IMG/VR virus record: IMGVR_UViG_3300020196_000016
Span: 18,595 to 82,594 of that record
From: a virus
Length of the DNA: 64,000 bases
Strand: one strand, 5' to 3'
In this document: positions 1 through 64,000 of the stretch, in pieces
Position numbering within the stretch: the stretch's first letter is position 1
Layout of the letters: the number at the start of each line of letters is the position of its first letter
Translations under genes and position numbers: made by a program
The notes under the pieces: model-generated
What the model saw: the letters and a program-made list of their open reading frames with translations, nothing else
What the model was told of the DNA's origin: nothing
The model's database searches: none

Positions 1-8794: not shown

Positions 8795-11440
8795 TTTCTA
8801 CCTGTTTCCCAAATCATTTGGTATTCAAAATTCTCTATCACTTTATCTTTAAGTAGATAAACACGAACATCATATCTGCCTGCTCTTACTGAATCAATAC
8901 TAAAACCTGGAATATCTATTTCTACATCTGTATATCTTGGATCAGTTCCTTTATGTATTGTTCGTTCATTAGAACATAAACCAAGTGATTTATCACTATA
9001 TCCACAAACATCTGGATATTTTGATTTTGTTTCAATATCAATAATGATAAGTGAATCAGTTTGTAATGAAATCCAAGCATTATTTACAAGAATTTCTCTT
9101 TCTTCTATCTTGATCATTCTTTCCTCATTGTTGATTACACATACAAATTTTATGTCCGCAACCATTACAACCCTGCGATTCCTGTTGTTCTAATGTGTTT
9201 AATTTTTGTTCCCAATCAATATATTCCATTATTTCTTTAATAAATTCTTCTTTATTGCCCACTATCGTTTTCAACTTAAATGTTAAACTCTTTTGTCCAT
9301 AAGAGTCAAAAACTTTTATCATATATCTATTAGCACTCACTTGTTCCTCATAATGTTAAAATTCGTGGTCCCCAGTTTGTGATACTATCAAAGTGTTTAG
9401 CACTCGTCAAGATAATACTTTCATAGTGGGAATAGAATATAATATGATCTTCTTTTTCTTCCATCACCCAACTTTGATCTAATAGTTCTCGGAATAGTTT
9501 TGCTACTTCTTTATAGTTTTGAAATTTAAAACCTATAACGGCATCACCATCTCCACCTTCTTCTATAATAAGAGAATAAATCCAATCAAATAGTTTATGG
9601 TTTGTATTAAATGTTGTATTCCAAGGGGCAATATCAGTCATTTTGGGATATTCGCTTTCACAATATAGTTTTCACAATCTTCTTTTGATGTTGAAGCAAA
9701 CTCTGGTGTATATGTTGGAACCTTTTTAAATTCATCATATACAAGTTCCATAAGTTGTTTTAAGTTGCTATATTTATCTGGGTTCTTATAAAATGTATCA
9801 AATGCTGTATTTACAGCAACTTTAACATCTTGAACATAACAAAGTGGTTTTAGTGGAATATCAGTCATTTATTCATCCATTCTTCAAGATCAACAATATC
9901 ATACCAATCGCGTTCTTGTCCATTCACAAATAGTTTTTTTCGTGTTTCTTTTGTTTGACCTTTTCTTGGACCCCTTAAAAAGTATTCGTCTATCTCTTCA
10001 AATTGGATTAGTTCTTCGGCTTCTTTATAAGAAGAATAACAACCAATCCAATCTTCTGTTCCTCTCCCTGGATAATAACCATAACCGGCAATCAATAAAA
10101 ACTTTTTCATTATGTTTTCTCCAAAAGTTCAATTCTATTTTTAAGATTTTTTATTACTTTCTTTGTAAAACTTATTTCATTTACCATTTTTTCTAATTTT
10201 GTTTCTTGTTGTGCTAATGCTTTTATTGAATCTTCTAAACAAATATTTAATTGAGTTTCAGACCACTTTTCTAACTCTTTGGCTGTTATTTTTTCTGTTA
10301 GAAACTTATTATGAAGTTCTTGTATAAATTCATCGCTAAAAGAAGGCATAGTTATTCTTTATCTCCAAACTTTTTCTTTAATCTTTCGTATTCTTTCTTA
10401 TCTTTTTCTTCTTTGTGTTGTTTTAGTTTATTTTTAAACCTTTTTGTTTTTTCTAACTCTTTCATTCTTTTTTGGTATTCTTTATCTGTTTCTTCTCTAT
10501 AACCTTTTATATGCCATTCTGCTGTTAGGTAGTCATCATCACTATACCAATCAACTATTAAATCGGTCCATTCACCTTTTGTTTCTGCTTCTTTTGCGGA
10601 TTGAAGAGAAGAAATAAGATTATCAATACCATCATCAGGATGGATAGTTCTGAATATATCATATACACGAATTTTATTGCTCATTCTTTATCCTCAATAA
10701 TCATATACTTTACTGATATTAATAAACCATAAATCAAGTTCAGTTATTTCAAGAGCATCATAATAAAACCTATTAAAACCAAGATGTTCCTTTCTTCGGA
10801 ATTGTTTTGGAACATAGGTAATACAATAGTTCCAGTTATTGTGTGTAATACCGAAATATTGTTGTTTTATAGAACCAATAAGCTTCATTCTTTATCCTCA
10901 ATCATAATCCGGATAAGTCCAGATAAGCCAATAATCGCTATAATTTGTTACTCCCGACCAAGTGTTCTTTTTATGAGGGGGAATAAGAACAAATCTTGCA
11001 CATTCAATCTTATTAGTCCATTCGGCAAATTCTTCAAGAGTATCAAATTCAAAAATTTCATCTTCTGGAATATTACCATAACCATTATTAGCAAAAGTAA
11101 ATTTCATTCTTTATCCTTTTTCAACGGGCAAGTATTACATACACAGAACATCCCATCAGGTTTTTTCATCATACTGAATACATAAACCATATTGGTGACA
11201 TTCTTTCATTTTCTTATCAAATTCAGTTTCCACTCTATCTCTAATGGTATTTAAATCTACCGGCGTATGTTCCAATGTAGCATTAAAAAGATAAGACGGA
11301 TATAGATCTGAATATTTAAAGTTTGTTCCACACTCTTCGTTGATTATTTCTACAAATTTACCGAATGAAATATCACCAGTCAAGTATTTTTGTAGAGGAC
11401 CATTAATAAAAGATTTAATAAGTTCTTCTTTGTTCTTCAT
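8791..11440 (-). other. Run of ~10 tightly packed small hypothetical ORFs
   Basis: Abutting or overlapping ORFs 8791-9165, 9125-9340, 9348-9641, 9638-9868, 9865-10110, 10110-10349, 10352-10684, 10694-10888, 10898-11107, 11156-11440, with RBSs. Confidence 0.75.
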
Positions 11441-11680
11441 TCTCCACCATATTCCTTTGAAAGTTTATACTTATCTCCACTTTTCTCTATGATACCAAGT
11501 TGTTGAAGAAACTTCAACCTTTCTTCAAGAGATAGTTTTTTAAATGTTTCTAAACCTTTTAGGTTTTTTTGGTATAGTTCTTCTTTATTCACATTTCACC
11601 AAAAAAGAATATAGGTGTAGATTTTTCACCACACCTATATCCTATATCAATTTTGAATCAACCCAGAAAGCAAAATGCTA

Positions 11681-12019
11681 TCAGGGTGAAGGTGAAGAAC
11701 TCTCCGATGCCACACGATTGTTTTGATCGTTCTGTTCAACGGAAGATACATTCTCCGATGACGAGTTCGTAGGGGAAGCGACAATACCATAGATTTCATT
11801 GAAATCACTCCGCTTGAAAACACGAGAAGGACGACCGGGCTTTCCTGACTTCACCATAGCAATAGCTTCAATGTTCTTTTCATTAAACTTTTTCTGGATT
11901 GTTAGTCGTGTATGACCTGAAATCTTTTCAGCTTCATCAAGAGTGATCATTGTTTCATTCATATCACTCATTACGATTGTTGGAATCTTACTCATATTAT
12001 TTCTCCTTTGTTTTAGCAA
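11681..12019 (-). CDS. Putative helix-turn-helix DNA-binding protein
   Basis: ITLDEAEKISGHTRLTIQKK...GRPSRVF pattern; real start probably MSKIP after the AAGGAG RBS. Confidence 0.55.
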   Translation of the reverse strand: MLKQRRNNMSKIPTIVMSDMNETMITLDEAEKISGHTRLTIQKKFNEKNIEAIAMVKSGKPGRPSRVFKRSDFNEIYGIVASPTNSSSENVSSVEQNDQNNRVASESSSPSP

Positions 12020-12038
12020 TCACAACTCTGGCAGATCA

Positions 12039-12067
12039 ATTTTAGCATGATCCTTGCTGGCTGTCAA
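12039..12067 (-). promoter_or_regulatory. Sigma70-type promoter
   Basis: TTGACA-17bp-TAAAAT, extended -10. Confidence 0.85.
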
Positions 12068-12068
12068 A

Positions 12069-12290
12069 CTAACCGTCAGCGATCTTATCAAGTGTATGCG
12101 GGAAGTGTTGGCCTTCTTTTTCCAATCTTTGCCAAAGAACAACAACATGATTATTTAGAACTTGAATCACAACACCAACATCATCCATATATGGAATATC
12201 TTTTGCTGGTGCTCTAATACCAACTTTCCTCAAATCATCATACGGCTTCAATCTTACAAGACAACCAACATGAAAATGTGTCTTCACCAT
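12069..12290 (-). CDS. GDL-like SH3-type small protein
   Basis: FHVGCLVRL...GVVI...VVVLW. Confidence 0.7.
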   Translation of the reverse strand: MVKTHFHVGCLVRLKPYDDLRKVGIRAPAKDIPYMDDVGVVIQVLNNHVVVLWQRLEKEGQHFPHTLDKIADG

Positions 12291-12359
12291 ACGGTATTCC
12301 TTGGAACAGAGATAAGGAAAGTGGAGCGTTGTTTAGACGCTCCACAATCCATTACACGA

Positions 12360-13625
12360 TTACTTACGCTGCTTCACTTCAACAGCGATAACCCGTTCAT
12401 TGGTCTTGAAGTACGGGTTTCGTGCATTATCTTCGTCAGTCATCCACATACGCTGACACTTTGACGGAATAGGCTTGGGAGCACACATATCGGTCAAGAT
12501 AATATGACCGTCAAAGTTCCGCTCATTCACAAATTTGGTGGGAGTATCAAAGTTCGTACCACCACAAAGAACACGCTCTGCCTTCTTCTTTTGACCCTTC
12601 TTCCAAACATAAACCTTATCTTCGGCAACACCATCATCAAATGGAATAACCGTGAACTCTGCAAGTTCAGCCAGATTATCAAGTTCAGCAAAGAACGTGA
12701 TAAGCATATTATCACTCACAGAACCCGACTGGTCAATACTGATCGCAATCTTTGCAGTACGATTCGTCTTGCGACCCGCATGAATATACGGGAAACGACG
12801 ATTGATCTTGCGAACACTATTCTGCTTATCTGCCTTCTGGCTGGTTTTGATAAAATACCGCAAGACCTTCTTCCAGTCAACCTTGGATTGAAGACGCTTG
12901 ATAATATCCTTACGCATGGACTGTGAGATCGTACCCCACGAACCAGAACGATTAGCCTCGTTTGCAGCTTCATTCATAGCTTGACGCAAACGCTCCTTTG
13001 CGAGTTCACGCACTTCTTGTGGAATGGGATTCTTTCCATCTTCACCCCATCCTTCATGGTCGTCAAAGCCACTACCATTACCTTCACCATCTTGTGGCTG
13101 TCCGCTTCCACCACCACCTTCACCATTACCTTGGCCTTCACCTTGACCATTACCTTGACCTTGTTCCTCTTGCTTTTCCTTGATCTTGTCAAAGTAAAAG
13201 TCAGCGGATTCACCGCGAACAAAATCAGGATATGGTGCCTTGCCGGGAAGCAAACACATATCCCAAAGATTCTTAATAGAATCCTTACATTCCTTTGGAA
13301 AAATCTCGCTGTTGATCGCAAGATCAGTAGCATGATTCCACATACGCATTTGCGACTTATCAGGCATACGTCCCGTGACGTGTTCCAGAATAAGATGCAT
13401 GAACTCGTGCTTCAACACGATCATAACTTCTTCATCACTCAACTTCTCAAAGAAGTCAGGATTGTAAAGCATCTCAAAGGTTCCCGAATCCGGGTTAATA
13501 CAAACACCGGCAGTCGGAATCCTATTGGTGGGATACTTTTCAATATGACGAGAAAGAGCCGCATAAAACGGTTCTTCCTTGAGATAACGAGCAAGATGAC
13601 GATTCAGATCATAGTTAGACGACAT
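12360..13625 (-). CDS. DUF2201-type putative metallopeptidase with VWA-like domain
   Basis: HEFMH zincin motif, WNHATDLAIN, Gly/Gln linker, IDQSGS MIDAS, GGT.F, ILTD. Confidence 0.88.
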   Translation of the reverse strand: MSSNYDLNRHLARYLKEEPFYAALSRHIEKYPTNRIPTAGVCINPDSGTFEMLYNPDFFEKLSDEEVMIVLKHEFMHLILEHVTGRMPDKSQMRMWNHATDLAINSEIFPKECKDSIKNLWDMCLLPGKAPYPDFVRGESADFYFDKIKEKQEEQGQGNGQGEGQGNGEGGGGSGQPQDGEGNGSGFDDHEGWGEDGKNPIPQEVRELAKERLRQAMNEAANEANRSGSWGTISQSMRKDIIKRLQSKVDWKKVLRYFIKTSQKADKQNSVRKINRRFPYIHAGRKTNRTAKIAISIDQSGSVSDNMLITFFAELDNLAELAEFTVIPFDDGVAEDKVYVWKKGQKKKAERVLCGGTNFDTPTKFVNERNFDGHIILTDMCAPKPIPSKCQRMWMTDEDNARNPYFKTNERVIAVEVKQRK

Positions 13626-13677
13626 TGTCTTTATCCTATTGTTGCGGGTTTCTATCTGTGATCTACTGCCAGCCCCT

Positions 13678-13706
13678 ATCATAACACGGCACGGGAAAAA
13701 AGGCAA
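13678..13706 (-). promoter_or_regulatory. Sigma70-type promoter
   Basis: TTGCCT-17bp-TATGAT, extended -10. Confidence 0.8.
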
Positions 13707-13890
13707 GCAGATTGTTCGGTTGTTATATAGTTATTCTTCGTCCGCTTCTGGATCTACTGGATGACCATACTGTTGAAGCACATTTTCAGCAATAGCCATA
13801 ATAATATCTAATGCTTCTGCTGAAGAATATGTTTCATCCTGTGCAACTTTAAAAATTTCCTGCAATGTTTCTACAACATCATCTTCCATA

Positions 13891-14079
13891 TTATTCCTCC
13901 AATAGTTTGGGTTTATTGAAATTAGTATCAAAAAAAACAGTTTTATTTATTCTTTGTAATAAAACTACTACTTGCATATTGCCGTAATAATCTACTATTT
14001 CTTCAATAACAAATCCTAATTCTTTTTTACCGTCATACTTTATTTCAACTAGTTTATGCAGATATTTAGATTTCTTCAT
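13891..14079 (-). CDS. Hypothetical protein starting 2 nt after the tRNA CCA
   Basis: MKKSKYLHK...; the ORF-track start lies inside the tRNA. Confidence 0.6.
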   Translation of the reverse strand: MKKSKYLHKLVEIKYDGKKELGFVIEEIVDYYGNMQVVVLLQRINKTVFFDTNFNKPKLLEE

Positions 14080-14081
14080 AG

Positions 14082-14158
14082 TGGTAGACCAGGTGGGAGT
14101 TGCACCCACGACATTCCGCTTATAAGACGGACTCTCTAACTAACTGAGATACTGGTCC
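14082..14158 (-). tRNA. tRNA-Ile(UAU)
   Basis: GGACCAG acceptor stem, anticodon loop CT-TAT-AA, encoded CCA; T-loop reads TGCAACT. Confidence 0.88.
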
Positions 14159-14161
14159 ATA

Positions 14162-14440
14162 TTATAGTTTGTGATAGTTGAAATAAAACTTTTCAAGATC
14201 AGTTGTGTAAATACATTTCATTTTCTGTGAATAGCATTGTACCAACTTTACATCTTTAAGAACATTTACATTTTGCGGAGATACAAGACCCATTACAATA
14301 ACAACATCATCTTTTTCCATTCTAATCAATTCAAAATTATTAGACGGCTTCAAGATATTATATTCATTATGACGAATCCAGAAAGAGCCGGGACAAACAC
14401 TATTCTGGAAAGTGCTTTTCATTCTATTCTTGCGTCCCAT
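14162..14440 (-). CDS. Hypothetical protein
   Basis: AGGTG RBS, intact ORF. Confidence 0.65.
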   Translation of the reverse strand: MGRKNRMKSTFQNSVCPGSFWIRHNEYNILKPSNNFELIRMEKDDVVIVMGLVSPQNVNVLKDVKLVQCYSQKMKCIYTTDLEKFYFNYHKL

Positions 14441-14447
14441 ATATCAC

Positions 14448-14681
14448 CTATTTTGCTACTGGATATACAATAACTTCTTTGTTTCTTACCCAATCATTTA
14501 GCAAAGAAAAGCCGACTTTATTATCTTTTGTCTGATCGTAATTATCATAATATTCCCAATGAAAAAGATAATATCCTCCACCATACCAATCATTGTTATT
14601 GATTCTATCAATTATAACACCATTGTATACCAGAAACATTGGATTGTTGACTATCACTAAATCGCCAACATCATATTTCAT
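14448..14681 (-). CDS. GDL...PV family small protein
   Basis: MKYDVGDLV...IVYPVAK. Confidence 0.85.
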   Translation of the reverse strand: MKYDVGDLVIVNNPMFLVYNGVIIDRINNNDWYGGGYYLFHWEYYDNYDQTKDNKVGFSLLNDWVRNKEVIVYPVAK

Positions 14682-14917
14682 ACAGAAATAACTTTCCACT
14701 TTCCGAACTTGATAAGTTGCTTGATTGTGGATGGATCAGCACCCCACTCTTTATGATCTCCAACATTCCAAAGCATAATATAGTGATACAGCTTATCGTC
14801 CGGGACACGAAGAACAACACCGGTACCACCAGTATCACTTTGGATCAAATCACCAACTTTGATATTGAGATTATTGTTTTCAGTCATATTTAACCCAATA
14901 TTAGAAGTCAAAATCAA
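14678..14917 (-). CDS. GDL-family small protein
   Basis: NIKVGDLI...WKVISV; real start probably MTENN. Confidence 0.75.
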   Translation of the reverse strand: MILTSNIGLNMTENNNLNIKVGDLIQSDTGGTGVVLRVPDDKLYHYIMLWNVGDHKEWGADPSTIKQLIKFGKWKVISV

Positions 14918-15239
14918 GAGAGCGATTCAAACGAATATTAAACGGAGTTTCCCAAGTTCCCTTTGATGTATAATCATTATCATCTTCACCAAGAACGTGA
15001 TATGAATAATCATCTTGATTAAGATCTTCAAGTTCTTCAATAAATTCATTTACTGCCTTGACTTCCGGATAATCATCATACCACTTTACATCGTGAAACT
15101 CAACAAGTTTCCAGCCATTACATTCATGAATCTTGGAACCATCAATAAAGTTAGCAGCAACACGATCTTCCATTGTCTTGATAAGTTCAGAGAACCTTTC
15201 ATCTTTGAGAGCAAGAAGAACATCACTACGATAACCCAT
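14901..15239 (-). CDS. Hypothetical phage protein (MGYRSDV type)
   Basis: GGAG RBS before ATG 15239; VKWYDDYPEV and LGED motifs. Confidence 0.75.
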   Translation of the reverse strand: MGYRSDVLLALKDERFSELIKTMEDRVAANFIDGSKIHECNGWKLVEFHDVKWYDDYPEVKAVNEFIEELEDLNQDDYSYHVLGEDDNDYTSKGTWETPFNIRLNRSLDFDF

Positions 15240-15445
15240 ATTATCTCCGGTAGTTAGTGTTAAAGAAATGGTGGATATATCTAACGCTTTCCACCGAAAC
15301 GTCTTACCAGATATGGTATAATGATATAACGCCAAAGACACTTGACGGGAGAACACAATAATGTAGCCTACTATGCTAGTTGACTCCTATTCACATAGTA
15401 AGTATCATAAACACAGTCATGTCATAATCATGCTCATGTTTATAC

Positions 15446-15531
15446 TGGTGCCGAGAGTGGGACTTGAACCCACAAGATATTGCTATCAGAAGTTTTTGAG
15501 ACTTCCGTGTATACCATTCCACCATCTCGGC
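15446..15531 (-). tRNA. tRNA-Leu(CAA)
   Basis: GCCGAGA acceptor, anticodon loop CT-CAA-AA, long variable arm, GGTTCAAGTCC, CCA. Confidence 0.93.
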
Positions 15532-15562
15532 ATAACCCTATCTGTATAAGATAGGGTATTTT

Positions 15563-15825
15563 TTAGGCAAGAGTCAATAGGCAATTCTTAAAAATCTTTA
15601 CAACACGAATATCAGTAAAATCAACTACATCTCCACCCTCAAGAGCCACAATATTATCATCGGTTGTGAAAATCCAAGCAGCACCTTCATCACAAATAAT
15701 AACATCACCTGGCTCTGGTTCAGGAACTTATTGATTTGATTAATTTTAGTAAGCAGATCGTTATCTGCAATACTAACTCGGAATTGAATTTCTTTGAATG
15801 ACTTATTTTTTTGTTTATTGATAAT
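15563..15825 (-). pseudogene. infC: Truncated translation initiation factor IF3 C-domain (ATT start) joined out of frame to another gene's 3' end
   Basis: AGGAG RBS, ATT start, KEIQFRVSIADNDLLTKINQINKFL resembles the IF3 C-domain; similarity stops at 15721. Confidence 0.6.
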
Positions 15826-16013
15826 ATAATACTCCTTTGTTAATAATATACCGACGCCAATTCTGGCCTGACATTCTCAATAACAATCTCATCTTCTGGA
15901 ACACTTACACTAATAACTCGTTCATGCTGAACGGTATCAGTATCACCGTGAACAAAAGAAGCGAGAAGAATAAAAAACTTACTAAACATATCTCTTTCTC
16001 CTTTATAATACAA

Positions 16014-16089
16014 TGGTGGATCGGGTGGGGGTCGAACCCACGACCAATAGATTAAAAGTCTACTGCTCTACCAACTGAGCTACCAATCC
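16014..16089 (-). tRNA. tRNA-Lys(UUU)
   Basis: Canonical cloverleaf, anticodon loop CT-TTT-AA, GGTTCGAC, CCA. Confidence 0.95.
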
Positions 16090-16172
16090 AAAAAAGAATC
16101 CGTTTTTATCACAGAACGGATAAACTGTTTAGTGTTTTGCGGTTCAGAGTTTACACTAACAACTCCATTATC

Positions 16173-17234
16173 TCACTTCGGCTTCTTACCAGTCAGCAGT
16201 TCCGAAAGAAACTTGGAAGGCGAAGTTCCATCAACATTGATCTGGTGAAGAGCAGTAGTATTTTCCACCATACCCTTACCAAGAACATGCCACATCTTCA
16301 TAGCAGCTTCGGAAGGCAAGCTGATGAAATACCGTGCAAGATTCTCCAACTGATCCTTGGGCATCTTCTTTGCAAGGAAACCCTTGGCCTCAATCTTATC
16401 AATAAGAGCACAATGCTCAATGATACCAAACTTCTTCACCTTATCAAACTTACCATTGACGATAACGTCTTCGGGCGTAACCTGACGATCATACTTCTCC
16501 ACGAAGTCGTGAAGGGCAATCGCAGCCTCATAACCAACAAAACCAACTGCGATATTGCGAATATCCTTCATGTTGTTTTCGCTGAACATATCAGCAGAAG
16601 TCAACACATCATTACAACGCTTCCACGAACGACGAGAAGGATACACCTTATTGGGTTCAAAGTCACCCTTATGCTCAAGGTGTTCACGATTCAGATTGAT
16701 GAAATCGTAAACAAACTGATTAGTATTGTTCTTCGCCCAAGTGAGCCAATCTTCCACAGTAGGCGCAAGATCAAAGGTAGTCCACCGATCAAGTTCGGCG
16801 GGGTCCATCTCACCAACCTGATATTGTGCTCCGCTTTCGCCACCGTTGACAGCGGCAACAATAAGCGTATCGGGATGGAGAGTATGACCGTTCAGCTTAC
16901 GAGAATCAGTAAGTTCAAAGATACCTTGACGAACTTCAATAACTGCACGATCAACTTCATCAAGGAAGAGGAGAACGGCATTATTACACGCCATCTTGAA
17001 CCAGTCCGGGGGATTCCACTTGGTAGAATCACCGGAGATCACGGGCAACCCAACAAGATCACCCTCGGTCATCTGTGATGCACGGCGTTCAACAACCGGA
17101 AGATTCCTTTCCGCTGCAATCTGATACACAACTTGCGACTTGCCAATACCGTGACGACCACGGAGAAGAAGCGGCAACTTATTATCCAGAATCGGCTTAG
17201 CGATACGGAAGAAAGTATTGAAATCGAGCTGCAT
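16173..17234 (-). CDS. MoxR-like AAA+ ATPase
   Basis: Walker A GRHGIGKS, Walker B LLFLDEVDRA, MDPAELDRW, PSRRSW. Confidence 0.9.
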   Translation of the reverse strand: MQLDFNTFFRIAKPILDNKLPLLLRGRHGIGKSQVVYQIAAERNLPVVERRASQMTEGDLVGLPVISGDSTKWNPPDWFKMACNNAVLLFLDEVDRAVIEVRQGIFELTDSRKLNGHTLHPDTLIVAAVNGGESGAQYQVGEMDPAELDRWTTFDLAPTVEDWLTWAKNNTNQFVYDFINLNREHLEHKGDFEPNKVYPSRRSWKRCNDVLTSADMFSENNMKDIRNIAVGFVGYEAAIALHDFVEKYDRQVTPEDVIVNGKFDKVKKFGIIEHCALIDKIEAKGFLAKKMPKDQLENLARYFISLPSEAAMKMWHVLGKGMVENTTALHQINVDGTSPSKFLSELLTGKKPK

Positions 17235-17312
17235 TGTTTTCTCTCTCTAGTTTATCGTTATCTGACTTAGATCATCGTGCGGGATTGCCCGGTGATCTTT
17301 CCGACCCGTTGC

Positions 17313-17341
17313 ATCATAGCATGGATCGCGTTCGCTGTCAA
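17313..17341 (-). promoter_or_regulatory. Sigma70-type promoter
   Basis: TTGACA-17bp-TATGAT, extended -10. Confidence 0.88.
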
Positions 17342-17378
17342 CACACACTAACTTGCTTACAGTATAAAATACAGTAAG

Positions 17379-17453
17379 TGGAGCCAACGACAGGATTTGA
17401 ACCTGTATCTCGCACATTACAAAAGTGGAGTTTTACCGTTAAACTACATTGGC
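17379..17453 (-). tRNA. tRNA-Thr(UGU), anticodon stem imperfect
   Basis: GCCAATG acceptor, loop TT-TGT-AA, GGTTCAAATCC, CCA; two mismatches in the anticodon stem. Confidence 0.75.
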
Positions 17454-17498
17454 GTGATTGGTGTTTTTATTAAGTAGAACACCAAAACTACAATACCA

Positions 17499-18209
17499 TT
17501 ACTTTTTCAAATGCTCAACAGCATAGTTAATATCTAAATGATTACCATATTCCGCACAAATACGCTGAACAACTTCTTTATCTTTCACCCATGCTTCTTC
17601 ATCATCCAGATCATAGTGACCGGGAGACACAACCTTGAAACCAACGGTATTACGATACCACCGTTCGGTGGGTGCTTCTTTGCCAAGAATAAACCAATTC
17701 GGAACATGCAAATAGTTTTCTGCAAGACGCTTGCCACCATAATCATAAACATCCAAGAACTGGATTTTTACAACTTGAGAACCACTCTCTTTGTTTGGAC
17801 TTCTGACGTCTTCAAAACTAATATCAATAACAAGAGCCATCTTGTCCTTTAGATCATAATGATAAAACCCATGATTATCATAACCAGAAGTATTATCAAC
17901 ACTAACAAGAGCACCGGGAGCAATACCCTTGTCCTTCACAATATTCCTATAGAACTTACGACGATAATCTTGATTGATATCAGCAACCACAATCATATCA
18001 CTCATGATATGAGAACAGGTCTTACGATTATGACCTTCGGTGTTGCAATATGAACACTTGCGGTGTTTCCCTCTTTCCAGTCGTGCCTTTTCATTTTGAG
18101 CGGAATAACTGTTTGGATTATTCTTGATGTATTCTTTGAGTTTGGGACAACCATTACGGTTATGACCAGATGCTCCACAATAACGACAATGAATTGAACG
18201 ACGATACAT
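17499..18209 (-). CDS. Protein with two CCHC zinc knuckles
   Basis: CRYCGASGHNRNGC and CSYCNTEGHNRKTC. Confidence 0.85.
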   Translation of the reverse strand: MYRRSIHCRYCGASGHNRNGCPKLKEYIKNNPNSYSAQNEKARLERGKHRKCSYCNTEGHNRKTCSHIMSDMIVVADINQDYRRKFYRNIVKDKGIAPGALVSVDNTSGYDNHGFYHYDLKDKMALVIDISFEDVRSPNKESGSQVVKIQFLDVYDYGGKRLAENYLHVPNWFILGKEAPTERWYRNTVGFKVVSPGHYDLDDEEAWVKDKEVVQRICAEYGNHLDINYAVEHLKK

Positions 18210-18267
18210 ATCGTATCCACCTTTCTACTATATTGTTTCTGCTTGTGATCTTGTGTGGGTTTCCAGC

Positions 18268-18296
18268 ATTGTATCACGAACGGTGGAAAACCGCAA
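18268..18296 (-). promoter_or_regulatory. Sigma70-type promoter
   Basis: TTGCGG-17bp-TACAAT, extended -10. Confidence 0.8.
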
Positions 18297-18580
18297 GCAC
18301 AAAGATCGGTTATTGTATTATTACTTAATAAGAAGAATACCAGCGGTATGATTCATGTTCTTCTGCGCTCAAATGAGTTCTTTCATAGATAGATTTTTGT
18401 TCCAAGGAATATACAAAATTATCAACACAAAGTTCTATTGTTATTCCTTTACCTTGGATTTTGCCAGCAGCAGAAATAGGTTTGCCTTCCACGAAACTCT
18501 TATTCTCCAATACAAATTGGCCGTTAACATAATCTAATACAACTCCATCTCCGGTTGATTTGATAAAGTCTTCAATCTTT

Positions 18581-18865
18581 TTATGGAACATTCTTTTTTA
18601 CCCTTAACTTTTTTAGTCTATTATGTTTGATAATTGATTTGCCACTTTTTGGAACAAACCTTTGCCAATGAACATTGATAAGCCAACAACTATTACCTTT
18701 TTTTACTTCTAAAACAACACCAATATCGTCTTTTTCATATTTATAAAAACGAACAAGCTGTAATGCTTTTGCTCTCATTTGCACGAAATCACCAACTTGG
18801 AATGGTGGTATTTCTTCTGAACTTTTATTTGTCTCACTCATTAATTTTATAGCCAATTTCCTCAA
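18581..18865 (-). CDS. GDL-like SH3-type small protein
   Basis: FQVGDFVQM...IGVVLEV...INVHW. Confidence 0.7.
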   Translation of the reverse strand: MRKLAIKLMSETNKSSEEIPPFQVGDFVQMRAKALQLVRFYKYEKDDIGVVLEVKKGNSCWLINVHWQRFVPKSGKSIIKHNRLKKLRVKKNVP

Positions 18866-19444
18866 AACACTTTTCGTGATTTAGATCTCCACGATATGAA
18901 CCGGGAAGTTCACACCAATCAACGATATTTCCCTTTTCATCAGCAGCAAACATATAAGTTTCTGGACCCATGAATGGAACTTGACTTACTGATGTAATAA
19001 CATATTTATGACCTTCAATCCTTGGTAATACTTCCCAAAGAAACTGATGATCATTAATACACTTAATTTTATTAGCAACTTTATTCGTCATTGTTTACCT
19101 TGCCCCGCTTTCTATTTTTTGACAACCACTTACGATCTTTGTGTTTTCCTGCTCCGTTTTTCTTCCAAGCATGAACAGCAAAAACATTACGAGATTTAAT
19201 TTTGTTATTCATTACTTGCTCTCCACGATATTATAATTATCCAGCTTTGTCCAATTTATATCAGTTGTTTCAAAGTTATTCATATTGTGATGCATCAACT
19301 TCTTGATACAAAACTCAAGAGGAATCTCTTGTGTAACCTTTCCATTATTTGGATCAGTTGTTACAAGAGTTGCCCTTGAAATAGGAACAAGAGAACCATT
19401 ATAAAGACGAACAAAAATAATATCTGGATTATAATTCTTCATAA

Positions 19445-19951
19445 CTACTCCGCAGTTTCGGGAATACGATAAGAAACATTAATACCATCAAGCAACTTTT
19501 CACGCTTTGCCATACGGAAAAAGTTTCCCCATCCAAGACTCTGCATTACAAGCCCACCATCACTCTCCTTCATAGTATAAAGTGTCCAGTTACAAGGAAG
19601 TGACCGCATACGACCAATAACCTTCCAATGTTCCCATCGGTTCTTACTATTTGGCAGATTGTGGTGAATAAATTTGGTTACACGAGAACTCCAAGAAAGA
19701 AACTGGAAGTCAAGTTCACTTGAAACAAGAAGTGAATAGATGCCAGTCACATCACCAGCACAAATAGTGTTAGGCTGCTTCTGTTTCTGCCAACTTTCAT
19801 ATCGTTCAGTACGAACAACAGGCTTTACAAGATCCTCTTTCATCTTTAGATGAAAAAAGTTGAACAGAGACTTTTCATCATTAAAGAAAATGATCTTGTT
19901 AGAACCCCTAACATCAATACAAAGGCTAGAAGGCTTCAAAGCATACTTCAT
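19445..19951 (-). CDS. Hypothetical protein
   Basis: AAGGAG RBS, intact ORF. Confidence 0.75.
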   Translation of the reverse strand: MKYALKPSSLCIDVRGSNKIIFFNDEKSLFNFFHLKMKEDLVKPVVRTERYESWQKQKQPNTICAGDVTGIYSLLVSSELDFQFLSWSSRVTKFIHHNLPNSKNRWEHWKVIGRMRSLPCNWTLYTMKESDGGLVMQSLGWGNFFRMAKREKLLDGINVSYRIPETAE

Positions 19952-20073
19952 ATAGTATCTCCTTTATTTATTATCAGCAAAATAGCGATCAAAAAAGATG
20001 AAAATCAACATACAAATTGTTGGAGAATTCAACAAGCAAAGTAGAATAAGAATGTTAAACATATTTTCCTCCA

Positions 20074-20760
20074 TCAACGAAGAAACTTCATATGGCGTTC
20101 TTCAACCTCAATAGGCTTCATTTTACCATAGGGAAGAATTGAATAACGCTTTCCACCAGCAGAATGAGAACGTGGAAGAATACCAGCATTATCAATAACA
20201 ATAGCCGAGGTCCAAAGTCCGATAGGAGACTTATCAAGAGAAGAAGGAGCAACAGAATCACCAATCTTGAACTTTGGTGCGACCTTTGCGTTCACAACAT
20301 AACCTTGGGCGTATTTATTATTCATAAACTTATTCCATTGTTCCTCGCTTGGAACAAACTTATCATCAGACAAAATGCTTTCAACAAGCTTTTGATGATA
20401 TGGTGAACTGGTTGCGCGATAAACACCAGCAACAATCTTCATATTGTCGCGCATTTCATCTGTGAACTTATTAGCAAATTCAGTATGCTTTGCGACAGCA
20501 GCATCACTAAACTTATCTTCAATCCTCTTGAAAGAATTATACTGTCCCGCAGTAATACGATTGCGGACAGTAGCATATTCATTAATGCTGGTGAGAAAGT
20601 TCTTTTCCCAATCATTAAGTCCCGGCTTCGTGATGAGATCACGAATACGCTGCACAATACCGGGATTCGTCAGTTCTGCTTCATTGACTTCGGGGGTGAC
20701 TTGCTCCACTTGAACGGTATAGCGCGAAGGACGAACCGGAAAACGGCGATAATAAGACAT
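20074..20760 (-). CDS. Hypothetical early protein with C-terminal SH3-like domain
   Basis: DWEKNFLTSI helical domain, then PKFKIGDSV...; own promoter. Confidence 0.75.
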   Translation of the reverse strand: MSYYRRFPVRPSRYTVQVEQVTPEVNEAELTNPGIVQRIRDLITKPGLNDWEKNFLTSINEYATVRNRITAGQYNSFKRIEDKFSDAAVAKHTEFANKFTDEMRDNMKIVAGVYRATSSPYHQKLVESILSDDKFVPSEEQWNKFMNNKYAQGYVVNAKVAPKFKIGDSVAPSSLDKSPIGLWTSAIVIDNAGILPRSHSAGGKRYSILPYGKMKPIEVEERHMKFLR

Positions 20761-20793
20761 AATGATCTCCGCTGGGCTTGTGTAGGTCTGCCG

Positions 20794-20822
20794 ATTGTAT
20801 CAGAAACCGGCGAGGGCGTCAA
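20794..20822 (-). promoter_or_regulatory. Sigma70-type promoter
   Basis: TTGACG-17bp-TACAAT, extended -10. Confidence 0.82.
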
Positions 20823-20946
20823 CCATCGTCGCAAAAGCGGTATATCTTATGTTTTAACTTACAGATGTCTTCTTTAAGCATTTCGATAAAGACATAAAAA
20901 CTTGGAGCATATATAATTAATAAAAATATATATGCTCCGTAGTTTT

Positions 20947-21582
20947 TCATGGTTTTTTAGTTTCTTTAAATAAACTGCTAAATATTCCTGTTTCTGTTGA
21001 TGTTTCTGTTCCTGTTTTTGGTTTTGGTTTTATTACTGTACCGTCAGTAGCAAGTTTTCCTCCGGATATTCCAGAAACTGCTCTTGTAGGTTCATCTCCG
21101 GATATAAATCTGGTTGGTAATTCTGCTACTGGATCTCTTGGTATCTGAAGTTTTATTTTGTCTAATTCTTTTTTTATATTTGAAGTCTTTAACATTATAT
21201 CATGTAGTCTATTAAATTCTTCTGGTGATATTTTAGAAACTTCTATAGCAATATGTGAATTATTAATTATATCTACCGCAATTTGTTGTAATTGTTCTAT
21301 AGTAGATTCTTGTTCTAAATTATCTAAATAATTACGAATTTTTAATAATGAATTTTTTGTTGCTTCTGAAAAATTTTTAACATTAAAACCTTCTCTTGGT
21401 ATTAATATGCTTAATTCTCCTAATAAACGACTAAGTTCTCCAGCTATAGCTGGTTGTTTTTGTATATTAGCTGGACGGCCACCTACTGTACCGCCCCCCT
21501 TAGGTCCTTCTTTTAATAAATTTCTCTGTTTTGTTCTTTGAACTTCTTCATTAATAAGCTTCTTTAATTCGTTTAAATCCAT
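20947..21582 (-). CDS. Probable virion-internal protein
   Basis: N-terminal LKKLINEE...LLKE leader shared with other late genes. Confidence 0.55.
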   Translation of the reverse strand: MDLNELKKLINEEVQRTKQRNLLKEGPKGGGTVGGRPANIQKQPAIAGELSRLLGELSILIPREGFNVKNFSEATKNSLLKIRNYLDNLEQESTIEQLQQIAVDIINNSHIAIEVSKISPEEFNRLHDIMLKTSNIKKELDKIKLQIPRDPVAELPTRFISGDEPTRAVSGISGGKLATDGTVIKPKPKTGTETSTETGIFSSLFKETKKP

Positions 21583-21600
21583 TTCTATTCCTCGCTTTAT

Positions 21601-21927
21601 CTATTTAGAACCTTTTACAACCTTTTGAACTAAAATTAATTCACTCGCATACATCCAAATTGAAGCATTGTTTCCAACGATATTCTTTCCAGTCCATAAA
21701 ACTAATATTTGTGGTTTTGAAGGAAAAAAATCATCGTTTCTTGCTGGAATTAATTCTCTTAATGTTCCGATCTTTTTTCGTAAATATTCTATATCATACA
21801 CATCATCAAAGCTTATTTTAACATCCATAACTAATCCACAACCAACTTCAAAATCGTAATCTTCAACAAGACGAACAAGATCGCCTATATCAAATTCGCA
21901 CAGCTGTTTGTTGATATAGTCAACCAT
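21601..21927 (-). CDS. GDL-like small protein
   Basis: FDIGDLVRL; preceded by the CTATTTA motif. Confidence 0.65.
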   Translation of the reverse strand: MVDYINKQLCEFDIGDLVRLVEDYDFEVGCGLVMDVKISFDDVYDIEYLRKKIGTLRELIPARNDDFFPSKPQILVLWTGKNIVGNNASIWMYASELILVQKVVKGSK

Positions 21928-21939
21928 ATATTAAATAGG

Positions 21940-23214
21940 TTAACAATCACCACCAATCCAATAGTTTAGTGTATCAATCATTTGTTGTGTGTGATAAGAT
22001 AAATAATCTAAAAATCCTCCACATCTTTGTGTTAAGTCCACCCACAATTGTTGATCTGAAATATCGTAATTAATAAAAGCGCCTATGATATAATTATTTT
22101 CTTCGCATTGTTGAACTACATTTTCAATACCTTGTTGGATATCAAGAAACATATCTTCCTGCATCAACTCATCACTAAATATCAATATTTTTTTATTATT
22201 TGACGACCAACTAACATAACCAATTGAATTTGGATCATTTGAGTTGTATGTAGCATCTAATTGTAATTCTACACCACCAGAAAATTGAAAGTTGTTTGCT
22301 GCTCTTATGGCGGCACATGCTGTTCCAGAATCAGTAAAATCAGATAATACTTTCATTTGATTGAATTCTGTTCCGTCAGCATATCCGATACCTATAACAG
22401 CAAATCTGCTATTTTGTAATACACCTTGTGAACTCCAAGAACAAAGAGCATCGGCAACACTTTCAACAATAAAAGACATAGAACCAGAATAATCAATAAT
22501 GAGAGCAAAATCTTTTTGTAATGAATCTGATTCTACTTCATCGGTAATTCCATCACAATCATCGTCATTATCATTACCACATACTTCTGGAATAGGTGTT
22601 CTCATATTTCTTATGCTGATAACACCATCAACACATTCTTTGTATCCTGCTCTACATTCACCAACATTTATTGTATCTGGATCTCCGGTATAAACATATC
22701 TTTCACCATCGGTAAAGATTGGATCTTCATAGGTATCTTCGTCAACACTCATATCACAATCGTTATCTTTTCCATCACAAACTTCTTTTCCATAAGTATC
22801 CGGATAAAGACATACCCATTCTCCACTTATACATTTTTGATCGGCATATCTACACACGCCAAATGAGATACAATTATTTTGATTAGAATAATATGGTCTC
22901 AATAATTCATAGCCAGAAAAATCATCATCAATCAAGCCATTACAATTATCATCTAAACTATTACAATCTTCTTCGTCTGGTTTTACTTCGCCCCAACAAA
23001 CAAGATTTCCACTTTCATCTCTATTTGTTAGGCCAGTGGAACATTCACCAATGTTTAATTTTCTGTATTCTGAACTATTAAAACTCAATAATACAATTTT
23101 GCCTTCTGAATCAACATAACAAGGATTACCTAATGTTTCAACCAAAATTTCTTGATCGCAATTGCAAGAACCAAAAATGGTAAATAATAATAGAAGAAAG
23201 CTATTTCTTTTCAT
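21940..23214 (-). CDS. Lipoprotein with Cys-rich (MopE-like) repeats and C-terminal VWA domain
   Basis: Signal peptide ending FGSC; EDCNSLDDNCNG, EVCDGKDNDCD, EVCGNDNDDDCDG repeats; IDYSGSM MIDAS. Confidence 0.8.
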   Translation of the reverse strand: MKRNSFLLLLFTIFGSCNCDQEILVETLGNPCYVDSEGKIVLLSFNSSEYRKLNIGECSTGLTNRDESGNLVCWGEVKPDEEDCNSLDDNCNGLIDDDFSGYELLRPYYSNQNNCISFGVCRYADQKCISGEWVCLYPDTYGKEVCDGKDNDCDMSVDEDTYEDPIFTDGERYVYTGDPDTINVGECRAGYKECVDGVISIRNMRTPIPEVCGNDNDDDCDGITDEVESDSLQKDFALIIDYSGSMSFIVESVADALCSWSSQGVLQNSRFAVIGIGYADGTEFNQMKVLSDFTDSGTACAAIRAANNFQFSGGVELQLDATYNSNDPNSIGYVSWSSNNKKILIFSDELMQEDMFLDIQQGIENVVQQCEENNYIIGAFINYDISDQQLWVDLTQRCGGFLDYLSYHTQQMIDTLNYWIGGDC

Positions 23215-23391
23215 CTCCCACTCCTGTTATATAATTTTTAACTTCTTCTGTTTGTTTGTTTAACCACTCTTTAATAATCTTATCAGCAGCTTCAGTATAT
23301 GTTAAGCCGCCATCACAATAAGTGCAGAAGGATTTCTTGCCGAGACAAATCATACATGTAGATTTAACGTATAATTTGCCGTCATTCATTT

Positions 23392-23757
23392 TTAGAATCT
23401 CTCTGGTTTGGAGACATATTCTATTTTTACTATCCCCTGTGTTTTTAATAGCTCTTGTCTTATTCTTAATAGAGCATTAACTACATCGACTTTTATATCT
23501 GGATCGGGTGATTTAAACGGATCAACATCAAATTTCATCTCAAGTATATTATAATCTAATAGCTTGGTGTTTTTATGTTGTTTTATGTTGATAATCGTAA
23601 CGCCCGTTTTGGCGCGTATATCAGATAATATATCTTCTTTCTTTCTTTTCAAATTACGATCAATAACCATAAGAACATTAATCTTCATTTGACTTGGATC
23701 AGCCAACTCGTTTAATGTAGTAGAATATTTTTTAAAACTTTCCAATAACTCTTTCAT
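23392..23757 (-). CDS. Hypothetical late protein
   Basis: MKELLESFKKY leader; CTATTTA motif at 23763-23769. Confidence 0.65.
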   Translation of the reverse strand: MKELLESFKKYSTTLNELADPSQMKINVLMVIDRNLKRKKEDILSDIRAKTGVTIINIKQHKNTKLLDYNILEMKFDVDPFKSPDPDIKVDVVNALLRIRQELLKTQGIVKIEYVSKPERF

Positions 23758-23789
23758 ACAAGTAAATAGCCTTTCATAAGTGAAATATA

Positions 23790-23818
23790 AAAAAAAAGGC
23801 GTGTACCAGACACGCCTT
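23790..23818 (-). terminator. Intrinsic terminator
   Basis: AAGGCGTGT-CTGGT-ACACGCCTT followed by a T tract on the minus strand. Confidence 0.85.
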
Positions 23819-23865
23819 AGTGTAATTTGTGCCCCGGAGCAAAAACTATACACTATATATAATTA

Positions 23866-24225
23866 TTATCCAATAAATATACTTATTACCTTATCTCTAT
23901 TGTCTCTCGGCAACAAAGTGATGGTTAAAATACCATTTTTACAATCTGCCTTAATTTTCTTTGTATCAATACTATCAGTCAATTTCCATTGACGAGTAAA
24001 CTTTTTATTTTCTAAATCAGATGATAATTTTAAAATATTATCTGTAATTTCAAGCTTTAAATCTTCCTTTGAATATCCTGGAATAACAACCTCAATTTTG
24101 GTTGAACCATCTTTTTCTGTTTTTATAGAATCATAGATAAAAGTATCGTCGGAAATCTGTGTCTGATATGGAAAAGAAAAAGCATCATCTAACATTTTAT
24201 TTAATATTTTTGTTGTGTATAACAT
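23866..24225 (-). CDS. Small heat-shock protein (Hsp20)
   Basis: VIPGYSKEDLKLEI...FTRQWKL...IKADCKNGILTITL. Confidence 0.92.
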   Translation of the reverse strand: MLYTTKILNKMLDDAFSFPYQTQISDDTFIYDSIKTEKDGSTKIEVVIPGYSKEDLKLEITDNILKLSSDLENKKFTRQWKLTDSIDTKKIKADCKNGILTITLLPRDNRDKVISIFIG

Positions 24226-24234
24226 AATAAACTC

Positions 24235-24636
24235 CTATATTTTGTCTCCCTCTCCCCAAAAGAGAGGGTTTTGCCGATCATCGGTGATTAGTTGGACTAT
24301 CACACGATCATCTTTATACACAACATCATATTCACCAGTTATTTTAGAGACAAGGGGTTGAAGATTACCATATTTAGGTTTTTGTGGTTTTTTTGTTTTA
24401 CGAGCAGGTTCAGGCATATAATTTAAGTGTTCTAAACAACCATCAATTAATGCTTTACTCGTCATGCCTTCATCAAGTAGTTTTTTGTGGTCTACCTTTA
24501 GATAGGCGCAAACAACCCATTTTGTCGTTCCGAAACCTTCAATATTGTATACACTACTGCTATACAATCCATCTCGGGTTTCTTCGTCCGTAGCATATTT
24601 AGATTTTTTAATTGGGATAAAAGAACAGTCAATCAT
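24235..24636 (-). CDS. Hypothetical protein
   Basis: Intact ORF in operon. Confidence 0.7.
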   Translation of the reverse strand: MIDCSFIPIKKSKYATDEETRDGLYSSSVYNIEGFGTTKWVVCAYLKVDHKKLLDEGMTSKALIDGCLEHLNYMPEPARKTKKPQKPKYGNLQPLVSKITGEYDVVYKDDRVIVQLITDDRQNPLFWGEGDKI

Positions 24637-24887
24637 ATTGTTTTGTTTTCTTTCAAATAGTTTTCTAAATCATCAGAACCGCCTATTAATTTAATAGCAT
24701 TTTGTTCGTGCTCTAAAATAATAGGAACTGTTTTGTGTCCTGTTTGCTGTTTAATTTCTTGTAAAAATTCCAAGTTCTTATCAACAACAACAACTATAAA
24801 AGGCAGTTTACTTTGTTCGAAAAGAGAAATTGCTTTTTTACAGAAAGGACAATCTGTCTTAACATAAACAGTATATTTTTTACTCAT
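24633..24887 (-). CDS. Glutaredoxin
   Basis: CPFC, TVP, IGG. Confidence 0.93.
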   Translation of the reverse strand: MSKKYTVYVKTDCPFCKKAISLFEQSKLPFIVVVVDKNLEFLQEIKQQTGHKTVPIILEHEQNAIKLIGGSDDLENYLKENKTI

Positions 24888-24888
24888 T

Positions 24889-25158
24889 TCAATCTTTCAA
24901 TACTGTTTTTCTTTTTTGTGTTCCAGATAATAGTTTTTCTACTTCTAGTGGACTTCCAACCACAACAAACGAACCTTTTGTTGTTTCTATTCTAGCCAAT
25001 TTCATATTGGATTCATTTGAAAATTCTTCATTAATAGAAATAATGTGTTCTGGATTTACAAACAAATCTCTATAAATAAAACTGGAATTTACTACATTTC
25101 GACCCGAACTATCTTTCATAGTCGAGCCAACTTTTTGTGCTTCTGTTAATTTAATCAT
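24889..25158 (-). CDS. FlbD/SwrD-like small protein
   Basis: MIKLT...FVNPEHIISINE...VVGSPLEV pattern. Confidence 0.45.
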   Translation of the reverse strand: MIKLTEAQKVGSTMKDSSGRNVVNSSFIYRDLFVNPEHIISINEEFSNESNMKLARIETTKGSFVVVGSPLEVEKLLSGTQKRKTVLKD

Positions 25159-25740
25159 ATTTACCTTTCTGTAAGTTCAATAACTTCGTTTTCTTCAATA
25201 TATCTCTCGCCAACATTGTCGACATAAGCTTTGATATAAGATTTGCTGTTTATTGTTTTTCTTTCTAAGAATATTCCTCTACATGGTTTATTCAATATAA
25301 TTCCAACTGGGATTCCATATTGTGGAACTTCATTAGCAACCAATATTCCTTCTCGCAACCATATTGGATCACCCGGAAGAGATATTATCATTTTTTTGAT
25401 CTTCTTTCTGCTCTATTTTACCATCAAATATATCATTTAAACCATTCACAACTGAAGCAACATCTCCAACTCTCATATCAATTTTAGAAAGCAGAACACG
25501 AACAGTATCCATTTCAGTCAATAGTCTTTTTAGTTCTTTTCTATGAGATTCATCGATCAAATCAAGACCGTAAAGATCCCTTTTAATTTGCGATACTTTT
25601 ACTTGTAGTAATGAAATATTTGATATCGCATCATCAAGCGTGATAGCAGAAATTTTACTTACATCTTCTAGATCAGAAGAGATTTGTAGTTTTACTTTTT
25701 GGCTCATAACACTCCTGTTGTTAAACTAACACAACCACAT

Positions 25741-27315
25741 TCACTTGTCAATGATCGCGAAGTTAGTTGTTATAAGTGTAGTTGCTACACTCGCAGCATT
25801 TTGTAATGCTATTCTGGATACTTTGGCTGGATCAATAACACCGTTTTCAAGAAGATTACAATACTTTCTTGTAGCAATATTATATCCATCACCCTTCTTT
25901 TTAACTCGTTCAATAATAACATCTGCCGATTCGTCAGCGTTCTTTAACATTTGACGGAGTGGTGCTTCAACAACTTGGGACATAATATTTAAAGCATTCT
26001 TTTGCTGTTCGTTTTCTAAACCAATCTCGCTTGGTTTTAGTTTACTGAATGCTTTAATTAATATAACTCCTCCACCGTCAACTATACCTTCGTCTTGTGC
26101 TGACCGAACAGCTTCAAGAGCATCTTCAATACGGTGTTTTGTTTCAATCATTTCTACTTCTGTTGTTCCGCCAACATGAATTGTGGCAACACCACTAGAA
26201 AGACGAGTAATTCTTTCTTGTATCTTTTCACACTCACCCATATCTTCTGTTATTTTAAATTCTTCACGAAGAGAATCAATACGTTCTGAAATAACCTTTC
26301 CATCACCTTCACCGCCAACAATTGTTGTCCACAATTTATTTGATTCAATTGTTTTAGCACTACCAAGATCAGCAAGTTTTACATCTGTTAAGCTCTTTCC
26401 AGTTTGTGCTGAAATAAAAGTTGCACCAACAGCAATAGCCATATCCTGGAGAGTGTTAAATCTATCTTTACCATATGATGGTGCTTTGATAGAAGCAACC
26501 TTCATGCTACCACGCATGGCATTTACAATAAGTGCTGCTAATGCTTCACCGAAAATATCATCAGCAACAACAATCAGTGGACGCTTTGCTCGGGCAGCAA
26601 GTTCAAGTGTAGGCATCAACTGGTTTATATCTTCTACACGTTCATCAGTAATAAGAAACATCGGACGTTCATGTTTCATTACACCAAGACGTTCATTTGT
26701 AATAAATTGTCCAGCAGCAATACCACCCTTGAAACGGAATCCTTCTACAATTTCAAGTGTTGTTTGTAATGATTTACCTTCTTTAATTGTAACTGCGCCG
26801 TCTTTGCCGGTTAGATCAACCGCTTCTGCGATCAACTTACCAATCGTTTTATCACCATTAGCGGAGATGGTAGCAACATTTTCTACATCTTCCAGCTTCA
26901 TTACAGGTTTGGACAGCGACTTAATCTTATCTGTTAAGGCTGATACAACTTTATCTATACCGCGCTTTAATTCAATTGGAGAAACACCAGCAGCAAGATA
27001 CTTTTGGCTTTCAACAAGAATAGAACGAGCCAATACAGTTGATGTGGTTGTTCCATCACCAGCAGTATTGGCTGTTTCTTCTGCTGCTTGCTTCATAATC
27101 TGAACAGCAACATTTGCAACTGGATCCTCTGATATATTAACAGCGCGGGCAACCGAAACTCCATCCTTGGTTGCGAACGGACGACGATCTTTTTCATGGA
27201 TGATTACTGTTCGACCTCGTGGACCCATTGTTGAAGCCACATTATCAGCCAGCAATTCAATTCCTTCTAATAGTTTTTGATTTAATGCTTGTTCTCGACA
27301 AAATACTTTACTCAT
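25741..27315 (-). CDS. groL: Chaperonin GroEL
   Basis: TMGPRGR, TKDGVSVA, AGDGTTT, GVIDPAKV. Confidence 0.97.
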   Translation of the reverse strand: MSKVFCREQALNQKLLEGIELLADNVASTMGPRGRTVIIHEKDRRPFATKDGVSVARAVNISEDPVANVAVQIMKQAAEETANTAGDGTTTSTVLARSILVESQKYLAAGVSPIELKRGIDKVVSALTDKIKSLSKPVMKLEDVENVATISANGDKTIGKLIAEAVDLTGKDGAVTIKEGKSLQTTLEIVEGFRFKGGIAAGQFITNERLGVMKHERPMFLITDERVEDINQLMPTLELAARAKRPLIVVADDIFGEALAALIVNAMRGSMKVASIKAPSYGKDRFNTLQDMAIAVGATFISAQTGKSLTDVKLADLGSAKTIESNKLWTTIVGGEGDGKVISERIDSLREEFKITEDMGECEKIQERITRLSSGVATIHVGGTTEVEMIETKHRIEDALEAVRSAQDEGIVDGGGVILIKAFSKLKPSEIGLENEQQKNALNIMSQVVEAPLRQMLKNADESADVIIERVKKKGDGYNIATRKYCNLLENGVIDPAKVSRIALQNAASVATTLITTNFAIIDK

Positions 27316-27334
27316 TTAAACCTCGGTTTAAAAC

Positions 27335-27362
27335 ATTATATCAACAGATTGTGGGAAGTCAA
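27335..27362 (-). promoter_or_regulatory. Sigma70-type promoter of groL
   Basis: TTGACT-16bp-TATAAT. Confidence 0.7.
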
Positions 27363-27365
27363 GGG

Positions 27366-29222
27366 TTATTTTTCTTCTGGTGGCTTGCTTTGATCTTCTT
27401 CTGCTTGGAAGGCAGCAACATTTTCGCTTATAGTTTCGGCATTTTGAATTGCCTTGGTTCCAAAATCGCCCTCTTTTGCTTGTTCTTTTGAAGTCGCAAA
27501 GAAATTAACAAGATTTATATTTAATTCTTGAAATGCTTTAAGCGTGTTATTCATGCTTTCTGCTAAACCAGAAGCAATAGATAATTGTTGTTTATTATAT
27601 TGTTCTGGATTACCAAGATTTAATGGTATTTTATTTGGAATAAGTTGCCAAATGCCTTTAATTGGTATAGAAAATCTTCCTTGTTTTTTTTCATTTTCTT
27701 GTTCGTCTGAACTTTCTACTTCTTGTAATTGTTCTTCATTTTTTGTAGAAGGTTGATTTTGTGCGGCAGACAAAGCCGTTTCTAAACTAGTTTCATATTG
27801 TTTTGCTTTTTGAAGAATATCTGAAAGTGTTTCTAATTTTTGATTTGGCTCTTTAAGTTTTATCAAATCTTCCAATACGGCTCGACTACCATAAGTTGCT
27901 TGTGTTAAATTAGGAACATTTGTACCTCTAAATTCTGGTATTTTTGATAGAATGTTTAAAATATTTTTCAAACTTTCTATAAAACTTCTTTCTTCTACTG
28001 GTATGGAAACACCGGAACGACTTTTCTGTAAATAATTTATTTTATTCTCTTGGGTTGTTTTTTGTATAACTTCTGATGATGATTTTAACTGTTGTAGTTG
28101 TTGTTCGGCAATATCGGCAGGTATTGTTCTGCGACCCATTTGTATAACATTTTTTATTGGCTCTTTAACTGATGGTGTCTTTTCCGGCGTTAATATTGTT
28201 TCATATCCTAATTTGGTTAATTTTTCTTCATTTTCTGTATCAACAACAAGAATACCGCAAGCGCCTTCTTTTACTAGAATTAATCCTGTTGGATATGATT
28301 TAATAATTTTCCATTCATTAGCCGGTAAATGCTGTGGAATATTTGATATAAGTAATTCCGCAAATTCTAATGAATTATTTTCTCTATTAGTAGTTGAAAC
28401 AATATAAGTAATCGGTCTTCCTCTAGTGAGGGCTGCCGTATTTAAATTTTTTGCTGATCCTTTAATTGTAAAATTAGAATCCTTACCTGTAAACATCTTT
28501 AAGCTGTAATCCCAAACTTGTCCTTGCGATTCTTTCGTTACGTCCACAATCTGCTGATCTACTGAACCTAAAACCTTTGCTCCGGTTCCGATTAAAGGAC
28601 GAAGGATATATTCAAACAATTTACCCGGCTGTGCTGTAAAATAAGCAAGTTTTTTTAATAAATTTAAAAATATAAGAGCTGATATAGCTTTTCTTATATC
28701 TTTTGTCTCTACTGGATTATCTGCTGCTGTTTGTGTAAATTCATTTATTTTTTGAATTCTTAGTATCCAATTACCTTTTTCTGTTTCAAGATTACGAACT
28801 ATTCTTGCTATCAGCTTGTTATCTTCGCTTTCCTCTTTCATTTCAGAGTTTGTGATTAATGAAAATATATCTGGAACTTCTATAGTATAACTCTGTGCTT
28901 TTTTTGTTGCTTCATCTTCTCCAATCAAAGCTTCTGTAGATACCCGTAAATGTGGTTGTTTTCCAAAACCATGCTCTTTTGACATCTCATTATAAGAACT
29001 TCTGCTATTACCATTAGCATGATGCGCAACGCCTATTCCTTGTCTAACATTCTCAGGAATAGCATTTGAAACATTGTTTTCACCAAATTTCGTACCGTAT
29101 GGACCGGTTTGCTCGTTCAATACATTATCGATCTCTTCCAATAATTCATTCCAACCAAATTTATTTGATTTGGTTTTAAACTTTTCATCTATTAGCGCAC
29201 CTATATCCAGCGGTTTTTTCAT
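27366..29222 (-). CDS. Large hypothetical protein, possibly virion-associated, with PD-(D/E)xK-like motif
   Basis: LLEEIDNVLNEQ leader; GKLFEY...IVDV...YSLK. Confidence 0.55.
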   Translation of the reverse strand: MKKPLDIGALIDEKFKTKSNKFGWNELLEEIDNVLNEQTGPYGTKFGENNVSNAIPENVRQGIGVAHHANGNSRSSYNEMSKEHGFGKQPHLRVSTEALIGEDEATKKAQSYTIEVPDIFSLITNSEMKEESEDNKLIARIVRNLETEKGNWILRIQKINEFTQTAADNPVETKDIRKAISALIFLNLLKKLAYFTAQPGKLFEYILRPLIGTGAKVLGSVDQQIVDVTKESQGQVWDYSLKMFTGKDSNFTIKGSAKNLNTAALTRGRPITYIVSTTNRENNSLEFAELLISNIPQHLPANEWKIIKSYPTGLILVKEGACGILVVDTENEEKLTKLGYETILTPEKTPSVKEPIKNVIQMGRRTIPADIAEQQLQQLKSSSEVIQKTTQENKINYLQKSRSGVSIPVEERSFIESLKNILNILSKIPEFRGTNVPNLTQATYGSRAVLEDLIKLKEPNQKLETLSDILQKAKQYETSLETALSAAQNQPSTKNEEQLQEVESSDEQENEKKQGRFSIPIKGIWQLIPNKIPLNLGNPEQYNKQQLSIASGLAESMNNTLKAFQELNINLVNFFATSKEQAKEGDFGTKAIQNAETISENVAAFQAEEDQSKPPEEK

Positions 29223-29239
29223 TAATCACACCTCTTAAC

Positions 29240-29974
29240 TCAAATAATTATGTCTGCGAGTCCATATTTGACCGCTTCTTCGGCAGAAAGATAGATATTT
29301 ACTTTCTTTTCAAACAATTTCTTGATAAAAGTAACACTCATTTTTGTTTCTGCTGCAAGACACTTGATATACTGTTCTTGTGTATGCTGGATTTCAGCGA
29401 TTTCATTTAGCATTTCATGCTGCGGACCAGCGGTTCCTGCACTTACTTGATGAACCATTACACGACAATGACGACCAATTTTACGCTTTCCTTTGGTTCC
29501 ACTTGCAAGGAGAAGTGTTCCAGCACTCATAACTTGACCAAGACCAAGAGTTTCAATGTCACAATCCTTGCGAACCATTCGCATTGTATCATAGATACCA
29601 AACATATCACTTGCACTTCCACCCGGTGTAGAAATTACAAAATTGATAGGCTGTGATACTTCATCAAATTTTACATCAATACCAGCATCCATATCCTCGT
29701 CTGCAATAGCTTTCTCAAGCTTCTTTTTCTGTACTGCTGTAAGTGGACGTGGTACGCTTTTCATTCGTGTATCATGGAGGTGGAGAAGGCTATATACAAC
29801 AAGTTCTGCCTTCTCTGTATCAAGCTGACCATACAATCCAATCTTACGAGAACCTTTTTGTTCTGGTTCTGAAAGTTGTTTGATTGTATTCATGAAATCA
29901 TCTTCCGATAGCACATTATCTTTTGATTTCTTTTCTGTTGGCTTTTTACGCATATATTTCCTTTTGTTAATCAA
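29240..29974 (-). CDS. clpP: ClpP-like protease subunit
   Basis: STPGGS, VMSAG (catalytic Ser), MVHQ (His), YLSAEEAVKYGLAD. Confidence 0.9.
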   Translation of the reverse strand: MINKRKYMRKKPTEKKSKDNVLSEDDFMNTIKQLSEPEQKGSRKIGLYGQLDTEKAELVVYSLLHLHDTRMKSVPRPLTAVQKKKLEKAIADEDMDAGIDVKFDEVSQPINFVISTPGGSASDMFGIYDTMRMVRKDCDIETLGLGQVMSAGTLLLASGTKGKRKIGRHCRVMVHQVSAGTAGPQHEMLNEIAEIQHTQEQYIKCLAAETKMSVTFIKKLFEKKVNIYLSAEEAVKYGLADIII

Positions 29975-30403
29975 ACTTCAATATCGTCTTCATCATCATC
30001 AGCAAAATTGTTGTAGGCAACTGTCAGATCGCTTAGTAATTTAGAATGACGATCATCTAAATGTGGTTTTTCTTCTAGCCACTCAATAAATTCAGAAAGA
30101 GTTCTGGCAACTCCATTCCATTGAGCTAAGTTTCCAGCCGTAATCTTTTTCATTTTCTCCTCTTAGTTTTTAAGTTTACTGTAATCTTCTCTTGGTAGGA
30201 AAGCAGCTTTACTTGCTTTGTGTGTTAGGTAATTAATAGTTGTTACAAATGGTATGTAATAACCTTTACCTTCAATTATTTCAAGATACTCAACAAAGTC
30301 GGAACATAAACTATATTCAAGTAGTTCAAAAAATTCATCTTCCGACATTTTGACGCCTTCTTTACCTTCCCACCACCACATCATATTAGCATAGTTTCCT
30401 CAT

Positions 30404-30616
30404 TTAATCAAGTGCTCGTTCTATAACTTCTAAATCTATTGGTGATTCTTCTGACACACAAGTTAATTGCCAACAAACAGTTATAGAATTTTCACCCCAT
30501 CTGTCTGCCCTAACATCTAATACAACTCCCAATCCATGTGGAGTTTTTTCATTCCAATTTGGTTTTACTAAATCTCCTACACAAAATAATTCATTTCTAA
30601 ACTTTTTGGATTGCAT
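30404..30616 (-). CDS. GDL-like SH3-type small protein
   Basis: FCVGDLVKP...LGVVLDV...ITVCW. Confidence 0.7.
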   Translation of the reverse strand: MQSKKFRNELFCVGDLVKPNWNEKTPHGLGVVLDVRADRWGENSITVCWQLTCVSEESPIDLEVIERALD

Positions 30617-31010
30617 TTGTTACTACCATCTCCAATGTTTTATCTGTCCTCTGGGTTTTTAGGGTTACAAAGGGATAACCATGTTGATAATATATATTAG
30701 TAATTAGGTATGCATATTCAATTGCATTTCCTTCTCCATCAGTTAACTTGACTAAATCTCCTTTATTGAGATTGTTTTTTCTATCAATCCTCAAATTGAA
30801 CTGCGAAAATTTTTCCGTCTGAACCTTTGTGTTTAAATTCATAGTATTTTTTTATCTTTCCGGAATTACATAAATGTATTGTAACCATTTTAGCGTTTGG
30901 TCCCACGATAACACCTATCTTTGGTGAAAGCATAGCAGGAATGAATTTCCCGCCATATCCGACAGAGTGAAGAGCAGTGTTCAATCGCTTGATATACTCA
31001 AGAAATTTAT

Positions 31011-31508
31011 TTATTTTTTCATCTTGCATGTGCGAGAATTATGTCCTTTCTGGTTACATAACGAACATGTTCGCTGTCCTTTCTCCTCAACAATAGTAGC
31101 AACAGGAGTTGTTGTTTTGATTGCTACTGATTTACGATGAAAATCACGGCAAGTTGCCGCATTATGACCTGGCTGTTTGCATTTAGAACAAACACGAACA
31201 GAAGGCGCAGCTTGTTCGGCTACGCCTTCTCCTTTTATTTCTTTTTTTGCTCGACCTTCACGATCAAGGACTTTTAGGTTGAAATCCTTGAATTTCTTGA
31301 TCCATTCTTCCCACTTTTCTGTATCTGGAAATTTCTTTACAAAGAATAGAATCTGGCCGTCATTGTTCCAGCCTTCTCCAGATTCATTCCAATCTTCTAG
31401 TGATTTTTCTACAATAGAACGATTTTTGCCATCTACGTTATTTACTTGAATACGGTATATGTGGCCTTCATCATCTGCTGTAAATTTCCATGCTGACGCG
31501 GTGATCAT
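31011..31508 (-). CDS. Protein with two C-terminal CCHC zinc knuckles
   Basis: CSKCKQPGHNAATC, CSLCNQKGHNSRTC; GGAGG RBS. Confidence 0.85.
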   Translation of the reverse strand: MITASAWKFTADDEGHIYRIQVNNVDGKNRSIVEKSLEDWNESGEGWNNDGQILFFVKKFPDTEKWEEWIKKFKDFNLKVLDREGRAKKEIKGEGVAEQAAPSVRVCSKCKQPGHNAATCRDFHRKSVAIKTTTPVATIVEEKGQRTCSLCNQKGHNSRTCKMKK

Positions 31509-31527
31509 CCTACCTCCAATCTCTGCA

Positions 31528-31556
31528 ATCCTACCACGGGTCGGTCGGGCTGTCAA
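31528..31556 (-). promoter_or_regulatory. Sigma70-type promoter
   Basis: TTGACA-17bp-TAGGAT, extended -10. Confidence 0.82.
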
Positions 31557-31615
31557 CCGCAAAGGAAAAGCCGGGAAAACCCCGGCCTCGCCTGATTTCT
31601 TTATTTAACTGAGAT

Positions 31616-32398
31616 TCAACGTTTATTTTTTGATTCTTTTACAAGGCGGGCAGCAACACGACTTGTTAATCTTTCTACCATTTCTTGCATTTGTTCTTCT
31701 TCGTCACCTTCTGGTGGCGCGTCACCTTCTGGTGAAGCTTCTTCGTCACCTTCTGGTGAAGCTTCTTTGTCACCTTCATCACCGCGTGAAATATCCATTT
31801 GAACTCCATATTGGGATGCCATATTTTTTAATGTATCCAACATGTTGTTGATTAGATCTTTCATTTTTGAAGCGTGTTCTGGACTTTCACCGGCAGCATC
31901 ACTTGAAGTATCAGCGCCTTCTGGTGCTTCTGGAGCATCCATTTCTTCTTCCATTTCAGCTTCGTTATAACCTTCTTCCAGTGATTCACTTACAACTTCG
32001 AATTCACCACGATTTGGTTTACGATCACTGGCATTTGATTTGCCACCGGTTTCATCAGCGACACTTACATTACCTTTACCAACTGAATGATGTGTTCCTG
32101 CTTTTAGTGGCTTCATTGTTCCCGGTGATTTAACAGATTCAGCACCATCGATTCCTTGTTTTGGCTTTGCAACACCTTTAACTTTTTGTTTTGGTGAACC
32201 GGGACGGCCTTCACTTTCTTTACCTTCTTCTGTTACATCGCCCTCTTCAACAACTTCTTCTTCAAGGGCTTCTTCTTCTAATTGACCTTCTTCTTGTTTA
32301 TAATCTGATTCTTTCAAGAATTTATCGGTTAATGGCTGTAGATTAGCCAATTTCATAAAGCTGCGGATTGTGCTTTCTTCTAATAGTTTCTTACTCAT
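31616..32398 (-). CDS. Acidic probable head-internal or scaffold-like protein
   Basis: MSKKLLEESTIRSFMKLA leader, many L-x-E sites, EGDEEASP repeats, CTATTTA motif at 32434-32440. Confidence 0.6.
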   Translation of the reverse strand: MSKKLLEESTIRSFMKLANLQPLTDKFLKESDYKQEEGQLEEEALEEEVVEEGDVTEEGKESEGRPGSPKQKVKGVAKPKQGIDGAESVKSPGTMKPLKAGTHHSVGKGNVSVADETGGKSNASDRKPNRGEFEVVSESLEEGYNEAEMEEEMDAPEAPEGADTSSDAAGESPEHASKMKDLINNMLDTLKNMASQYGVQMDISRGDEGDKEASPEGDEEASPEGDAPPEGDEEEQMQEMVERLTSRVAARLVKESKNKR

Positions 32399-32466
32399 TA
32401 CGTATCTCCCTTAAAAATAAAGAAATCTAGTTGTAAATAGTACTTTATTTAATGAAATACAAAAAA

Positions 32467-32904
32467 TTATTGTTTATCAACCAATCTTTCCAATAATTTT
32501 GATAAAATCATTTGATCTTTGCTAATTTCTTTATTTTGTCTCACCATATCTTCAAGCAATTTTGTTTGTATTTCACTATTTTTAGCCAATATATTTATTG
32601 CTTTTACATTTTCATGAAGGGCTTCTTCTAATGAACGGCGAACATACCAAATTTTAACACCATCTTCGTCATTTTTATCGTGCCAGTCATACATAGTTTT
32701 GTTTGTCTGAACAAGGTTATCTACCTTTATATCTATTTTTTCAACATGATTGCTGATTGACCTAACACTATCAGTCATTTGGTATATTTTATTGTCTGTG
32801 TTTTGTAAGTTCTTTTCTTTTAACCAAGAAAATAATTCTCTCGCTGCTAATGCGACAAGTGTAACCAATAAAGCACCATTTGCTACAATTATATTGTTAT
32901 CCAT
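32467..32904 (-). CDS. Single-pass membrane protein with coiled coil (possibly holin-like)
   Basis: N-terminal TM segment; CTAATTA motif upstream. Confidence 0.4.
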   Translation of the reverse strand: MDNNIIVANGALLVTLVALAARELFSWLKEKNLQNTDNKIYQMTDSVRSISNHVEKIDIKVDNLVQTNKTMYDWHDKNDEDGVKIWYVRRSLEEALHENVKAINILAKNSEIQTKLLEDMVRQNKEISKDQMILSKLLERLVDKQ

Positions 32905-32955
32905 TGAGAAACCCTCCGAGAGAAATCAAGGAACAATATAATTAGTTTGTAATTA

Positions 32956-33192
32956 TTAATCCAACAACTTTAGGGTCTTGGTAATTTTCTGAATTGCTTT
33001 GTCTTGTATTTGTTTGATACGAACAAAACTAACACCCATTATATCTCCAATTGTTCGTAAATCCATCTCGCCATTCTGTTCTATAGCAACAAAACAACAG
33101 TTTAAACTTTCTTGATGTTCAACCCAATAACGACAATCTGTATTGGGACAAACTGTATTTAATTCTACACATTTTTCACTACATTTTTTCAT
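32956..33192 (-). CDS. Cys-rich sigma70 region-4-like HTH protein
   Basis: MDLRTIGDIMGVSFVRIKQIQDKA. Confidence 0.8.
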   Translation of the reverse strand: MKKCSEKCVELNTVCPNTDCRYWVEHQESLNCCFVAIEQNGEMDLRTIGDIMGVSFVRIKQIQDKAIQKITKTLKLLD

Positions 33193-33202
33193 GTTGTTCC
33201 TC

Positions 33203-34219
33203 TCATATGTCGCTTGGTGAATAGGAGAAGACAACATCTTCTACGGCAGGACAATTATTTAATATTTCTTGCCTTATGAAATCAAGGAATTTATCTTCGT
33301 ATTTTAAATTTTGTAATACATTATTCTTGTATAACTTCCAAGTATCCACTTGTTCCAATATATCAGTTTTATTAATGATTAAATCACTTACACCATTTAT
33401 ATTGGCTGCTTTGATTAGCATATCAATATTCAAGAAATCAACTTGACGGGGTCTTCCGGTTGTTGCTCCGTATTCCTGGCCCACTTCACGGATTTTATTA
33501 AATATTTCTCCGTCTGGCTGGAATTTCTTTGCCCCAACATAAGTTTGATATGCTTTGGCTACACCATACACATGACGGATTGATGATGGTGGAATTCCAT
33601 TAGATACAGCACCACCAACATTACAAGTTGAGGATGTTACGTATGGATAATCACCCCAATCAATATCTAATCCAAATCCCTGTGCTCCTTCAAATAGGGC
33701 AACAACGGGCAAAGAAGAATTAAAAAACTCTTCATATATATCAGTTAATTGGTATTGATCTGTTGTTGGTATATTTTCAAATCTAATACCTTTACGATCA
33801 TATTTATCACGATACGCTGGACCATTACCTTTACGGGTTGTTCCTATTGCTGTATCCACACCATCTTCTTCAAGATGTTTATTAGAAATAACATTTACTC
33901 GTTTATCTATAAACAAATTTCCTTTTACTTTTATCCCAGCTTCTTCTAAATCACCTATCTCTTTTTGTAGAAGAGTGGGACTTACAACACACCCAGGACC
34001 AATAATGGAACGAACTCCTTTTAATACGCCAGATGGAACAGCGTGAGTTATAACTTTTTTACCTTCGTGATAAATTGTATGACCTGCGTTATGTCCTCCA
34101 CCAAATCGGACACAATGGGTATATTCACTTGATTTTAATAGTGAATGCGTAACCTTGCCTTTACCACTATCACCAAATTGTAAATCAACAACAACATCAG
34201 CCAATAACTTTTTTTTCAT
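33203..34219 (-). CDS. purA: Adenylosuccinate synthetase (short form)
   Basis: QFGDSGKGK, GGHNAGHT, IGTT, EGAQG, YPYVTSS, GATTGRPR. Confidence 0.96.
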   Translation of the reverse strand: MKKKLLADVVVDLQFGDSGKGKVTHSLLKSSEYTHCVRFGGGHNAGHTIYHEGKKVITHAVPSGVLKGVRSIIGPGCVVSPTLLQKEIGDLEEAGIKVKGNLFIDKRVNVISNKHLEEDGVDTAIGTTRKGNGPAYRDKYDRKGIRFENIPTTDQYQLTDIYEEFFNSSLPVVALFEGAQGFGLDIDWGDYPYVTSSTCNVGGAVSNGIPPSSIRHVYGVAKAYQTYVGAKKFQPDGEIFNKIREVGQEYGATTGRPRQVDFLNIDMLIKAANINGVSDLIINKTDILEQVDTWKLYKNNVLQNLKYEDKFLDFIRQEILNNCPAVEDVVFSYSPSDI

Positions 34220-34546
34220 AAACCTGCCTCTTCATCAAAAAGATCGTAAATGTCGTCTATTTCATCTTTATCTAGACCAAATTTACGCATCTCTATTTTA
34301 CCTTCTTCTATCTCCAAGTCAAGCACTTCTTCTTTCCATTGAGCGTATCCTTTGCTCTTGCGATATGCTTTTAAGAATTCACGGAGGTTTGGTTCGTCTT
34401 CCAAGAAACCTTTAATAATAGCAATAAAGAACTCTTTTTTAGTGAGTTCTTCATGCCGTAGTTTTATCATTAGACGAGCATATTCGCCGTCTATTGTTTC
34501 AAAACATACCTTACAAGGAACAGCTCCAGCAGGAGGCTTTCTTTCT

Positions 34547-35209
34547 TCACTCATTTTTGTTTGCTTCTTCTAATAGTTTTTTATAATATTCGCCAACAGC
34601 TATTATTTCTTCTGGTGTGGCATTATTTTTTATTATATTTGCTTTGCTTGATACAACAATAACATTGTCTTTCACATATCCCTTTTGTGGAATAATACGG
34701 TCTAATGATGGAGAATTTGGTTGTATTGTTTTTTTGCCGATTCCTACTTCAAGTGGAATGCCAAGAATAGGACATACTGCTGGTATAGTGATATCACTTT
34801 CATCTATATCAAAGGGTAAGTTTTTTTGTTTTGCTCTGTTACGAGCATGTCGTATCATCTCTTTTTCCGGATTGTTTTGATAGTATAGTTTCTGCTGTTC
34901 TTTCACTTTTTCCAAATTGTTTTGATAGTATAGTTTCTTGCGTTCTCTCTCTTTTTCCGGATTGTTTTGATAGTATAGTTTCTGCTGTTCTTTCACTTTT
35001 TCCAAATTGTTTTGACGGTATAGTTTCTGCTGTTCTTTCACTTTTTCCAAATTGTTTTGATAGTATAGTTTCTTGCGTTCTTTATATTTTTCCGCATTGT
35101 TTTGATACCATATTTTCTTTTGTTCCTTGAGACACGGCTTACAGACATTTTTGCCTTCATAAAACTCACTATCATCTTTTTCCATATTACATTTAATACA
35201 ACATTTCAT
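34547..35209 (-). CDS. HNH-type homing endonuclease with tandem repeats
   Basis: CIKC...CKPC, CPILGIPL...SPSLDRI...GYVKDNV...ANIIKN. Confidence 0.85.
   Translation of the reverse strand: MKCCIKCNMEKDDSEFYEGKNVCKPCLKEQKKIWYQNNAEKYKERKKLYYQNNLEKVKEQQKLYRQNNLEKVKEQQKLYYQNNPEKERERKKLYYQNNLEKVKEQQKLYYQNNPEKEMIRHARNRAKQKNLPFDIDESDITIPAVCPILGIPLEVGIGKKTIQPNSPSLDRIIPQKGYVKDNVIVVSSKANIIKNNATPEEIIAVGEYYKKLLEEANKNE
34860..35120. repeat. 45-bp tandem repeat (about 5-6 units) encoding KLYYQNNLEKVKEQQ
   Basis: ttgttttgatagtatagtttct recurs with 45-bp period. Confidence 0.88.
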
Positions 35210-35416
35210 ATAAAATCTCTATGCTTCCGATGAATTAATAATATCGGCAAACGCATCAATAAATTTATCTCGTAATTTTTCATTCTTTTTAATTTCTTCT
35301 TGATTGTTCTCTTGTATTGAAGCGTGTAAGCGTTCAACGATCTCGTGATACATCATAACACCAAGAAGATTATCAAAACTTTCAAAATCTTTGGAATACT
35401 TCTGTTTTCTCATATA

Positions 35417-36454
35417 TCACTTCCGATTCAAAATATGTGTAAAGCTTTCACCTAAACCGGCACTTGTCTGTTGAATAAATTCAACTTTGCCAGCAAGTTC
35501 ATGAAAGTTTCTTGCACCGGCATATGAATAACCACTCTGAATATTTCCATGAATATCTTGAAGGATTGGAACAACTGAACCTTTGTGTTTGATAAAAGTT
35601 GAAATACCTTCTGGTGCTGAACTTTTACCACGCCAATCAGTTTGTGCTTCACGGGAAGCCATACCACGATAGTTCTTCATCTTTACACCATCGCTATTGA
35701 TAAATGTTTCTCCTGGACTTTCATCTGTTCCGGCAAGCATACTTCCACACATTACAAAGTGAGCACCAGCAGCAAATGCTTTTACCATATCTCCACTATT
35801 TTTAATTCCACCATCTACAATAAGTTTTGTTTTTCCACTCTTATATGCTTGTGTCTGCACACAATCAAAAATAGCAGCAAGGTTTGGAACACCAAAACCT
35901 GTTTGTAGGCGTGTTGAACAAATACTTCCACCACCAATACCTACACGAATACTATCGGCTCCCCAATCACTTAAATCTTGGAAACCTTTACCAGTTGCTA
36001 CATTTCCAGCCATAAGATGGAACTTATAATGGCTTGGATGATTTTTAATCTTTTCTATTGCTTCTTTTACATTCTGGTGATGACCATGTGCAACATCAAC
36101 ACAAACAACATCAACACCCCATTTTATAAGTTCACTTGCTCTCTCATAGAAATCACCAGTTGAACCAACAGCAGCACCAACAAATTTAGCACCAGCTTCT
36201 TTTGCGGCAGTTACAAGTTTGCCTTGTTGTTCAATAGAGTTATAGCGATGAATAATACCAAGACCACCAGCTTTGGATATAGCAACAGCCATATTTACTT
36301 CTGTTACTGTATCCATTGGAGATGAAATAACTGGAAGTGATAGTTGAATTTTTGGATCTAAATTAATCCTCAAATCAACTTCAGTACGACTTGTAATGGT
36401 ACTAAATTTTGGTATCAACAACATATCATCAAATGTCAGAGCTAATTGGATCAT
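35417..36454 (-). CDS. guaB: IMP dehydrogenase / GMP reductase family (no CBS domains)
   Basis: SSPMDTV, GIGGGSICSTR, DGGI, YRGMAS, PEG. Confidence 0.9.
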   Translation of the reverse strand: MIQLALTFDDMLLIPKFSTITSRTEVDLRINLDPKIQLSLPVISSPMDTVTEVNMAVAISKAGGLGIIHRYNSIEQQGKLVTAAKEAGAKFVGAAVGSTGDFYERASELIKWGVDVVCVDVAHGHHQNVKEAIEKIKNHPSHYKFHLMAGNVATGKGFQDLSDWGADSIRVGIGGGSICSTRLQTGFGVPNLAAIFDCVQTQAYKSGKTKLIVDGGIKNSGDMVKAFAAGAHFVMCGSMLAGTDESPGETFINSDGVKMKNYRGMASREAQTDWRGKSSAPEGISTFIKHKGSVVPILQDIHGNIQSGYSYAGARNFHELAGKVEFIQQTSAGLGESFTHILNRK

Positions 36455-36700
36455 TTTTTTTCTCCATGAGTTCTTGTACTAATTTTGTAGCCTTGTCCCA
36501 GCAAACTGGGCAATATAAATGTACTTTTTCGGCTTCCTTTTTAACGACAACAAACCAAGACTGAACTTGTTCTCTATTCTTTCTATCAAAAGGAGAGTTA
36601 CAAGTCAAGCAACAATCTGGTAGACGATCAAACATATTTAATTTCTGTTTGAGGTCTTTTTGTTTATCTTTGTGTGATTTAGTTTTATCTTTTATTGGTT

Positions 36701-38131
36701 TCATTTATCACTCACAGAGAAAATTTTATCAAAATCACACTCTAAAGAATCACAACATTTTATATTGTTTTTTAAAATATATAATATTTCTGATTCTTTT
36801 AGAGAAGGGTCTGCATCGATAGATAGTTTTTTTAATCTTTCTATGGTTTTCATAACATTATCTTGTAAAATATCAATTCCATAAGTTGTTAATAATATAT
36901 CTTTTACAGATATATTATTTTTTAATCTTTTATTAAAAATACCAACTAAAAAATTACCATCTCCACATGATGGATCTAAAAAAGTTTGACTTTTATCGAT
37001 CCAATTTTTAGTATCTAAAAGTTCCAGAATTTCATTAACTAATATTAGTGGCGTATAAACTTCTCCATATTCCTTAATTCTTTGTTGAGAAATAGTTTTA
37101 CTTTTGTTTTTATTTTTAATTTGTTTTTTATCTTTATTCAGATAGTCTATTTCTTCGTTTGTTAAATTAAAATATTTAAATATATCTTTATCATTATATT
37201 TTTTATTCAAAGGAAATAATGGAATAGATGAATATACTATTTCATTTCCAAATCCAGACCATTTTGCTGTTTTAAAAATATACTGCATAAGTCTACAATT
37301 TAAAAAATTTTTTAAATTTATTCCTTCTTCATCAGAGTCAACTAAAATATAATATCCCATATCTGTACAACCTAGATTTCCAGAATCATAAAATGCTTTA
37401 AAATAACCACTTCTAGACCACATAACTTTCTTTTTGTTAGAAAAATCTTGTTGTTTAGAAGAATACCAAATTTTATTATTTGTATGAAATACAGGAAATA
37501 TATGTATATCAGTTTTTACTTCTGATAAACTGATATTTATTTTCTTTTTTAAAAGTTTATTTTTCTGAAAAAGTAGATTTTTCTTTTTTTCTTCATCTAC
37601 GCAATTTAATATTCTTTCTTCATATTTATGAAGTTTTTTTTGTTTTAATATTTCAGCTCTTCTGATTACGTTATGACATGTCACATAGTCATAATTAATT
37701 TTAAATTTTGGAATATCTGAAAACATTACTTTTTTATGAATTTGATATGAAATATCACAAAAATCATTTGATATCCATGATATGCTATCATCGATATCGA
37801 TTTGATAGTTTTTATTAAAAGAAACAATATCAGTTTTAATATTGTTTTTTGATTTCTTCATAAAAAAGTGACTGAATGTACTTCCTATATCCGGGAAGTA
37901 TTTTTTGGTATCTAAATTTAAATAAATCAAATCTGATTTTTTAAAAAGATCCAAAACTTTATTTGATGGCGAACCCCATGATTGAGGGGTTATCCAGCCA
38001 ATATGACCATTTTCTTCAAGCCAATCATTAAAAGCTTTTAATGTAAAATCGATCCATATTTTATGTTGAGTTTTATTTTTTGTTATATTATTCTGAAATG
38101 GTGGATTACCAAATATATTATTAAATTTCAC
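36701..38131 (-). CDS. N6-adenine DNA methyltransferase, circularly permuted
   Basis: GNPPF at the N-terminus; GEVYTP, FLDPSCGDGNF and YGIDI at the C-terminus. Confidence 0.85.
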   Translation of the reverse strand: MKFNNIFGNPPFQNNITKNKTQHKIWIDFTLKAFNDWLEENGHIGWITPQSWGSPSNKVLDLFKKSDLIYLNLDTKKYFPDIGSTFSHFFMKKSKNNIKTDIVSFNKNYQIDIDDSISWISNDFCDISYQIHKKVMFSDIPKFKINYDYVTCHNVIRRAEILKQKKLHKYEERILNCVDEEKKKNLLFQKNKLLKKKINISLSEVKTDIHIFPVFHTNNKIWYSSKQQDFSNKKKVMWSRSGYFKAFYDSGNLGCTDMGYYILVDSDEEGINLKNFLNCRLMQYIFKTAKWSGFGNEIVYSSIPLFPLNKKYNDKDIFKYFNLTNEEIDYLNKDKKQIKNKNKSKTISQQRIKEYGEVYTPLILVNEILELLDTKNWIDKSQTFLDPSCGDGNFLVGIFNKRLKNNISVKDILLTTYGIDILQDNVMKTIERLKKLSIDADPSLKESEILYILKNNIKCCDSLECDFDKIFSVSDK

Positions 38132-38134
38132 TTA

Positions 38135-39277
38135 TCACTCCAATATGTTCTTTAACGAAACCCAAGTATTTATTGATGTATTAATTTCTTTACTTTTTTT
38201 AGGTCTTCTCTGACCCCATTCCAAATCGATTTTTTCTTTAGTATGAAACTGCTTACCATTATACCGATCTTTTGGACAATGCCAAGCACCATTTTTCTGG
38301 AGAGTAAAAGGAACAGAAATTTTTAAATATTCTTTTTCGTGATCATGAAATAAAAATGTTACTGTCTGATTATCATCACACAATATAGATAGAGAACAAA
38401 AATCAGAATTAATTATATTAATAAAATTTTTAAAACATTTATTATTTAATGAAGAAACAAACTCCTGTTTTCCAATTAATAATATTTCTTCTTTTCCATC
38501 TAATCCAGACATTTTAATTAATTTATCTTTTAAAGATTTTTTATCTATACTTGATTCGTTTAGAAGACTATAAACTTTTTTTGCTGCTTGCGTGCCATAA
38601 TTATTACAATCTTCTTTCCATTTTTTCTCTATATTTATCCAATTATTAGCTTCACTATTATTAACATAATAATCACGAATCTGTTCTTTTATTATTTCTA
38701 AATCGTTAATTGTAGTTTTAACATTTTGCAAATTTTTACTATCAAATATAAGATCTCTCATATTTTTAGAATTTGCTCTACCAGGATAAAAAGTTTTATT
38801 ATTAATTGGATTAGTAAATTTTCCAACTCCTTTAGCTGAATCGAGAAAAATATTACATAAAAAAGATACCCAAGTTCCACTACAAACTTGCATACTTTCT
38901 TTTATTCCATTTTGATAATTTTTAAAAGAAAAATCAATTACACTATTATCTTCAAAAAGAACTTGAAAATCTGTTTTTTTAGATTCATTCCTAGCTTGTT
39001 TTTCGACACAAATAATGTCAAATTTTATATTTTTGTTTTCATAAATTTGATCACAAAATTTTGACAGTATACAATCGACATTTCTTTTATATTCACTTTC
39101 ATTAAATTTTGACTCAATATTTCTAGATTTAATATAATTTAAAAATTCAGTATTTTTCTTATCATAAGAATTTGTAAAATTAATATTATTTTTTTCTAAA
39201 TATTCTTGTGATTTTGCGACAAAATATAACTCACAAGCATCTTGAATATAGTGTTCTTCTTTTTGACCTGCACTCAT
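38135..39277 (-). CDS. Putative restriction endonuclease partner
   Basis: TDF...FSFK PD-(D/E)xK-like motif; AT-rich; adjacent to a methyltransferase. Confidence 0.55.
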   Translation of the reverse strand: MSAGQKEEHYIQDACELYFVAKSQEYLEKNNINFTNSYDKKNTEFLNYIKSRNIESKFNESEYKRNVDCILSKFCDQIYENKNIKFDIICVEKQARNESKKTDFQVLFEDNSVIDFSFKNYQNGIKESMQVCSGTWVSFLCNIFLDSAKGVGKFTNPINNKTFYPGRANSKNMRDLIFDSKNLQNVKTTINDLEIIKEQIRDYYVNNSEANNWINIEKKWKEDCNNYGTQAAKKVYSLLNESSIDKKSLKDKLIKMSGLDGKEEILLIGKQEFVSSLNNKCFKNFINIINSDFCSLSILCDDNQTVTFLFHDHEKEYLKISVPFTLQKNGAWHCPKDRYNGKQFHTKEKIDLEWGQRRPKKSKEINTSINTWVSLKNILE

Positions 39278-39297
39278 AAAATCCTTTATAAAATTAA

Positions 39298-39789
39298 TTA
39301 TAGTTTATTACTCATTGAAAATATATCTGGTTGTGATGGTGGTTTCTTTGGATTACCAAACTCAACAACCATTGATGGAAATGGTGCTGAATTCTTCTGT
39401 CCTCCAAATTTTAATCGGCCTTTGATAAAAGAAATGCTCTTCACAAGAACTGGATCCATACAAAATTCATGGAACCACTTTGTGTCTGTTCTTGCTGGCA
39501 GCAACATTACAACTGTTGTGTTTCCAGAAATAACTTCGTGATATGCTTTACAAACCCAATCATATGTTTTGCTATATGGTGGATTGATAAATACAGTTTC
39601 ACCTTTCCAGCTTTGTGCTAATCCATTTTCTTTTATTGTATAATGTTTAGCACATTTATTATTTGTTCCATCACTTGCCGGATCAAGTGTGAAATTATAT
39701 TTCTGATTCAATTTGTCAAACATATTCTGTGGAGTAGTCCATTCATCACTCTTATGACTAAACAATACATCCATATCTTTTTTCAACAT
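39298..39789 (-). CDS. Phage N6-adenine methyltransferase (Dam-like)
   Basis: DEWTTPQ, FTLDPA, FINPPY, LLPARTDT.WF, GRLKF, APFPS. Confidence 0.92.
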   Translation of the reverse strand: MLKKDMDVLFSHKSDEWTTPQNMFDKLNQKYNFTLDPASDGTNNKCAKHYTIKENGLAQSWKGETVFINPPYSKTYDWVCKAYHEVISGNTTVVMLLPARTDTKWFHEFCMDPVLVKSISFIKGRLKFGGQKNSAPFPSMVVEFGNPKKPPSQPDIFSMSNKL

Positions 39790-40307
39790 ACCTCACCAAC
39801 ACTTTCTTGTTTTAACAAATGCTTTTTTATAAAGGTTTGATTTTCTTTTAAGGAAACCCAACGCAAATTTTCTATATTGTTATTAAGTGGATTGTTATCA
39901 ATGTGATCTACAACACAACTTTCTCTTATGAATTTTCTCGCACTTTCTGGTGTGATATCCCATTCATTTTTTGGAATAGGAGGATAATCATCAATAGATT
40001 TAAATGTTTCTATTACAAGTCTGTGAACTGAAATAGTAATTCTACAAGTTTTAGCTTTCTTACTTTCTCTTCTATATTCAAAATCTTGATATAGATCGAT
40101 AGGTATACACAGAGCTATTGATTGTCGAGCACCCTTAAAAGAACCTTTTCCAGTTGGAACTTCATTTTGTTTTTTTAAAACAAAACCTTTTTTATTCCTA
40201 ATCCTACCAAGATTAGAAACTTCATATCCCGGTAATACTTTTTTATTCTTTATTGCCGGTTTCCATATTTCTTCTTCACTTATTAGTGTCTGTGCTGCCA
40301 AATCCAT
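39783..40307 (-). CDS. NUMOD4-HNH homing endonuclease
   Basis: EIWKP...YEVSNLGRIR, VHRLV, VDHIDNNPLNN...NLRW. Confidence 0.92.
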   Translation of the reverse strand: MDLAAQTLISEEEIWKPAIKNKKVLPGYEVSNLGRIRNKKGFVLKKQNEVPTGKGSFKGARQSIALCIPIDLYQDFEYRRESKKAKTCRITISVHRLVIETFKSIDDYPPIPKNEWDITPESARKFIRESCVVDHIDNNPLNNNIENLRWVSLKENQTFIKKHLLKQESVGEVC

Positions 40308-40773
40308 TGCTACCTCTGCTACTTATAGCGATATTATCCCGATAAAGTTCGGCGCTGTCAACTGAAATCGGACGAACATGGATTACTGGAAATAATACCG
40401 CTTGTGCGATTTTATCACCGGGTTTAATCATTTGTGGATTTCTTCCAACATTATGTAGGATAATCACAACTTCTCCATCATATCCGGGATCAATTACACC
40501 ACCACCAACAAGAAGTTCTTTTTTAGAACTTACACTACTGCGGTTCTTGATTTCAAGACAAAAACCATGTGGAACAGCAAATCGCAGTCCTGTTCGTAAT
40601 TTCATGCTTTGACTCGGCATGATTACAATACTTCCAGCTGGCATATTCTTTTCTTCATTATGTTCGCCTAATTTTACATCGGGAGAAAAGAAAAGATCCA
40701 ATCCAACATCACTTGGATTTGCTCTGGTTGGAGGAAAAACATTATCGTGAACTACGGCATATTCTAATAGCAT
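40276..40773 (-). CDS. dut: dUTPase
   Basis: GLDL, NRSS, GVIDPGYDGE, GDKIAQ, RGSNGFGST. Confidence 0.95.
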   Translation of the reverse strand: MLLEYAVVHDNVFPPTRANPSDVGLDLFFSPDVKLGEHNEEKNMPAGSIVIMPSQSMKLRTGLRFAVPHGFCLEIKNRSSVSSKKELLVGGGVIDPGYDGEVVIILHNVGRNPQMIKPGDKIAQAVLFPVIHVRPISVDSAELYRDNIAISSRGSNGFGSTDTNK

Positions 40774-41142
40774 TACCATTCTCCCTTCTTAAATTCCATA
40801 TTGTAAAGACCAAAATCTTCGCTAACGCGAACAAGCATAACAACTGGTTTACATTCATATAAAAGTGTTGAAAAATCAATACCCATCATATTTTCACTAA
40901 CAACTTCTTTTTCTGCTTCCATGCGTGCCTTTCTAATTCCAGCAAACAAAATATCGTTCATGAATTTTCCACCTTCTTTTTAAGTTCAGAACACATACGA
41001 TTTAAATTTTCAATATTTCGCATATGTGATTGTGGATCAATATATTGCGGAGAAGTGAGAGCATAATTATATGCTTTCATTGTTCTATCGACATTAATAA
41101 AAAATGAGAGTAGCTTTTCTTTTAATTCTTTATCCATTTATT

Positions 41143-44100
41143 TCACCCAATTAGTTTAAATGATTTACCGATAGACCTTGTGCTAAATCCCCAATCTTCC
41201 TGATAGTCAAGTTTTGCGACGTATGGATGATTGAGGTGGATTACGTCCTTCTTTGGATCATAACTCCAACATTTAATTTTTGTTACGATGTTTGTTTCAT
41301 CAATCGCTTCTACAATCAAATAATGTTTTCCATTCTTTGTTGTTTTCTTTTCAAGACCTTTTGGAATAAACCAGCAAATACCAAGTTCCGCATCATATTC
41401 TCCAAGTGGCGGAACCATCTTTTCAGCAAGTTTCTTTTGGACTTCGTCCGATACAATCATATTGATAGGATACACACCTGTCAACTCCAAAGTGTTGAGA
41501 ATTTTTTCGTCTCTTGTAAAATCTCCTTCGGGAGCATAAGTTTTAATATTCTCTGTGAGATTATCTGGCTTGCGAGGACGATCAACAGCAATAGCAGACC
41601 AAAAATGTTTTGCTCCAGTAAAACGACTATCCATTAAGGATACAAGAGCTTCGCTGCGGCAAAGAGCATCAACATTCTTTTTATTTAGTTTACTATAACT
41701 GATTCGTGGATGAAAAAGGAATTCTTCAATCGTCTTGAAAGGACGATGATCCAGAATTTCTTTAATCGCAGCATCACCTACACCTTTAATAGCTGAAAGC
41801 GGCTGTATTAAGGTTTTTCCATCTTCACTAATCTCCCATACATTTCCGGACTTATTTACATCAACCGGCTGAACGATAAATCCAGCAGCTTTTACAATAT
41901 TTACTGCTTTTTCTTTCTTGCTATCCGGCTGACTATCGAGATAAGCAGCAAGCCATTCACTTGGATAATAGTTATACAACCAAGCACATTGGAATGAAAT
42001 AATAGAATAGGAAACGGCATGAGATTTATTAAAGCCATAGCCAGAGAAGTAAATAAACTTCTGCCATAGTTTCTCACCAATCTCTTTACCAAGTCCCCTA
42101 TCTATACAACCATTAATAAACTTGTCGTGTAGCTTTTCTTTTACTTCTGCTTCTTTTCCTGTGCCTTTCTTGGTCAATACTTTTCGGAGAGAGTTGCCCT
42201 CGTCAAGAGAAATATCACGACCAAGTTTATGAGCGAGAAGAGCAATTTGTTCTTGGAAGACGAGATATCCATATGTTTCGCTTGTCGCCTCTTTGATTAG
42301 TTCATGTTCGTATACAACATCGTCAGGATTATGCTTGCTTTCAGCAAATGATTTATCAACACCGGCTGAAAGTGGACCGGGACGGAAAATAGAGGTAATA
42401 GAAGAAATATCAACGATATTATTTGGTTTTACACGCTGACAAAAATTCTGTGCTCCACTTTCTGTGAATTGGAATACGCCAGCCCATTTACCGGCATGAA
42501 AGATATTTTCATACACATTCTTGTCGTTCATATCAAGAACATCTGGATGTAGATTTTTCATATAGAAATCTTTTACATCGTTGAATGTTGGATTCTTGAT
42601 ATTCTTGTGGCGACGAAGAATATGTTGAACACATTTCTCAATCATGTTAAGAGTTTCAAGACCAAGAACGTCAAACTTAATAAAACCCATAGGTTCAAGG
42701 TGACGGACGTTTTGACCTTCACTCCAAGGTGTTTGACGAACACCCTTGCTATTGATTAGTGGCATCCATTCATCAAGATTTTCACCAACTACAATACCGC
42801 CAGCATGACGAGAAGCTGAACGGATTGAACCATGTAGCTGTTCAATATGTGTCTTAATGTGTGGATATGTAGAGAGGAATGTTTGAAGGCTTGGCGAATA
42901 TTTCATCACTTCTTCAAATGTTGGATTATAAATACCAGCAGTAATTCCATGCTCCGCTTTCGCAAGTGGTGTAGCTTCAAGCAACATTTTGTTCGTTACG
43001 GCATTTACTTCTTGGAAATCAACACCATAGAACTTACTAATATCCTTGATAAGTGAACGCAGTTGTAGTGTATTCCAATTTGTAATTGGAACAACATTAT
43101 TCTGACCCCATTCATCAATAAGGTTCTGCTTTAATCCCATCGCATCGCTTACATCATAATCAATGTCGGGATAATCTGTTGCTGTTTTGGAAAGAAAACG
43201 CTCAAATTGGAGTCCGTGCTTAATTGGATCAACTTGTGTAATTCCAAGAACATAAGATACAAGAGCACCAGCAGCAGAGCCACGACCGGGACCAGTAATA
43301 TAACTTTGATTAGCGCGATCAGAAATCGCTTTCATGGTCAAGAAATATTTAGCAAATCCACGTTCCTTGATCACATCAAGTTCACGCAATAGCCGATCAT
43401 GATATTCTTTATTACTCCACTTTTTCATATCTCGCAAACCTGCTTCGGCAAGTTCATCAAGCACTTGTTCAGCAGTTTTATCTTTTGGAAGAATAAAGTT
43501 TGGAAGACGAACAGTATTATCTGGAATAAAGTTTTCAATACGATTGTGGGCGATATTCCATGTTTCCTCAATTGTATTGAGGATGAAAGCATCATCGTAT
43601 TTTACACCACACTTGGCTGAATACTTTTTATACGCTTCCCACATCTGATCGCCATTCTTGGGATATAGAGTATATTCCATATCATCAACGCTATCAGGAA
43701 GTGCAGTATCCATATTCTTGCTACCAAGAAAGCCAAGTTTCTTATAGATTTCTCGGTCTTTCCAAGCACCGGGAGTTGGATAATGACTATCTCCAGTAGA
43801 AATAACTTTGATACCGAATTCTTCACAAATTCGGATAATCAATTTATTCAATTTATGCTGTTCCTGGATACCATTCCATTGAACTTCGCCATACCAACGA
43901 TCACCAAAAATATCAATCATCTTGCGTGATGTTTCACGCATAGCATTTAAAACAACATCTTCGCCATTTTCCCAGTTTTCCCAAAAGTCATTAGCATACA
44001 CTCCACCCAAACAGGCAGAGGCGGCAATAATACCTTCATTATATTTCTTTAGAAGTTCATAATCAATACGAGGAAAACGATAATAGTTTTCATCTGAAAA

Positions 44101-44599
44101 ACTCTTTGAAATAAGAGTGAAAAGATTGTTTAGACCTTTCTGGTTCTGTGCGAGAAGGACGAGATGAGAACGCCGATTGAGAACACTCTTTTTAGTCTTC
44201 TTTGTCTCTTCTTCGTTTTCAACGATTGCGCCTGTGATCTCCTCGTCCTCTTTTTTGCTTTTTGTTGTTTTTTCAATTTCTTCCTTATCTTTCCGCCATT
44301 GGGCAATAGATGGATGAAAGTACATTTCACAGCCATAAATTGGCTTGAAATCCTTTTCTTCCTTTTTCATCTTCTTGGCATGAAGAACTTGATATGAAAG
44401 TCCATTCATATTTCCGTGATCGGTTAGTGCGAGAGCATCCGAACCATTAGAATATGCGAAATCCATATGTTCATCTGGATAACCCAGACCATCAAAAATG
44501 GCACCATTAGGAAAAGCCCGAGTGTGCGTGAAGTCCAACGAACTTGATACGCGAAACGAGCTTTTCCTTGATGCCTCCTTTCTCGTTAATAGGGGACAT
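41143..44599 (-). CDS. dnaE: DNA polymerase III alpha subunit, 5' end interrupted by 10 extra nt (44500-44509)
   Basis: GAGGT RBS and ATG at 44599 give ...FVGLHAHSGFS-stop; the +1 frame continues IFDGLG...LTDHG, GRGSAAG, PDIDYD, KFDVLGL, YGFNKSH. Confidence 0.93.
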
Positions 44600-44617
44600 A
44601 TATTTAACCTCTTTTGT

Positions 44618-44803
44618 TTATTTAACTACGGGAAAATATTTTGTGTTTGGATATATTTTAAACATATGATCTAATTCATAAGTCCAAAGTTTCATGCTAC
44701 GTTTATCTGCTTGTAGCACAATATACTTCTTTTTTTCTCGGCTCACAATAGTCCAAACAACGCCATTGTGGACGATAACATCCCCAACTTGATATCTGGA
44801 CAT
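44618..44803 (-). CDS. GDL...PVVK family small protein
   Basis: MSRYQVGDVI...TKYFPVVK. Confidence 0.85.
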   Translation of the reverse strand: MSRYQVGDVIVHNGVVWTIVSREKKKYIVLQADKRSMKLWTYELDHMFKIYPNTKYFPVVK

Positions 44804-45188
44804 TATACTTCGCTTTTGCCAGACCAGTCAATAGTAAGAATTTGTGTTTTGTGATTGGTCACAACAAAAAATTCTTTGTACTTTGTTTTAAACTCTTTTG
44901 CTAATTCAAAAAAACATGCTTTACTCAATTTGCTGCAATCATACTCAAAAGTATTTTTGCCTTGAGCAGCATATTTTTTTATGTAACGAGCCATATCATT
45001 AATGTATAGAGGAATATTCTTTAATTCGCTTTGACTAATTGGCTTTTCAGCTACAATAAGTGCTTGACGAGCTTTTTTTGCTGTTTCTTTGATTTTATCA
45101 AAGTCAAGATCGTCCTCCATTGTTGGAGTGCGAGCCATTAACTTTTTTTCTTCTACTGTTGCCATTTCCATAATTCCTCCAAAAGTAA

Positions 45189-46124
45189 TTACTCTTCTAA
45201 GTCGGCTTTATCCACAGCAACTGGACTCCATTCATGATATTTAAAGAACTTTGGCCTATATACTAATTTACTGTTTTCGGAACGCATAAATTCTTGATAG
45301 TTTTTCCACGAATCTATGCGCGAATACCATGCGGTTTGACCCACGTTGTTGCCCTCAAGTGTAGCACATCCGAACACCTTGTCAAGCGGGAAGGAACGAG
45401 CACTATATTGTTCTGATGCTGGAATATACTCTTGTGTTATACGTCGTGTTTGTTCATTGAATACAACATTTTTATACATTCCTGTGCCTTCACTTCTTAT
45501 AACTCTGCGAAATTTTTTAAAATCTTCTTTATCAAAGGTAAATGGTAAATATTCACCATCACGAACAGTTCTACCGTCGTGCTCCATATAAAAATTACTT
45601 GGAGAACTTATCAAAGAACGATTTTGATAGATTGAATCAAGTGAAACAATACCATATGGAAATGAGACAAAATATTTGTCTGGAACAATCCAAGAACTAA
45701 TTGTTTTTGAAATATGAAATGCACGTAACGAACCATATATAACACTCCATGCTAAACAGTCTCTACGCTCACGATCTTTTGGATGAATTGGCACATAATA
45801 TATCGATGTTTCTTTTACTTGATGTTGTGCCATTCGCTCTTTAAATCTTGATTGCAAGAGAGAACCATATTCGAAAATCCAATCACCTATACGGTCGCGT
45901 AAAATGGGCTGCATTTCACGATGAGCAACGATCCATATGCTTTCACAACCAGCATAGGTACATTGAAGGACGGCATTTTCTACTGCTGTTAAATTATCAG
46001 CAACTGGCATAAGACAATCATGCCATGGAAATTTAAAGTCAAGTTTTTGACCTGCTACTGGAATAATACCTGCGAGATGAAAAGCTGTAACGTCTTTTTT
46101 ACCATCTTGTATATCAGTCAACAT
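45189..46124 (-). CDS. Nucleotidyltransferase-like (GT-A) hypothetical protein
   Basis: LAGIIPVAG...CLMPV...AGCESIWIV resembles the N-terminus of sugar-phosphate nucleotidyltransferases. Confidence 0.5.
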   Translation of the reverse strand: MLTDIQDGKKDVTAFHLAGIIPVAGQKLDFKFPWHDCLMPVADNLTAVENAVLQCTYAGCESIWIVAHREMQPILRDRIGDWIFEYGSLLQSRFKERMAQHQVKETSIYYVPIHPKDRERRDCLAWSVIYGSLRAFHISKTISSWIVPDKYFVSFPYGIVSLDSIYQNRSLISSPSNFYMEHDGRTVRDGEYLPFTFDKEDFKKFRRVIRSEGTGMYKNVVFNEQTRRITQEYIPASEQYSARSFPLDKVFGCATLEGNNVGQTAWYSRIDSWKNYQEFMRSENSKLVYRPKFFKYHEWSPVAVDKADLEE

Positions 46125-46872
46125 AAGGGCTTCCTAGCATATCTGTAATCTTTTTCATTTGATCGCTTTTTGTTTCTTTTCTTTCAATCAAAATTTTATC
46201 TTCTTGTTCTCGTGTATCAAAAATATATTCACGCTTTAAAGTTGTTGTTTTTAATCTGTGGGTTCTACAACCTTTTTTTAATTGTTCTACTCTACCAACA
46301 ATACCATTTTTTTTCAAGACGTCTTCTGTTTTCATTCTCGCAACAACAATCCCATATTCTTCACTATTAAGTTGCGCTTGTGTAAGCGAGGAGATAGAAA
46401 CAATATCAGACATTCGTTCATTAATCATAGTATAAAAACTATTGATAAAATCTTCATTAGTTTTTATGTTATTTATTGTTTGTATATTTGATGATTGTAT
46501 ATTTTCTAATTTTATATAATCAAATACACGCAGCTTTTCTGTTGGCTGAATTTCATCGTATCTAAATATATTTTTATACTGGATTTCTACTTTATAAGCT
46601 GTTTTACCAAAAATAGTTATCTTTTTGTCTTCGTCTAAACGATAATTACCAGCTTTTAAACCTATTGGATTTAAACCAGCATATGAAAGATAATAACTTA
46701 ACTTGCTCCATATTCTTTCTTTATTGGAGCCGCGTGGATCATTGTCCAAGTGAAAAGGAATTTGAGGGTTTACCATTATTAGTGGTATTCCCTCAACATA
46801 ACTATGAATAAGTGCTTCTAATGTTCCGCCGAGAACTATTGTGTCGTATTCAAGTTTTTCTAACTTATACAA
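46114..46872 (-). CDS. Degenerate FAD-binding Rossmann-like hypothetical protein
   Basis: YDTIVLGGTLEAL N-terminus. Confidence 0.45.
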   Translation of the reverse strand: MYKLEKLEYDTIVLGGTLEALIHSYVEGIPLIMVNPQIPFHLDNDPRGSNKERIWSKLSYYLSYAGLNPIGLKAGNYRLDEDKKITIFGKTAYKVEIQYKNIFRYDEIQPTEKLRVFDYIKLENIQSSNIQTINNIKTNEDFINSFYTMINERMSDIVSISSLTQAQLNSEEYGIVVARMKTEDVLKKNGIVGRVEQLKKGCRTHRLKTTTLKREYIFDTREQEDKILIERKETKSDQMKKITDMLGSPYVD

Positions 46873-46880
46873 TCTACACC

Positions 46881-47477
46881 TTATCGTATCTTTTCAAATT
46901 TATCTTGTTTTTCTTTTTCACCAGAGAAAAATATAGCAACATTATGTAGTTTTTTTGAACTATCACTTCCTACATCATGCCATCTTTTCATAAATTCGTC
47001 AATAGAAACAATGCCGACTTTATTGTAGAGTGATGGATCTCGTATATATAAAGTTTTTTCATCGATGCCAATTAGAACAGCATAATGGCCATCTTTCCAA
47101 TCTTTTTCCCATTTTGGGCTCTTTTCATCTGACCATGCTTGAAAATTTAATATAACAGGATTTCCAGCATTAATAGATTTTTTTAATTCTGATATATCTG
47201 TATTTTCTTTAACTCTGCAGTTAAGACCATGTTTTTTTGCAACTTCTTTTATTTTTGCTAAAGAAGTGCCGTCTTGACTATTTGTGTTAAGTTCTTTTGA
47301 TAGTTCTTTTTCGTTCTTTTCATATAAATCATAAAATGATAAAATTGCAAGCAAACTTGCCGAACCACAACTATAATCGTTAAATTGGCGTATATCTGGA
47401 ACATCAAGAAGTTTTGGTTTCTTCTTTGGTTCTTTTTCTTCTAAAAATCTACGCCATTCAGTTAAAAATTCTTTCAT
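46881..47477 (-). CDS. C39-family cysteine peptidase with virion-type leader
   Basis: QFNDYSCG, DGTS, GHYAVLIG, RDPS. Confidence 0.88.
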   Translation of the reverse strand: MKEFLTEWRRFLEEKEPKKKPKLLDVPDIRQFNDYSCGSASLLAILSFYDLYEKNEKELSKELNTNSQDGTSLAKIKEVAKKHGLNCRVKENTDISELKKSINAGNPVILNFQAWSDEKSPKWEKDWKDGHYAVLIGIDEKTLYIRDPSLYNKVGIVSIDEFMKRWHDVGSDSSKKLHNVAIFFSGEKEKQDKFEKIR

Positions 47478-47480
47478 AAA

Positions 47481-47747
47481 TTAAATAGACTTTTTATTTT
47501 TATAAAGATATTTGTAATAGCCAATTATAGATAAAAGAATAAGATTAAAAACATAATTTACAATAAGAGGCAAAGAATAACGTTCAAACCATACATAAAT
47601 TATTGTAAATATTTCACCAAAAAACCATAACCAAAATAGACCATGACTAAAGCCGTCAGCATGTTTTTGTTTTAAAGTATCAATAACTTGTGGCAAAGCA
47701 CAGATAGCAAAACAAAAACTTCCTAACCAACCAATTACTTCCATCAA
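47481..47747 (-). CDS. PQ-loop / SemiSWEET-like membrane protein
   Basis: IGWLGS...ALPQV, three TM segments, PLIVNY. Confidence 0.85.
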   Translation of the reverse strand: MMEVIGWLGSFCFAICALPQVIDTLKQKHADGFSHGLFWLWFFGEIFTIIYVWFERYSLPLIVNYVFNLILLSIIGYYKYLYKNKKSI

Positions 47748-48805
47748 TAATTTACCTCAATATAATCAGTTTTACAAGGATTTCCATCGCCATAAAAAAA
47801 TTTTCTTTTTGTTGGTAAAAATATTACTGAAAACACTGTTGCACTTTCATTTTTATCTTTTGTATGCCGACAAAGACCACCTTCGCCATGAGAAGATAAA
47901 ATCTCTTTCATTTTATCAATTCGCATATCTTCTTCTAAATCTTCGCCCATGCCAATAGCTTTTTTCAATCTTTTTATTGAATCTTTTAATGACTTTCCTT
48001 CACGACCTTCTTTTGATTTTAACCAAAGAAAATGATTGGTATGAACATCAACTCCATCTTTATGATTTACTTTTTTTTCTTTTTCTGCACTACCCTCAAG
48101 TGTTATTATTTTACCGGTTTCATCGCTAACAACATTAGCAAATGCACTTGCACGTTTTGGATGAAGCAATAAAGATTCTGCCTCTTTTAATGTTTTAGAA
48201 AATAAAGCTTCCATATAGAGCATCATTCTTGGAATACCTGGTGTTGTATCGTTTGCGTCGACTTGACAACCAGAAAAAACAAGACCAACATTGTTTACAC
48301 CAATTGAAGGTACACCTCTAGTAAAAGAAGCATATATTGTTGGTTTATTTTTTATTTCTAATTTTATTAATCTTGAACCATCTCCTGGTCTTTCATCATT
48401 ATTGTGACCCATAATAACGTTATCACCGTCTTTAACAAAGACATCGGTGCAACCTTCGTCTTTTAATTTAGTTTTATCTTTTTCTTTTGCAAACCACAAT
48501 TCTTCATACCACATACCAAATGCTTCATCTGGTTTTATTTCAGCACCTTCTGCTAAACCTTCAATAAATTCATATGTAATCGGAGTATGCTGTTTAGAAA
48601 GTTTTTTACCTTTTTCCATCCAATCACTAAAATCTTCTATTAGTTTTTCAATTTTATAAGCTTTAACTGCATTGTTTATCTGTTTTTTAAGTATTTTACC
48701 AATAGAAGAGCCAGCTTCATGTGCTGAAGCTGATTTAATTTCTTTTAATGGTCTTGTTTTACCTTCTTTTAAGAATTTACGCCATTCAGTTATAATTTCT
48801 TTCAT
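47744..48805 (-). CDS. C45-family Ntn-hydrolase peptidase with virion-type leader
   Basis: EGCT autocleavage site, GHNND, GVNNVGL, HTNHF, LSSH...LCRH. Confidence 0.88.
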   Translation of the reverse strand: MKEIITEWRKFLKEGKTRPLKEIKSASAHEAGSSIGKILKKQINNAVKAYKIEKLIEDFSDWMEKGKKLSKQHTPITYEFIEGLAEGAEIKPDEAFGMWYEELWFAKEKDKTKLKDEGCTDVFVKDGDNVIMGHNNDERPGDGSRLIKLEIKNKPTIYASFTRGVPSIGVNNVGLVFSGCQVDANDTTPGIPRMMLYMEALFSKTLKEAESLLLHPKRASAFANVVSDETGKIITLEGSAEKEKKVNHKDGVDVHTNHFLWLKSKEGREGKSLKDSIKRLKKAIGMGEDLEEDMRIDKMKEILSSHGEGGLCRHTKDKNESATVFSVIFLPTKRKFFYGDGNPCKTDYIEVNY

Positions 48806-48813
48806 AACTCTAA

Positions 48814-49437
48814 TTAGAGTCCAAAAGCAGCTAATGTATGCTCAAATTCTCCACATTCTTTTACAAGTTTCAACATTTCTTGTGCGATTTCGCGAATTTC
48901 TACTTGTGCTGCCTCATCATTACGCAGACGCTGGAAATGTACAAATGAACGCATATTGAACATTACATCAAATGTAAGCTGTGTTGCATATGGAAGATAA
49001 AAACGAGCACTTTCTTTTGCTCGCTTACGACCAAGTGTTGGTGTTAGACGAGTGAGAGCAGCGTGATATTTTTCTAAACTTTGTATACAATGATTTTGTA
49101 ATAGAAGCTGTTCGTGATTTGGCCAATCATCGGGAACATAATATTTATCGTCTTTTAGTTCTTTATATCTCGCACTCTCACAGTTGATAGAAACACCAAT
49201 ACGGTGTTTCAAAAAATGAATATGGCTTGCGATTTCGGCTGTTACGAGAAAGTGAATTGATGACTTTTCAAATGGTGTTTCATGACCGTTTTCAGCAAGC
49301 ATTTTCAATAGTGCTGGAATACGGTTTTGTTTTTCTTCTGTTAATTCACGAGAAGTGGACGTCCAGGCCGACATTGCATGAGAACTGTCGCTTCCATAAG
49401 TTCCAATAAGTTCAATGGTGTTTGTTCTATTTATCAT
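48814..49437 (-). CDS. thyX: Flavin-dependent thymidylate synthase
   Basis: HETPFE, KHR...SARY, ESARFYLP, NMRS, AQVEIR. Confidence 0.93.
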   Translation of the reverse strand: MINRTNTIELIGTYGSDSSHAMSAWTSTSRELTEEKQNRIPALLKMLAENGHETPFEKSSIHFLVTAEIASHIHFLKHRIGVSINCESARYKELKDDKYYVPDDWPNHEQLLLQNHCIQSLEKYHAALTRLTPTLGRKRAKESARFYLPYATQLTFDVMFNMRSFVHFQRLRNDEAAQVEIREIAQEMLKLVKECGEFEHTLAAFGL

Positions 49438-49716
49438 TTTTTCCTCTTATTTTCTAGGACTTTCATGGCTTCTTCCATACTATAAAGCCAATTCATTCTA
49501 TAGTGAGCTTCTCCCATAGCAATACTATAGGCAACATAGAACTCATCTTTATGTGTCTTTCTATTTTTAATATAAATTCGCAAGGTATCATATGGTACTC
49601 TTAAATACCAACGATAACGCCATAGTTTAACATACCACTTTTGATCTTGGAAGCGATTACTCATTCTTGCAGTAAGACCACCATGTGGTGGAGATGAAAC
49701 TTTATTTATGAGTTCT

Positions 49717-50301
49717 TTAAACTTTTTTCTTTGTTTTGGAGTCATATTCAGAGTATTCCCAAAATATTTGTTCATTTCTTTTATAAAATTTTAAATTATC
49801 TGTATTTTGTTTATCAATAAAATGTTTATCTTCTAAAGTAAAATAATTGTTTGGAAGAAGAGCAAATTGACCATTATCCAAATTTATTAATGATAGCGGT
49901 TTGTGTTCTTGTGGATATCTAGAATATCCATCCGACCAATCAATTACGATTCCGGTGTGCCTTCCCGGCACATCGCATTTAAAAAGATTGACTTTTAAAC
50001 CGTCAAGAAACTGTAAATGATTTGAAGTTATATTTTCTCCCATACCTCCCCATGGTTCTAGGATATTTTTATCTTCATTGTTTTCTACTTTTTCTTTTGT
50101 TGATAAAGCAAATAATGGTAATCCAGTCCAATGTGCCCCTGTCTCTAGCACAACATGTGTTAACATGTGTTGTCCTGGTTTAGAATAAAAAGAATGTAAA
50201 ATACATTCAGTTTTGCCGCTTGGCATTTTTTCACCAAGATAACAATTATCTACATAACAATAAAAATGATAAGGTAAACTTACATGGTGACTTATTTTCA
50301 T
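49717..50301 (-). CDS. Hypothetical phage protein
   Basis: LETGA.W.GLP..AL, QEHK...L.L.NGQFALLPNN motifs. Confidence 0.7.
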   Translation of the reverse strand: MKISHHVSLPYHFYCYVDNCYLGEKMPSGKTECILHSFYSKPGQHMLTHVVLETGAHWTGLPLFALSTKEKVENNEDKNILEPWGGMGENITSNHLQFLDGLKVNLFKCDVPGRHTGIVIDWSDGYSRYPQEHKPLSLINLDNGQFALLPNNYFTLEDKHFIDKQNTDNLKFYKRNEQIFWEYSEYDSKTKKKV

Positions 50302-50543
50302 TTCTTTCTCACCGGCATATACTTCCAGGTTCCATCACCGATCCACTTATTCATCTCTTCCAAAGTATAATAATCACCTGCAGCTGGATTCGGGTTTAGC
50401 CAAAATACTCCATACATTGTTCTATATTTGATATCTTTAGAGTATTCTTTATCTGTATTGATATCATATATATATCCAATATTTTCTACGCCTTTTTCGC
50501 TGTAGTCAAGTACTAAGTCCCCTAAATTTGGTTTCTTTATCAT
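50298..50543 (-). CDS. GDL...PV family small protein
   Basis: PNLGDLV...WKYMPVRKK. Confidence 0.8.
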   Translation of the reverse strand: MIKKPNLGDLVLDYSEKGVENIGYIYDINTDKEYSKDIKYRTMYGVFWLNPNPAAGDYYTLEEMNKWIGDGTWKYMPVRKK

Positions 50544-50819
50544 ATTTATTCTGCAGTTCTTTTGCTAAGGATAAGAGATTTTTTATTACCTCTGCTCCTT
50601 GTGTTGTTATGTCTCCATCTTGAAGCAGATGAGAACAAGCAACATCAACAACGTACAAGAACTCTTTTAAAGAGTCAAGATCTTTTTTGAGGTTTTCGTT
50701 TTCTTCAAGAAGAAAGTTATACATTACACTCATCCGGCGGGCCTCTTTTCAAGTTTCCAAACGATATAACTTCCCATATTATTATCTCCTTAAAAAGCAC
50801 GATCCGTGGTGCTCTGGCG

Positions 50820-50848
50820 AGCATACCACGGACCAAGCGAGTGATCAA
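50820..50848 (-). promoter_or_regulatory. Sigma70-type promoter overlapping an inverted repeat
   Basis: TTGATC-17bp-TATGCT; TCCGTGGT...ACCACGGA repeat spans the -10. Confidence 0.7.
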
Positions 50849-50979
50849 ACGAGCAGAAGGAGTTAGTTTATTTCTTTCCTTCTTTCTTAGCTTTTTTCTT
50901 TTCTTGTTTTTCTTTTGTTGTTAGTTTTTGTTTATTGTTTTTATTAGTTTTTTCTTGACCTTTACCCATATATTTCTCC

Positions 50980-51786
50980 TTATAAATCGTAAGCACCTCT
51001 CCAATGACAAACAACCAAAGTTGCTTCATCTATTCTTGATCCACCACATTTTTCATTATCAATTATTTTATTAAGAAATAGATGATCTTCATTTAAACCT
51101 TCTAATCTTTGATAATTTTGGTCTAATATCATTGTAGAGTCTGTCCAAGTTGTTTTTATATTTTTTCTATGAGATATAGAAGAAGAAGAACATCTTATAC
51201 GGTTTTTTTCAAAATTTTCTTTAAAGAATAAATCTTTTATTCCATAAGTTAATAAATTTACTGATTCTTTGTTCTTTATTTTTTCTTCTATTTGTTTTTT
51301 TCTTTCTTCTAGATTTTCAGACCACTTTAAAACTGTTGAATGTACGTATCTAATTGGATTGTTTATCCACAATAAACTTTGTGGTGCTTTTTCCCAAGCA
51401 CCATTTAATACCATTAAATGATTTGGTAATATTAAATCATCAGTATCAAGATAACAAATTATATCACCAGTTGCTAAATAACATCCAACACCACGAGGAA
51501 AACCTCTAAAATTATAAGTTGTTTTTTTATCATCTTTTTCAATGTTGTTCGTTAGTTTTTCTTCTTTTTTATCCAAATAAACAAATCTTATTAATGGATT
51601 GTCTTTATAGAAAGAATCATATAATTCTTTTGTTATATTACAACCATCAGAAACTATTATAAGCTCTTTATCTTCGTGAATTTGAGATAAAAAACTACTA
51701 ACAGATCGTATAAATTTTTCTTTAGGTCTACTACGCGCACCTGGATAATCGCCTAAATAAGATTGCATAACTACTGATATTTTCAT
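50980..51786 (-). CDS. Glycosyltransferase family 2
   Basis: ISVVM, ELIIVSDGC, YLDTDD, ED. Confidence 0.85.
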   Translation of the reverse strand: MKISVVMQSYLGDYPGARSRPKEKFIRSVSSFLSQIHEDKELIIVSDGCNITKELYDSFYKDNPLIRFVYLDKKEEKLTNNIEKDDKKTTYNFRGFPRGVGCYLATGDIICYLDTDDLILPNHLMVLNGAWEKAPQSLLWINNPIRYVHSTVLKWSENLEERKKQIEEKIKNKESVNLLTYGIKDLFFKENFEKNRIRCSSSSISHRKNIKTTWTDSTMILDQNYQRLEGLNEDHLFLNKIIDNEKCGGSRIDEATLVVCHWRGAYDL

Positions 51787-51793
51787 ATATACC

Positions 51794-52960
51794 TCAAGAA
51801 TTCATCGCTTTATCTATCAATCTTTCATATCCACGAATATTCTCTGGATTTTGAATACTATAACGATATGAAAAATTTCTTGATTTTTTTAAATATTCTT
51901 CATTTTGATGTTCATTGCTATCAAAGTATTCAGCAACATAAGCAAGGTGCTCAACAGCTGTCTTAACATCGTTTTCTTCATAATACCAGCCCAGTTCTTT
52001 CATCATTGGACTATTATGAACAACTGGATATCCCATCCAAGATGCGTCGAGATAAAGATAATTTAATTCATTTTGGTTTTGATGTGATAGAACAATATCT
52101 GTATGCTGTTGTAGAGCCCAAACAATTGGATATCTTGCTTCAAAAAACATTTTTTGAGCTTTATATACGTCTAAATCTTTTACGAAATTAATTAAATCTT
52201 TTTTTAATTTAATTTTATCAGCAGAAAATAAATAACATCGTTCAATTGTATCAGGATGTTTTCGAAATAATTGCTCATTAATTATGATAGGCATTACACT
52301 AGTTTTAACCACATTAATATTTGGTTCCATGCTACAAATTCTTTTTTGTTTTTTACCAGATGGAGTATATTTTCCTGTATGAATATTATTTTGTTGTTTT
52401 AATAATTTATCAATATGACTCTGAATAAATCTTGGATCCCAAATATATGGACCAACAACAACTTCCGCGTCATACATTGTTTCAAAAAAATATTTATCTC
52501 TTTTATAATAATGTTCAGAAATCCAAATTAAACTTATGTTATTTTTGTTTCTAGCATAAACATTTCTAGCTTCAGAATTATCTTTGAATAAAATGGTTTC
52601 ATTAAAAGTGGATAATTCTGGTCCCATTATATGTTTGACTAGTTTTTTACCTTCTTTTTTTAGAACCTGACAGGTACTTTCCGACAAAGAACCTTGAGCT
52701 ATGACTATTAAATCACATTTTTCCAAAGATTCTTGCAATGTTATCATGTGATGAATATAAGGTTTAAATTCATCGTTTATATTTTCTTTCTTTGGTTCGT
52801 TTGCGGTATTAATTATATAAGCCACCTCAACGTTTCGACATTTTTCGTATATATCTCTCAATATTAAAACGTTTTGTCTTATACCGTTTGAAAATAAACT
52901 ATCACTGTAGTCAGTTACAGCTATTGTTATTCCAATTCTAACTTTTCTTTCTGTTTTCAT
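51794..52960 (-). CDS. DUF2827-like (GT-B fold) protein
   Basis: SLFSNGIRQN, PYIWDP, EPNINVVK, SHQNQNELNYLY, GYPVVHNS. Confidence 0.8.
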   Translation of the reverse strand: MKTERKVRIGITIAVTDYSDSLFSNGIRQNVLILRDIYEKCRNVEVAYIINTANEPKKENINDEFKPYIHHMITLQESLEKCDLIVIAQGSLSESTCQVLKKEGKKLVKHIMGPELSTFNETILFKDNSEARNVYARNKNNISLIWISEHYYKRDKYFFETMYDAEVVVGPYIWDPRFIQSHIDKLLKQQNNIHTGKYTPSGKKQKRICSMEPNINVVKTSVMPIIINEQLFRKHPDTIERCYLFSADKIKLKKDLINFVKDLDVYKAQKMFFEARYPIVWALQQHTDIVLSHQNQNELNYLYLDASWMGYPVVHNSPMMKELGWYYEENDVKTAVEHLAYVAEYFDSNEHQNEEYLKKSRNFSYRYSIQNPENIRGYERLIDKAMNS

Positions 52961-52977
52961 AAAAAATCTTACTTGCC

Positions 52978-53445
52978 TTAATTAGTTTTAAAATATAGTT
53001 CAGCTTCGGATTCTCGACGTTTAGTTAAACCACGCAATGCTTTTCCAGCAGCTTTATTCCATTTTAAAAATTCATCGCGTATTGTTGGATCAAGTGGATT
53101 AGTATTTACTTTTTTAAGTAATGTAGATGATTTTAATGCTCCTACTCCAACATTATAAGCAAAACAAACAAGAGCGTCAAATTGGCTTTGCGTTATATCA
53201 TCTCTGGTATATGTATCAACATGCTTTTCAAATGTTGTTAATACATGTAATAATAATTGTGTCGATCGTTCTTCGGTTATTGCTGGATCGTCTATTTTTA
53301 CTTTTGCCCCATATTCATAAAAGGTTGAACCATATCCGATTGTTGGAACATTTGCGGGACAAAGATATGGTTGAGCGCAGAAGCCTTCAAACTTCTTTAT
53401 AAGATCAAGAGCAGATTTTGATACTTTTGTTATTTTTTGAGTCAT
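52978..53445 (-). CDS. Lysozyme (GH24) endolysin
   Basis: IKKFEG...YLCPANVPTIGYG, QFDALV, GLTKRR..E. Confidence 0.95.
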   Translation of the reverse strand: MTQKITKVSKSALDLIKKFEGFCAQPYLCPANVPTIGYGSTFYEYGAKVKIDDPAITEERSTQLLLHVLTTFEKHVDTYTRDDITQSQFDALVCFAYNVGVGALKSSTLLKKVNTNPLDPTIRDEFLKWNKAAGKALRGLTKRRESEAELYFKTN

Positions 53446-53559
53446 ATGTTTTATTTCTATGTCTCCTTTTATAAATATGGCGAGAAACAGTAATAATATT
53501 AATTTTTCAAAAAAGAAACCTACCTTTACAGATAGGTTTATATCATACAGAAGGTTTTG

Positions 53560-53982
53560 TTAACCTATCGTTATAACTTGTTTTCTATTACCGGATGAAT
53601 TCCAACTTACATGAACCCAGCCACTATCTGGAATACCTGGTTTGTAGTATTCCAATATCAACTGATCGAAATTTAAATTATTTTTGATCCAGCAAAACAA
53701 TATTTTGTTATCCATTCCTGGAATTTCTATATCTGCTGCTTGACCCGTTAGGTGTTGACTATTTCTTGCTCCACCAATAGCTTTATTTAGTTTTGGACCA
53801 CGATAACCACTATTCACAACAACAGGACGACCGAAATTAATTCGGATTTTTTCTAGCACATTTTCACAAAGCTGCTTTAAGTTTTCTATCTCTTTTGGTC
53901 CTGGCGTATTTTCAATACCTTTTCTTTCACCAGTTTGAGACTTTGTCATTTCTTGCAAAGAAAAATGTTCACTTAGTTTCAT
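53560..53982 (-). CDS. Peptidase M15A (Zn D-Ala-D-Ala peptidase)
   Basis: SGYR...LN..IGG..NSQH..GQAAD, WVHVS. Confidence 0.92.
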   Translation of the reverse strand: MKLSEHFSLQEMTKSQTGERKGIENTPGPKEIENLKQLCENVLEKIRINFGRPVVVNSGYRGPKLNKAIGGARNSQHLTGQAADIEIPGMDNKILFCWIKNNLNFDQLILEYYKPGIPDSGWVHVSWNSSGNRKQVITIG

Positions 53983-54388
53983 CTTTTAACTCCCCATATT
54001 CGTCTAATAATGGTTCTAGCCAATGATTATCCCACCCACATTTTAGTGAATGTTCATTGCAAGTATAGCCATATTTTTGACCTAATTCAACATGATAAAG
54101 TTCATGTATAACACATTCACCAATATATTTGTCATTCATTATGATCATACCACGATTACCAAAATCTTTATTTCCAGTACGAGCAATATAACATTCAAGA
54201 TTTGGCATAGGCTGTTTATTTTTACACATAAAATCTGTTCTATAAACAACTTCTGATATATTTTCCATTTTTTCTAATGCTATATCTAATGCTAACTCTC
54301 CATATTGTGGTTTAGAACAATCAATAAATTTAGGTCCAGTTTGTGTACATGCATTTAAAAATAATAAAGTTATTAATAATTTTTTCAC
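53969..54388 (-). CDS. Lipoprotein with HExxH motif
   Basis: Signal ending LNAC; IHELYH. Confidence 0.6.
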   Translation of the reverse strand: MKKLLITLLFLNACTQTGPKFIDCSKPQYGELALDIALEKMENISEVVYRTDFMCKNKQPMPNLECYIARTGNKDFGNRGMIIMNDKYIGECVIHELYHVELGQKYGYTCNEHSLKCGWDNHWLEPLLDEYGELKDETK

Positions 54389-54620
54389 TTATGTTTTTTG
54401 CTTGCTGCTTCTGCTATAGCAAGTATTCCTATGCTGATAATCCACACTGGTATACTTGACAAAAGACTTGCCATCAATATGTATAATCCAAGATGTTCCA
54501 TATATAATATATACTCTCAGTCCCAAAATCTGTCAATAGTTTCTAAAATACCAATAAAATCATGCAACGGATCACCACTACCATCTGTGTTAACTGAAAT
54601 CTGTGTTTTAATTTTATTAT

Positions 54621-55196
54621 TCATGTAAAACTCCTTGTTTTCTTTCCTTCTTCACAAGAATCGCAAAGTGTGCGAATCCAACCGCCTTCTCTTGCTTTCC
54701 CAGGAACACCACAATCTTCACAAGTTATTGCGCTCATGGATTCAGCCATAGCAATAACTCCACTACAAAATTCATCTCCACCACTACTATAAACTCGTAG
54801 TGTTCCAAACTTTTCTTTGATTTGTGTAAATACAAGTTGTGTTGGTGGCTTATGAAATTCTTCACGAAATTTTTTACCTTCTACATCTCGCTTTACATAT
54901 TCTTCTGACTGTTCATCGTTCCATCCAAGACGCTTTTTGAAATGATACTTTAGGTTTGTAGGATTTCCATTGATCGCCTGACGCAGAGCACGATTGTATC
55001 CACGAACTCTGGCGGTGTTTTGACGAGTTTGTGTAATGTGGCCTTGAATCAAACCACACATACGCTTTATGATGGGAAACCAACCTGGACCACAATCTAG
55101 TCCCCAACACATGCAAGTCTGTGTCATAGGTAGATTTCGTTCTGCAAACAATTTTGGATACTTATCGTAAAGTTGTTGTTCAAGTTCTTGCTTCAT
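54621..55196 (-). CDS. Conserved phage hypothetical protein with Zn ribbon
   Basis: QIKEKFGTLRVY, TCEDCG...WIRTLC. Confidence 0.8.
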   Translation of the reverse strand: MKQELEQQLYDKYPKLFAERNLPMTQTCMCWGLDCGPGWFPIIKRMCGLIQGHITQTRQNTARVRGYNRALRQAINGNPTNLKYHFKKRLGWNDEQSEEYVKRDVEGKKFREEFHKPPTQLVFTQIKEKFGTLRVYSSGGDEFCSGVIAMAESMSAITCEDCGVPGKAREGGWIRTLCDSCEEGKKTRSFT

Positions 55197-55579
55197 TATT
55201 TTTCCTCCGTAATCAATTCAAAATGAGCTATTTTTCCTTTTACAAAATAAGCAGAATATTCAATATACAAATCAAGATCTGTATCCCAATGATAAAAACG
55301 AACTTCTCCAGTATGGTTAAGTTTTACTGGTTGTTTTGGTACTTGTTTTAGGGCACCAATCCAACTAAGTTTATCCCATGATGGGTCTTTATAGTATGGT
55401 CGTTCTTCTTCTGGGACAATATCCCAATTAAAAAAATGATGAACTAACTCACCATCTTTTGTAATGACATATTTGTCAAGACAATTGACCAAACTTTTTG
55501 TTTGAAATACCTCATCTTGATACTTCGCATGTTTCTCAGGAAGAGGATATTCGCAAGTTAGTTCATCATACATTCCCAT
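55196..55579 (-). CDS. Conserved hypothetical protein (MGMYD type)
   Basis: MGMYD...FQTKSL...Y.ITKDG.L...TGEVRFY. Confidence 0.75.
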   Translation of the reverse strand: MGMYDELTCEYPLPEKHAKYQDEVFQTKSLVNCLDKYVITKDGELVHHFFNWDIVPEEERPYYKDPSWDKLSWIGALKQVPKQPVKLNHTGEVRFYHWDTDLDLYIEYSAYFVKGKIAHFELITEEK

Positions 55580-55582
55580 ATT

Positions 55583-55858
55583 TTAATCCCTCAAAAGACC
55601 AATAACAAAATTTTCTTTACAAGTCAAAAAAGTATTTTCACCAAACTTTGCTTCTTCAACCATATTACCTTCAACAAGCACAATCTGTCCGACAGAAACA
55701 GATAATACACAGTCATTTGCCTTATCAAGAACACGATAGGCAACATTATCTGGTCGTTTCGTTGAACCAGCAAAAAATAGTTCTTCTTTCTTTTCTTCTT
55801 CTTTTTTTACAACTTCCAATACAAGTCGTTTATTTCGCGGTTCCAATTTCATCCTCAT
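55583..55858 (-). CDS. groS: GroES-like co-chaperonin
   Basis: LEPRNKRLVLE...VSVGQIVLV...KENFVIG. Confidence 0.75.
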   Translation of the reverse strand: MRMKLEPRNKRLVLEVVKKEEEKKEELFFAGSTKRPDNVAYRVLDKANDCVLSVSVGQIVLVEGNMVEEAKFGENTFLTCKENFVIGLLRD

Positions 55859-56136
55859 ACTCCAACTTTAAGCTTGTTCTTGATTACACTGATAAATTCC
55901 TCAAAATCTTCAAGATCCTCGCCCTTCTGTGCCATACGATAAGCACGAAGCAGCTTACTCTGATCTTCTCGTGAAAGAAAGCTATTATCAGCGTAATGCT
56001 TTTTTAGTGCAAGCTTGTGTTCACGATAAGGCTCAATTGCCTGCTCAATCTCATTAAGAGTTTTGAGATAATTTACAATATGTTCTTCACGGGTCAATTT
56101 TTTATCGTTTTGCTCAAGTGTCTTTAGGTCAGTCAT
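55855..56136 (-). CDS. Small helical protein, possibly DNA-binding
   Basis: GGAG RBS; own promoter TTGACA-16bp-TAAACT at 56182-56209. Confidence 0.6.
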   Translation of the reverse strand: MTDLKTLEQNDKKLTREEHIVNYLKTLNEIEQAIEPYREHKLALKKHYADNSFLSREDQSKLLRAYRMAQKGEDLEDFEEFISVIKNKLKVGV

Positions 56137-56205
56137 TATATTCTCCCTAATAGAAAGCGCCCCGATCAAGGGACGCCTCCAAGTTTAGCAGGTTTTCAAT
56201 CGGTG

Positions 56206-58275
56206 TCAAGTCACGACACAAGCACCACCTACACAAGCAGCTTCACCAGATAAATTTGTATAATCTTGATCTTCTCTAATCAGATCAATATCAACACTTA
56301 CTAATTGAGACATTCTTTTATTATATTCTGCTTCTCCAATATCTTCAAATGGCGCCTGGTGATAAGTGTGGTCGCTATGAGGTAGAAGTGAAATAGCAGC
56401 ATAGCTATCTTTATTCTTCCACATCCATTCAGTAACTTGTGCCCATTCATGATTACGAACTGAAACAGTAATAGAAACGTTGTGTGTGTTATCGCCTCTA
56501 CGATGACCACCTTGAATCCAATCAAGATATACTTTCTTCATCCGTTCAAGTTGTTGAATTGCTGTTTCTTTTCTTGTAATAGATCCTTCGGGTGCTCGCT
56601 GTGGCAATGTTAGAATTGCATTGTTCTTGTTAAATGTATCATCTTCAAGAAGTTCTGGATGAAACATTTTTAGATAACCATACATTGTTTCTGTCTTTAA
56701 AAGACGCATACGACGAAGATAAAACTCATTGTGCCATGCATGAATACCAGATGAACAGCCAAGAACACAAGAAGTTGTTCCACTTGGTTTTACAGTTGTT
56801 ACACGGGCAGCTTTATTGATACCAAGAATTTTAGCCATACGTTCATTTTCTTTTGTTGCCGCTTCTGCTGCCGCAGCCATATCAAGAGCCAATACTTTAC
56901 CACTTGCAATACCAGTCATACCAATACCAAGTAGTGCTTCTTTTTCTGTTGTTTTACGCCAAATATCACGCAAATAATGAAAATCAGTATATGAAGCTTG
57001 AAGCGTTCCAATGAAAGCAGCAGCTTTTACACGATTTTCATAATCAGCTTGATCTTGTATATCGCTTGCGTTGATTTCACAAAGATTACAGAATTGATTT
57101 GTTCGCAGGCCGATTTCACCACATGGATTTGTGCCCCAATCTGGGTTATTTGTCCAGAATATACCTGGTTCACCAGCTTTGCTTTCTTCGGTAATTTTCA
57201 AGATACGTTCAAAGTCAGCTTTTTTGCGCATTTTATGACGAACAAGAACAACACTATTATTTGCACGACCACGCTGTTCTTGAACATAAAACCACGGAAC
57301 AATACCGTTATCTAAATAGAATGGAATATCATGCTCACCAACATCAGCCTCAACTGTGCGGACTCCATAGGCAGGGTCATTGTAGGCTATTTTAACGCGT
57401 TTATAAGTGGTGTTTGTTGCTTCATCAACAGTACGAATTTCTAGTTTAACTTCATTACCATATTGATCATGTTTTATTAGCGTAACAGATTCATGTGATA
57501 CAAGTTTAAAATTACTCTTGCAAGTAAGCATTGATTCATCATCAATATCAAATAGAGAAATCATTGCTGAACGACGAATACCACCAGCAAGAACAGCGTC
57601 TGCCAAATGACAAAGAATATCGTGAATCTGAACTGAGCGGAGTTGTTCTCCATTTTCTACACTATCAAGAATACCACGAACATTCTCTAATGCACGCTTT
57701 AATGGTTCTGAACCTGGAGCTTTACCACCACCGGTTTTAATTGGTGTGCCTTTTGCGCGAATTGAAGAATAATCAAAACGGACTTTTGGTGAATTTGGCT
57801 GCATGTATGACTTCATCAATACCTTTACAGCATCAGCCCAACCTTCGATGCTGTCACCAACAAGAAATTTCTTTTCTCCCCGTGTTGGTTTTGTTACTGG
57901 TGGTAGTTTTTCAATGTGTTTTTTCTGTACCGAATAACCTACTCCACAACCTGCAAGCAAGAGGAACATAGTTTCACTAAAACTATGAATATTATCAATA
58001 TGCTGAAATGAGCAATTGTAAATACGTGAATTGTTTACTTCAATTGCTTTTCCACCAAACTGCATGGAACGCATTGAAGGAAGAACTTTTTTATCATACA
58101 CAAATTTGTATGCTTCTTCAATCTGATCTTTTAGATCAGGAAATTTAGCAACGTGCATTGCTTTATTACGATCAACGAGTTCAACCCAATTTTCACGACG
58201 ACCAAGTTTCTCGTCAAATTTAGCATATCGTGAAAAAACCGTTACGTCTGATAATATTTTGCTTGCTTTATCCAT
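56206..58275 (-). CDS. nrdJ: Class II (B12-dependent) ribonucleotide reductase
   Basis: LPSMR, YNC, GCGVG, GGIRRSA, TNPCGEI, FCNL, VKPSGT, C-terminal CVGGAC. Confidence 0.92.
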   Translation of the reverse strand: MDKASKILSDVTVFSRYAKFDEKLGRRENWVELVDRNKAMHVAKFPDLKDQIEEAYKFVYDKKVLPSMRSMQFGGKAIEVNNSRIYNCSFQHIDNIHSFSETMFLLLAGCGVGYSVQKKHIEKLPPVTKPTRGEKKFLVGDSIEGWADAVKVLMKSYMQPNSPKVRFDYSSIRAKGTPIKTGGGKAPGSEPLKRALENVRGILDSVENGEQLRSVQIHDILCHLADAVLAGGIRRSAMISLFDIDDESMLTCKSNFKLVSHESVTLIKHDQYGNEVKLEIRTVDEATNTTYKRVKIAYNDPAYGVRTVEADVGEHDIPFYLDNGIVPWFYVQEQRGRANNSVVLVRHKMRKKADFERILKITEESKAGEPGIFWTNNPDWGTNPCGEIGLRTNQFCNLCEINASDIQDQADYENRVKAAAFIGTLQASYTDFHYLRDIWRKTTEKEALLGIGMTGIASGKVLALDMAAAAEAATKENERMAKILGINKAARVTTVKPSGTTSCVLGCSSGIHAWHNEFYLRRMRLLKTETMYGYLKMFHPELLEDDTFNKNNAILTLPQRAPEGSITRKETAIQQLERMKKVYLDWIQGGHRRGDNTHNVSITVSVRNHEWAQVTEWMWKNKDSYAAISLLPHSDHTYHQAPFEDIGEAEYNKRMSQLVSVDIDLIREDQDYTNLSGEAACVGGACVVT

Positions 58276-58279
58276 GTTA

Positions 58280-59668
58280 TTATTCTCCCTTTAATTCTTT
58301 CTGTTCTTTTCTGTGTTTGGCGTATCTTTCTTTTAATTTCTTGGCTTGATCTGCTGCAGCGTTTTTATTGATTTCATCAACAGTTTCATTTGTTGGTTCC
58401 ATCACTTTAATTGCTACATTTGATGTATCCATGAAAATTGGTAAAACTACTCCATCTGGACCATTTCTATTTTTTGCTATAAAAATACGACCGGTATTGT
58501 TTTGTTTGTGAGTTGCAGTTCGGGAAAGACTGAAAATAAAATCAGCAACGAAACATTTATTGAAAGCTTCACTAATACTTTCCATAGTTACTACTTCTGC
58601 GTTCAGACCTGAACGGTTTGTTTGTGAAGCTGTCCAAAGAGGACACTTGAACTCTGCTGCAATTCCACGTAATTCTTCATAGATGCCTTCAAGTTCATTT
58701 CTTTTCTCTCTTTGCGCGGTTACAGGTTTTAACAAATCACCATAATCAACAACAACCATATCAACTTTAAAGTCTCGTTGTTCCAGTTTTTTAAGATGAT
58801 TTCTTAATGTCTCCGTTGATACCGATTTCGTCGGATATTCTTTAATTATAAGCTTGCCGGGAATCTCTCTCACTTTTTCAAAAACTTCTTCTTTTGCGAG
58901 ATTTAGACCTTTTAATGGAAAGCCAGTCAAACAACTATCAAAACGGCGCCCAATAACTGTATCTCCAAGTTCAAGAGTATAATAAACAACATTTCGTCCT
59001 TGTTTCATCGCTTGTGCAGCAAGATGAACCAATGCCATACTTTTACCAGCACCGGTTGGAGCAACAACAACACCTAATTCTCCTTTTCCATGACCGCCTT
59101 GAATGAAATTATCTATAACATCCCATCCTGTTGAAATTGGATCACGGGCTTTTAATTTATATCGCTCTTCAAAGTGTTTCATGAAGTCATAACCATGCTC
59201 ATTATCAAGTCCAAGTTTAAGAGCACCGTTAATAATCTTTGAAACTTCGTCAAATGAAGAGTTTTCCATCAAGCCAACACTTTTTAACATTGCCTCTTTT
59301 AATTTTTGTTTTTTACAGAAATCAAGACTTTTATCTTTTACATATTCATCTTCAATATCTTCAATTGTGCCGGCAAGAACACGAGCAAAGAAATCACGAA
59401 CCTGTTTCTGCATCACAGGTGTTTGTTTTTCAAGTTCTGAACGCAGAATTGTTTCTACGGTTGAACGGTTTGGAAAACAACCATAAGTTGTATTATATTT
59501 AAATACATAATCTACAAACACTTGTAGATATTTTAATTCAAAAAAGCTTATATCCAATACTTCACTAATCTGTGAAGCAAATACAGAGTCATCCAATATT
59601 AATTGGACTAATTTCTCTTGAAACTCTTTTCCAAAAGAGCCAAGTGATGGTTCATTTTTTATAGCCAT
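58280..59668 (-). CDS. Replicative DnaB-like helicase
   Basis: APTGAGKS, YYTLE, VDYGDL, TASQTNR, AKNRNG. Confidence 0.93.
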   Translation of the reverse strand: MAIKNEPSLGSFGKEFQEKLVQLILDDSVFASQISEVLDISFFELKYLQVFVDYVFKYNTTYGCFPNRSTVETILRSELEKQTPVMQKQVRDFFARVLAGTIEDIEDEYVKDKSLDFCKKQKLKEAMLKSVGLMENSSFDEVSKIINGALKLGLDNEHGYDFMKHFEERYKLKARDPISTGWDVIDNFIQGGHGKGELGVVVAPTGAGKSMALVHLAAQAMKQGRNVVYYTLELGDTVIGRRFDSCLTGFPLKGLNLAKEEVFEKVREIPGKLIIKEYPTKSVSTETLRNHLKKLEQRDFKVDMVVVDYGDLLKPVTAQREKRNELEGIYEELRGIAAEFKCPLWTASQTNRSGLNAEVVTMESISEAFNKCFVADFIFSLSRTATHKQNNTGRIFIAKNRNGPDGVVLPIFMDTSNVAIKVMEPTNETVDEINKNAAADQAKKLKERYAKHRKEQKELKGE

Positions 59669-59688
59669 ACGCTCCTCAGAGGAAAGTC

Positions 59689-59717
59689 AGCATACTTGAT
59701 CCAGACACGGTCGTCAA
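59689..59717 (-). promoter_or_regulatory. Sigma70-type promoter of the helicase gene
   Basis: TTGACG-17bp-TATGCT. Confidence 0.7.
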
Positions 59718-60682
59718 GGTGCTGACTTGTAATCACTAATTATACGGTTAAATGTTGTAAACAACTCATTTAAGTTTAAATCCGCAAAACCATCAAGAAT
59801 AGAACATTTCAAGAAGTCTGTTTTATTAAATTCTGGTTGGAAATTTTCTAAAACATAATCAGTTTTATTCTGTGCTTGAAGCGACATATTTGGTTGATAC
59901 AGCTGCATAATTTGATAGTTTAGATACACTTTATCTTTGTCTGATAGGATATTTTCAAAGATTTTTCCATCTCCCTTATTCACTTCACATTTCTCCAAAA
60001 TATCGTCAACTGTATATCGCTCTTGTTCGGCAAGAATAGGAAATTTTTTTGCTAAACTTGTTAAACCAACACCCCTAACACCTTCAAGATTATCACTTTT
60101 ATCGCCCGCAATTGATCGGGCAAGAGCAAAGTTATTTGGGTGAATACTAAATTCTTCAACAACACGATTTTTATTTAGTATTTCATCTTGAACTGGACGC
60201 ATAAGTATTGTTTTATCATCCAGCAACTGAATAAAATCTTTATCACTGGATACAATCACTTTTACGTAATCTTTGTGATCTTTATGTTGAACGACATAGG
60301 AAATAAGATCATCTGCTTCAACATTTTCTTCCATAAGCTGAACTACCGGACATAGATTTAAATATTCAAATGTTTTTAGTTGCTGCCAGATACGATTTTC
60401 AAATTCTTGTTTTTCATCCAAGACCTTTACATTTCTGTTGAGGCGTAGTGGATTTCTACCTTCTTTGTAATCCTTGTGTAAGGCTTTCTTTTTACGGCTT
60501 CCGCCAGGACCATCCCAAGCAAAAATAATTTTGTCTGGTTTTGTATCTCGGCTTATCTTTTGCAGAGATTTAAAACTTCCAACAATACCGCCGATTGGTT
60601 GTCCCTGTTTAGAAATAGAAGGATTTACTACATAAGAACGAATGAACAAGTTCAATGCATCAACAATTAATATTTTTTTCAT
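59714..60682 (-). CDS. 5'-3' exonuclease (PolI N-domain / T4 RNase H-like)
   Basis: IVDALN, AWDG, YKEGR, EADD, SSDKDF, GDKSDN..GV.GVG. Confidence 0.94.
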   Translation of the reverse strand: MKKILIVDALNLFIRSYVVNPSISKQGQPIGGIVGSFKSLQKISRDTKPDKIIFAWDGPGGSRKKKALHKDYKEGRNPLRLNRNVKVLDEKQEFENRIWQQLKTFEYLNLCPVVQLMEENVEADDLISYVVQHKDHKDYVKVIVSSDKDFIQLLDDKTILMRPVQDEILNKNRVVEEFSIHPNNFALARSIAGDKSDNLEGVRGVGLTSLAKKFPILAEQERYTVDDILEKCEVNKGDGKIFENILSDKDKVYLNYQIMQLYQPNMSLQAQNKTDYVLENFQPEFNKTDFLKCSILDGFADLNLNELFTTFNRIISDYKSAP

Positions 60683-60685
60683 AAA

Positions 60686-61564
60686 TTATATAAAACTCTT
60701 TAAAAATTCAAAAGACATTCTTTTTCGATATTTTCCATTTTTCATTAAAGATTTAAAATTAGTAAGATAAAAATCTTTTGTCTTATTTCTCCACTCAGTA
60801 ATATTTTTATTAATTAATTTACAATCTAAATCATTTTCTGAATAAAATAAAGAATAATTTCTAGATGTATGTTTTAAAAATTTATCTCTATTAAAATTAT
60901 TATCTAAAGGTCTAATGTTTATATTTTCTACAGATGTTTTGTCAATTGCTGAAAAAATATAATTACCGTAAGAAACGTTGAATTTAATTTTTGTACTTCC
61001 TTTATTAGATTCTACCTTTTCTATCTCTTCTCCATTTACGTAAATTTTATGTTCTGTTTCGTATGGAACAAAATATGCAACTCCGACAGGTGAATCGGTA
61101 TCGGAAAAAAGCTTATAATCTAATTTATCCCATGCTAATAAGCGGTTTCGAAACATTTTTGTTCCATAATATGTCGACGGAATTATAGCTGAAACATAAT
61201 CGCAATTTTCAAGCATTAACTCTAAGCAATCTAAATATAAATCTTCATTTTTAAGTGATAAATTTTCACCTTTTCTTTTCATAGCATTTTTTGCTAAATA
61301 AGGAGGATTAGTTATACAAATTTTAAAATTTTTTGGAAAATTAGAAATAGTATCTCTTTGAATTATATCATTTCTACCTGGAATTATATCATAAGCTTTC
61401 CATTTATGATTAGAGAAAAAATTAGTTATATTACCACTTCCAGCAAAAGGCTCTAAAATATCTTCTCCTTTTGGGAGCATTTCATTCCAAATTTCAAAGG
61501 CGTTACCCTTAAATGGATTTATTATTGTGTAATATTGTCCTAGTATCTGCTTCTGACTGAGCAT
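60686..61564 (-). CDS. Amino (N6/N4) DNA methyltransferase
   Basis: GQYYT, LEPFAGSG, TNPPY. Confidence 0.85.
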   Translation of the reverse strand: MLSQKQILGQYYTIINPFKGNAFEIWNEMLPKGEDILEPFAGSGNITNFFSNHKWKAYDIIPGRNDIIQRDTISNFPKNFKICITNPPYLAKNAMKRKGENLSLKNEDLYLDCLELMLENCDYVSAIIPSTYYGTKMFRNRLLAWDKLDYKLFSDTDSPVGVAYFVPYETEHKIYVNGEEIEKVESNKGSTKIKFNVSYGNYIFSAIDKTSVENINIRPLDNNFNRDKFLKHTSRNYSLFYSENDLDCKLINKNITEWRNKTKDFYLTNFKSLMKNGKYRKRMSFEFLKSFI

Positions 61565-62261
61565 ATTTAATTAGCCTTTCTTGAAATTCCACGTGGTTAA
61601 CTATCCAGATATTATCTTTTTGTTTTCGAAGGAGATTATTTTTTTTATCTTCATCTCCGTCTACAAGAACAACATAAAGTTTTTCTTTTGGCTCATTTGT
61701 TGCCCAATTTATAAAATCATCTGCTTCTTTTTCAACATTATCTTGATGGCCTCCAATTCCAACAACAACTTTCGCAAAAATATATCCCAAAATTTGCTTT
61801 TCATCATACCGACTTTTAATTAAACCGTCAATAGTTTTTAAATAAACATCGCTATTTTTAAGTTTCTTTTCGGTATCCGCAGCATTTATGACGCCTCCGG
61901 AACGCAAAGGTCTAAGTGCTTGCTTACCTCTTGTTGGAATTGCTTCTACTGTGATTTTATCTTTTAAAAATTCACCTATACCATTTATAATTTTTTTTTC
62001 TTCTATGCAGCCTTGACGAGATGCGTTTATACATATAACACAAGATACTGTGTAAGCATATCCTTCGTTTTCTTTGCAGATTTTTAGAAGTGAATCTTCA
62101 GATAAGTTGTTCGGATGATATTTTAAATATCTTTCTAAAGATTTTTTATTATAAGATTGTAATTGTTTAAAAGACTTGATGTTTTTAAATTGTTTAAAAA
62201 CTAAATTTATATTATTTTTATTATTATTTTCACGTTCATTTATTGCATCATAAGTAAACAT
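61509..62261 (-). CDS. Putative type II restriction endonuclease
   Basis: KTIDG...FAK...GGHQDNV..E...VLVDG; overlaps the methyltransferase gene. Confidence 0.6.
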   Translation of the reverse strand: MFTYDAINERENNNKNNINLVFKQFKNIKSFKQLQSYNKKSLERYLKYHPNNLSEDSLLKICKENEGYAYTVSCVICINASRQGCIEEKKIINGIGEFLKDKITVEAIPTRGKQALRPLRSGGVINAADTEKKLKNSDVYLKTIDGLIKSRYDEKQILGYIFAKVVVGIGGHQDNVEKEADDFINWATNEPKEKLYVVLVDGDEDKKNNLLRKQKDNIWIVNHVEFQERLIKYAQSEADTRTILHNNKSI

Positions 62262-62284
62262 ATATTTCCTATAATTTTAAATAT

Positions 62285-62311
62285 AAAAATCCCCACTTTG
62301 CAGTGGGGATC
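62285..62311 (-). terminator. Intrinsic terminator
   Basis: ATCCCCACT-GCAA-AGTGGGGAT followed by a T tract. Confidence 0.85.
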
Positions 62312-62321
62312 ATATCATACT

Positions 62322-62417
62322 TCATTTCTTTTTGCGATTCTTTTTACGAGCTTTTCTTTTAGCAGAACCCTGTTTTCTGCGTCCTTTACGGGGTCTGTTT
62401 TTTGCGGGCCACGGCAT
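62322..62417 (-). CDS. 31-aa highly basic peptide
   Basis: MPWPAKNRPRKGRRKQGSAKRKARKKNRKKK; AGGA RBS; terminator follows. Confidence 0.65.
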   Translation of the reverse strand: MPWPAKNRPRKGRRKQGSAKRKARKKNRKKK

Positions 62418-62623
62418 ACATTATCCTACCTTTCTTTGTGATTAAATCCAATTTCTACAACAAAATCTGGTTTACCAGAACAATCCATAAACTTTACACT
62501 ATTTTTATCAAGAACTATTCCTTTTTGATAACACCACATTTTTAGTGCTTCAAATACTTCGTCTTGATTAAAAGTATAAAGACCTTCACTTGTGTTTTTA
62601 TCAAACTTGCTATTCATATGTTC

Positions 62624-63119
62624 CTATGCTGCAATAAACTCATTTACAATAAACTTACCGTGGTGTGCATCACCATATCGTTCAAGGAAATGGTTTGTAA
62701 TATTACTTGGACGACCGACAAGACCGATCATATCACGATTCTTAAGAGTGTTCACTTCTCCCAGATCATCAACATATACAACTCGGGAAACACCTGCGTT
62801 CTTTAGGGCATGCTGACAGAGCGGACAAGGCTTTCCGTTCTTGTTTTGACGAGCATACGGGCACGAAGTGTTATTAAAACGATAAATATAAATTTTGCTA
62901 CCACTTGCTCGTTCTCCCATCTTGCTCAACAGATCAATTTCAGCATGCATAGAACACTTGAACACACTCTTGTTTCGTGAATAACGACGCTTATTGACGC
63001 CGAAGTTAATAATCTTGCCACCCTTGACACCAAAGGCAACAATCTGATGCTGGAGAGTATCATCCCGAAATTGGGATGCAATATCTTCAGCGAGGTACTA
63101 CAAAATCAAGATACTTCAT
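62624..63119 (-). CDS. Zn-dependent cytidine/dCMP deaminase-like protein, 5' end interrupted by 10 extra nt (63095-63104)
   Basis: HAE and PCPLC motifs; AGGAG RBS and ATG at 63119; the main frame is open only from 63097. Confidence 0.85.
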
Positions 63120-63148
63120 GGTATCAGGCTCCTATGTTGGTTGAACCA

Positions 63149-63177
63149 AGCATAGCACGCGATCCGTGGGCTGTCAA
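63149..63177 (-). promoter_or_regulatory. Sigma70-type promoter of the deaminase gene
   Basis: TTGACA-17bp-TATGCT, extended -10. Confidence 0.85.
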
Positions 63178-63524
63178 TCTGCGGGGACGAAAACATTTTT
63201 AAATTCATTTGGTAAGAGGTTGAATTGAATTAATTTAGCTTTTATTGTTATTAGATTTTTTGTTATTGCTTTATGTATTCTGTGGTGTCCATCAAGAATA
63301 TATATTATATTTTGCTTATCATCTACAAGAATTAATATTGGATATTTTAAATTTGCTGCTTGTATTTTAGTTTGTTCTTGTAAGTTATTATCCCAAGAAA
63401 GCAAATATGGAATTAATTGTTTAATAGATATATTTTTTTCTGGAAGATGTGAAGAAATATTTAATAAATCAGATAAATTTATTTTATTTCCGTCTTTTTC
63501 CCAAAATGTATTGTTTGTACTCAT
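63174..63524 (-). CDS. ParB/Srx-like domain protein
   Basis: YPILI...ILDGHHRIHKA. Confidence 0.75.
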   Translation of the reverse strand: MSTNNTFWEKDGNKINLSDLLNISSHLPEKNISIKQLIPYLLSWDNNLQEQTKIQAANLKYPILILVDDKQNIIYILDGHHRIHKAITKNLITIKAKLIQFNLLPNEFKNVFVPAD

Positions 63525-63531
63525 ATTTTAA

Positions 63532-63559
63532 CAAGAAACCCGCATTTCTGCGGGTTCTT
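63532..63559. terminator. Hairpin terminator
   Basis: aagaaacccgca-tttc-tgcgggttctt. Confidence 0.7.
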
Positions 63560-63566
63560 TGGTTAA

Positions 63567-63938
63567 TTATTTTGATTTTTTATTTTCATAAACAGTTTTA
63601 GGACTGTTAGGATTGTTTCCGCGTTCCATATCAACTTCTCTTTGGATTAGATCGATAAGAGCATTCCGATTAACTCTTCCATCTGGATCCATAACTTCTT
63701 TTGGTAATTGTGGTAGTATTTGTTTAATTTTTTCAATTGTCGCCGTATCTCTCGTTGGTGTTCCACCTGCTTGTATATTTTTTACCATATCAGCAAATGC
63801 CGATGCACTTACTCCTTGACTTGAAAATTTTTTCATTAATTGAAATAATTCGTGAGCAGGACTAGAAGTTGGTTGTCCCATCATCTCTTCCAATTCTTCT
63901 TTAATTATCTGCTTTAATCTATCTCGTGTTAATTTCAT
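63567..63938 (-). CDS. Probable virion-internal protein
   Basis: MKLTRDRLKQIIKEELEE leader; CTATTTA motif at 63960-63966. Confidence 0.6.
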   Translation of the reverse strand: MKLTRDRLKQIIKEELEEMMGQPTSSPAHELFQLMKKFSSQGVSASAFADMVKNIQAGGTPTRDTATIEKIKQILPQLPKEVMDPDGRVNRNALIDLIQREVDMERGNNPNSPKTVYENKKSK

Positions 63939-64000
63939 GTGTTTTCTCCCTACAAACATTAAATAGTCAGTGTTGAACGTCTTCGCCCTTCCCATCGGGG

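Follow-up and report, generated by a model that had tools for sequence, protein, structure and literature searches.

Candidate recoding sites of two different kinds in the dnaE and deaminase genes of an uncultured lake phage

The window analysed here, 64,000 nt of the record IMGVR_UViG_3300020196_000016 from an uncultured lake phage, contains two minus-strand genes, dnaE and a deaminase gene, for which standard decoding appears from the sequence to be insufficient. We consider it somewhat probable that programmed recoding occurs independently at two sites in the window, with dnaE read via a 10-nt hop and the deaminase gene via a +1 shift. The anatomy, conservation, covariation and cassette context of the sites were observed directly. 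From these features we infer the decoding events at both sites and, for the dnaE gap, an immunity function. The initial annotation had rightly described in each gene a ribosome-binding site and ATG (AAGAGG and ATG 44599 in dnaE; AGGAG and ATG 63119 in the deaminase gene), followed near the start, within the first 30 codons, by a break that needs a net +1. The two breaks nevertheless seem to represent two different rare decoding tricks, and one shared system is not supported.

All features described below are on the minus strand. In dnaE, the Shine-Dalgarno sequence (44608..44613, read directly) lies 8 nt upstream of ATG 44599, which opens a 0-frame head of 30 codons (44510..44599; translated as MSPINEKGGIK...HAHSGFS) that runs into TAA at 44509-44507. 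The last codon of the head, UCC (44512-44510), is the candidate take-off codon. The UAA leads a 10-nt coding gap, TAATGGTGCC (44500..44509), at the end of which GCC (44502-44500) is the candidate landing triplet, and the remaining 1118 codons are in the +1 frame. This body, in which decoding would restart at AUU 44499 (41143..44499), has the Pfam domains PHP, DNA_pol3_alpha, finger and HHH_6. The head includes a 9-codon N-terminal extension that is absent from unbroken relatives, and HxH is preceded by 23 residues in the window dnaE compared with mostly 11–16 in 129 distinct unbroken relatives.

Against G002, an unbroken relative that is 91% identical, the break in dnaE aligns as a clean insertion of 10 nt. 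The flanks of the gap are contiguous in homologues, as HAHSGFS-IFDG was read in frame without a break in the 129 distinct relatives (among 157 loci). A 10-nt insert was also present in seven other viral contigs and in contigs of four further lake runs. Two other contigs had the identical TAATGGTGCC insert, four had the version TAATGGAACC, and one strain in the lake-water runs had the variant TAATGGTACC, for which the sole listed gap change was G-to-A at the 8th base. UAA directly followed UCC in all eight gap-bearing sequences read (the window and the seven contigs). The initial annotation had advised a check for assembly error, and the insert is no such artefact, because contigs of all four other lake-water runs examined bridged it with 0 gaps; an insert-free dnaE contig was not seen among the contigs, the only data compared, of these four runs. 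The window dnaE (G000) and the gap-bearing G003 gene had a dN/dS of 0.10 at dS 1.28.

The beginning of dnaE appears to have a history of its own. We interpret the first 100 nt as a mobile 5' module comprising the 9-codon extension, PHP motif I and the UAA-led 10-nt gap. The L293-type DnaE protein is 62% identical to the window DnaE and its module is identical at 79 of 88 nt (ORF nt 16-103); this indicates that the module moves between backbones, and three or more of its sequence versions occur, on backbones with 62–82% identity. In relatives, the module forms the right-hand end of a cassette that carries a homing nuclease and is inserted where S and I of the PHP motif meet. The order in L296, L298 and L299 was an old 5' remnant, a small ORF, a Phage_endo_I-like nuclease (32.6 bits; cut-off 29.1) and the dnaE module. 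Among the TAATGGAACC-version contigs, the nuclease ORF was found in 4/4 and the full cassette in 3/4. The junction, TCT ATT [A/T]GGTGA, is also used by cassettes with GIY-YIG (L004) and LAGLIDADG (L006, L007) nucleases. Based on these sequences, we consider the dnaE gap to be a lineage-restricted, mobile 10-nt insert linked to nuclease cassettes.

In this context the gap would interrupt the nuclease target site, and the carrier would be protected because that site is split. In the window, G003 and G004, the 1.5 kb examined 5' of dnaE contained no nuclease gene, and tblastn with two cassette nucleases identified none adjoining dnaE. The window has the module alone, its nuclease gene being absent and, with no nuclease beside dnaE in these three sequences, immunity there would therefore be a past function. 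Tentatively, we put forward a joint reading in which the dnaE gap and its hairpin (described below) are a self-contained anti-homing immunity device that moves together with homing nucleases of unrelated families, outlives them and is read by a hairpin-driven 10-nt hop without matched codons, and in which a +1 shift at UUU-GUA-G, outside known frameshift rules, gates the deaminase gene of the same phage. If the dnaE immunity and hop portion of this reading is correct, it would be a second, independent, minimal invention of programmed bypass in phages.

Folding predicted a hairpin that joins the N-terminal extension to the gap. Its 5' arm, GGCAUCAAGGAAAAGCUCG (44557..44575; ORF nt 25-43), lies within the extension and has 19 pairs with the 3' arm, which consists of CGGGCUUUUCCU, an AA bulge and UGGUGCC (44500..44520; ORF nt 80-100) and finishes at the last gap base. 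The inner helices (44526..44552; ORF nt 48-74) stop 13 nt ahead of the UCC codon. All 29 pairs formed in four distinct alleles, compared with 29–51% pairing in slid controls. Three pairs were compensatory, two of which (27-98 and 28-97) join the gap and the extension, and both positions that vary between the TAATGGTGCC and TAATGGAACC insert versions were compensated in the 5' arm. Pair 49-73 was C-G in three alleles and A-U in G003. For the G-to-A gap change of the lake strain, no compensating change was listed. The fold z-scores were -4.6 and -5.6 for the window, -3.2 to -3.6 for G003 and -0.9 for an unbroken allele.

Our preferred reading of dnaE is the 10-nt hop. Ribosomes would translate the 30-codon head and then stall, UCC occupying the P site and UAA the A site, so that a stop codon stands at take-off as in bypass sites. 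At this point the 5' arm of the 29-bp hairpin would be outside the ribosome, with the 3' arm made of the take-off region and the gap. The hairpin would re-zip behind the ribosome and push the mRNA forward, the peptidyl-tRNA-Ser would re-pair at GCC (ACC in other alleles) with two of three positions matched, and decoding would restart at AUU to give the same HAHSGFS-IFDG as in unbroken relatives. The pulling by the hairpin is a step that we infer, because the 3' arm would be inside the ribosome at take-off. As the initial annotation had recognized, there are no exactly matched take-off and landing codons, UCC being mismatched to GCC or ACC at the first position. Neither a take-off stem-loop inside the gap nor a mini-SD 5–6 nt before the landing triplet was found; a GG lies 1 nt before that triplet. 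Also counting against the hop, UAAU is a strong terminator in E. coli.

A close rival, which we judge less probable, is a hairpin-stimulated +1 frameshift at UCC-UAA-U (or UUU-U) that would place three extra residues, N-G-A or N-G-T, in PHP motif I. The gap was 10 nt in every allele found, a length that therefore fits a +1 shift too, and the +1 frame across it is open in all three insert versions, which differ in that frame by a synonymous change (GGU to GGA) and an Ala-to-Thr change (GCC to ACC). Stop-dependent +1 sites include those of prfB (CUU-UGA-C) and antizyme (UCC-UGA-U), and dnaE, with UCC and then a stop in the A site, resembles sites of the antizyme type. A +1 shift, however, would give a spacing of 9 from H-x-H to D, which was 6 or 7 in every relative read by eye. 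The 3' arm of the hairpin finishes exactly at the last gap base, and re-pairing of the Ser tRNA on CCU would be no better than on GCC. The 10-nt gaps of phage phiHau3 bear on both sides, since in the available portion of that report its authors allowed that sequence alone left a +1 shift possible, yet the one gap with UAA that was tested (g6/7, UAA replacing UUA, in E. coli) was shown by mass spectrometry to be bypassed (PMC10732093). That the gap-bearing dnaE is not recoded at all, being a dead allele or giving a truncated or two-piece polymerase, seems highly improbable. The UAA immediately after codon 30 would suit such an outcome, as would gene splitting, a known result of homing-nuclease insertion according to the accessible part of a preprint (10.1101/2022.08.31.505936). 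The body, however, has no further stop over its 1118 codons, the dN/dS was low (0.10), the module persists in its several versions on diverged backbones, and the hairpin co-varies with the gap. In addition, the first in-frame AUG is situated past HxH...DG and is not preceded by a Shine-Dalgarno sequence.

By analogy, the dnaE gap would be a miniature parallel to T4 gene 60/MobA and to the 10-nt gaps of phiHau3, systems whose likeness had already been pointed out and is apt for dnaE. In the available parts of the T4 sources, as in dnaE, the gap is missing from homologues and has a stop right after the take-off codon, lies within a conserved motif that binds metal in an enzyme essential for replication, and rides a homing-nuclease cassette, seen for dnaE in relatives, that adds an N-terminal extension. 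The accessible part of the preprint further describes nuclease loss with the gap retained and different nuclease families at one site, again as in dnaE, and reports that the T4 bypass insert blocks MobA cleavage (10.1101/2022.08.31.505936). The T4 gap differs in being 50 nt instead of 10 nt. In contrast to T4, dnaE has a 5' hairpin whose 3' arm is closed by the gap in place of a take-off stem-loop in the gap, its take-off triplet differs from the landing triplet in the first base, and it lacks the mini-SD. The gene itself is an unsplit dnaE rather than a topoisomerase gene split in two, and its nucleases are Phage_endo_I-like, LAGLIDADG or GIY-YIG rather than the HNH nuclease MobA. The byps of Magnusiomyces capitatus mitochondria are longer than 10 nt. 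As far as the available part of their description extends, they are short mobile inserts that ribosomes bypass with imperfect codon matches tolerated, as proposed for dnaE, and they differ in being mitochondrial, in occurring in many genes and in not being reported with a nuclease cassette. The phiHau3 terminase gene has, in the portion of the paper available, two frame-disrupting inserts of exactly 10 nt with flanks contiguous in relatives, predicted RNA structures around the site and a net +1, all as in dnaE, and a slow-to-decode codon at the 5' end of the insert (UUA in the phage; UAA in the E. coli test and in dnaE). The proposed function in that portion is sensing of a rare host tRNA, with no link to a nuclease cassette, whereas in dnaE the gap is paired with an added N-terminal extension (PMC10732093). 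A term search of the available text of a review (PMC5009743) matched no phage deaminase or dnaE recoding case.

The break in the deaminase gene had a different anatomy. Its Shine-Dalgarno sequence (63129..63133) is kept in relatives, and ATG 63119 opens a 0-frame head, MKYLDFVVPR plus UGA (63087..63119), of 10 codons ending at TGA 63089-63087. The body, with HAE...PCPLC zinc motifs (62624..63097; PF00383, 30.6 bits, cut-off 25), is in the +1 frame, which is closed upstream by TAG 63100-63098. This TAG, read in the +1 frame, belongs to the conserved UUUGUAG (63098..63104), in which GUA is followed by G and where the +1 shift probably takes place. The gene was broken at the same place, with the 0 frame ending at the same UGA, in all 23 sequences with DNA, and the heptamer was TTTGTAG in 20, TGTGTAG in 2 and TTTCTAG in 1. 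In six unbroken homologues, compared as proteins, M-x-[YF]-x-x-[LFY]-[VAS]-x-[ILV]-A-E aligned with the 0-frame head, and 8 residues (five proteins) or 9 (one protein) preceded [ILV]-A-E. Because the 0-frame MKYLDFVV matches the N-terminal length of these homologues, only 1 nt is extra. Read in the +1 frame, codon 9 encodes L, I or F in 22/23 sequences (N in L220), whereas the 0-frame reading gives P, D, V, S, H or Q; the Ala codon GCT was invariant in 23/23. The frame transition was therefore conserved throughout, with both parts under coding constraint, and the sequences make a conserved +1 frameshift over 1 extra nt the probable explanation of the break.

Two predicted RNA structures flank this site. 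The 3' stem-loop (63049..63091; outer stem GCUG...CAGC, inner stem CAUCCC/GGGAUG) was indicated by folds and covariation, with 82% of cells paired compared with 25–50% when slid, a control that is inflated because the structure was drawn from one of the aligned sequences. With the structure again taken from one member, four pairs had double changes, and the covariation of 0.141 versus 0.070 was reached by 0/500 shuffles; RNAalifold kept the 4-bp outer stem alone. The start codon lies in a small hairpin with compensatory differences between sequence types, as read by eye.

In the proposed mechanism, ribosomes would initiate on AUG 63119 and translate MKYLDFV(V); at UUU-GUA-G they would move into the +1 frame with no re-pairing of the tRNA, probably assisted by the 3' stem-loop, which starts 4–7 nt past the shift site. 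Those that do not shift would terminate at the UGA after 10 codons. A shift-prone site was not found at this position, where GUA or CUA is followed by G and the Val tRNA could not pair in the +1 frame. Codons in the A site vary (GUA, GGA, GGG, GAA), and GUA, at 16.9 per 1000, is no rare codon. To our knowledge, UUU-GUA-G fits no known slippery or hungry-codon logic. The site is like those of prfB and antizyme in its short 0-frame product, conserved nearby stop, conserved frame transition and putative flanking RNA structure; it differs in having no A-site stop and no re-pairing potential and, from prfB, in having no Shine-Dalgarno-like stimulator at a prfB-like distance. The lack of a slippery site and the hairpin at the start codon would also agree with a 10-codon regulatory leader that is not shifted, with the enzyme made from a non-canonical start or, truncated, from GTG 62965. 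We think this highly improbable. The +1 frame offers no ATG, GTG or TTG for a run of 44 codons, near-cognate codons that might serve instead are unconserved, and unbroken homologues have an N-terminus homologous to the 0-frame head. If translation began at GTG 62965, the first helix and strands, which the Pfam profile covers from residue 2, would be lost.

The initial annotation had proposed that both breaks belong to one candidate new recoding system whose 10-nt inserts match. Of the two inserts, that of dnaE held up against G002; in the deaminase gene 1 nt is extra, and removing 10 leaves 5 residues. The consensus YTWRTRGTRCC matched just its two source sites and did no better than chance (at least two matches in 11/100 shuffles), and it is broken in deaminase relatives by sites such as ..GTAGGAGA... 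The proposed location at hairpin apices did not fit either gene, since in dnaE the insert closes the 3' arm of a long hairpin at its 3' end and the deaminase site lies between the start-codon hairpin and the 3' stem-loop. Removal of such inserts from both genes by one system, whether through RNA cutting and ligation or DNA excision, would account for two breaks that each need a net +1 within the first 30 codons. We regard it as very improbable, given the 1-nt rather than 10-nt excess in the deaminase gene, the chance-level motif that relatives do not keep, and the absence of insert-free dnaE among the contigs of the four runs. The suggested RNA ligase was likewise not borne out, RNA_ligase and RtcB being absent from the 82.6 kb of the record examined (46% complete by CheckV estimate).

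A minor observation concerns the origin of the dnaE insert. The sequence CTAATGGTTC (44441..44450), 60 nt downstream, matches the insert-spanning 10-mer CTAATGGTGC (44510-44501) at 9/10 positions and is a possible template for the insert; 0.006 such matches would be expected within ±150 nt, for a match seen after the fact.

The dnaE gene in this genome and the deaminase gene, both on the minus strand, were each broken near the start. In dnaE, a Shine-Dalgarno sequence (AAGAGG) and an ATG start at 44599 were followed by 30 codons in the 0 frame (MSPINEKGGIKEKLVSRIKFVGLHAHSGFS) and then TAA (44509-44507), while the remainder of the gene, with its PHP, DNA_pol3_alpha, finger and HHH_6 domains, lay in the +1 frame down to 41143. 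The initial annotation had attributed both breaks to 10-nt inserts. The insert in dnaE (44509-44500), here called the gap, was confirmed; the deaminase has one extra base, not ten.

A scan of viral contigs for dnaE relatives found 530, of which 80 were kept, and the junction was readable in 78 of these (the region is missing in L008 and L029). It was unbroken, that is, read through in one frame, in 77 of the 78 contigs, with the remaining one, L005, carrying the TAATGGTGCC of the window. All 80 metagenome relatives kept, among the matches listed, were likewise unbroken, and the unbroken genes amounted to 129 distinct sequences from 157 loci. In the 91%-identical contig L003, the sequence GGC TTT TCT ATT TTT GAT GG was that of the window minus ten bases, and BLASTN of the two gave a single clean 10-nt gap. 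Exact-pattern scans located the window's version of the insert in two contigs, G003 (the same as L005) and G004, and a second version, TAATGGAACC, in four (L293, L296, L298, and L299). An assembly artefact, against which the initial annotation had cautioned, was ruled out, as the same insert occurred in other viral contigs and contigs of four other lake runs bridged the site without gaps. Together, these data showed that the dnaE insert is real and rare among relatives.

One lake-run strain had the insert form TAATGGTACC, and in two of the four lake runs an unbroken-type allele was present alongside the gap allele; the lake-run data are contigs only, and rare forms lacking the gap are possible there. 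Contigs of the lake-water runs X13 and X15 were observed to branch, at window positions 44616-44645, into an unbroken-type start (MTERKMS...), so that gap-bearing and gap-free alleles co-occur. The gap was 10 nt long in every allele found. A flank-anchored scan for other gap lengths gave 11 matches, four of them in dnaE and all four 10 nt, and a looser scan gave at least 115, with one of the newly fetched matches in a dnaE context. In addition, the window contains, 60 nt further downstream, a 9-of-10 copy of a 10-mer that spans the insert, against 0.006 such matches expected nearby; this near-copy, spotted post hoc, hints at a templated insertion of the gap.

The comparison of the window's gene with that of the related contig G003 (dN/dS 0.10, dS 1.28) indicated that the gap-bearing dnaE is under selection. 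The history of its 5' end differed from that of the gene body. The body of the window's DnaE was closest to that of the unbroken contig G002 (91% protein identity), whereas its first 30 codons were closest to those of G003 (85% nucleotide identity, versus 66% to G002). Similarly, DnaE of the L293 type was 62% identical to that of the window over 1081-1121 residues, while 79 of 88 nucleotides were identical at ORF nt 16-103. Because module and body differ in both closest relative and identity, these alignments indicate that the 5' module, the first 100 nt or so, is mobile. The module also lengthens the protein, with 23 residues preceding the HxH motif in gap alleles and mostly 11-16 in unbroken relatives.

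Within the module, ORF nt 25-43 (GGCAUCAAGGAAAAGCUCG), in the N-terminal extension, pair with nt 80-100 (CGGGCUUUUCCU, with an AA bulge and UGGUGCC) in a hairpin that has two inner helices between its arms and whose 3' arm terminates at the final gap base. The window gave fold z-scores of -4.6 and -5.6, and G003 gave -3.2 to -3.6, compared with -0.9 for an unbroken allele. All 29 pairs were formed in each of the four distinct alleles (29-51% in slid controls), and three were changed on both sides, 27-98 (C-G to U-A), 28-97 (A-U to U-A) and 49-73 (C-G to A-U), a covariation that rests on only these four sequences. The versions differ at two positions of the gap, and the extension carries the compensating change for each, at the cost of an Ile-to-Ser change in its peptide, which argues that the structure of the RNA (or DNA), rather than the peptide of the extension, is under selection. 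The G-to-A gap change of the lake strain had no listed compensating change. An intrinsic terminator formed by the hairpin and a U run was ruled out by G003, which has no U run. A scan with a 19-mer of the 5' arm matched seven unrelated genes and the two known contigs.

The surroundings of the gene in other contigs pointed to a homing-nuclease cassette. Three elements stand upstream of the gap-bearing dnaE in L296, L298 and L299, in this order: a remnant of the resident dnaE 5' end (MTERVKSVIPFVNLHGHSTFSI), which ends abruptly at TCT ATT AGGTGA, a small MKY... ORF whose repeats are rich in Pro and Arg, and a Phage_endo_I-like nuclease of 267 residues (PF05367, 32.6 bits, cut-off 29.1), whose ORF ends 4 nt upstream of the dnaE ATG. 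The nuclease ORF was also present in L293, in which the remnant pattern had no match. The same left junction and small ORF occurred with a GIY-YIG/NUMOD3 nuclease in L004 and with a LAGLIDADG nuclease in L006 and L007, in all of which the new dnaE 5' end was unbroken but recoded. Three unrelated nuclease families thus occupy one junction in the same layout of dnaE remnant, AGGTGA, small ORF, nuclease and new dnaE 5' end (L004:1774-2954, L006:1722-2960, and L298:4380-5604), and the gap site is only 3-4 nt from this junction. No nuclease gene was found in the 1.5 kb upstream of dnaE in the window, G003 or G004, and tblastn with the cassette nucleases of L006 (LAGLIDADG) and L004 (GIY-YIG) gave no match adjoining dnaE.

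Two other nucleases were observed in these genomes. A homologue of the GIY-YIG nuclease in the L004 cassette (40% identical) lies at window 189-872 on the minus strand, some 44 kb away from dnaE. In G004, dnaE (L122:9836-12422, IMGVR_UViG_3300042305_001857) has, besides the gap, a second interruption, a 1160-bp insertion at nt 2143. This insertion contains the N-part of an intein, an ORF for a Phage_endo_I-like nuclease, and an intein C-part (...VVHN|C) that is joined to the finger domain; the arrangement resembles a split intein whose nuclease is free-standing.

The arrangement resembles that of T4 gene 60/MobA, in which, as in dnaE, a stop-led gap lies inside a conserved metal-binding motif and a nuclease cassette carries the gap and adds an N-terminal extension; there the nuclease can be replaced or lost and the insert prevents self-cleavage (preprint 10.1101/2022.08.31.505936). 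The gaps of phiHau3, at 10 nt, are of the same length as that in dnaE, and bypass of a UAA-led version of its g6/7 gap in E. coli was shown by mass spectrometry (PMC10732093). Based on these likenesses, we favor a reading in which the ribosome hops 10 nt in dnaE, from UCC to either GCC or ACC, and resumes decoding at AUU. While UCC occupies the P site, the hairpin's inner helices would terminate 13 nt upstream and its 5' arm would be free, so that a forward slide of the ribosome would gain hairpin base pairs one at a time, the presumed driver of the hop. Such a forward-sliding driver has reportedly been proposed for T4, to judge from the title of a preprint.

Three features count against the hop: the take-off and landing triplets match at only two of three positions, the gap length is constant, and the gap is open in the +1 frame. 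They make a +1 shift at UCC-UAA-U, which would add N-G-A or N-G-T to DnaE, a strong rival. Such a shift would, however, bring the spacing from HxH to D to 9, and this spacing was 6-7 in the printed sequences of all relatives, as counted by eye and not programmatically. Re-initiation after the UAA was rejected, as neither the AUG within the gap nor the AUG or UUG that comes next is in frame. To our knowledge, natural programmed bypass has been demonstrated in very few systems, namely the family of T4 gene 60, the byps of yeast mitochondria, and, in a test system, phiHau3. The dnaE module, at just 100 nt, with natural versions that have compensatory changes and a clear nuclease-cassette context, is therefore a compact and directly testable model of how an upstream hairpin can push a ribosome forward, and of how selfish nucleases shield their carriers while leaving a conserved enzyme motif undamaged.

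In the deaminase gene, an AGGAG and an ATG at 63119 begin the head MKYLDFVVPR, which stops at TGA (63089-63087). The zinc frame (HAE...PCPLC; PF00383, 30.6 bits) is +1; a TAG (63100-63098) bounds it on the upstream side, and 44 codons pass without an ATG, GTG or TTG. The break was common to all 20 viral relatives (63-88% identical), to L220 and to the 2.9-kb MAG contig L283, and hence to all 23 sequences with the window counted, every one of which has the +1-frame UAG, GCT GA(A/G), and the 0-frame UGA at codon 11. The shift site was TTTGTAG in 20, TGTGTAG in two and TTTCTAG in one.

Six more distant homologues (160-167 residues, 51-59% identical) were unbroken and start M-x-[YF]-x-x-[LFY]-[VAS]-x-[ILV]-A-E, with eight residues (nine in one) before [ILV]AE. 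The 0-frame head MKYLDFVV is also eight residues long and leads into LAE of the +1 frame, and this match in length argues that one base is skipped; taking out ten would remove homologous codons. Read in the +1 frame, codon 9 specified L, I or F in 22 of the 23 sequences and N in the other, L220; the 0 frame would give P, D, V, S, H or Q at this codon, which places the shift before codon 9, on or directly after UUU-GUA-G, the only conserved stretch. Neither re-pairing nor a stop codon nor a rare codon fitted UUU-GUA-G. A 3' stem-loop begins at GCUG, 4-7 nt past the shift site, with 82% of cells paired (25-50% when slid) and synonymous positions that co-vary (TCC/CGG, TCA/CGT, and TCT/CGA), its covariation score being reached in 0 of 500 shuffles; RNAalifold alone kept its outer 4 bp and nothing more. 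Transcriptional slippage at the T run was ruled out, since the loss of one U would put the UAG in frame. Taken together, the alignments indicate that the deaminase break is a conserved +1 frameshift, deeply so and with an unexplained shift sequence.

A literature search on programmed frameshifting in phage dCMP deaminase gave, by title or abstract, nothing on such a case, and the available part of PMC5009743 has no dnaE case and, as its sole deaminase case, a Bacillus -1 cytidine deaminase. Among 51 database proteins of the deaminase family, six of the 11 fetched were full length and the other 45 were listed at 152 residues or fewer. In practice, gene finders mis-call both dnaE and the deaminase. 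The deaminase start codon was seen in or beside the loop of a small hairpin (window 63105-63135), whose arms, compared by eye, show compensatory changes between sequence types (GAUAC/GUAUC, GACGAGUA/UAUUCGUC, GGUAU/AUACC, and GAGAUAA/UUAUCUU); it may control initiation. L283 (CAJBRY010000167.1) carries the phage-type frameshifted gene in a MAG labelled Geobacteraceae and is probably a misbinned phage contig.

The initial annotation had further proposed that dnaE and the deaminase share a motif (YTWRTRGTRCC) and one recoding system. The motif matched only its two founder sites, a result equaled in 11 of 100 shuffles, and the deaminase sites of relatives violate it. In addition, no ligase family was found in the 82.6 kb of the source record, an IMG/VR virus of which the window is bases 18595-82594 and which CheckV estimates to be 46% complete. 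On these three grounds we concluded that the two are unrelated recoding sites; the original observation was thus confirmed in part, and its interpretation was partly supported.

When the window's genome was compared with four related contigs, the dnaE 10-nt indel was the sole clean out-of-frame indel, and no headless minus-strand ORFs beyond dnaE and the deaminase were found in the 82.6 kb; a candidate at 52978-53559 was only an open intergenic stretch. Stop-codon reassignment was ruled out, as long ORFs are open under table 11 and all three stops are in use as ORF ends. Odd tRNAs were also ruled out as a cause, as the only tRNAs identified were Ile-tat, Leu-caa, Lys-ttt and Thr-tgt, whose loops are all normal; the four form a cluster at window 14082-17453. 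The 69 ORFs of at least 120 codons in the whole record, some of which may not be genes, end in TGA (35), TAA (29) or TAG (5), and TGA as the commonest stop is unusual for a genome of 35% G+C.

A close cultured relative is absent. Megablast gave no match to cultured relatives, the best tblastn identities to GenBank phages were 30-36% for the deaminase and 30-32% for DnaE, and two gut phage records inspected were both unbroken. The dnaE start region was present, in whole or in part, in 24 listed public runs, among which there was no RNA dataset; the 17 with at least half of the region were all labelled lake water metagenome. A recurrent 5-nt indel near window 40775 (position 59369 of the window's own genome) proved to be an intergenic stop/start junction variant and not a frame break. 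This junction precedes a gene for a protein beginning MLLEYAVVHDNVFPP, and among relatives it takes the form of either a stop/start overlap (TGGTAATG) or TGGTGATAAGATG.

Follow-up and report, generated by a model that had tools for sequence, protein, structure and literature searches.

Organization of the dnaE locus

The window, the whole 64,000-nucleotide stretch analysed here (positions 18,595 to 82,594 of the IMG/VR virus record IMGVR_UViG_3300020196_000016), carries on its minus strand a dnaE gene that is divided between two reading frames. Read directly, the sequence runs from ATG 44599 through 30 codons (MSPINEKGGIKEKLVSRIKFVGLHAHSGFS) ending in HAHSGFS to a TAA at 44509-44507, and the remaining 1,118 dnaE codons lie in the +1 frame relative to this ATG. 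The list of open reading frames correspondingly holds a 30-residue frame at 44507..44599 and a 1131-residue frame at 41143..44538 in the +1 frame, the latter containing PHP, DNA_pol3_alpha, finger and HHH_6 domains according to a domain search. This confirms the initial annotation of the locus, made from the letters alone, in which the PHP motif of dnaE was described as split by stop-containing bases. The features are as follows.

44608..44613, minus strand: Shine-Dalgarno-like AAGAGG, 8 nt 5' of the start codon (sequence read directly)
44552..44599, minus strand: start codon and N-terminal extension, codons 1-16, MSPINEKGGIKEKLVS; carries the 5' arms of the hairpin described below
44510..44551, minus strand: codons 17-30, RIKFVGLHAHSGFS, a rebuilt stretch of N-terminal coding sequence in frame with ATG 44599, specifying the first strand and the HxH of the PHP domain
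44510..44512, minus strand: UCC, final sense codon before the stop, candidate for take-off or shifting; rarely used for Ser (4.4 per 1000)
44500..44509, minus strand: 10-nt insert (coding gap), TAATGGTGCC; UAA at 44509-44507, with GCC at 44502-44500 as candidate landing triplet
44497..44499, minus strand: AUU, first codon after the gap and candidate resume codon, +1 frame; invariant in insert alleles
41143..44499, minus strand: dnaE body, 1,118 codons and stop, +1 frame; PHP, polymerase, finger and HhH domains

The ten bases are a real, stop-containing insert within PHP motif I. Without 44509-44500 the window reads as its closest intact homologue, P0003 (90% identity), ...FVGLHAHSGFSIFDGLGYP..., and P0003 aligns without gaps to the solved DnaE structures of Escherichia coli (4jom) and Thermus (2hpi). 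The expectation that deletion of these bases would restore the motif was borne out by the spacing in 117 of the 120 best homologues, all 117 of which have an uninterrupted PHP motif. The second His and the Asp are separated by six residues in 20 of these intact proteins, by seven in 97 and by nine in none; removal of the ten bases leaves six. The initial annotation had also considered a single-base error in a gene whose homologues read GFPNGA in frame, a reading found in 0 of the 117. The exact 10-mer of the gap occurs once in the window, and with at most one mismatch there are four matches against 2.69 expected, so that it is no dispersed repeat.

UCC followed by UAA is present in all seven contigs that bear the insert, with UCC itself invariant; alleles that lack the insert use TCT, TCA or AGT for this Ser, and at the resume position insert-less relatives have ATT, GTA, CTT or ATC. 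Intact homologues begin MTERK..., nine codons later than the extension-bearing start. The N-terminal extension is confined to insert-bearing alleles and is found in all seven contigs.

Two conventional ways around the stop were rejected. A different genetic code or a suppressor tRNA is excluded in that the 82.6-kb record encodes only tRNA-Ile(TAT), Leu(CAA), Lys(TTT) and Thr(TGT), and readthrough of the UAA would meet a second stop four codons further on in the window.

Occurrence and selection

The seven insert carriers are the window and six further IMG/VR contigs (L004/L083, L082 and L272-L275), whose DnaE bodies are 60-82% identical to that of the window at the amino-acid level. The exact window protein, P0146, is itself present on seven contigs. 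In Logan contigs from the independent lake runs X9, X13 and X17 (records 19, 4 and 11) the site matches the window letter for letter, and a second lake allele (records 20, 5 and 12) is likewise free of any insertion or deletion at 44500-44509; this comparison rests on these three runs, X20 having no coverage of the site. The independent lake assemblies thus reproduce the site, and the insert is no assembly error.

A stop codon in an essential gene, taken alone, looks like either a dead polymerase allele of defective phages or an artefact. Either explanation is highly improbable here, as the same insert recurs in independent assemblies, in seven contigs from different samples and in three lake runs; a sequencing or assembly error is ruled out by these independent contigs and lake assemblies. 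The ratio dN/dS over the 1,118 codons of the body is 0.098 against L004 and 0.049 against L005, and the body is open throughout. A pseudogene is ruled out by these values (0.05-0.10) and by the lack of further disruptions, so that the earlier opinion that decay was unlikely can be strengthened to its exclusion, and compensatory evolution inside the element (see below) is likewise at odds with a dead allele. The dnaE gene is under purifying selection and is functional, and full-length DnaE requires recoding that joins codon 30 (UCC) to AUU at 44499.

The element is conserved far beyond its host gene, being 86-94% identical among carriers at the nucleotide level compared with 60-82% amino-acid identity in the bodies (dS 1.32). 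Its distribution is patchy. At least seven changes are needed on a 37-row tree (five of them forced by starred branches), against a mean of 7.4 for shuffled labels, and insert carriers are therefore no more clustered on the tree than shuffled labels. Among the cluster members listed, a +1-frame leader reading ...AFPNG(A/T)I... or ...AFPNDAI... is present in 10 of 63 and 4 of 46. Only three element types are known as DNA, and two more have been deduced.

Searches for further examples returned little. The gap pattern retrieved only the known contigs and two unrelated chance matches from IMG/VR, and only seven unrelated chance matches from GTDB genomes; all 80 of the 80 metagenome dnaE loci lacked the insert. 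Among GenBank phages there was no match by blastn, and the best tblastn matches were below 30% identity, indicating that there is no cultured relative. No close relatives of P0009 were found in IMG/VR, and protein searches with the N-terminal leader returned cluster representatives only. No published report of a gap or frameshift in a phage dnaE was found in a search of main texts, and supplementary tables such as Table S2 of 10.1101/2022.08.31.505936 may list cases.

A 10-nt insert type common to dnaE and a deaminase gene was considered and rejected, since the deaminase gene conserves only T-G/C-TAG and GCTGA and not the letters that it shares with the dnaE gap. The layout of the deaminase gene is itself real, being conserved in 20 of 20 related loci, and RNAalifold gave no hairpin comparable to that of dnaE at these loci (consensus energy -2.05 kcal/mol).

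The nuclease cassette

An open reading frame for an Endo I-type nuclease (Phage_endo_I) lies directly upstream of dnaE in all four loci L272-L275; a search for relatives of this nuclease returned the same four contigs only. In L273 the protein has 267 residues and is encoded at 11613-12413. In L273-L275 the original dnaE start is retained upstream, cut at the same codon, as a remnant (MTERVKSVIPFVNLHGHSTFSIR followed by a stop) with its own ribosome-binding site, and the rebuilt region of these loci duplicates this cut-off start; in L272 the remnant is fused to a small open reading frame. Insert-less members of the same cluster retain the N-terminus of their own lineage. As seen in L273-L275, the full cassette begins with the cut-off dnaE start and a small open reading frame, followed in order by the gene for the Endo I-type nuclease, a new ribosome-binding site with its ATG, the 16-codon extension, the rebuilt N-terminal codons and the 10-nt gap, of which UAA is the first triplet. 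The form in the window is reduced and lacks both the nuclease gene and the remnant. The gap variant in L272-L275 is TAATGGAACC.

The nuclease adjoining the converted site, the patchy distribution and the co-conversion of the flanks are features of free-standing homing cassettes, and as far as the gene layout can tell the element appears to be one. The 5' end of dnaE has been occupied by three nuclease families, GIY-YIG (L001/L003), LAGLIDADG (L005/L006) and Endo I-type (L272-L275), which suggests that three homing nuclease families compete for this one site. The cassette was invisible in the single stretch on which the initial annotation was based, and it accounts for the existence of the insert.

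The layout bears on whether the enzyme is made in two pieces, with a 30-residue peptide freed at the UAA, the body started separately (for example at AUU 44499) and the two parts associating non-covalently. The stop codon is real and presumably lies in a strong termination context. There is also a precedent, since according to the available text of Manning & Atkins (10.1101/2022.08.31.505936) the T4 MobA cassette divides its target into two polypeptides, which nonetheless assemble. The arrangement at dnaE nevertheless makes such an enzyme, or termination followed by reinitiation, improbable. The body lacks a conserved start codon or Shine-Dalgarno sequence: TTG 44538, which had been entertained as the functional start, is ruled out because this codon is CTG in L004/L082 and TCG in L272-L275, and the window does not have the ATG that L004 carries in the +1 frame. 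The first strand of the PHP barrel and two metal ligands would need to come from the peptide. Moreover, if a free peptide sufficed, the surviving remnant reading frame would serve, and a rebuilt in-frame copy with a new start would be superfluous.

The 76-nt mRNA hairpin

The insert was earlier suggested to fold locally as AATG-GTGC-CATT. This local hairpin is not supported (minimum free energy 0 kcal/mol, z +0.54); the real structure is a 76-nt hairpin in which the insert is paired with codons 9-11 of the N-terminal extension, about 65 nt away. Its parts are as follows.

44500..44575, minus strand: 76-nt mRNA hairpin, -36.5 kcal/mol, with the gap as its 3' end
44575-44569 with 44506-44500 (gap), minus strand: outer helix, 7 bp
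44568-44557 with 44520-44509, minus strand: main helix, 12 bp, taking in UUU-UCC and the U of UAA
44508-44507, minus strand: AA bulge
44552-44526, minus strand: inner hairpin, ending 13 nt 5' of UCC

The hairpin has z values of -3.71 and -3.10, with none of 200 shuffles equally stable, in contrast to insert-less control alleles, which are unstructured (z +0.22 and +1.15). Every variant retains all 29 of the 29 pairs (145 cells, 100% paired), and compensatory changes occur at three pairs, two in the gap-extension pairing and one in the inner hairpin, compared with 29-52% pairing and no compensatory change in slid controls. Pairing is also kept by all of the further changes deduced from proteins. 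The hairpin is thus specific to insert alleles and is conserved with covariation. Read in the +1 frame, the gap substitutions are non-conservative (Ala to Thr, Gly to Asp) yet preserve pairing, and variation in the extension (Ile to Ser or Thr, Lys to Arg) likewise tracks RNA pairing. The short AAUG-N4-CAUU stem is invariant, and covariation therefore speaks neither for it nor against it.

A conserved, covarying helix has the gap at its base and terminates precisely on the last base of the gap, as might be expected if the ten bases were lost from the mRNA, through a micro-intron or a hairpin-guided cut and rejoining, or skipped by RNA polymerase. This is very unlikely. Only the four tRNAs in the window pass the Rfam gathering threshold, and no intron, ribozyme or other known RNA family is among the matches; nor is there a homopolymer that would permit transcriptional slippage. 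We know of no self-splicing or bulge-helix-bulge intron as small as 10 nt, nor of any system in bacteria or phages that would ligate mRNA in this way. Bypass of the whole hairpin, from codon 8, was also rejected, because the first strand and the HxH would then be lost and because the skipped codons hold lineage-specific residues common to insert-less relatives.

Proposed mechanism and significance

Judged from sequence comparison, there is about an even chance that ribosomes bypass the 10-nt gap and make one DnaE polypeptide. In this reading the ten bases form the right-hand terminus of a mobile homing-nuclease cassette, inserted into dnaE precisely behind the motif I Ser codon, and the gap may stop the rebuilt gene from re-creating the nuclease target site, conferring a putative immunity. 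A ribosome would stall when its P site holds UCC and its A site UAA, and peptidyl-tRNA(Ser) would release its codon. The mRNA would slide by 10 nt, possibly pulled by the inner hairpin and the main helix, both of which re-zip in the wake of the ribosome. The tRNA would re-pair at GCC through two of three positions and decoding would restart at AUU, giving the canonical ...GFS/IFDG... protein.

Several observations count against the hop. The take-off and landing triplets are unmatched, UCC and GCC (ACC in L272-L275 and in the lake allele) agreeing at positions 2 and 3 only. The UAA is followed by U, an efficient terminator context in E. coli. The outer helix, which holds the gap, can form only after the ribosome has passed; its covariation is real, but the model leaves its part in the hop unexplained. 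Finally, no variant has a stop in the +1 frame of the gap, which reads NGA, NGT or NDA, and a plain +1 shift could therefore serve.

Such a shift, a programmed +1 frameshift at UCC-UAA-U of the prfB/antizyme type, would read AAU GGU GCC AUU, adding the three residues to the metal-binding loop, and would be stimulated by the upstream duplex re-zipping near the E site. The initial annotation had raised a +1 slip as an alternative, and it is indeed a serious rival; the objection that it would lose the conserved Ser does not hold, since a shift at UCC-UAA keeps it. The stop codon immediately follows the final sense codon, and a G-rich CGGGC, where re-formation of the main helix begins, is located 4-8 nt 5' of the P-site codon, which we take to be the position of the internal Shine-Dalgarno sequence of prfB. 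As far as the available text of the two reports goes, upstream refolding hairpins stimulate a +1 shift at a stop codon on 70S ribosomes (PMC6321510), and the usual shift site of antizyme is UCC-UGA (PMC5009743).

The product, however, would have nine residues between the second His and the Asp, a spacing seen in none of the 117 intact homologues (six or seven), and the solved DnaE structures align ungapped to the intact form. The UCC tRNA would re-pair poorly on CCU, with a mismatch at the first position, and only the UUU in the E site would re-pair. Substitutions in the three extra codons are non-conservative and track pairing in the RNA, not the protein. Both release factors recognize UAA. 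In the 70S experiments, according to the portion of that report available, the hairpin-dependent shift took place only without RF2 (PMC6321510). On balance a frameshift is possible but doubtful. If it took place, it would be an unusual one, at UCC-UAA and with a three-residue insertion in a metal-binding loop.

To our knowledge, T4 gene 60 is the sole bench-proven case of natural programmed bypass in phages. We tentatively propose, at somewhat less than even odds of being correct, that dnaE represents a second, independently evolved family of programmed bypass, with a minimal 10-nt gap, unmatched codons, a long-range hairpin that zips behind the ribosome and an Endo I-type cassette that moves among DnaE genes down to 60% identity. 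Were this true, ribosome hopping would be a general route for selfish DNA into essential genes, beyond T4. A hop at dnaE would provide a compact and variable natural system, in which the helices covary and several variants of the gap occur, for studying what drives forward sliding and how a landing site is chosen without codon matching. It would also account for the truncated or wrongly started replicative polymerases that gene callers predict in a widespread group of lake phages.

Comparison with known systems

The nearest parallel is the T4 gene 39/mobA/gene 60 cassette with its 50-nt translational bypass, which is described together with its relatives in the accessible parts of two reports (10.1101/2022.08.31.505936; 10.1101/2024.12.09.627546). 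The dnaE cassette is likened to it by layout, with no claim of sequence similarity. In both, a selfish nuclease cassette resides inside an essential replication gene which it cuts at a conserved metal-binding motif, and the downstream part has gained a new start and, with it, an N-terminal extension peculiar to it and a homologous stretch that was rebuilt. In both, a stop directly follows the final sense codon and a stem-loop lies a few bases to the 5' side of take-off (13 nt here, 9 nt in T4). Pairing of the mRNA on its exit has been proposed, in the part of the T4 literature available, to drive the gene 60 bypass, and the gap bases of dnaE are similarly predicted to pair with upstream mRNA after leaving the ribosome. 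In both systems, forms that have lost the nuclease retain the gap, and the distribution among relatives is patchy.

The two also differ. The dnaE gap is 10 nt rather than 50, its take-off and landing triplets do not match, and it has no stable A-site stem-loop (AAUG-N4-CAUU, as given above) and no room for a mini-Shine-Dalgarno sequence; it is paired instead with the distant N-terminal extension. The upstream remnant is only 23 codons long and fully duplicated, unlike that of gene 39/gene 60, and the nuclease belongs to the Endo I (PD-(D/E)XK) type, MobA being HNH. The target is DnaE and not a topoisomerase; in the accessible portion of Manning & Atkins (10.1101/2022.08.31.505936) all known relatives of the T4 gene 60 bypass are in one topoisomerase gene.

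With prfB (CUU-UGA) and antizyme (UCC-UGA) the element shares a location close to the 5' end of the gene, a stop in the A site just behind the shift codon, a new frame that is +1, and a purine-rich or duplex-forming stretch beside the E site. Unlike these, the UCC of dnaE is unable to re-pair in the +1 frame and the stop is UAA; the nine additional bases would insert three residues absent from every homologue, and the signal travels with a mobile cassette and does not regulate the product of its own gene. The free-standing homing endonucleases of T-even phages (seg, mob; intronless homing) similarly lie between or at the edge of conserved genes, with co-converted flanks and with different families at one site, but the dnaE cassette lies within a reading frame and needs recoding, and does not occupy an intergenic spacer, intron or intein.

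In the available text on the refolding hairpins of Cho et al. 2013 (PMC3639245) and Huang et al. 2018 (PMC6321510), a stable duplex re-forms right behind a stop-paused ribosome, as the dnaE duplex is predicted to do. Those hairpins are engineered or coronavirus-derived and cause one-base shifts, in contrast to the dnaE duplex, which is natural, has 19 bp and takes in both the shift site and the gap. The dnaE element thus follows the cassette logic of T4, but in another gene, with another nuclease family and with a gap five times shorter.

The dnaE reading frames

The virus record is 82.6 kb long with a G+C content of 35%; its bases 18595–82594 form the window, and the runs containing window sequence are lake-water metagenomes. 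The start of dnaE shows the following features.

8 nt 5' of ATG 44599, minus strand: RBS-like box AAGAGG, read from the sequence
44599 to 44509–44507, minus strand: 30 codons from ATG 44599, MSPINEKGGIKEKLVSRIKFVGLHAHSGFS, with stop TAA at 44509–44507
44509–44507 to 41143, minus strand: +1 frame, uninterrupted from the TAA

The +1-frame product has PHP, polymerase core, finger and HhH domains and is a complete polymerase of the DnaE type. P0003, the nearest intact homologue at 90% identity, reads ...KFVGLHAHSGFSIFDGLGYP..., which is the reading obtained when 44509–44500 are deleted and the two window frames are fused. The PHP motif is unbroken in 117 of the 120 best homologues, the exceptions being two N-terminally short gene calls (P0004 and P0009) and an intein-bearing fragment (P0013); in the intact proteins, six residues (20 proteins) or seven (97) separate the second His from the Asp. 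Alignment of the intact form with the DnaE structures of E. coli (4jom) and Thermus (2hpi) is free of gaps. Judged from these comparisons, the break in dnaE is a 10-nt insert.

Across the whole record, TCC, the codon preceding the gap, is rare (4.4 per 1000), TAG terminates only three of 53 ORFs of at least 150 aa, and four tRNA genes are present (Ile-TAT, Leu-CAA, Lys-TTT and Thr-TGT; window 14082–17453).

Occurrence of the insert and selection

Logan contigs from three runs not marked as potential origins of the window (X9, X13 and X17) are identical to it across the insert site; a second allele in these runs differs at 7–8 positions and is free of indels at the insert. Six further IMG/VR contigs with the insert (L004, the same contig as L083; L082; L272–L275) came from pattern scans and from relatives. 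The best 80 of 530 IMG/VR relatives include 79 loci whose N-terminus could be used, 78 of them insert-less, and the insert is absent from 80 of 80 metagenome loci (best 80 of 271). The only gap length among the sequences sampled here is 10 nt. The dnaE body is under strong purifying selection, with dN/dS values of 0.098 against L004 (dS 1.32) and 0.049 against L005. Decay or an artefact is an unlikely account of the break, being contradicted by this selection and by the recurrence of the same insert across samples, and a sequencing or assembly error or a dead gene was ruled out on those grounds.

Of the 63 members listed for six 90% clusters, ten have gene calls that open with the +1-frame leader (...RAFPNG(A/T)I... 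or ...RAFPNDAI...) and six have calls starting at MDFAYSNG, one of these from the window's own contig; 28 are intact, four start elsewhere past the motif and 15 are fragments. The leader is also found in four of the 15 listed members of a seventh cluster and in none of the 31 listed members of nine additional clusters. Calls with the leader probably betray further copies of the insert, many alleles of which are known from protein calls alone and not from DNA.

An insert-specific hairpin

Insert alleles carry nine additional N-terminal codons that are absent from intact genes, and bases 25–100 of the ORF (44575–44500) are predicted to fold as a single hairpin (−36.5 kcal/mol) with the following parts.

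Codons 9–11 with the final seven insert bases, minus strand: outer helix, 7 bp
Last two bases of UAA, minus strand: AA bulge
Codons 11–15 with CGGGCUUUUCCU, including UUU-UCC and the U of UAA, minus strand: 12-bp helix
Codons for KFVGL, minus strand: inner hairpin

For this hairpin z is −3.71 and −3.10, none of 200 shuffles being equally stable; two insert-less alleles gave +0.22 and +1.15 in the same folding test. Across seven DNA copies, which represent three element types, 29 of 29 pairs are standard in all 145 cells. Three pairs differ at both members (outer helix, C-G to U-A and A-U to U-A; inner hairpin, C-G to A-U) and two at one member with pairing kept, while a control with partners shifted by 1–3 columns is 29–52% paired and has no compensatory changes; the distinct sequences being few, shuffle counts here are indicative only. 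The protein leaders imply a G to A change in the gap that would turn a G-U pair into A-U and a C to U change in the inner hairpin that would give U-G, both keeping the pairing, and the lake allele appears to have a compensated outer-helix pair of its own; the basis here is amino acids and the count of unlisted differences, not a DNA read. The G-U pairs and the changes into G-U indicate a structure of the sense-strand RNA.

A small hairpin, GCCAUU-UUU-GAUGGU (window 44484–44502, minus strand; −4.4 kcal/mol, five of 200 shuffles equally stable), links the candidate landing triplet and candidate resume codon with the codons for Asp-Gly. At the first pair the window has G-U and L004 has G-C; L273 would have A-U, provided the register is the same. 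This hairpin and the outer helix are mutually competing folds.

A mobile cassette

Identity of the 85-nt element is 86–94% across contigs whose DnaE bodies share only 60–82% residue identity. In the DnaE body tree, from which P0007 and P0010 were left out for want of an anchor, insert and insert-less genes are interleaved: the window's neighbours are the insert-less L005, P0126 and P0127, and the L004/P0165 body is near-identical to the insert-less P0168 and P0174. The tree has at least seven state changes, five of them forced by starred branches, which is not fewer than with shuffled labels (mean 7.4).

In L272–L275 a 267-aa ORF terminates 3 nt upstream of the new dnaE start. It scores 32.4 bits against Pfam Phage_endo_I (cut-off 29.1) and also hits endonuclease and resolvase families of PHROG. 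The original dnaE start is retained with its own RBS ∼1.2 kb upstream in L273–L275 (MTERVKSVIPFVNLHGHSTFSIR-stop), truncated directly past the Ser codon, the same codon as the position of the 10-nt gap; the L272 remnant is shorter and joined to a small ORF. Insert-less members of this cluster read MTERVKSVIPFVNLHGHSTFSVFDG..., and its insert alleles read ...RIKFVGLHAHSGFS / IFDGLGYPDEH..., matching the window's lineage. To judge from these readings, the dnaE 5' sequence of the latter is imported donor sequence. The window, L004 and L082 have neither nuclease nor remnant. In the lake allele, 1,669 additional letters lie between 44616 and 44584, with a beginning like a dnaE start (MTERKMS) and an end resembling the nuclease 3' end. 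The element is in all probability a mobile cassette.

Small ORFs (60–120 aa, start MxYxVGD) recur upstream of dnaE in the window (44618–44803), L004 and L272–L275; one such ORF lies within the nuclease cassette in L273–L275, and another is fused to the old dnaE-start remnant in L272.

Other homing endonuclease genes sit at this position ahead of insert-less dnaE. A GIY-YIG gene with NUMOD3 is at the same place in L001 (3181–3957) and L003, as is a LAGLIDADG gene in L005 (3166–3963) and L006. The first ∼25 dnaE codons there are unusually divergent (HCHDGFSLFDG and HSHTGYSIHDG). Both genes overlap insert-less dnaE starts, and three or more families of nuclease thus compete for the dnaE 5' end.

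L082 has a second dnaE interruption (∼5969–7194, ∼1.2 kb; proteins P0169 and P0171) ∼2 kb downstream of the insert, and the second gene call opens with an intein-like C-terminal motif, so that one gene would host two kinds of selfish element. P0013, on a different contig, matches PF14890 (intein splicing). The window also has, ∼0.8 kb downstream of dnaE, a 174-aa ORF for an HNH_3/NUMOD4 homing endonuclease (39783–40307, minus strand), flanked by the dUTPase and methyltransferase genes; no connection between it and the dnaE gap was found. A LAGLIDADG_1 endonuclease ORF in L004 (318–755) is ∼3.2 kb upstream of the insert-bearing dnaE and not adjacent to it.

Joining of the two frames

The N-terminal codons are rebuilt in frame with the new start and must therefore join the body, since the original remnant would otherwise suffice. 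A ribosomal hop over 10 nt, joining UCC to AUU, is favoured because it alone gives a product with the family spacing, because substitutions in the gap, read in the +1 frame, are non-conservative yet preserve pairing, because the stop directly follows the last sense codon, and because a stem-loop ends 13 nt 5' of that codon and further helix could zip up on mRNA exit. From the inferred geometry, a 10-nt slide would permit seven additional base pairs of the 12-bp helix. The covarying outer helix could form only once the ribosome is past it, so its role is unexplained by the hop model, and folding found no stable A-site stem-loop for the hop. The lack of a match between UCC and GCC/ACC is another weakness of the model.

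A +1 shift at UCC-UAA-U is a less likely but credible alternative: it would retain the Ser, and the stop in the A site together with the duplex beside the E site makes it mechanistically sound, but it would add three residues found in no homologue. A split enzyme or reinitiation would leave the frames unjoined and is unlikely, there being no conserved start codon, as is removal of the ten bases at the RNA level, which would proceed without any known machinery. No published account of a gap or a frameshift in a phage dnaE gene turned up in literature searches.

The cytidine/dCMP deaminase gene (PF00383; window 62624–63119, minus strand) has a break of a similar kind. ATG 63119, with an AGGAG RBS, opens a 10-codon ORF with stop TGA, and the body follows in the +1 frame, where a TAG precedes it. 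This layout is present in 20 of 20 related IMG/VR loci (L245–L264, 63–88% identity), in which TGA and TAG are both invariant, even synonymously (GCT is the only Ala codon used ahead of the TGA overlap), and the codon past the putative gap varies as a coding hydrophobic residue (L/I/F). A covarying small hairpin surrounds the start codon; a long hairpin like that of dnaE was not found at the break in the related loci.

Comparison with T4 gene 60

In Manning & Atkins (10.1101/2022.08.31.505936), the gap of T4 gene 39/mobA/gene 60 is held to protect from the cassette's own nuclease, some T4-type cassettes retain the gap without the nuclease, and MobA-type cassettes are all in the topoisomerase gene. 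Helix zipping as the mRNA exits the ribosome is the proposed driver of T4 bypass (Manning & Atkins; Wills et al.). By analogy, the ten bases in dnaE may block the rebuilt gene from restoring the nuclease target.

The dnaE stem-loop ends 13 nt 5' of the codon for take-off, compared with 9 nt in T4. Unlike T4, dnaE has unmatched candidate take-off and landing triplets (UCC versus GCC/ACC) and no stable A-site stem-loop, and because of these two differences no membership in the T4 family is claimed. The likeness lies in a nuclease and in a gene that is split at a metal-binding motif, extended by new N-terminal codons, provided with a rebuilt stretch of homology and left with a gap opening on a stop, and by this analogy the dnaE element would work like the T4 cassette.

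Follow-up and report, generated by a model that had tools for sequence, protein, structure and literature searches.

The window analyzed here, 64,000 nucleotides long, belongs to an 82.6-kb phage contig of 35% G+C and carries on its minus strand a gene for a deaminase that is split across two reading frames (Table 1). The initial annotation had described a promoter, an AGGAG ribosome-binding site and an ATG at 63119 opening the frame MKYLDFVVPR-TGA, with the deaminase in the +1 frame behind a TAG at 63100-63098 and startless until 62965, and the sequence of the minus strand bears out these observations. Relative to the ATG the deaminase body is in the +1 frame, and after the TAG it reads YLAEDIASQF...HAE...PCPLC. 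Across the 45 codons that follow the TAG this frame contains no ATG, GTG, or TTG; the earliest such codon is the GTG at 62965, which would open an ORF of 113 aa. The 0-frame and +1 ORFs overlap by only 14 nt. When GTAG is read as one step, the fused product is collinear and 164 aa long, compared with 163–167 aa in the unbroken homologues. The deaminase cassette has a G+C content of 42–45% as against 18–39% in its flanks. Its GGAG is kept in all 24 aligned leaders, and many relatives, though not all of them, carry a TTGACA or TTGACC −35 hexamer about as far upstream of the start. The break in frame is genuine and well beyond chance.

Table 1. Features of the split deaminase gene, with positions in the window
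Feature	Position	Strand	Description
Sigma-70-type promoter of the deaminase cassette	63149..63177	-	-35 TTGACA 63177-63172, 17-nt spacer, TG-extended -10 TATGCT 63154-63149; 10/12 matches
Shine-Dalgarno AGGAG	63128..63132	-	8 nt before ATG
Candidate upstream duplex (start-codon hairpin)	63110..63125	-	GATAC 63125-63121 may pair with GTATC 63114-63110; ATG in loop; tentative
0-frame leader ORF	63087..63119	-	ATG 63119-63117, ten codons MKYLDFVVPR, TGA 63089-63087
12-bp hairpin of the initial annotation	63076..63119	-	arms 63119-63108 and 63087-63076; a functional element is not supported
Shift site TTT GTA G	63098..63104	-	codon 6 TTT 63104-63102 (E site), codon 7 GTA 63101-63099 (P site), skipped G 63098
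+1-frame TAG	63100-63098	-	closes the box upstream
+1-frame deaminase body	62624..63097	-	157 codons plus TAG stop 62626-62624
Downstream hairpin CATCCC/GGGATG	63061..63078	-	+42 to +59; present in part of the family
Catalytic/zinc motifs in the +1 body	HAE 62947-62939, PCPLC 62830-62816	-	

The body matches Pfam PF00383 (dCMP_cyt_deam_1) with 30.7 bits against a cut-off of 25, and PHROG families of dCMP/deoxycytidylate deaminases match it as well. The H, A, E, P, C, and C residues do not vary among the 12 family members aligned, and the family has invariant YRFNN and CQH motifs of its own. The gene therefore encodes a zinc deaminase of the cytidine/dCMP-deaminase fold, with dCMP as a candidate substrate by family names and nucleotide-metabolism gene context. 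No NCBIfam equivalog matched; the antiphage dCTP deaminase model NF041025 gave 12.2 bits against a cut-off of 400, and PADLOC, applied as a test for anti-phage defense deaminases, matched 0 families. A profile search of the PDB returned very weak similarity (E = 0.002 over 23 residues). The phage database held no DNA match, and tblastn against it recovered only two Streptomyces phages (four records) at 31–36% identity. Elsewhere the phage encodes a DNA polymerase, a replicative helicase, a ribonucleotide reductase, a thymidylate synthase, and dUTPase-like and PurZ-like proteins, and a role of the deaminase in nucleotide supply is plausible.

Databases list only truncated products of 108 or 143 aa for this gene. 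The related proteins form 45 clusters; 40 of these stay below 160 aa and are mostly filed as truncated proteins of 105–152 aa, and 17 are exactly 108 aa long, starting at the Met that immediately precedes the catalytic His. Gene callers therefore mis-annotate the family systematically. JGI records call it TadA, and the Protein Atlas holds the truncated 108-aa form and otherwise only generic CDA clusters. Our literature searches returned no report of a frameshifted phage deaminase.

The break is shared by relatives of the gene. All 20 loci from IMG/VR (63–88% protein identity) have the same order of start, six codons, [G/C]TA-G and GC-TGA, with a distance of 33 nt from the start to the TGA. Another 23 loci came from metagenomes and one MAG: 15 had this main layout, four had a second form, and four were unbroken. 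A +1 shift directly after codon 7 is needed in the 20 IMG/VR loci and in 19 of these 23. The second form (L041 and L043–L045) reads TTG GTT T TAC and needs the +1 shift without having a +1-frame TAG; L045 lacks the TGA as well. The unbroken loci are L039, its copy L048, L040, and L047. For the leader alignment we used 24 of 29 distinct leaders and omitted L002, L008, L027, L028, and L037 as near-copies. Two IMG/VR scans with unbroken homologues as query found no new loci, and a profile scan recovered these contigs again. We read the break as a deliberate ribosomal +1 frameshift rather than as a dead gene or a 10-base jump, since dozens of diverged relatives have it too. At the level of sequence comparison, the break is demonstrably inherited, kept by selection, and common to a whole family of freshwater phage genes.

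An early frame break is the usual signature of decay or of a sequencing or assembly error, but neither a pseudogene nor an error is a reading to which we attach any real weight. The same break is present in 39 of the 43 fetched loci, from many assemblies and with differing flanking bases (some being the same contig fetched twice), and DNA contigs of two other samples cross the site with 0 gaps. Nor is the gene pseudogenised, the other outcome that the initial annotation had envisaged, as the layout is kept and the body has a dN/dS of 0.11. Contigs of relatives from two RNA libraries, which could be DNA carry-over, are collinear across the site; this speaks weakly against RNA-level repair. Two of the RNA-library contigs of relatives, X22 and X24, both break off 6–8 nt before the ATG, no more than a faint sign of a 5′-end. 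UAG editing and transcriptional slippage were rejected: the RNA-library contigs run collinear, and a homopolymer is missing from the site in L012. We also rejected TAG as a sense codon or the target of a suppressor tRNA: a 1131-aa polymerase and a 689-aa reductase are intact under code 11, and no suppressor tRNA is present.

The history of the break was examined in a tree built from 33 distinct bodies. A single clade with 100/100 support, nested among main-form sequences, united two unbroken loci with the second form and the main-form locus L042. Within this clade the unbroken L040 and the second-form L041 were sisters (100/99 support). The distant unbroken L047 fell outside the clade, on a long branch in a midpoint-rooted tree. 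On the simplest reading, the break would have been gained once, long ago, and then lost at least twice.

Selection was assessed on both the body and the region of the break. With 15 gapless sequences, of whose 105 pairs 68 were usable and the rest saturated or too close, the median dN/dS of the body was 0.11 at a median dS of 1.43, where synonymous sites are near saturation. For the 45 codons that separate the TAG from the first canonical start the ratio was 0.14. These ratios provide clear evidence that the deaminase body is translated and under strong purifying selection. In the leaders, 12 fourfold-degenerate columns have an invariant codon family in all 24 sequences, and the third base varies in 11 of them; the sole fixed column is a GCT whose T (T+31, counted from the ATG) makes the 0-frame TGA. 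T+16, T+18, T+20, A+21, and G+22 are likewise invariant in all 24 aligned leaders, and A+21 and G+22 create the +1-frame TAG. With the T of the TGA and the bases of the TAG fixed, both flanking stops look selected. Two flanking stops are the classic geometry of a "frameshift box" (PMC3711429).

Unbroken homologues reveal how many bases the ribosome would have to omit. Their N-termini read MRYWDLVE-LAE (P0039), MKYHNYSP-IAE (P0020), MNFRRLAY-VAE (P0017, identical in sequence to the L040 ORF), MSNFKNLVD-LAE (P0016), MSNYNTLVH-LAE (L039), and ..RYDSLIR-FAE (L047), and thus all six have 8–9 residues before [LIVF]-A-E. Leader codons 1–7 resemble these N-termini (MRYWDLV, MKYHNYS, MNFRRLA), as in the pairs MRYLDFV against MRYWDLV and MNYRRLV against MNFRRLA, and this match indicates that codons 1–7 belong to the protein. 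The broken L041 differs from its unbroken sister L040 by exactly one extra base, located after codon 7 and before the Tyr codon. This Tyr, at position 8, is common to L040, L041, L042, and 17 of 24 main-form leaders. Residues 1–8 may extend the first helix, to judge from a Pfam alignment that starts at profile position 11.

The initial annotation had proposed a different event, a translational bypass of TTTGTAGTAC (10 nt) inside a 12-bp hairpin, in the style of T4 gene 60. Its view of a gene split across two frames, its deaminase identity, and its preference for recoding over a downstream start all stand; the bypass does not, and we consider this or any other multi-base gap extremely unlikely. 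Deletion of 63104-63095 restores the frame to MKYLD-LAEDIA as had been claimed, and the hairpin arms pair at 11 of 12 positions, with one G-U pair and one A-G mismatch. The product would, however, have 5 residues before LAE, whereas a 1-nt skip gives 8, within the 8–9 of the unbroken relatives. The homologues need only this 1-nt correction, an outcome that the initial annotation itself had named as refuting its model. The bases to be skipped include +1 codons conserved at the protein level, kept as x-[LIVF]-A just as in the unbroken homologues. In addition, the take-off GAT and resumption CTC are unmatched, and GAT is followed in the 0 frame by TTT, not by a stop. Alternative hops from GAT to GAT, TTT to TTT, and TAT to TAC were rejected, each either deleting conserved residues or not being conserved in relatives.

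The hairpin itself fared no better when folded. Alone it gave −5.9 kcal/mol (z −0.47), and 66 of 200 shuffles folded as well, so that its pairing is no better than chance; when the surrounding sequence is included (91 nt in all), other pairs make up the minimum-energy fold. Among the 24 relatives it is paired in only 64.9% of cells and broken in many, and RNAalifold on the leaders found essentially no consensus structure (−0.54 kcal/mol). The 12-bp hairpin carries no signal.

The position of the shift is tightly bounded. Up to +22 the +1 frame is shut by the TAG, and from +26 it reads [LIVF]-A-E in 23 of 24 leaders, with six different codons for the hydrophobic residue (CTC, ATC, TTC, ATA, CTG, and GTA); in the 0 frame the same stretch of the 24 leaders encodes P/D/V/S/H/R/Q and then R/S/G. 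This leaves a shift window of 4 nt. Codon 7 is GTA in 23 of the 24 main-form leaders and CTA in the other, and GTT in the second form; the base skipped at +22 is G in the main form and T in the second. From the comparison of L040 with L041 and from these codon patterns, we infer that the ribosome reads codon 7, skips +22, and continues in the +1 frame.

Most sites read TTT-[G/C]TA-G, and those of the second form GTT-T. In the main form, with GUA_G or CUA_G at the P site, tRNA-Val on GUA or tRNA-Leu on CUA would have to re-pair with UAG, and no +1 re-pairing is available; in the second form the move from GUU_U to UUU allows pairing at 2 of 3 positions. No stop occupies the 0-frame A site, where the codons are GUA, GGA, GGG, GAA, or UUA. 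The UGA lies three codons downstream, and the codon patterns place the ribosome in the +1 frame before it. No recognized +1 shift-prone motif was found at the site. The motif occurs 32 times in the genome, and only the deaminase site has the ORF geometry. TTTGTAG-like motifs stand in frame inside long ORFs, as in two occurrences on the minus strand (genome positions 78112 and 74829), and the heptamer alone therefore cannot drive efficient shifting.

Two other ways of decoding the region were considered. In one, the 10-codon ORF is a separate leader peptide and the deaminase is started in the +1 frame after the TAG by non-canonical initiation or by termination-reinitiation. The 14-nt overlap has the geometry of coupled genes (PMC3711429), and a TTG or GTG directly precedes the TAG in 23 of 24 leaders. 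Against this, L020 has TTC-TAG, the 45 codons after the TAG are free of ATG, GTG, and TTG, and the first +1 codons (TAC, GAG, GGC, and AAC, then CTC, ATC, TTC, and ATA) are neither starts nor conserved in nucleotide sequence. Since 0-frame codons 1–7 also match the unbroken N-termini residue for residue, we regard a separate leader peptide as quite unlikely.

The other is that a specialized host or phage tRNA with an enlarged anticodon loop decodes [G/C]UAG or GUUU as a quadruplet. Such a reading would account for the invariant NUAG of the main form and for the collinear 164-aa product obtained when GTAG is one step. It is nonetheless very unlikely: the 82.6-kb contig has only four ordinary tRNAs (Ile-tat, Leu-caa, Lys-ttt, and Thr-tgt, for AUA, UUG, AAA, and ACA), none with an 8-nt loop; first bases G and C and a third quadruplet GUUU mean that several such tRNAs would be needed; and the in-frame TTTGTAG of other long ORFs would be misread.

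We therefore favor, with a probability of roughly 0.7, a selected +1 ribosomal frameshift at codon 7 that occurs without P-site re-pairing and yields a zinc deaminase of about 164 residues, the ribosomal nature of the event being our reading of the sequence pattern. Ribosomes would initiate at ATG 63119, translate seven codons (MKYLDFV) and, once GUA (63101-63099) occupies the P site, skip G 63098; translation would then continue as UAC CUC GCU GAA (Y-L-A-E...) to the end of the gene. Without the shift, a ribosome would terminate three codons on, at the UGA, with a 10-residue peptide as its product. Since GUA or CUA cannot re-pair with UAG, the main form is similar to +1 shifting of the re-pairing-independent kind.

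Several features may help the shift. One is a weak E-site codon (UUU, UGU, or UUG). Another could be an upstream duplex adjoining the E site, which in the main form would be a refolding start-codon hairpin; according to PMC6321510, upstream duplexes in this position stimulate +1 shifts on 70S ribosomes. An equivalent of the start-codon hairpin, with its 3′ edge at +10 to +14, is present in 19 of 19 distinct leaders; it is only modestly stable (median −6.5 kcal/mol, z −1.2; window z −0.32), and the unbroken L039 carries it too. In the second form the helper might instead be a Shine-Dalgarno-like run, AGGAGG or GGGAG, exactly 3 nt before GUU_U. A run at this distance 5′ of the shift codon is found in 4 of 4 second-form loci and 0 of 24 main-form leaders, and also in the unbroken L040. 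Finally, the 0-frame A-site codons mostly end in A and the overlapping +1 codons in C or G, so that a poorer A-ending codon (GUA, GGA, GAA, or UUA) could lose to an overlapping UAC, GAG, GGC, or AAC. This contrast would matter if the host decodes A-ending codons poorly.

Other candidate elements were set aside. The downstream hairpin at +42 to +59 pairs in 71.5% of cells and has double changes at 3 of its 6 pairs; as a general stimulator it was rejected, being broken in about one-third of cells, missing from entire subclades, and some 20 nt away from the shift. Pairing of UUGUAG with downstream Leu-Gln codons was likewise dismissed, as L020 lacks compensation when the leader alignment is checked by eye. 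A scan of 62500-63400 against Rfam gave no match at E ≤ 1.

The absence of a re-pairing motif and of a consensus structure, together with the presence of the same heptamer in frame within other long ORFs of the genome, would also fit a fixed 1-nt insertion that is merely tolerated. Spontaneous, unstimulated +1 errors in the 4-nt window would then supply enough trace enzyme, and the shift would be compensatory rather than signal-driven, a concept described in PMC5009743, as with the G-run of herpes thymidine kinase. Unbroken relatives nested in the tree fit this account too, as the break can evidently be lost without harm. We nevertheless think it unlikely. Although dS is saturated and 11 of 12 comparable fourfold sites are variable, A+21, G+22, and T+31 do not change, which argues for selection on the box over mere tolerance; the break persists across the whole sampled clade; and the strong promoter and Shine-Dalgarno sequence are retained.

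For the favored +1 frameshift at codon 7, the likely purpose would be to gate or throttle deaminase synthesis from an otherwise strong promoter and ribosome-binding site, and the efficiency of the shift could be very low. A wider reading, put forward tentatively and with more doubt than confidence, is that TTT-[G/C]TA-G at codon 7, between a selected +1 UAG and a selected 0-frame UGA, represents a new class of bacterial or phage +1 recoding. Here the peptidyl-tRNA would not re-pair, a base would be skipped or occluded, possibly under the push of an E-site-adjacent upstream duplex, and the whole would act as a translational gate that ties deaminase output to the state of host translation during infection. 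The variants might then form an evolutionary ladder from Ty3-like to prfB-like. The natural series in that reading comprises GTA-G, CTA-G, GTT-T with a Shine-Dalgarno-like run, and the unbroken revertants.

Taken together, the comparative sequence evidence identifies a real and conserved +1 recoding site that had escaped annotation and whose shift sequence is unusual, and it rejects the 10-nt bypass. To our knowledge, established +1 programmed frameshifts in bacteria and phages are very few, namely prfB, structural genes of Listeria phages, and a handful of candidates, and almost all that we know of rely on a re-pairing codon beside a stop. The deaminase family would add a widespread, naturally replicated case in lake-water phages in which the shift codon cannot re-pair. 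It also brings built-in comparators, three site variants and unbroken revertants, and the sequence requirements are therefore directly testable. The database annotation of the family is corrected at the same time. Should the shift prove conditional, this virus would offer a new case in which the fidelity of decoding is used to limit or time an enzyme that modifies nucleotides.

Among known systems, the enzyme recalls the small phage dCMP deaminases typified by cyanophage S-TIM5 Cd (PDB 4p9c), whose HAE and PCxxC zinc motifs are also found here, and it shares with them a genome that has thymidylate synthase, dUTPase-like, and ribonucleotide reductase genes. It differs in that the similarity is very weak and in the YRFNN and CQH motifs. 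As an mRNA-level interruption in a phage coding sequence for nucleotide metabolism or replication, the break is reminiscent of T4 gene 60. In gene 60, 50 nt are skipped from one GGA codon to a matching one; a stop follows the take-off codon, and the bypass also involves a stem-loop at take-off and a signal from the nascent peptide. The deaminase gene skips one base and has none of these features.

A parallel for the one-base skip without peptidyl-tRNA pairing in the new frame is the yeast Ty3-type shift, in which one base is likewise passed over after the P-site codon. Ty3 is a eukaryotic system that uses 80S ribosomes and a slow codon of the AGU/AGG type, whereas the present site lies in a phage gene. 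We know of no established Ty3-like +1 example in bacteria or phages. A re-pairing-independent +1 mechanism of this kind in yeast is named in PMC12661321.

Phage genes with +1 ribosomal frameshifts are found in the Listeria phages PSA, A118, and A500, where the sites are CCC_UGA and ACA_CCC (PMC5009743). Those shifts take place at the 3′ ends of structural genes, add C-terminal extensions, and yield two products, and they rely on a proline codon that can re-pair, combined with a stop codon or a pseudoknot. In the deaminase, by contrast, the shift falls at codon 7 of an enzyme gene and gives a single useful product.

The deaminase gene can also be set beside prfB, the bacterial gene for release factor 2, where an early +1 shift is needed for the only functional product, the unshifted product is a short peptide, and homologues share the break apart from some unbroken lineages. 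The prfB site is AGGGGG-UAU-CUU_U (PMC6321510). The main form departs from it in lacking a Shine-Dalgarno-like run and in its P-site codon, GUA or CUA, for which +1 re-pairing is impossible; a sense codon rather than the stop fills the 0-frame A site, with the conserved UGA three codons further on; and the site has no obvious autoregulatory logic. In the second form (L041 and L043–L045) a Shine-Dalgarno-like run, also present in the unbroken L040, precedes the U-rich GUU_U by exactly 3 nt, the spacing of prfB.

The break takes a second natural form in four of the related deaminase loci (L041 and L043-L045), in which TTG GTT T TAC lies about 20-30 nt past the ATG. In all four an AGGAGG or GGGAG run stands 3 nt before it, and the +1 frame is open back to an ATGA start. 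The unbroken sister of L041, L040, still has CGGAGG TTG.

The deaminase cassette (62600-63200, minus strand) has a G+C content of 39-46%, as against 18-33% in the genes on either side, and a consensus-like promoter of its own lies on its coding strand. The composition of the cassette may be constrained, or the cassette may be a separate acquisition. Two RNA libraries, belonging to different studies, contain contigs of relatives that both stop 6-8 nt upstream of the ATG (window 63125-63127), whereas DNA contigs continue past this point; this hints weakly at a transcript or processing end there, giving a shorter transcript than the promoter predicts.

Downstream, the deaminase is followed by a 63-aa ORF, which is kept beside it in many, although not all, relatives (L001, L004-L007, L010, L015 and L016); in a further locus, L038, the counterpart lies farther from the deaminase. 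The ORF is in the same frame as the deaminase in the window but in a different one in other loci. Between this small gene and an exonuclease gene lie a restriction-endonuclease-like gene and an Eco57I-type methyltransferase gene, both of very low G+C content (17-33%). Because the exonuclease gene directly adjoins the small gene in L004, L006 and L015, with no intervening pair, the restriction-endonuclease-like and methyltransferase genes look like an insertion. At least four DNA methyltransferase-like genes, that of the pair included, and several homing-endonuclease-like genes are found across the window.

Features of the window
Feature	Position	Strand	Remarks
Homing-endonuclease-like genes	90-872, 12363-13706, 34550-35209, 39786-40307 (-)		GIY-YIG, HNH, endonuclease VII-like
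DNA methyltransferase-like genes	6870-7691, 36704-38131, 39301-39789, 60689-61564
tRNA genes	within 14082-17453	-	Ile-tat, Leu-caa, Lys-ttt, Thr-tgt
GroEL-like chaperonin	25744-27315
PurZ-like	33206-34219	-	338 aa; PHROG 1211 '2-aminooxy adenylosuccinate synthetase', E 1e-67
dUTPase-like	40279-40779
Thymidylate synthase	48817-49437
Ribonucleotide reductase	56209-58275
Eco57I-type methyltransferase	60689-61564	-
Restriction-endonuclease-like	61512-62261	-	PHROG 18366
Restriction-endonuclease-like/methyltransferase pair	60689-62261	-	53-nt overlap
63-aa ORF	62426-62617	-	begins MNSKFDKNTSEGLYTFNQDEVFEALKMWC; start 6 nt past deaminase stop

Genes for nucleotide metabolism and a chaperonin are also present. 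Judging from the PHROG match of the PurZ-like protein, 2-aminoadenine may take the place of adenine in the phage DNA. Three of the four phage tRNAs read A-ending codons and the remaining one reads UUG, a set that fits an AT-rich phage whose host decodes such codons poorly.
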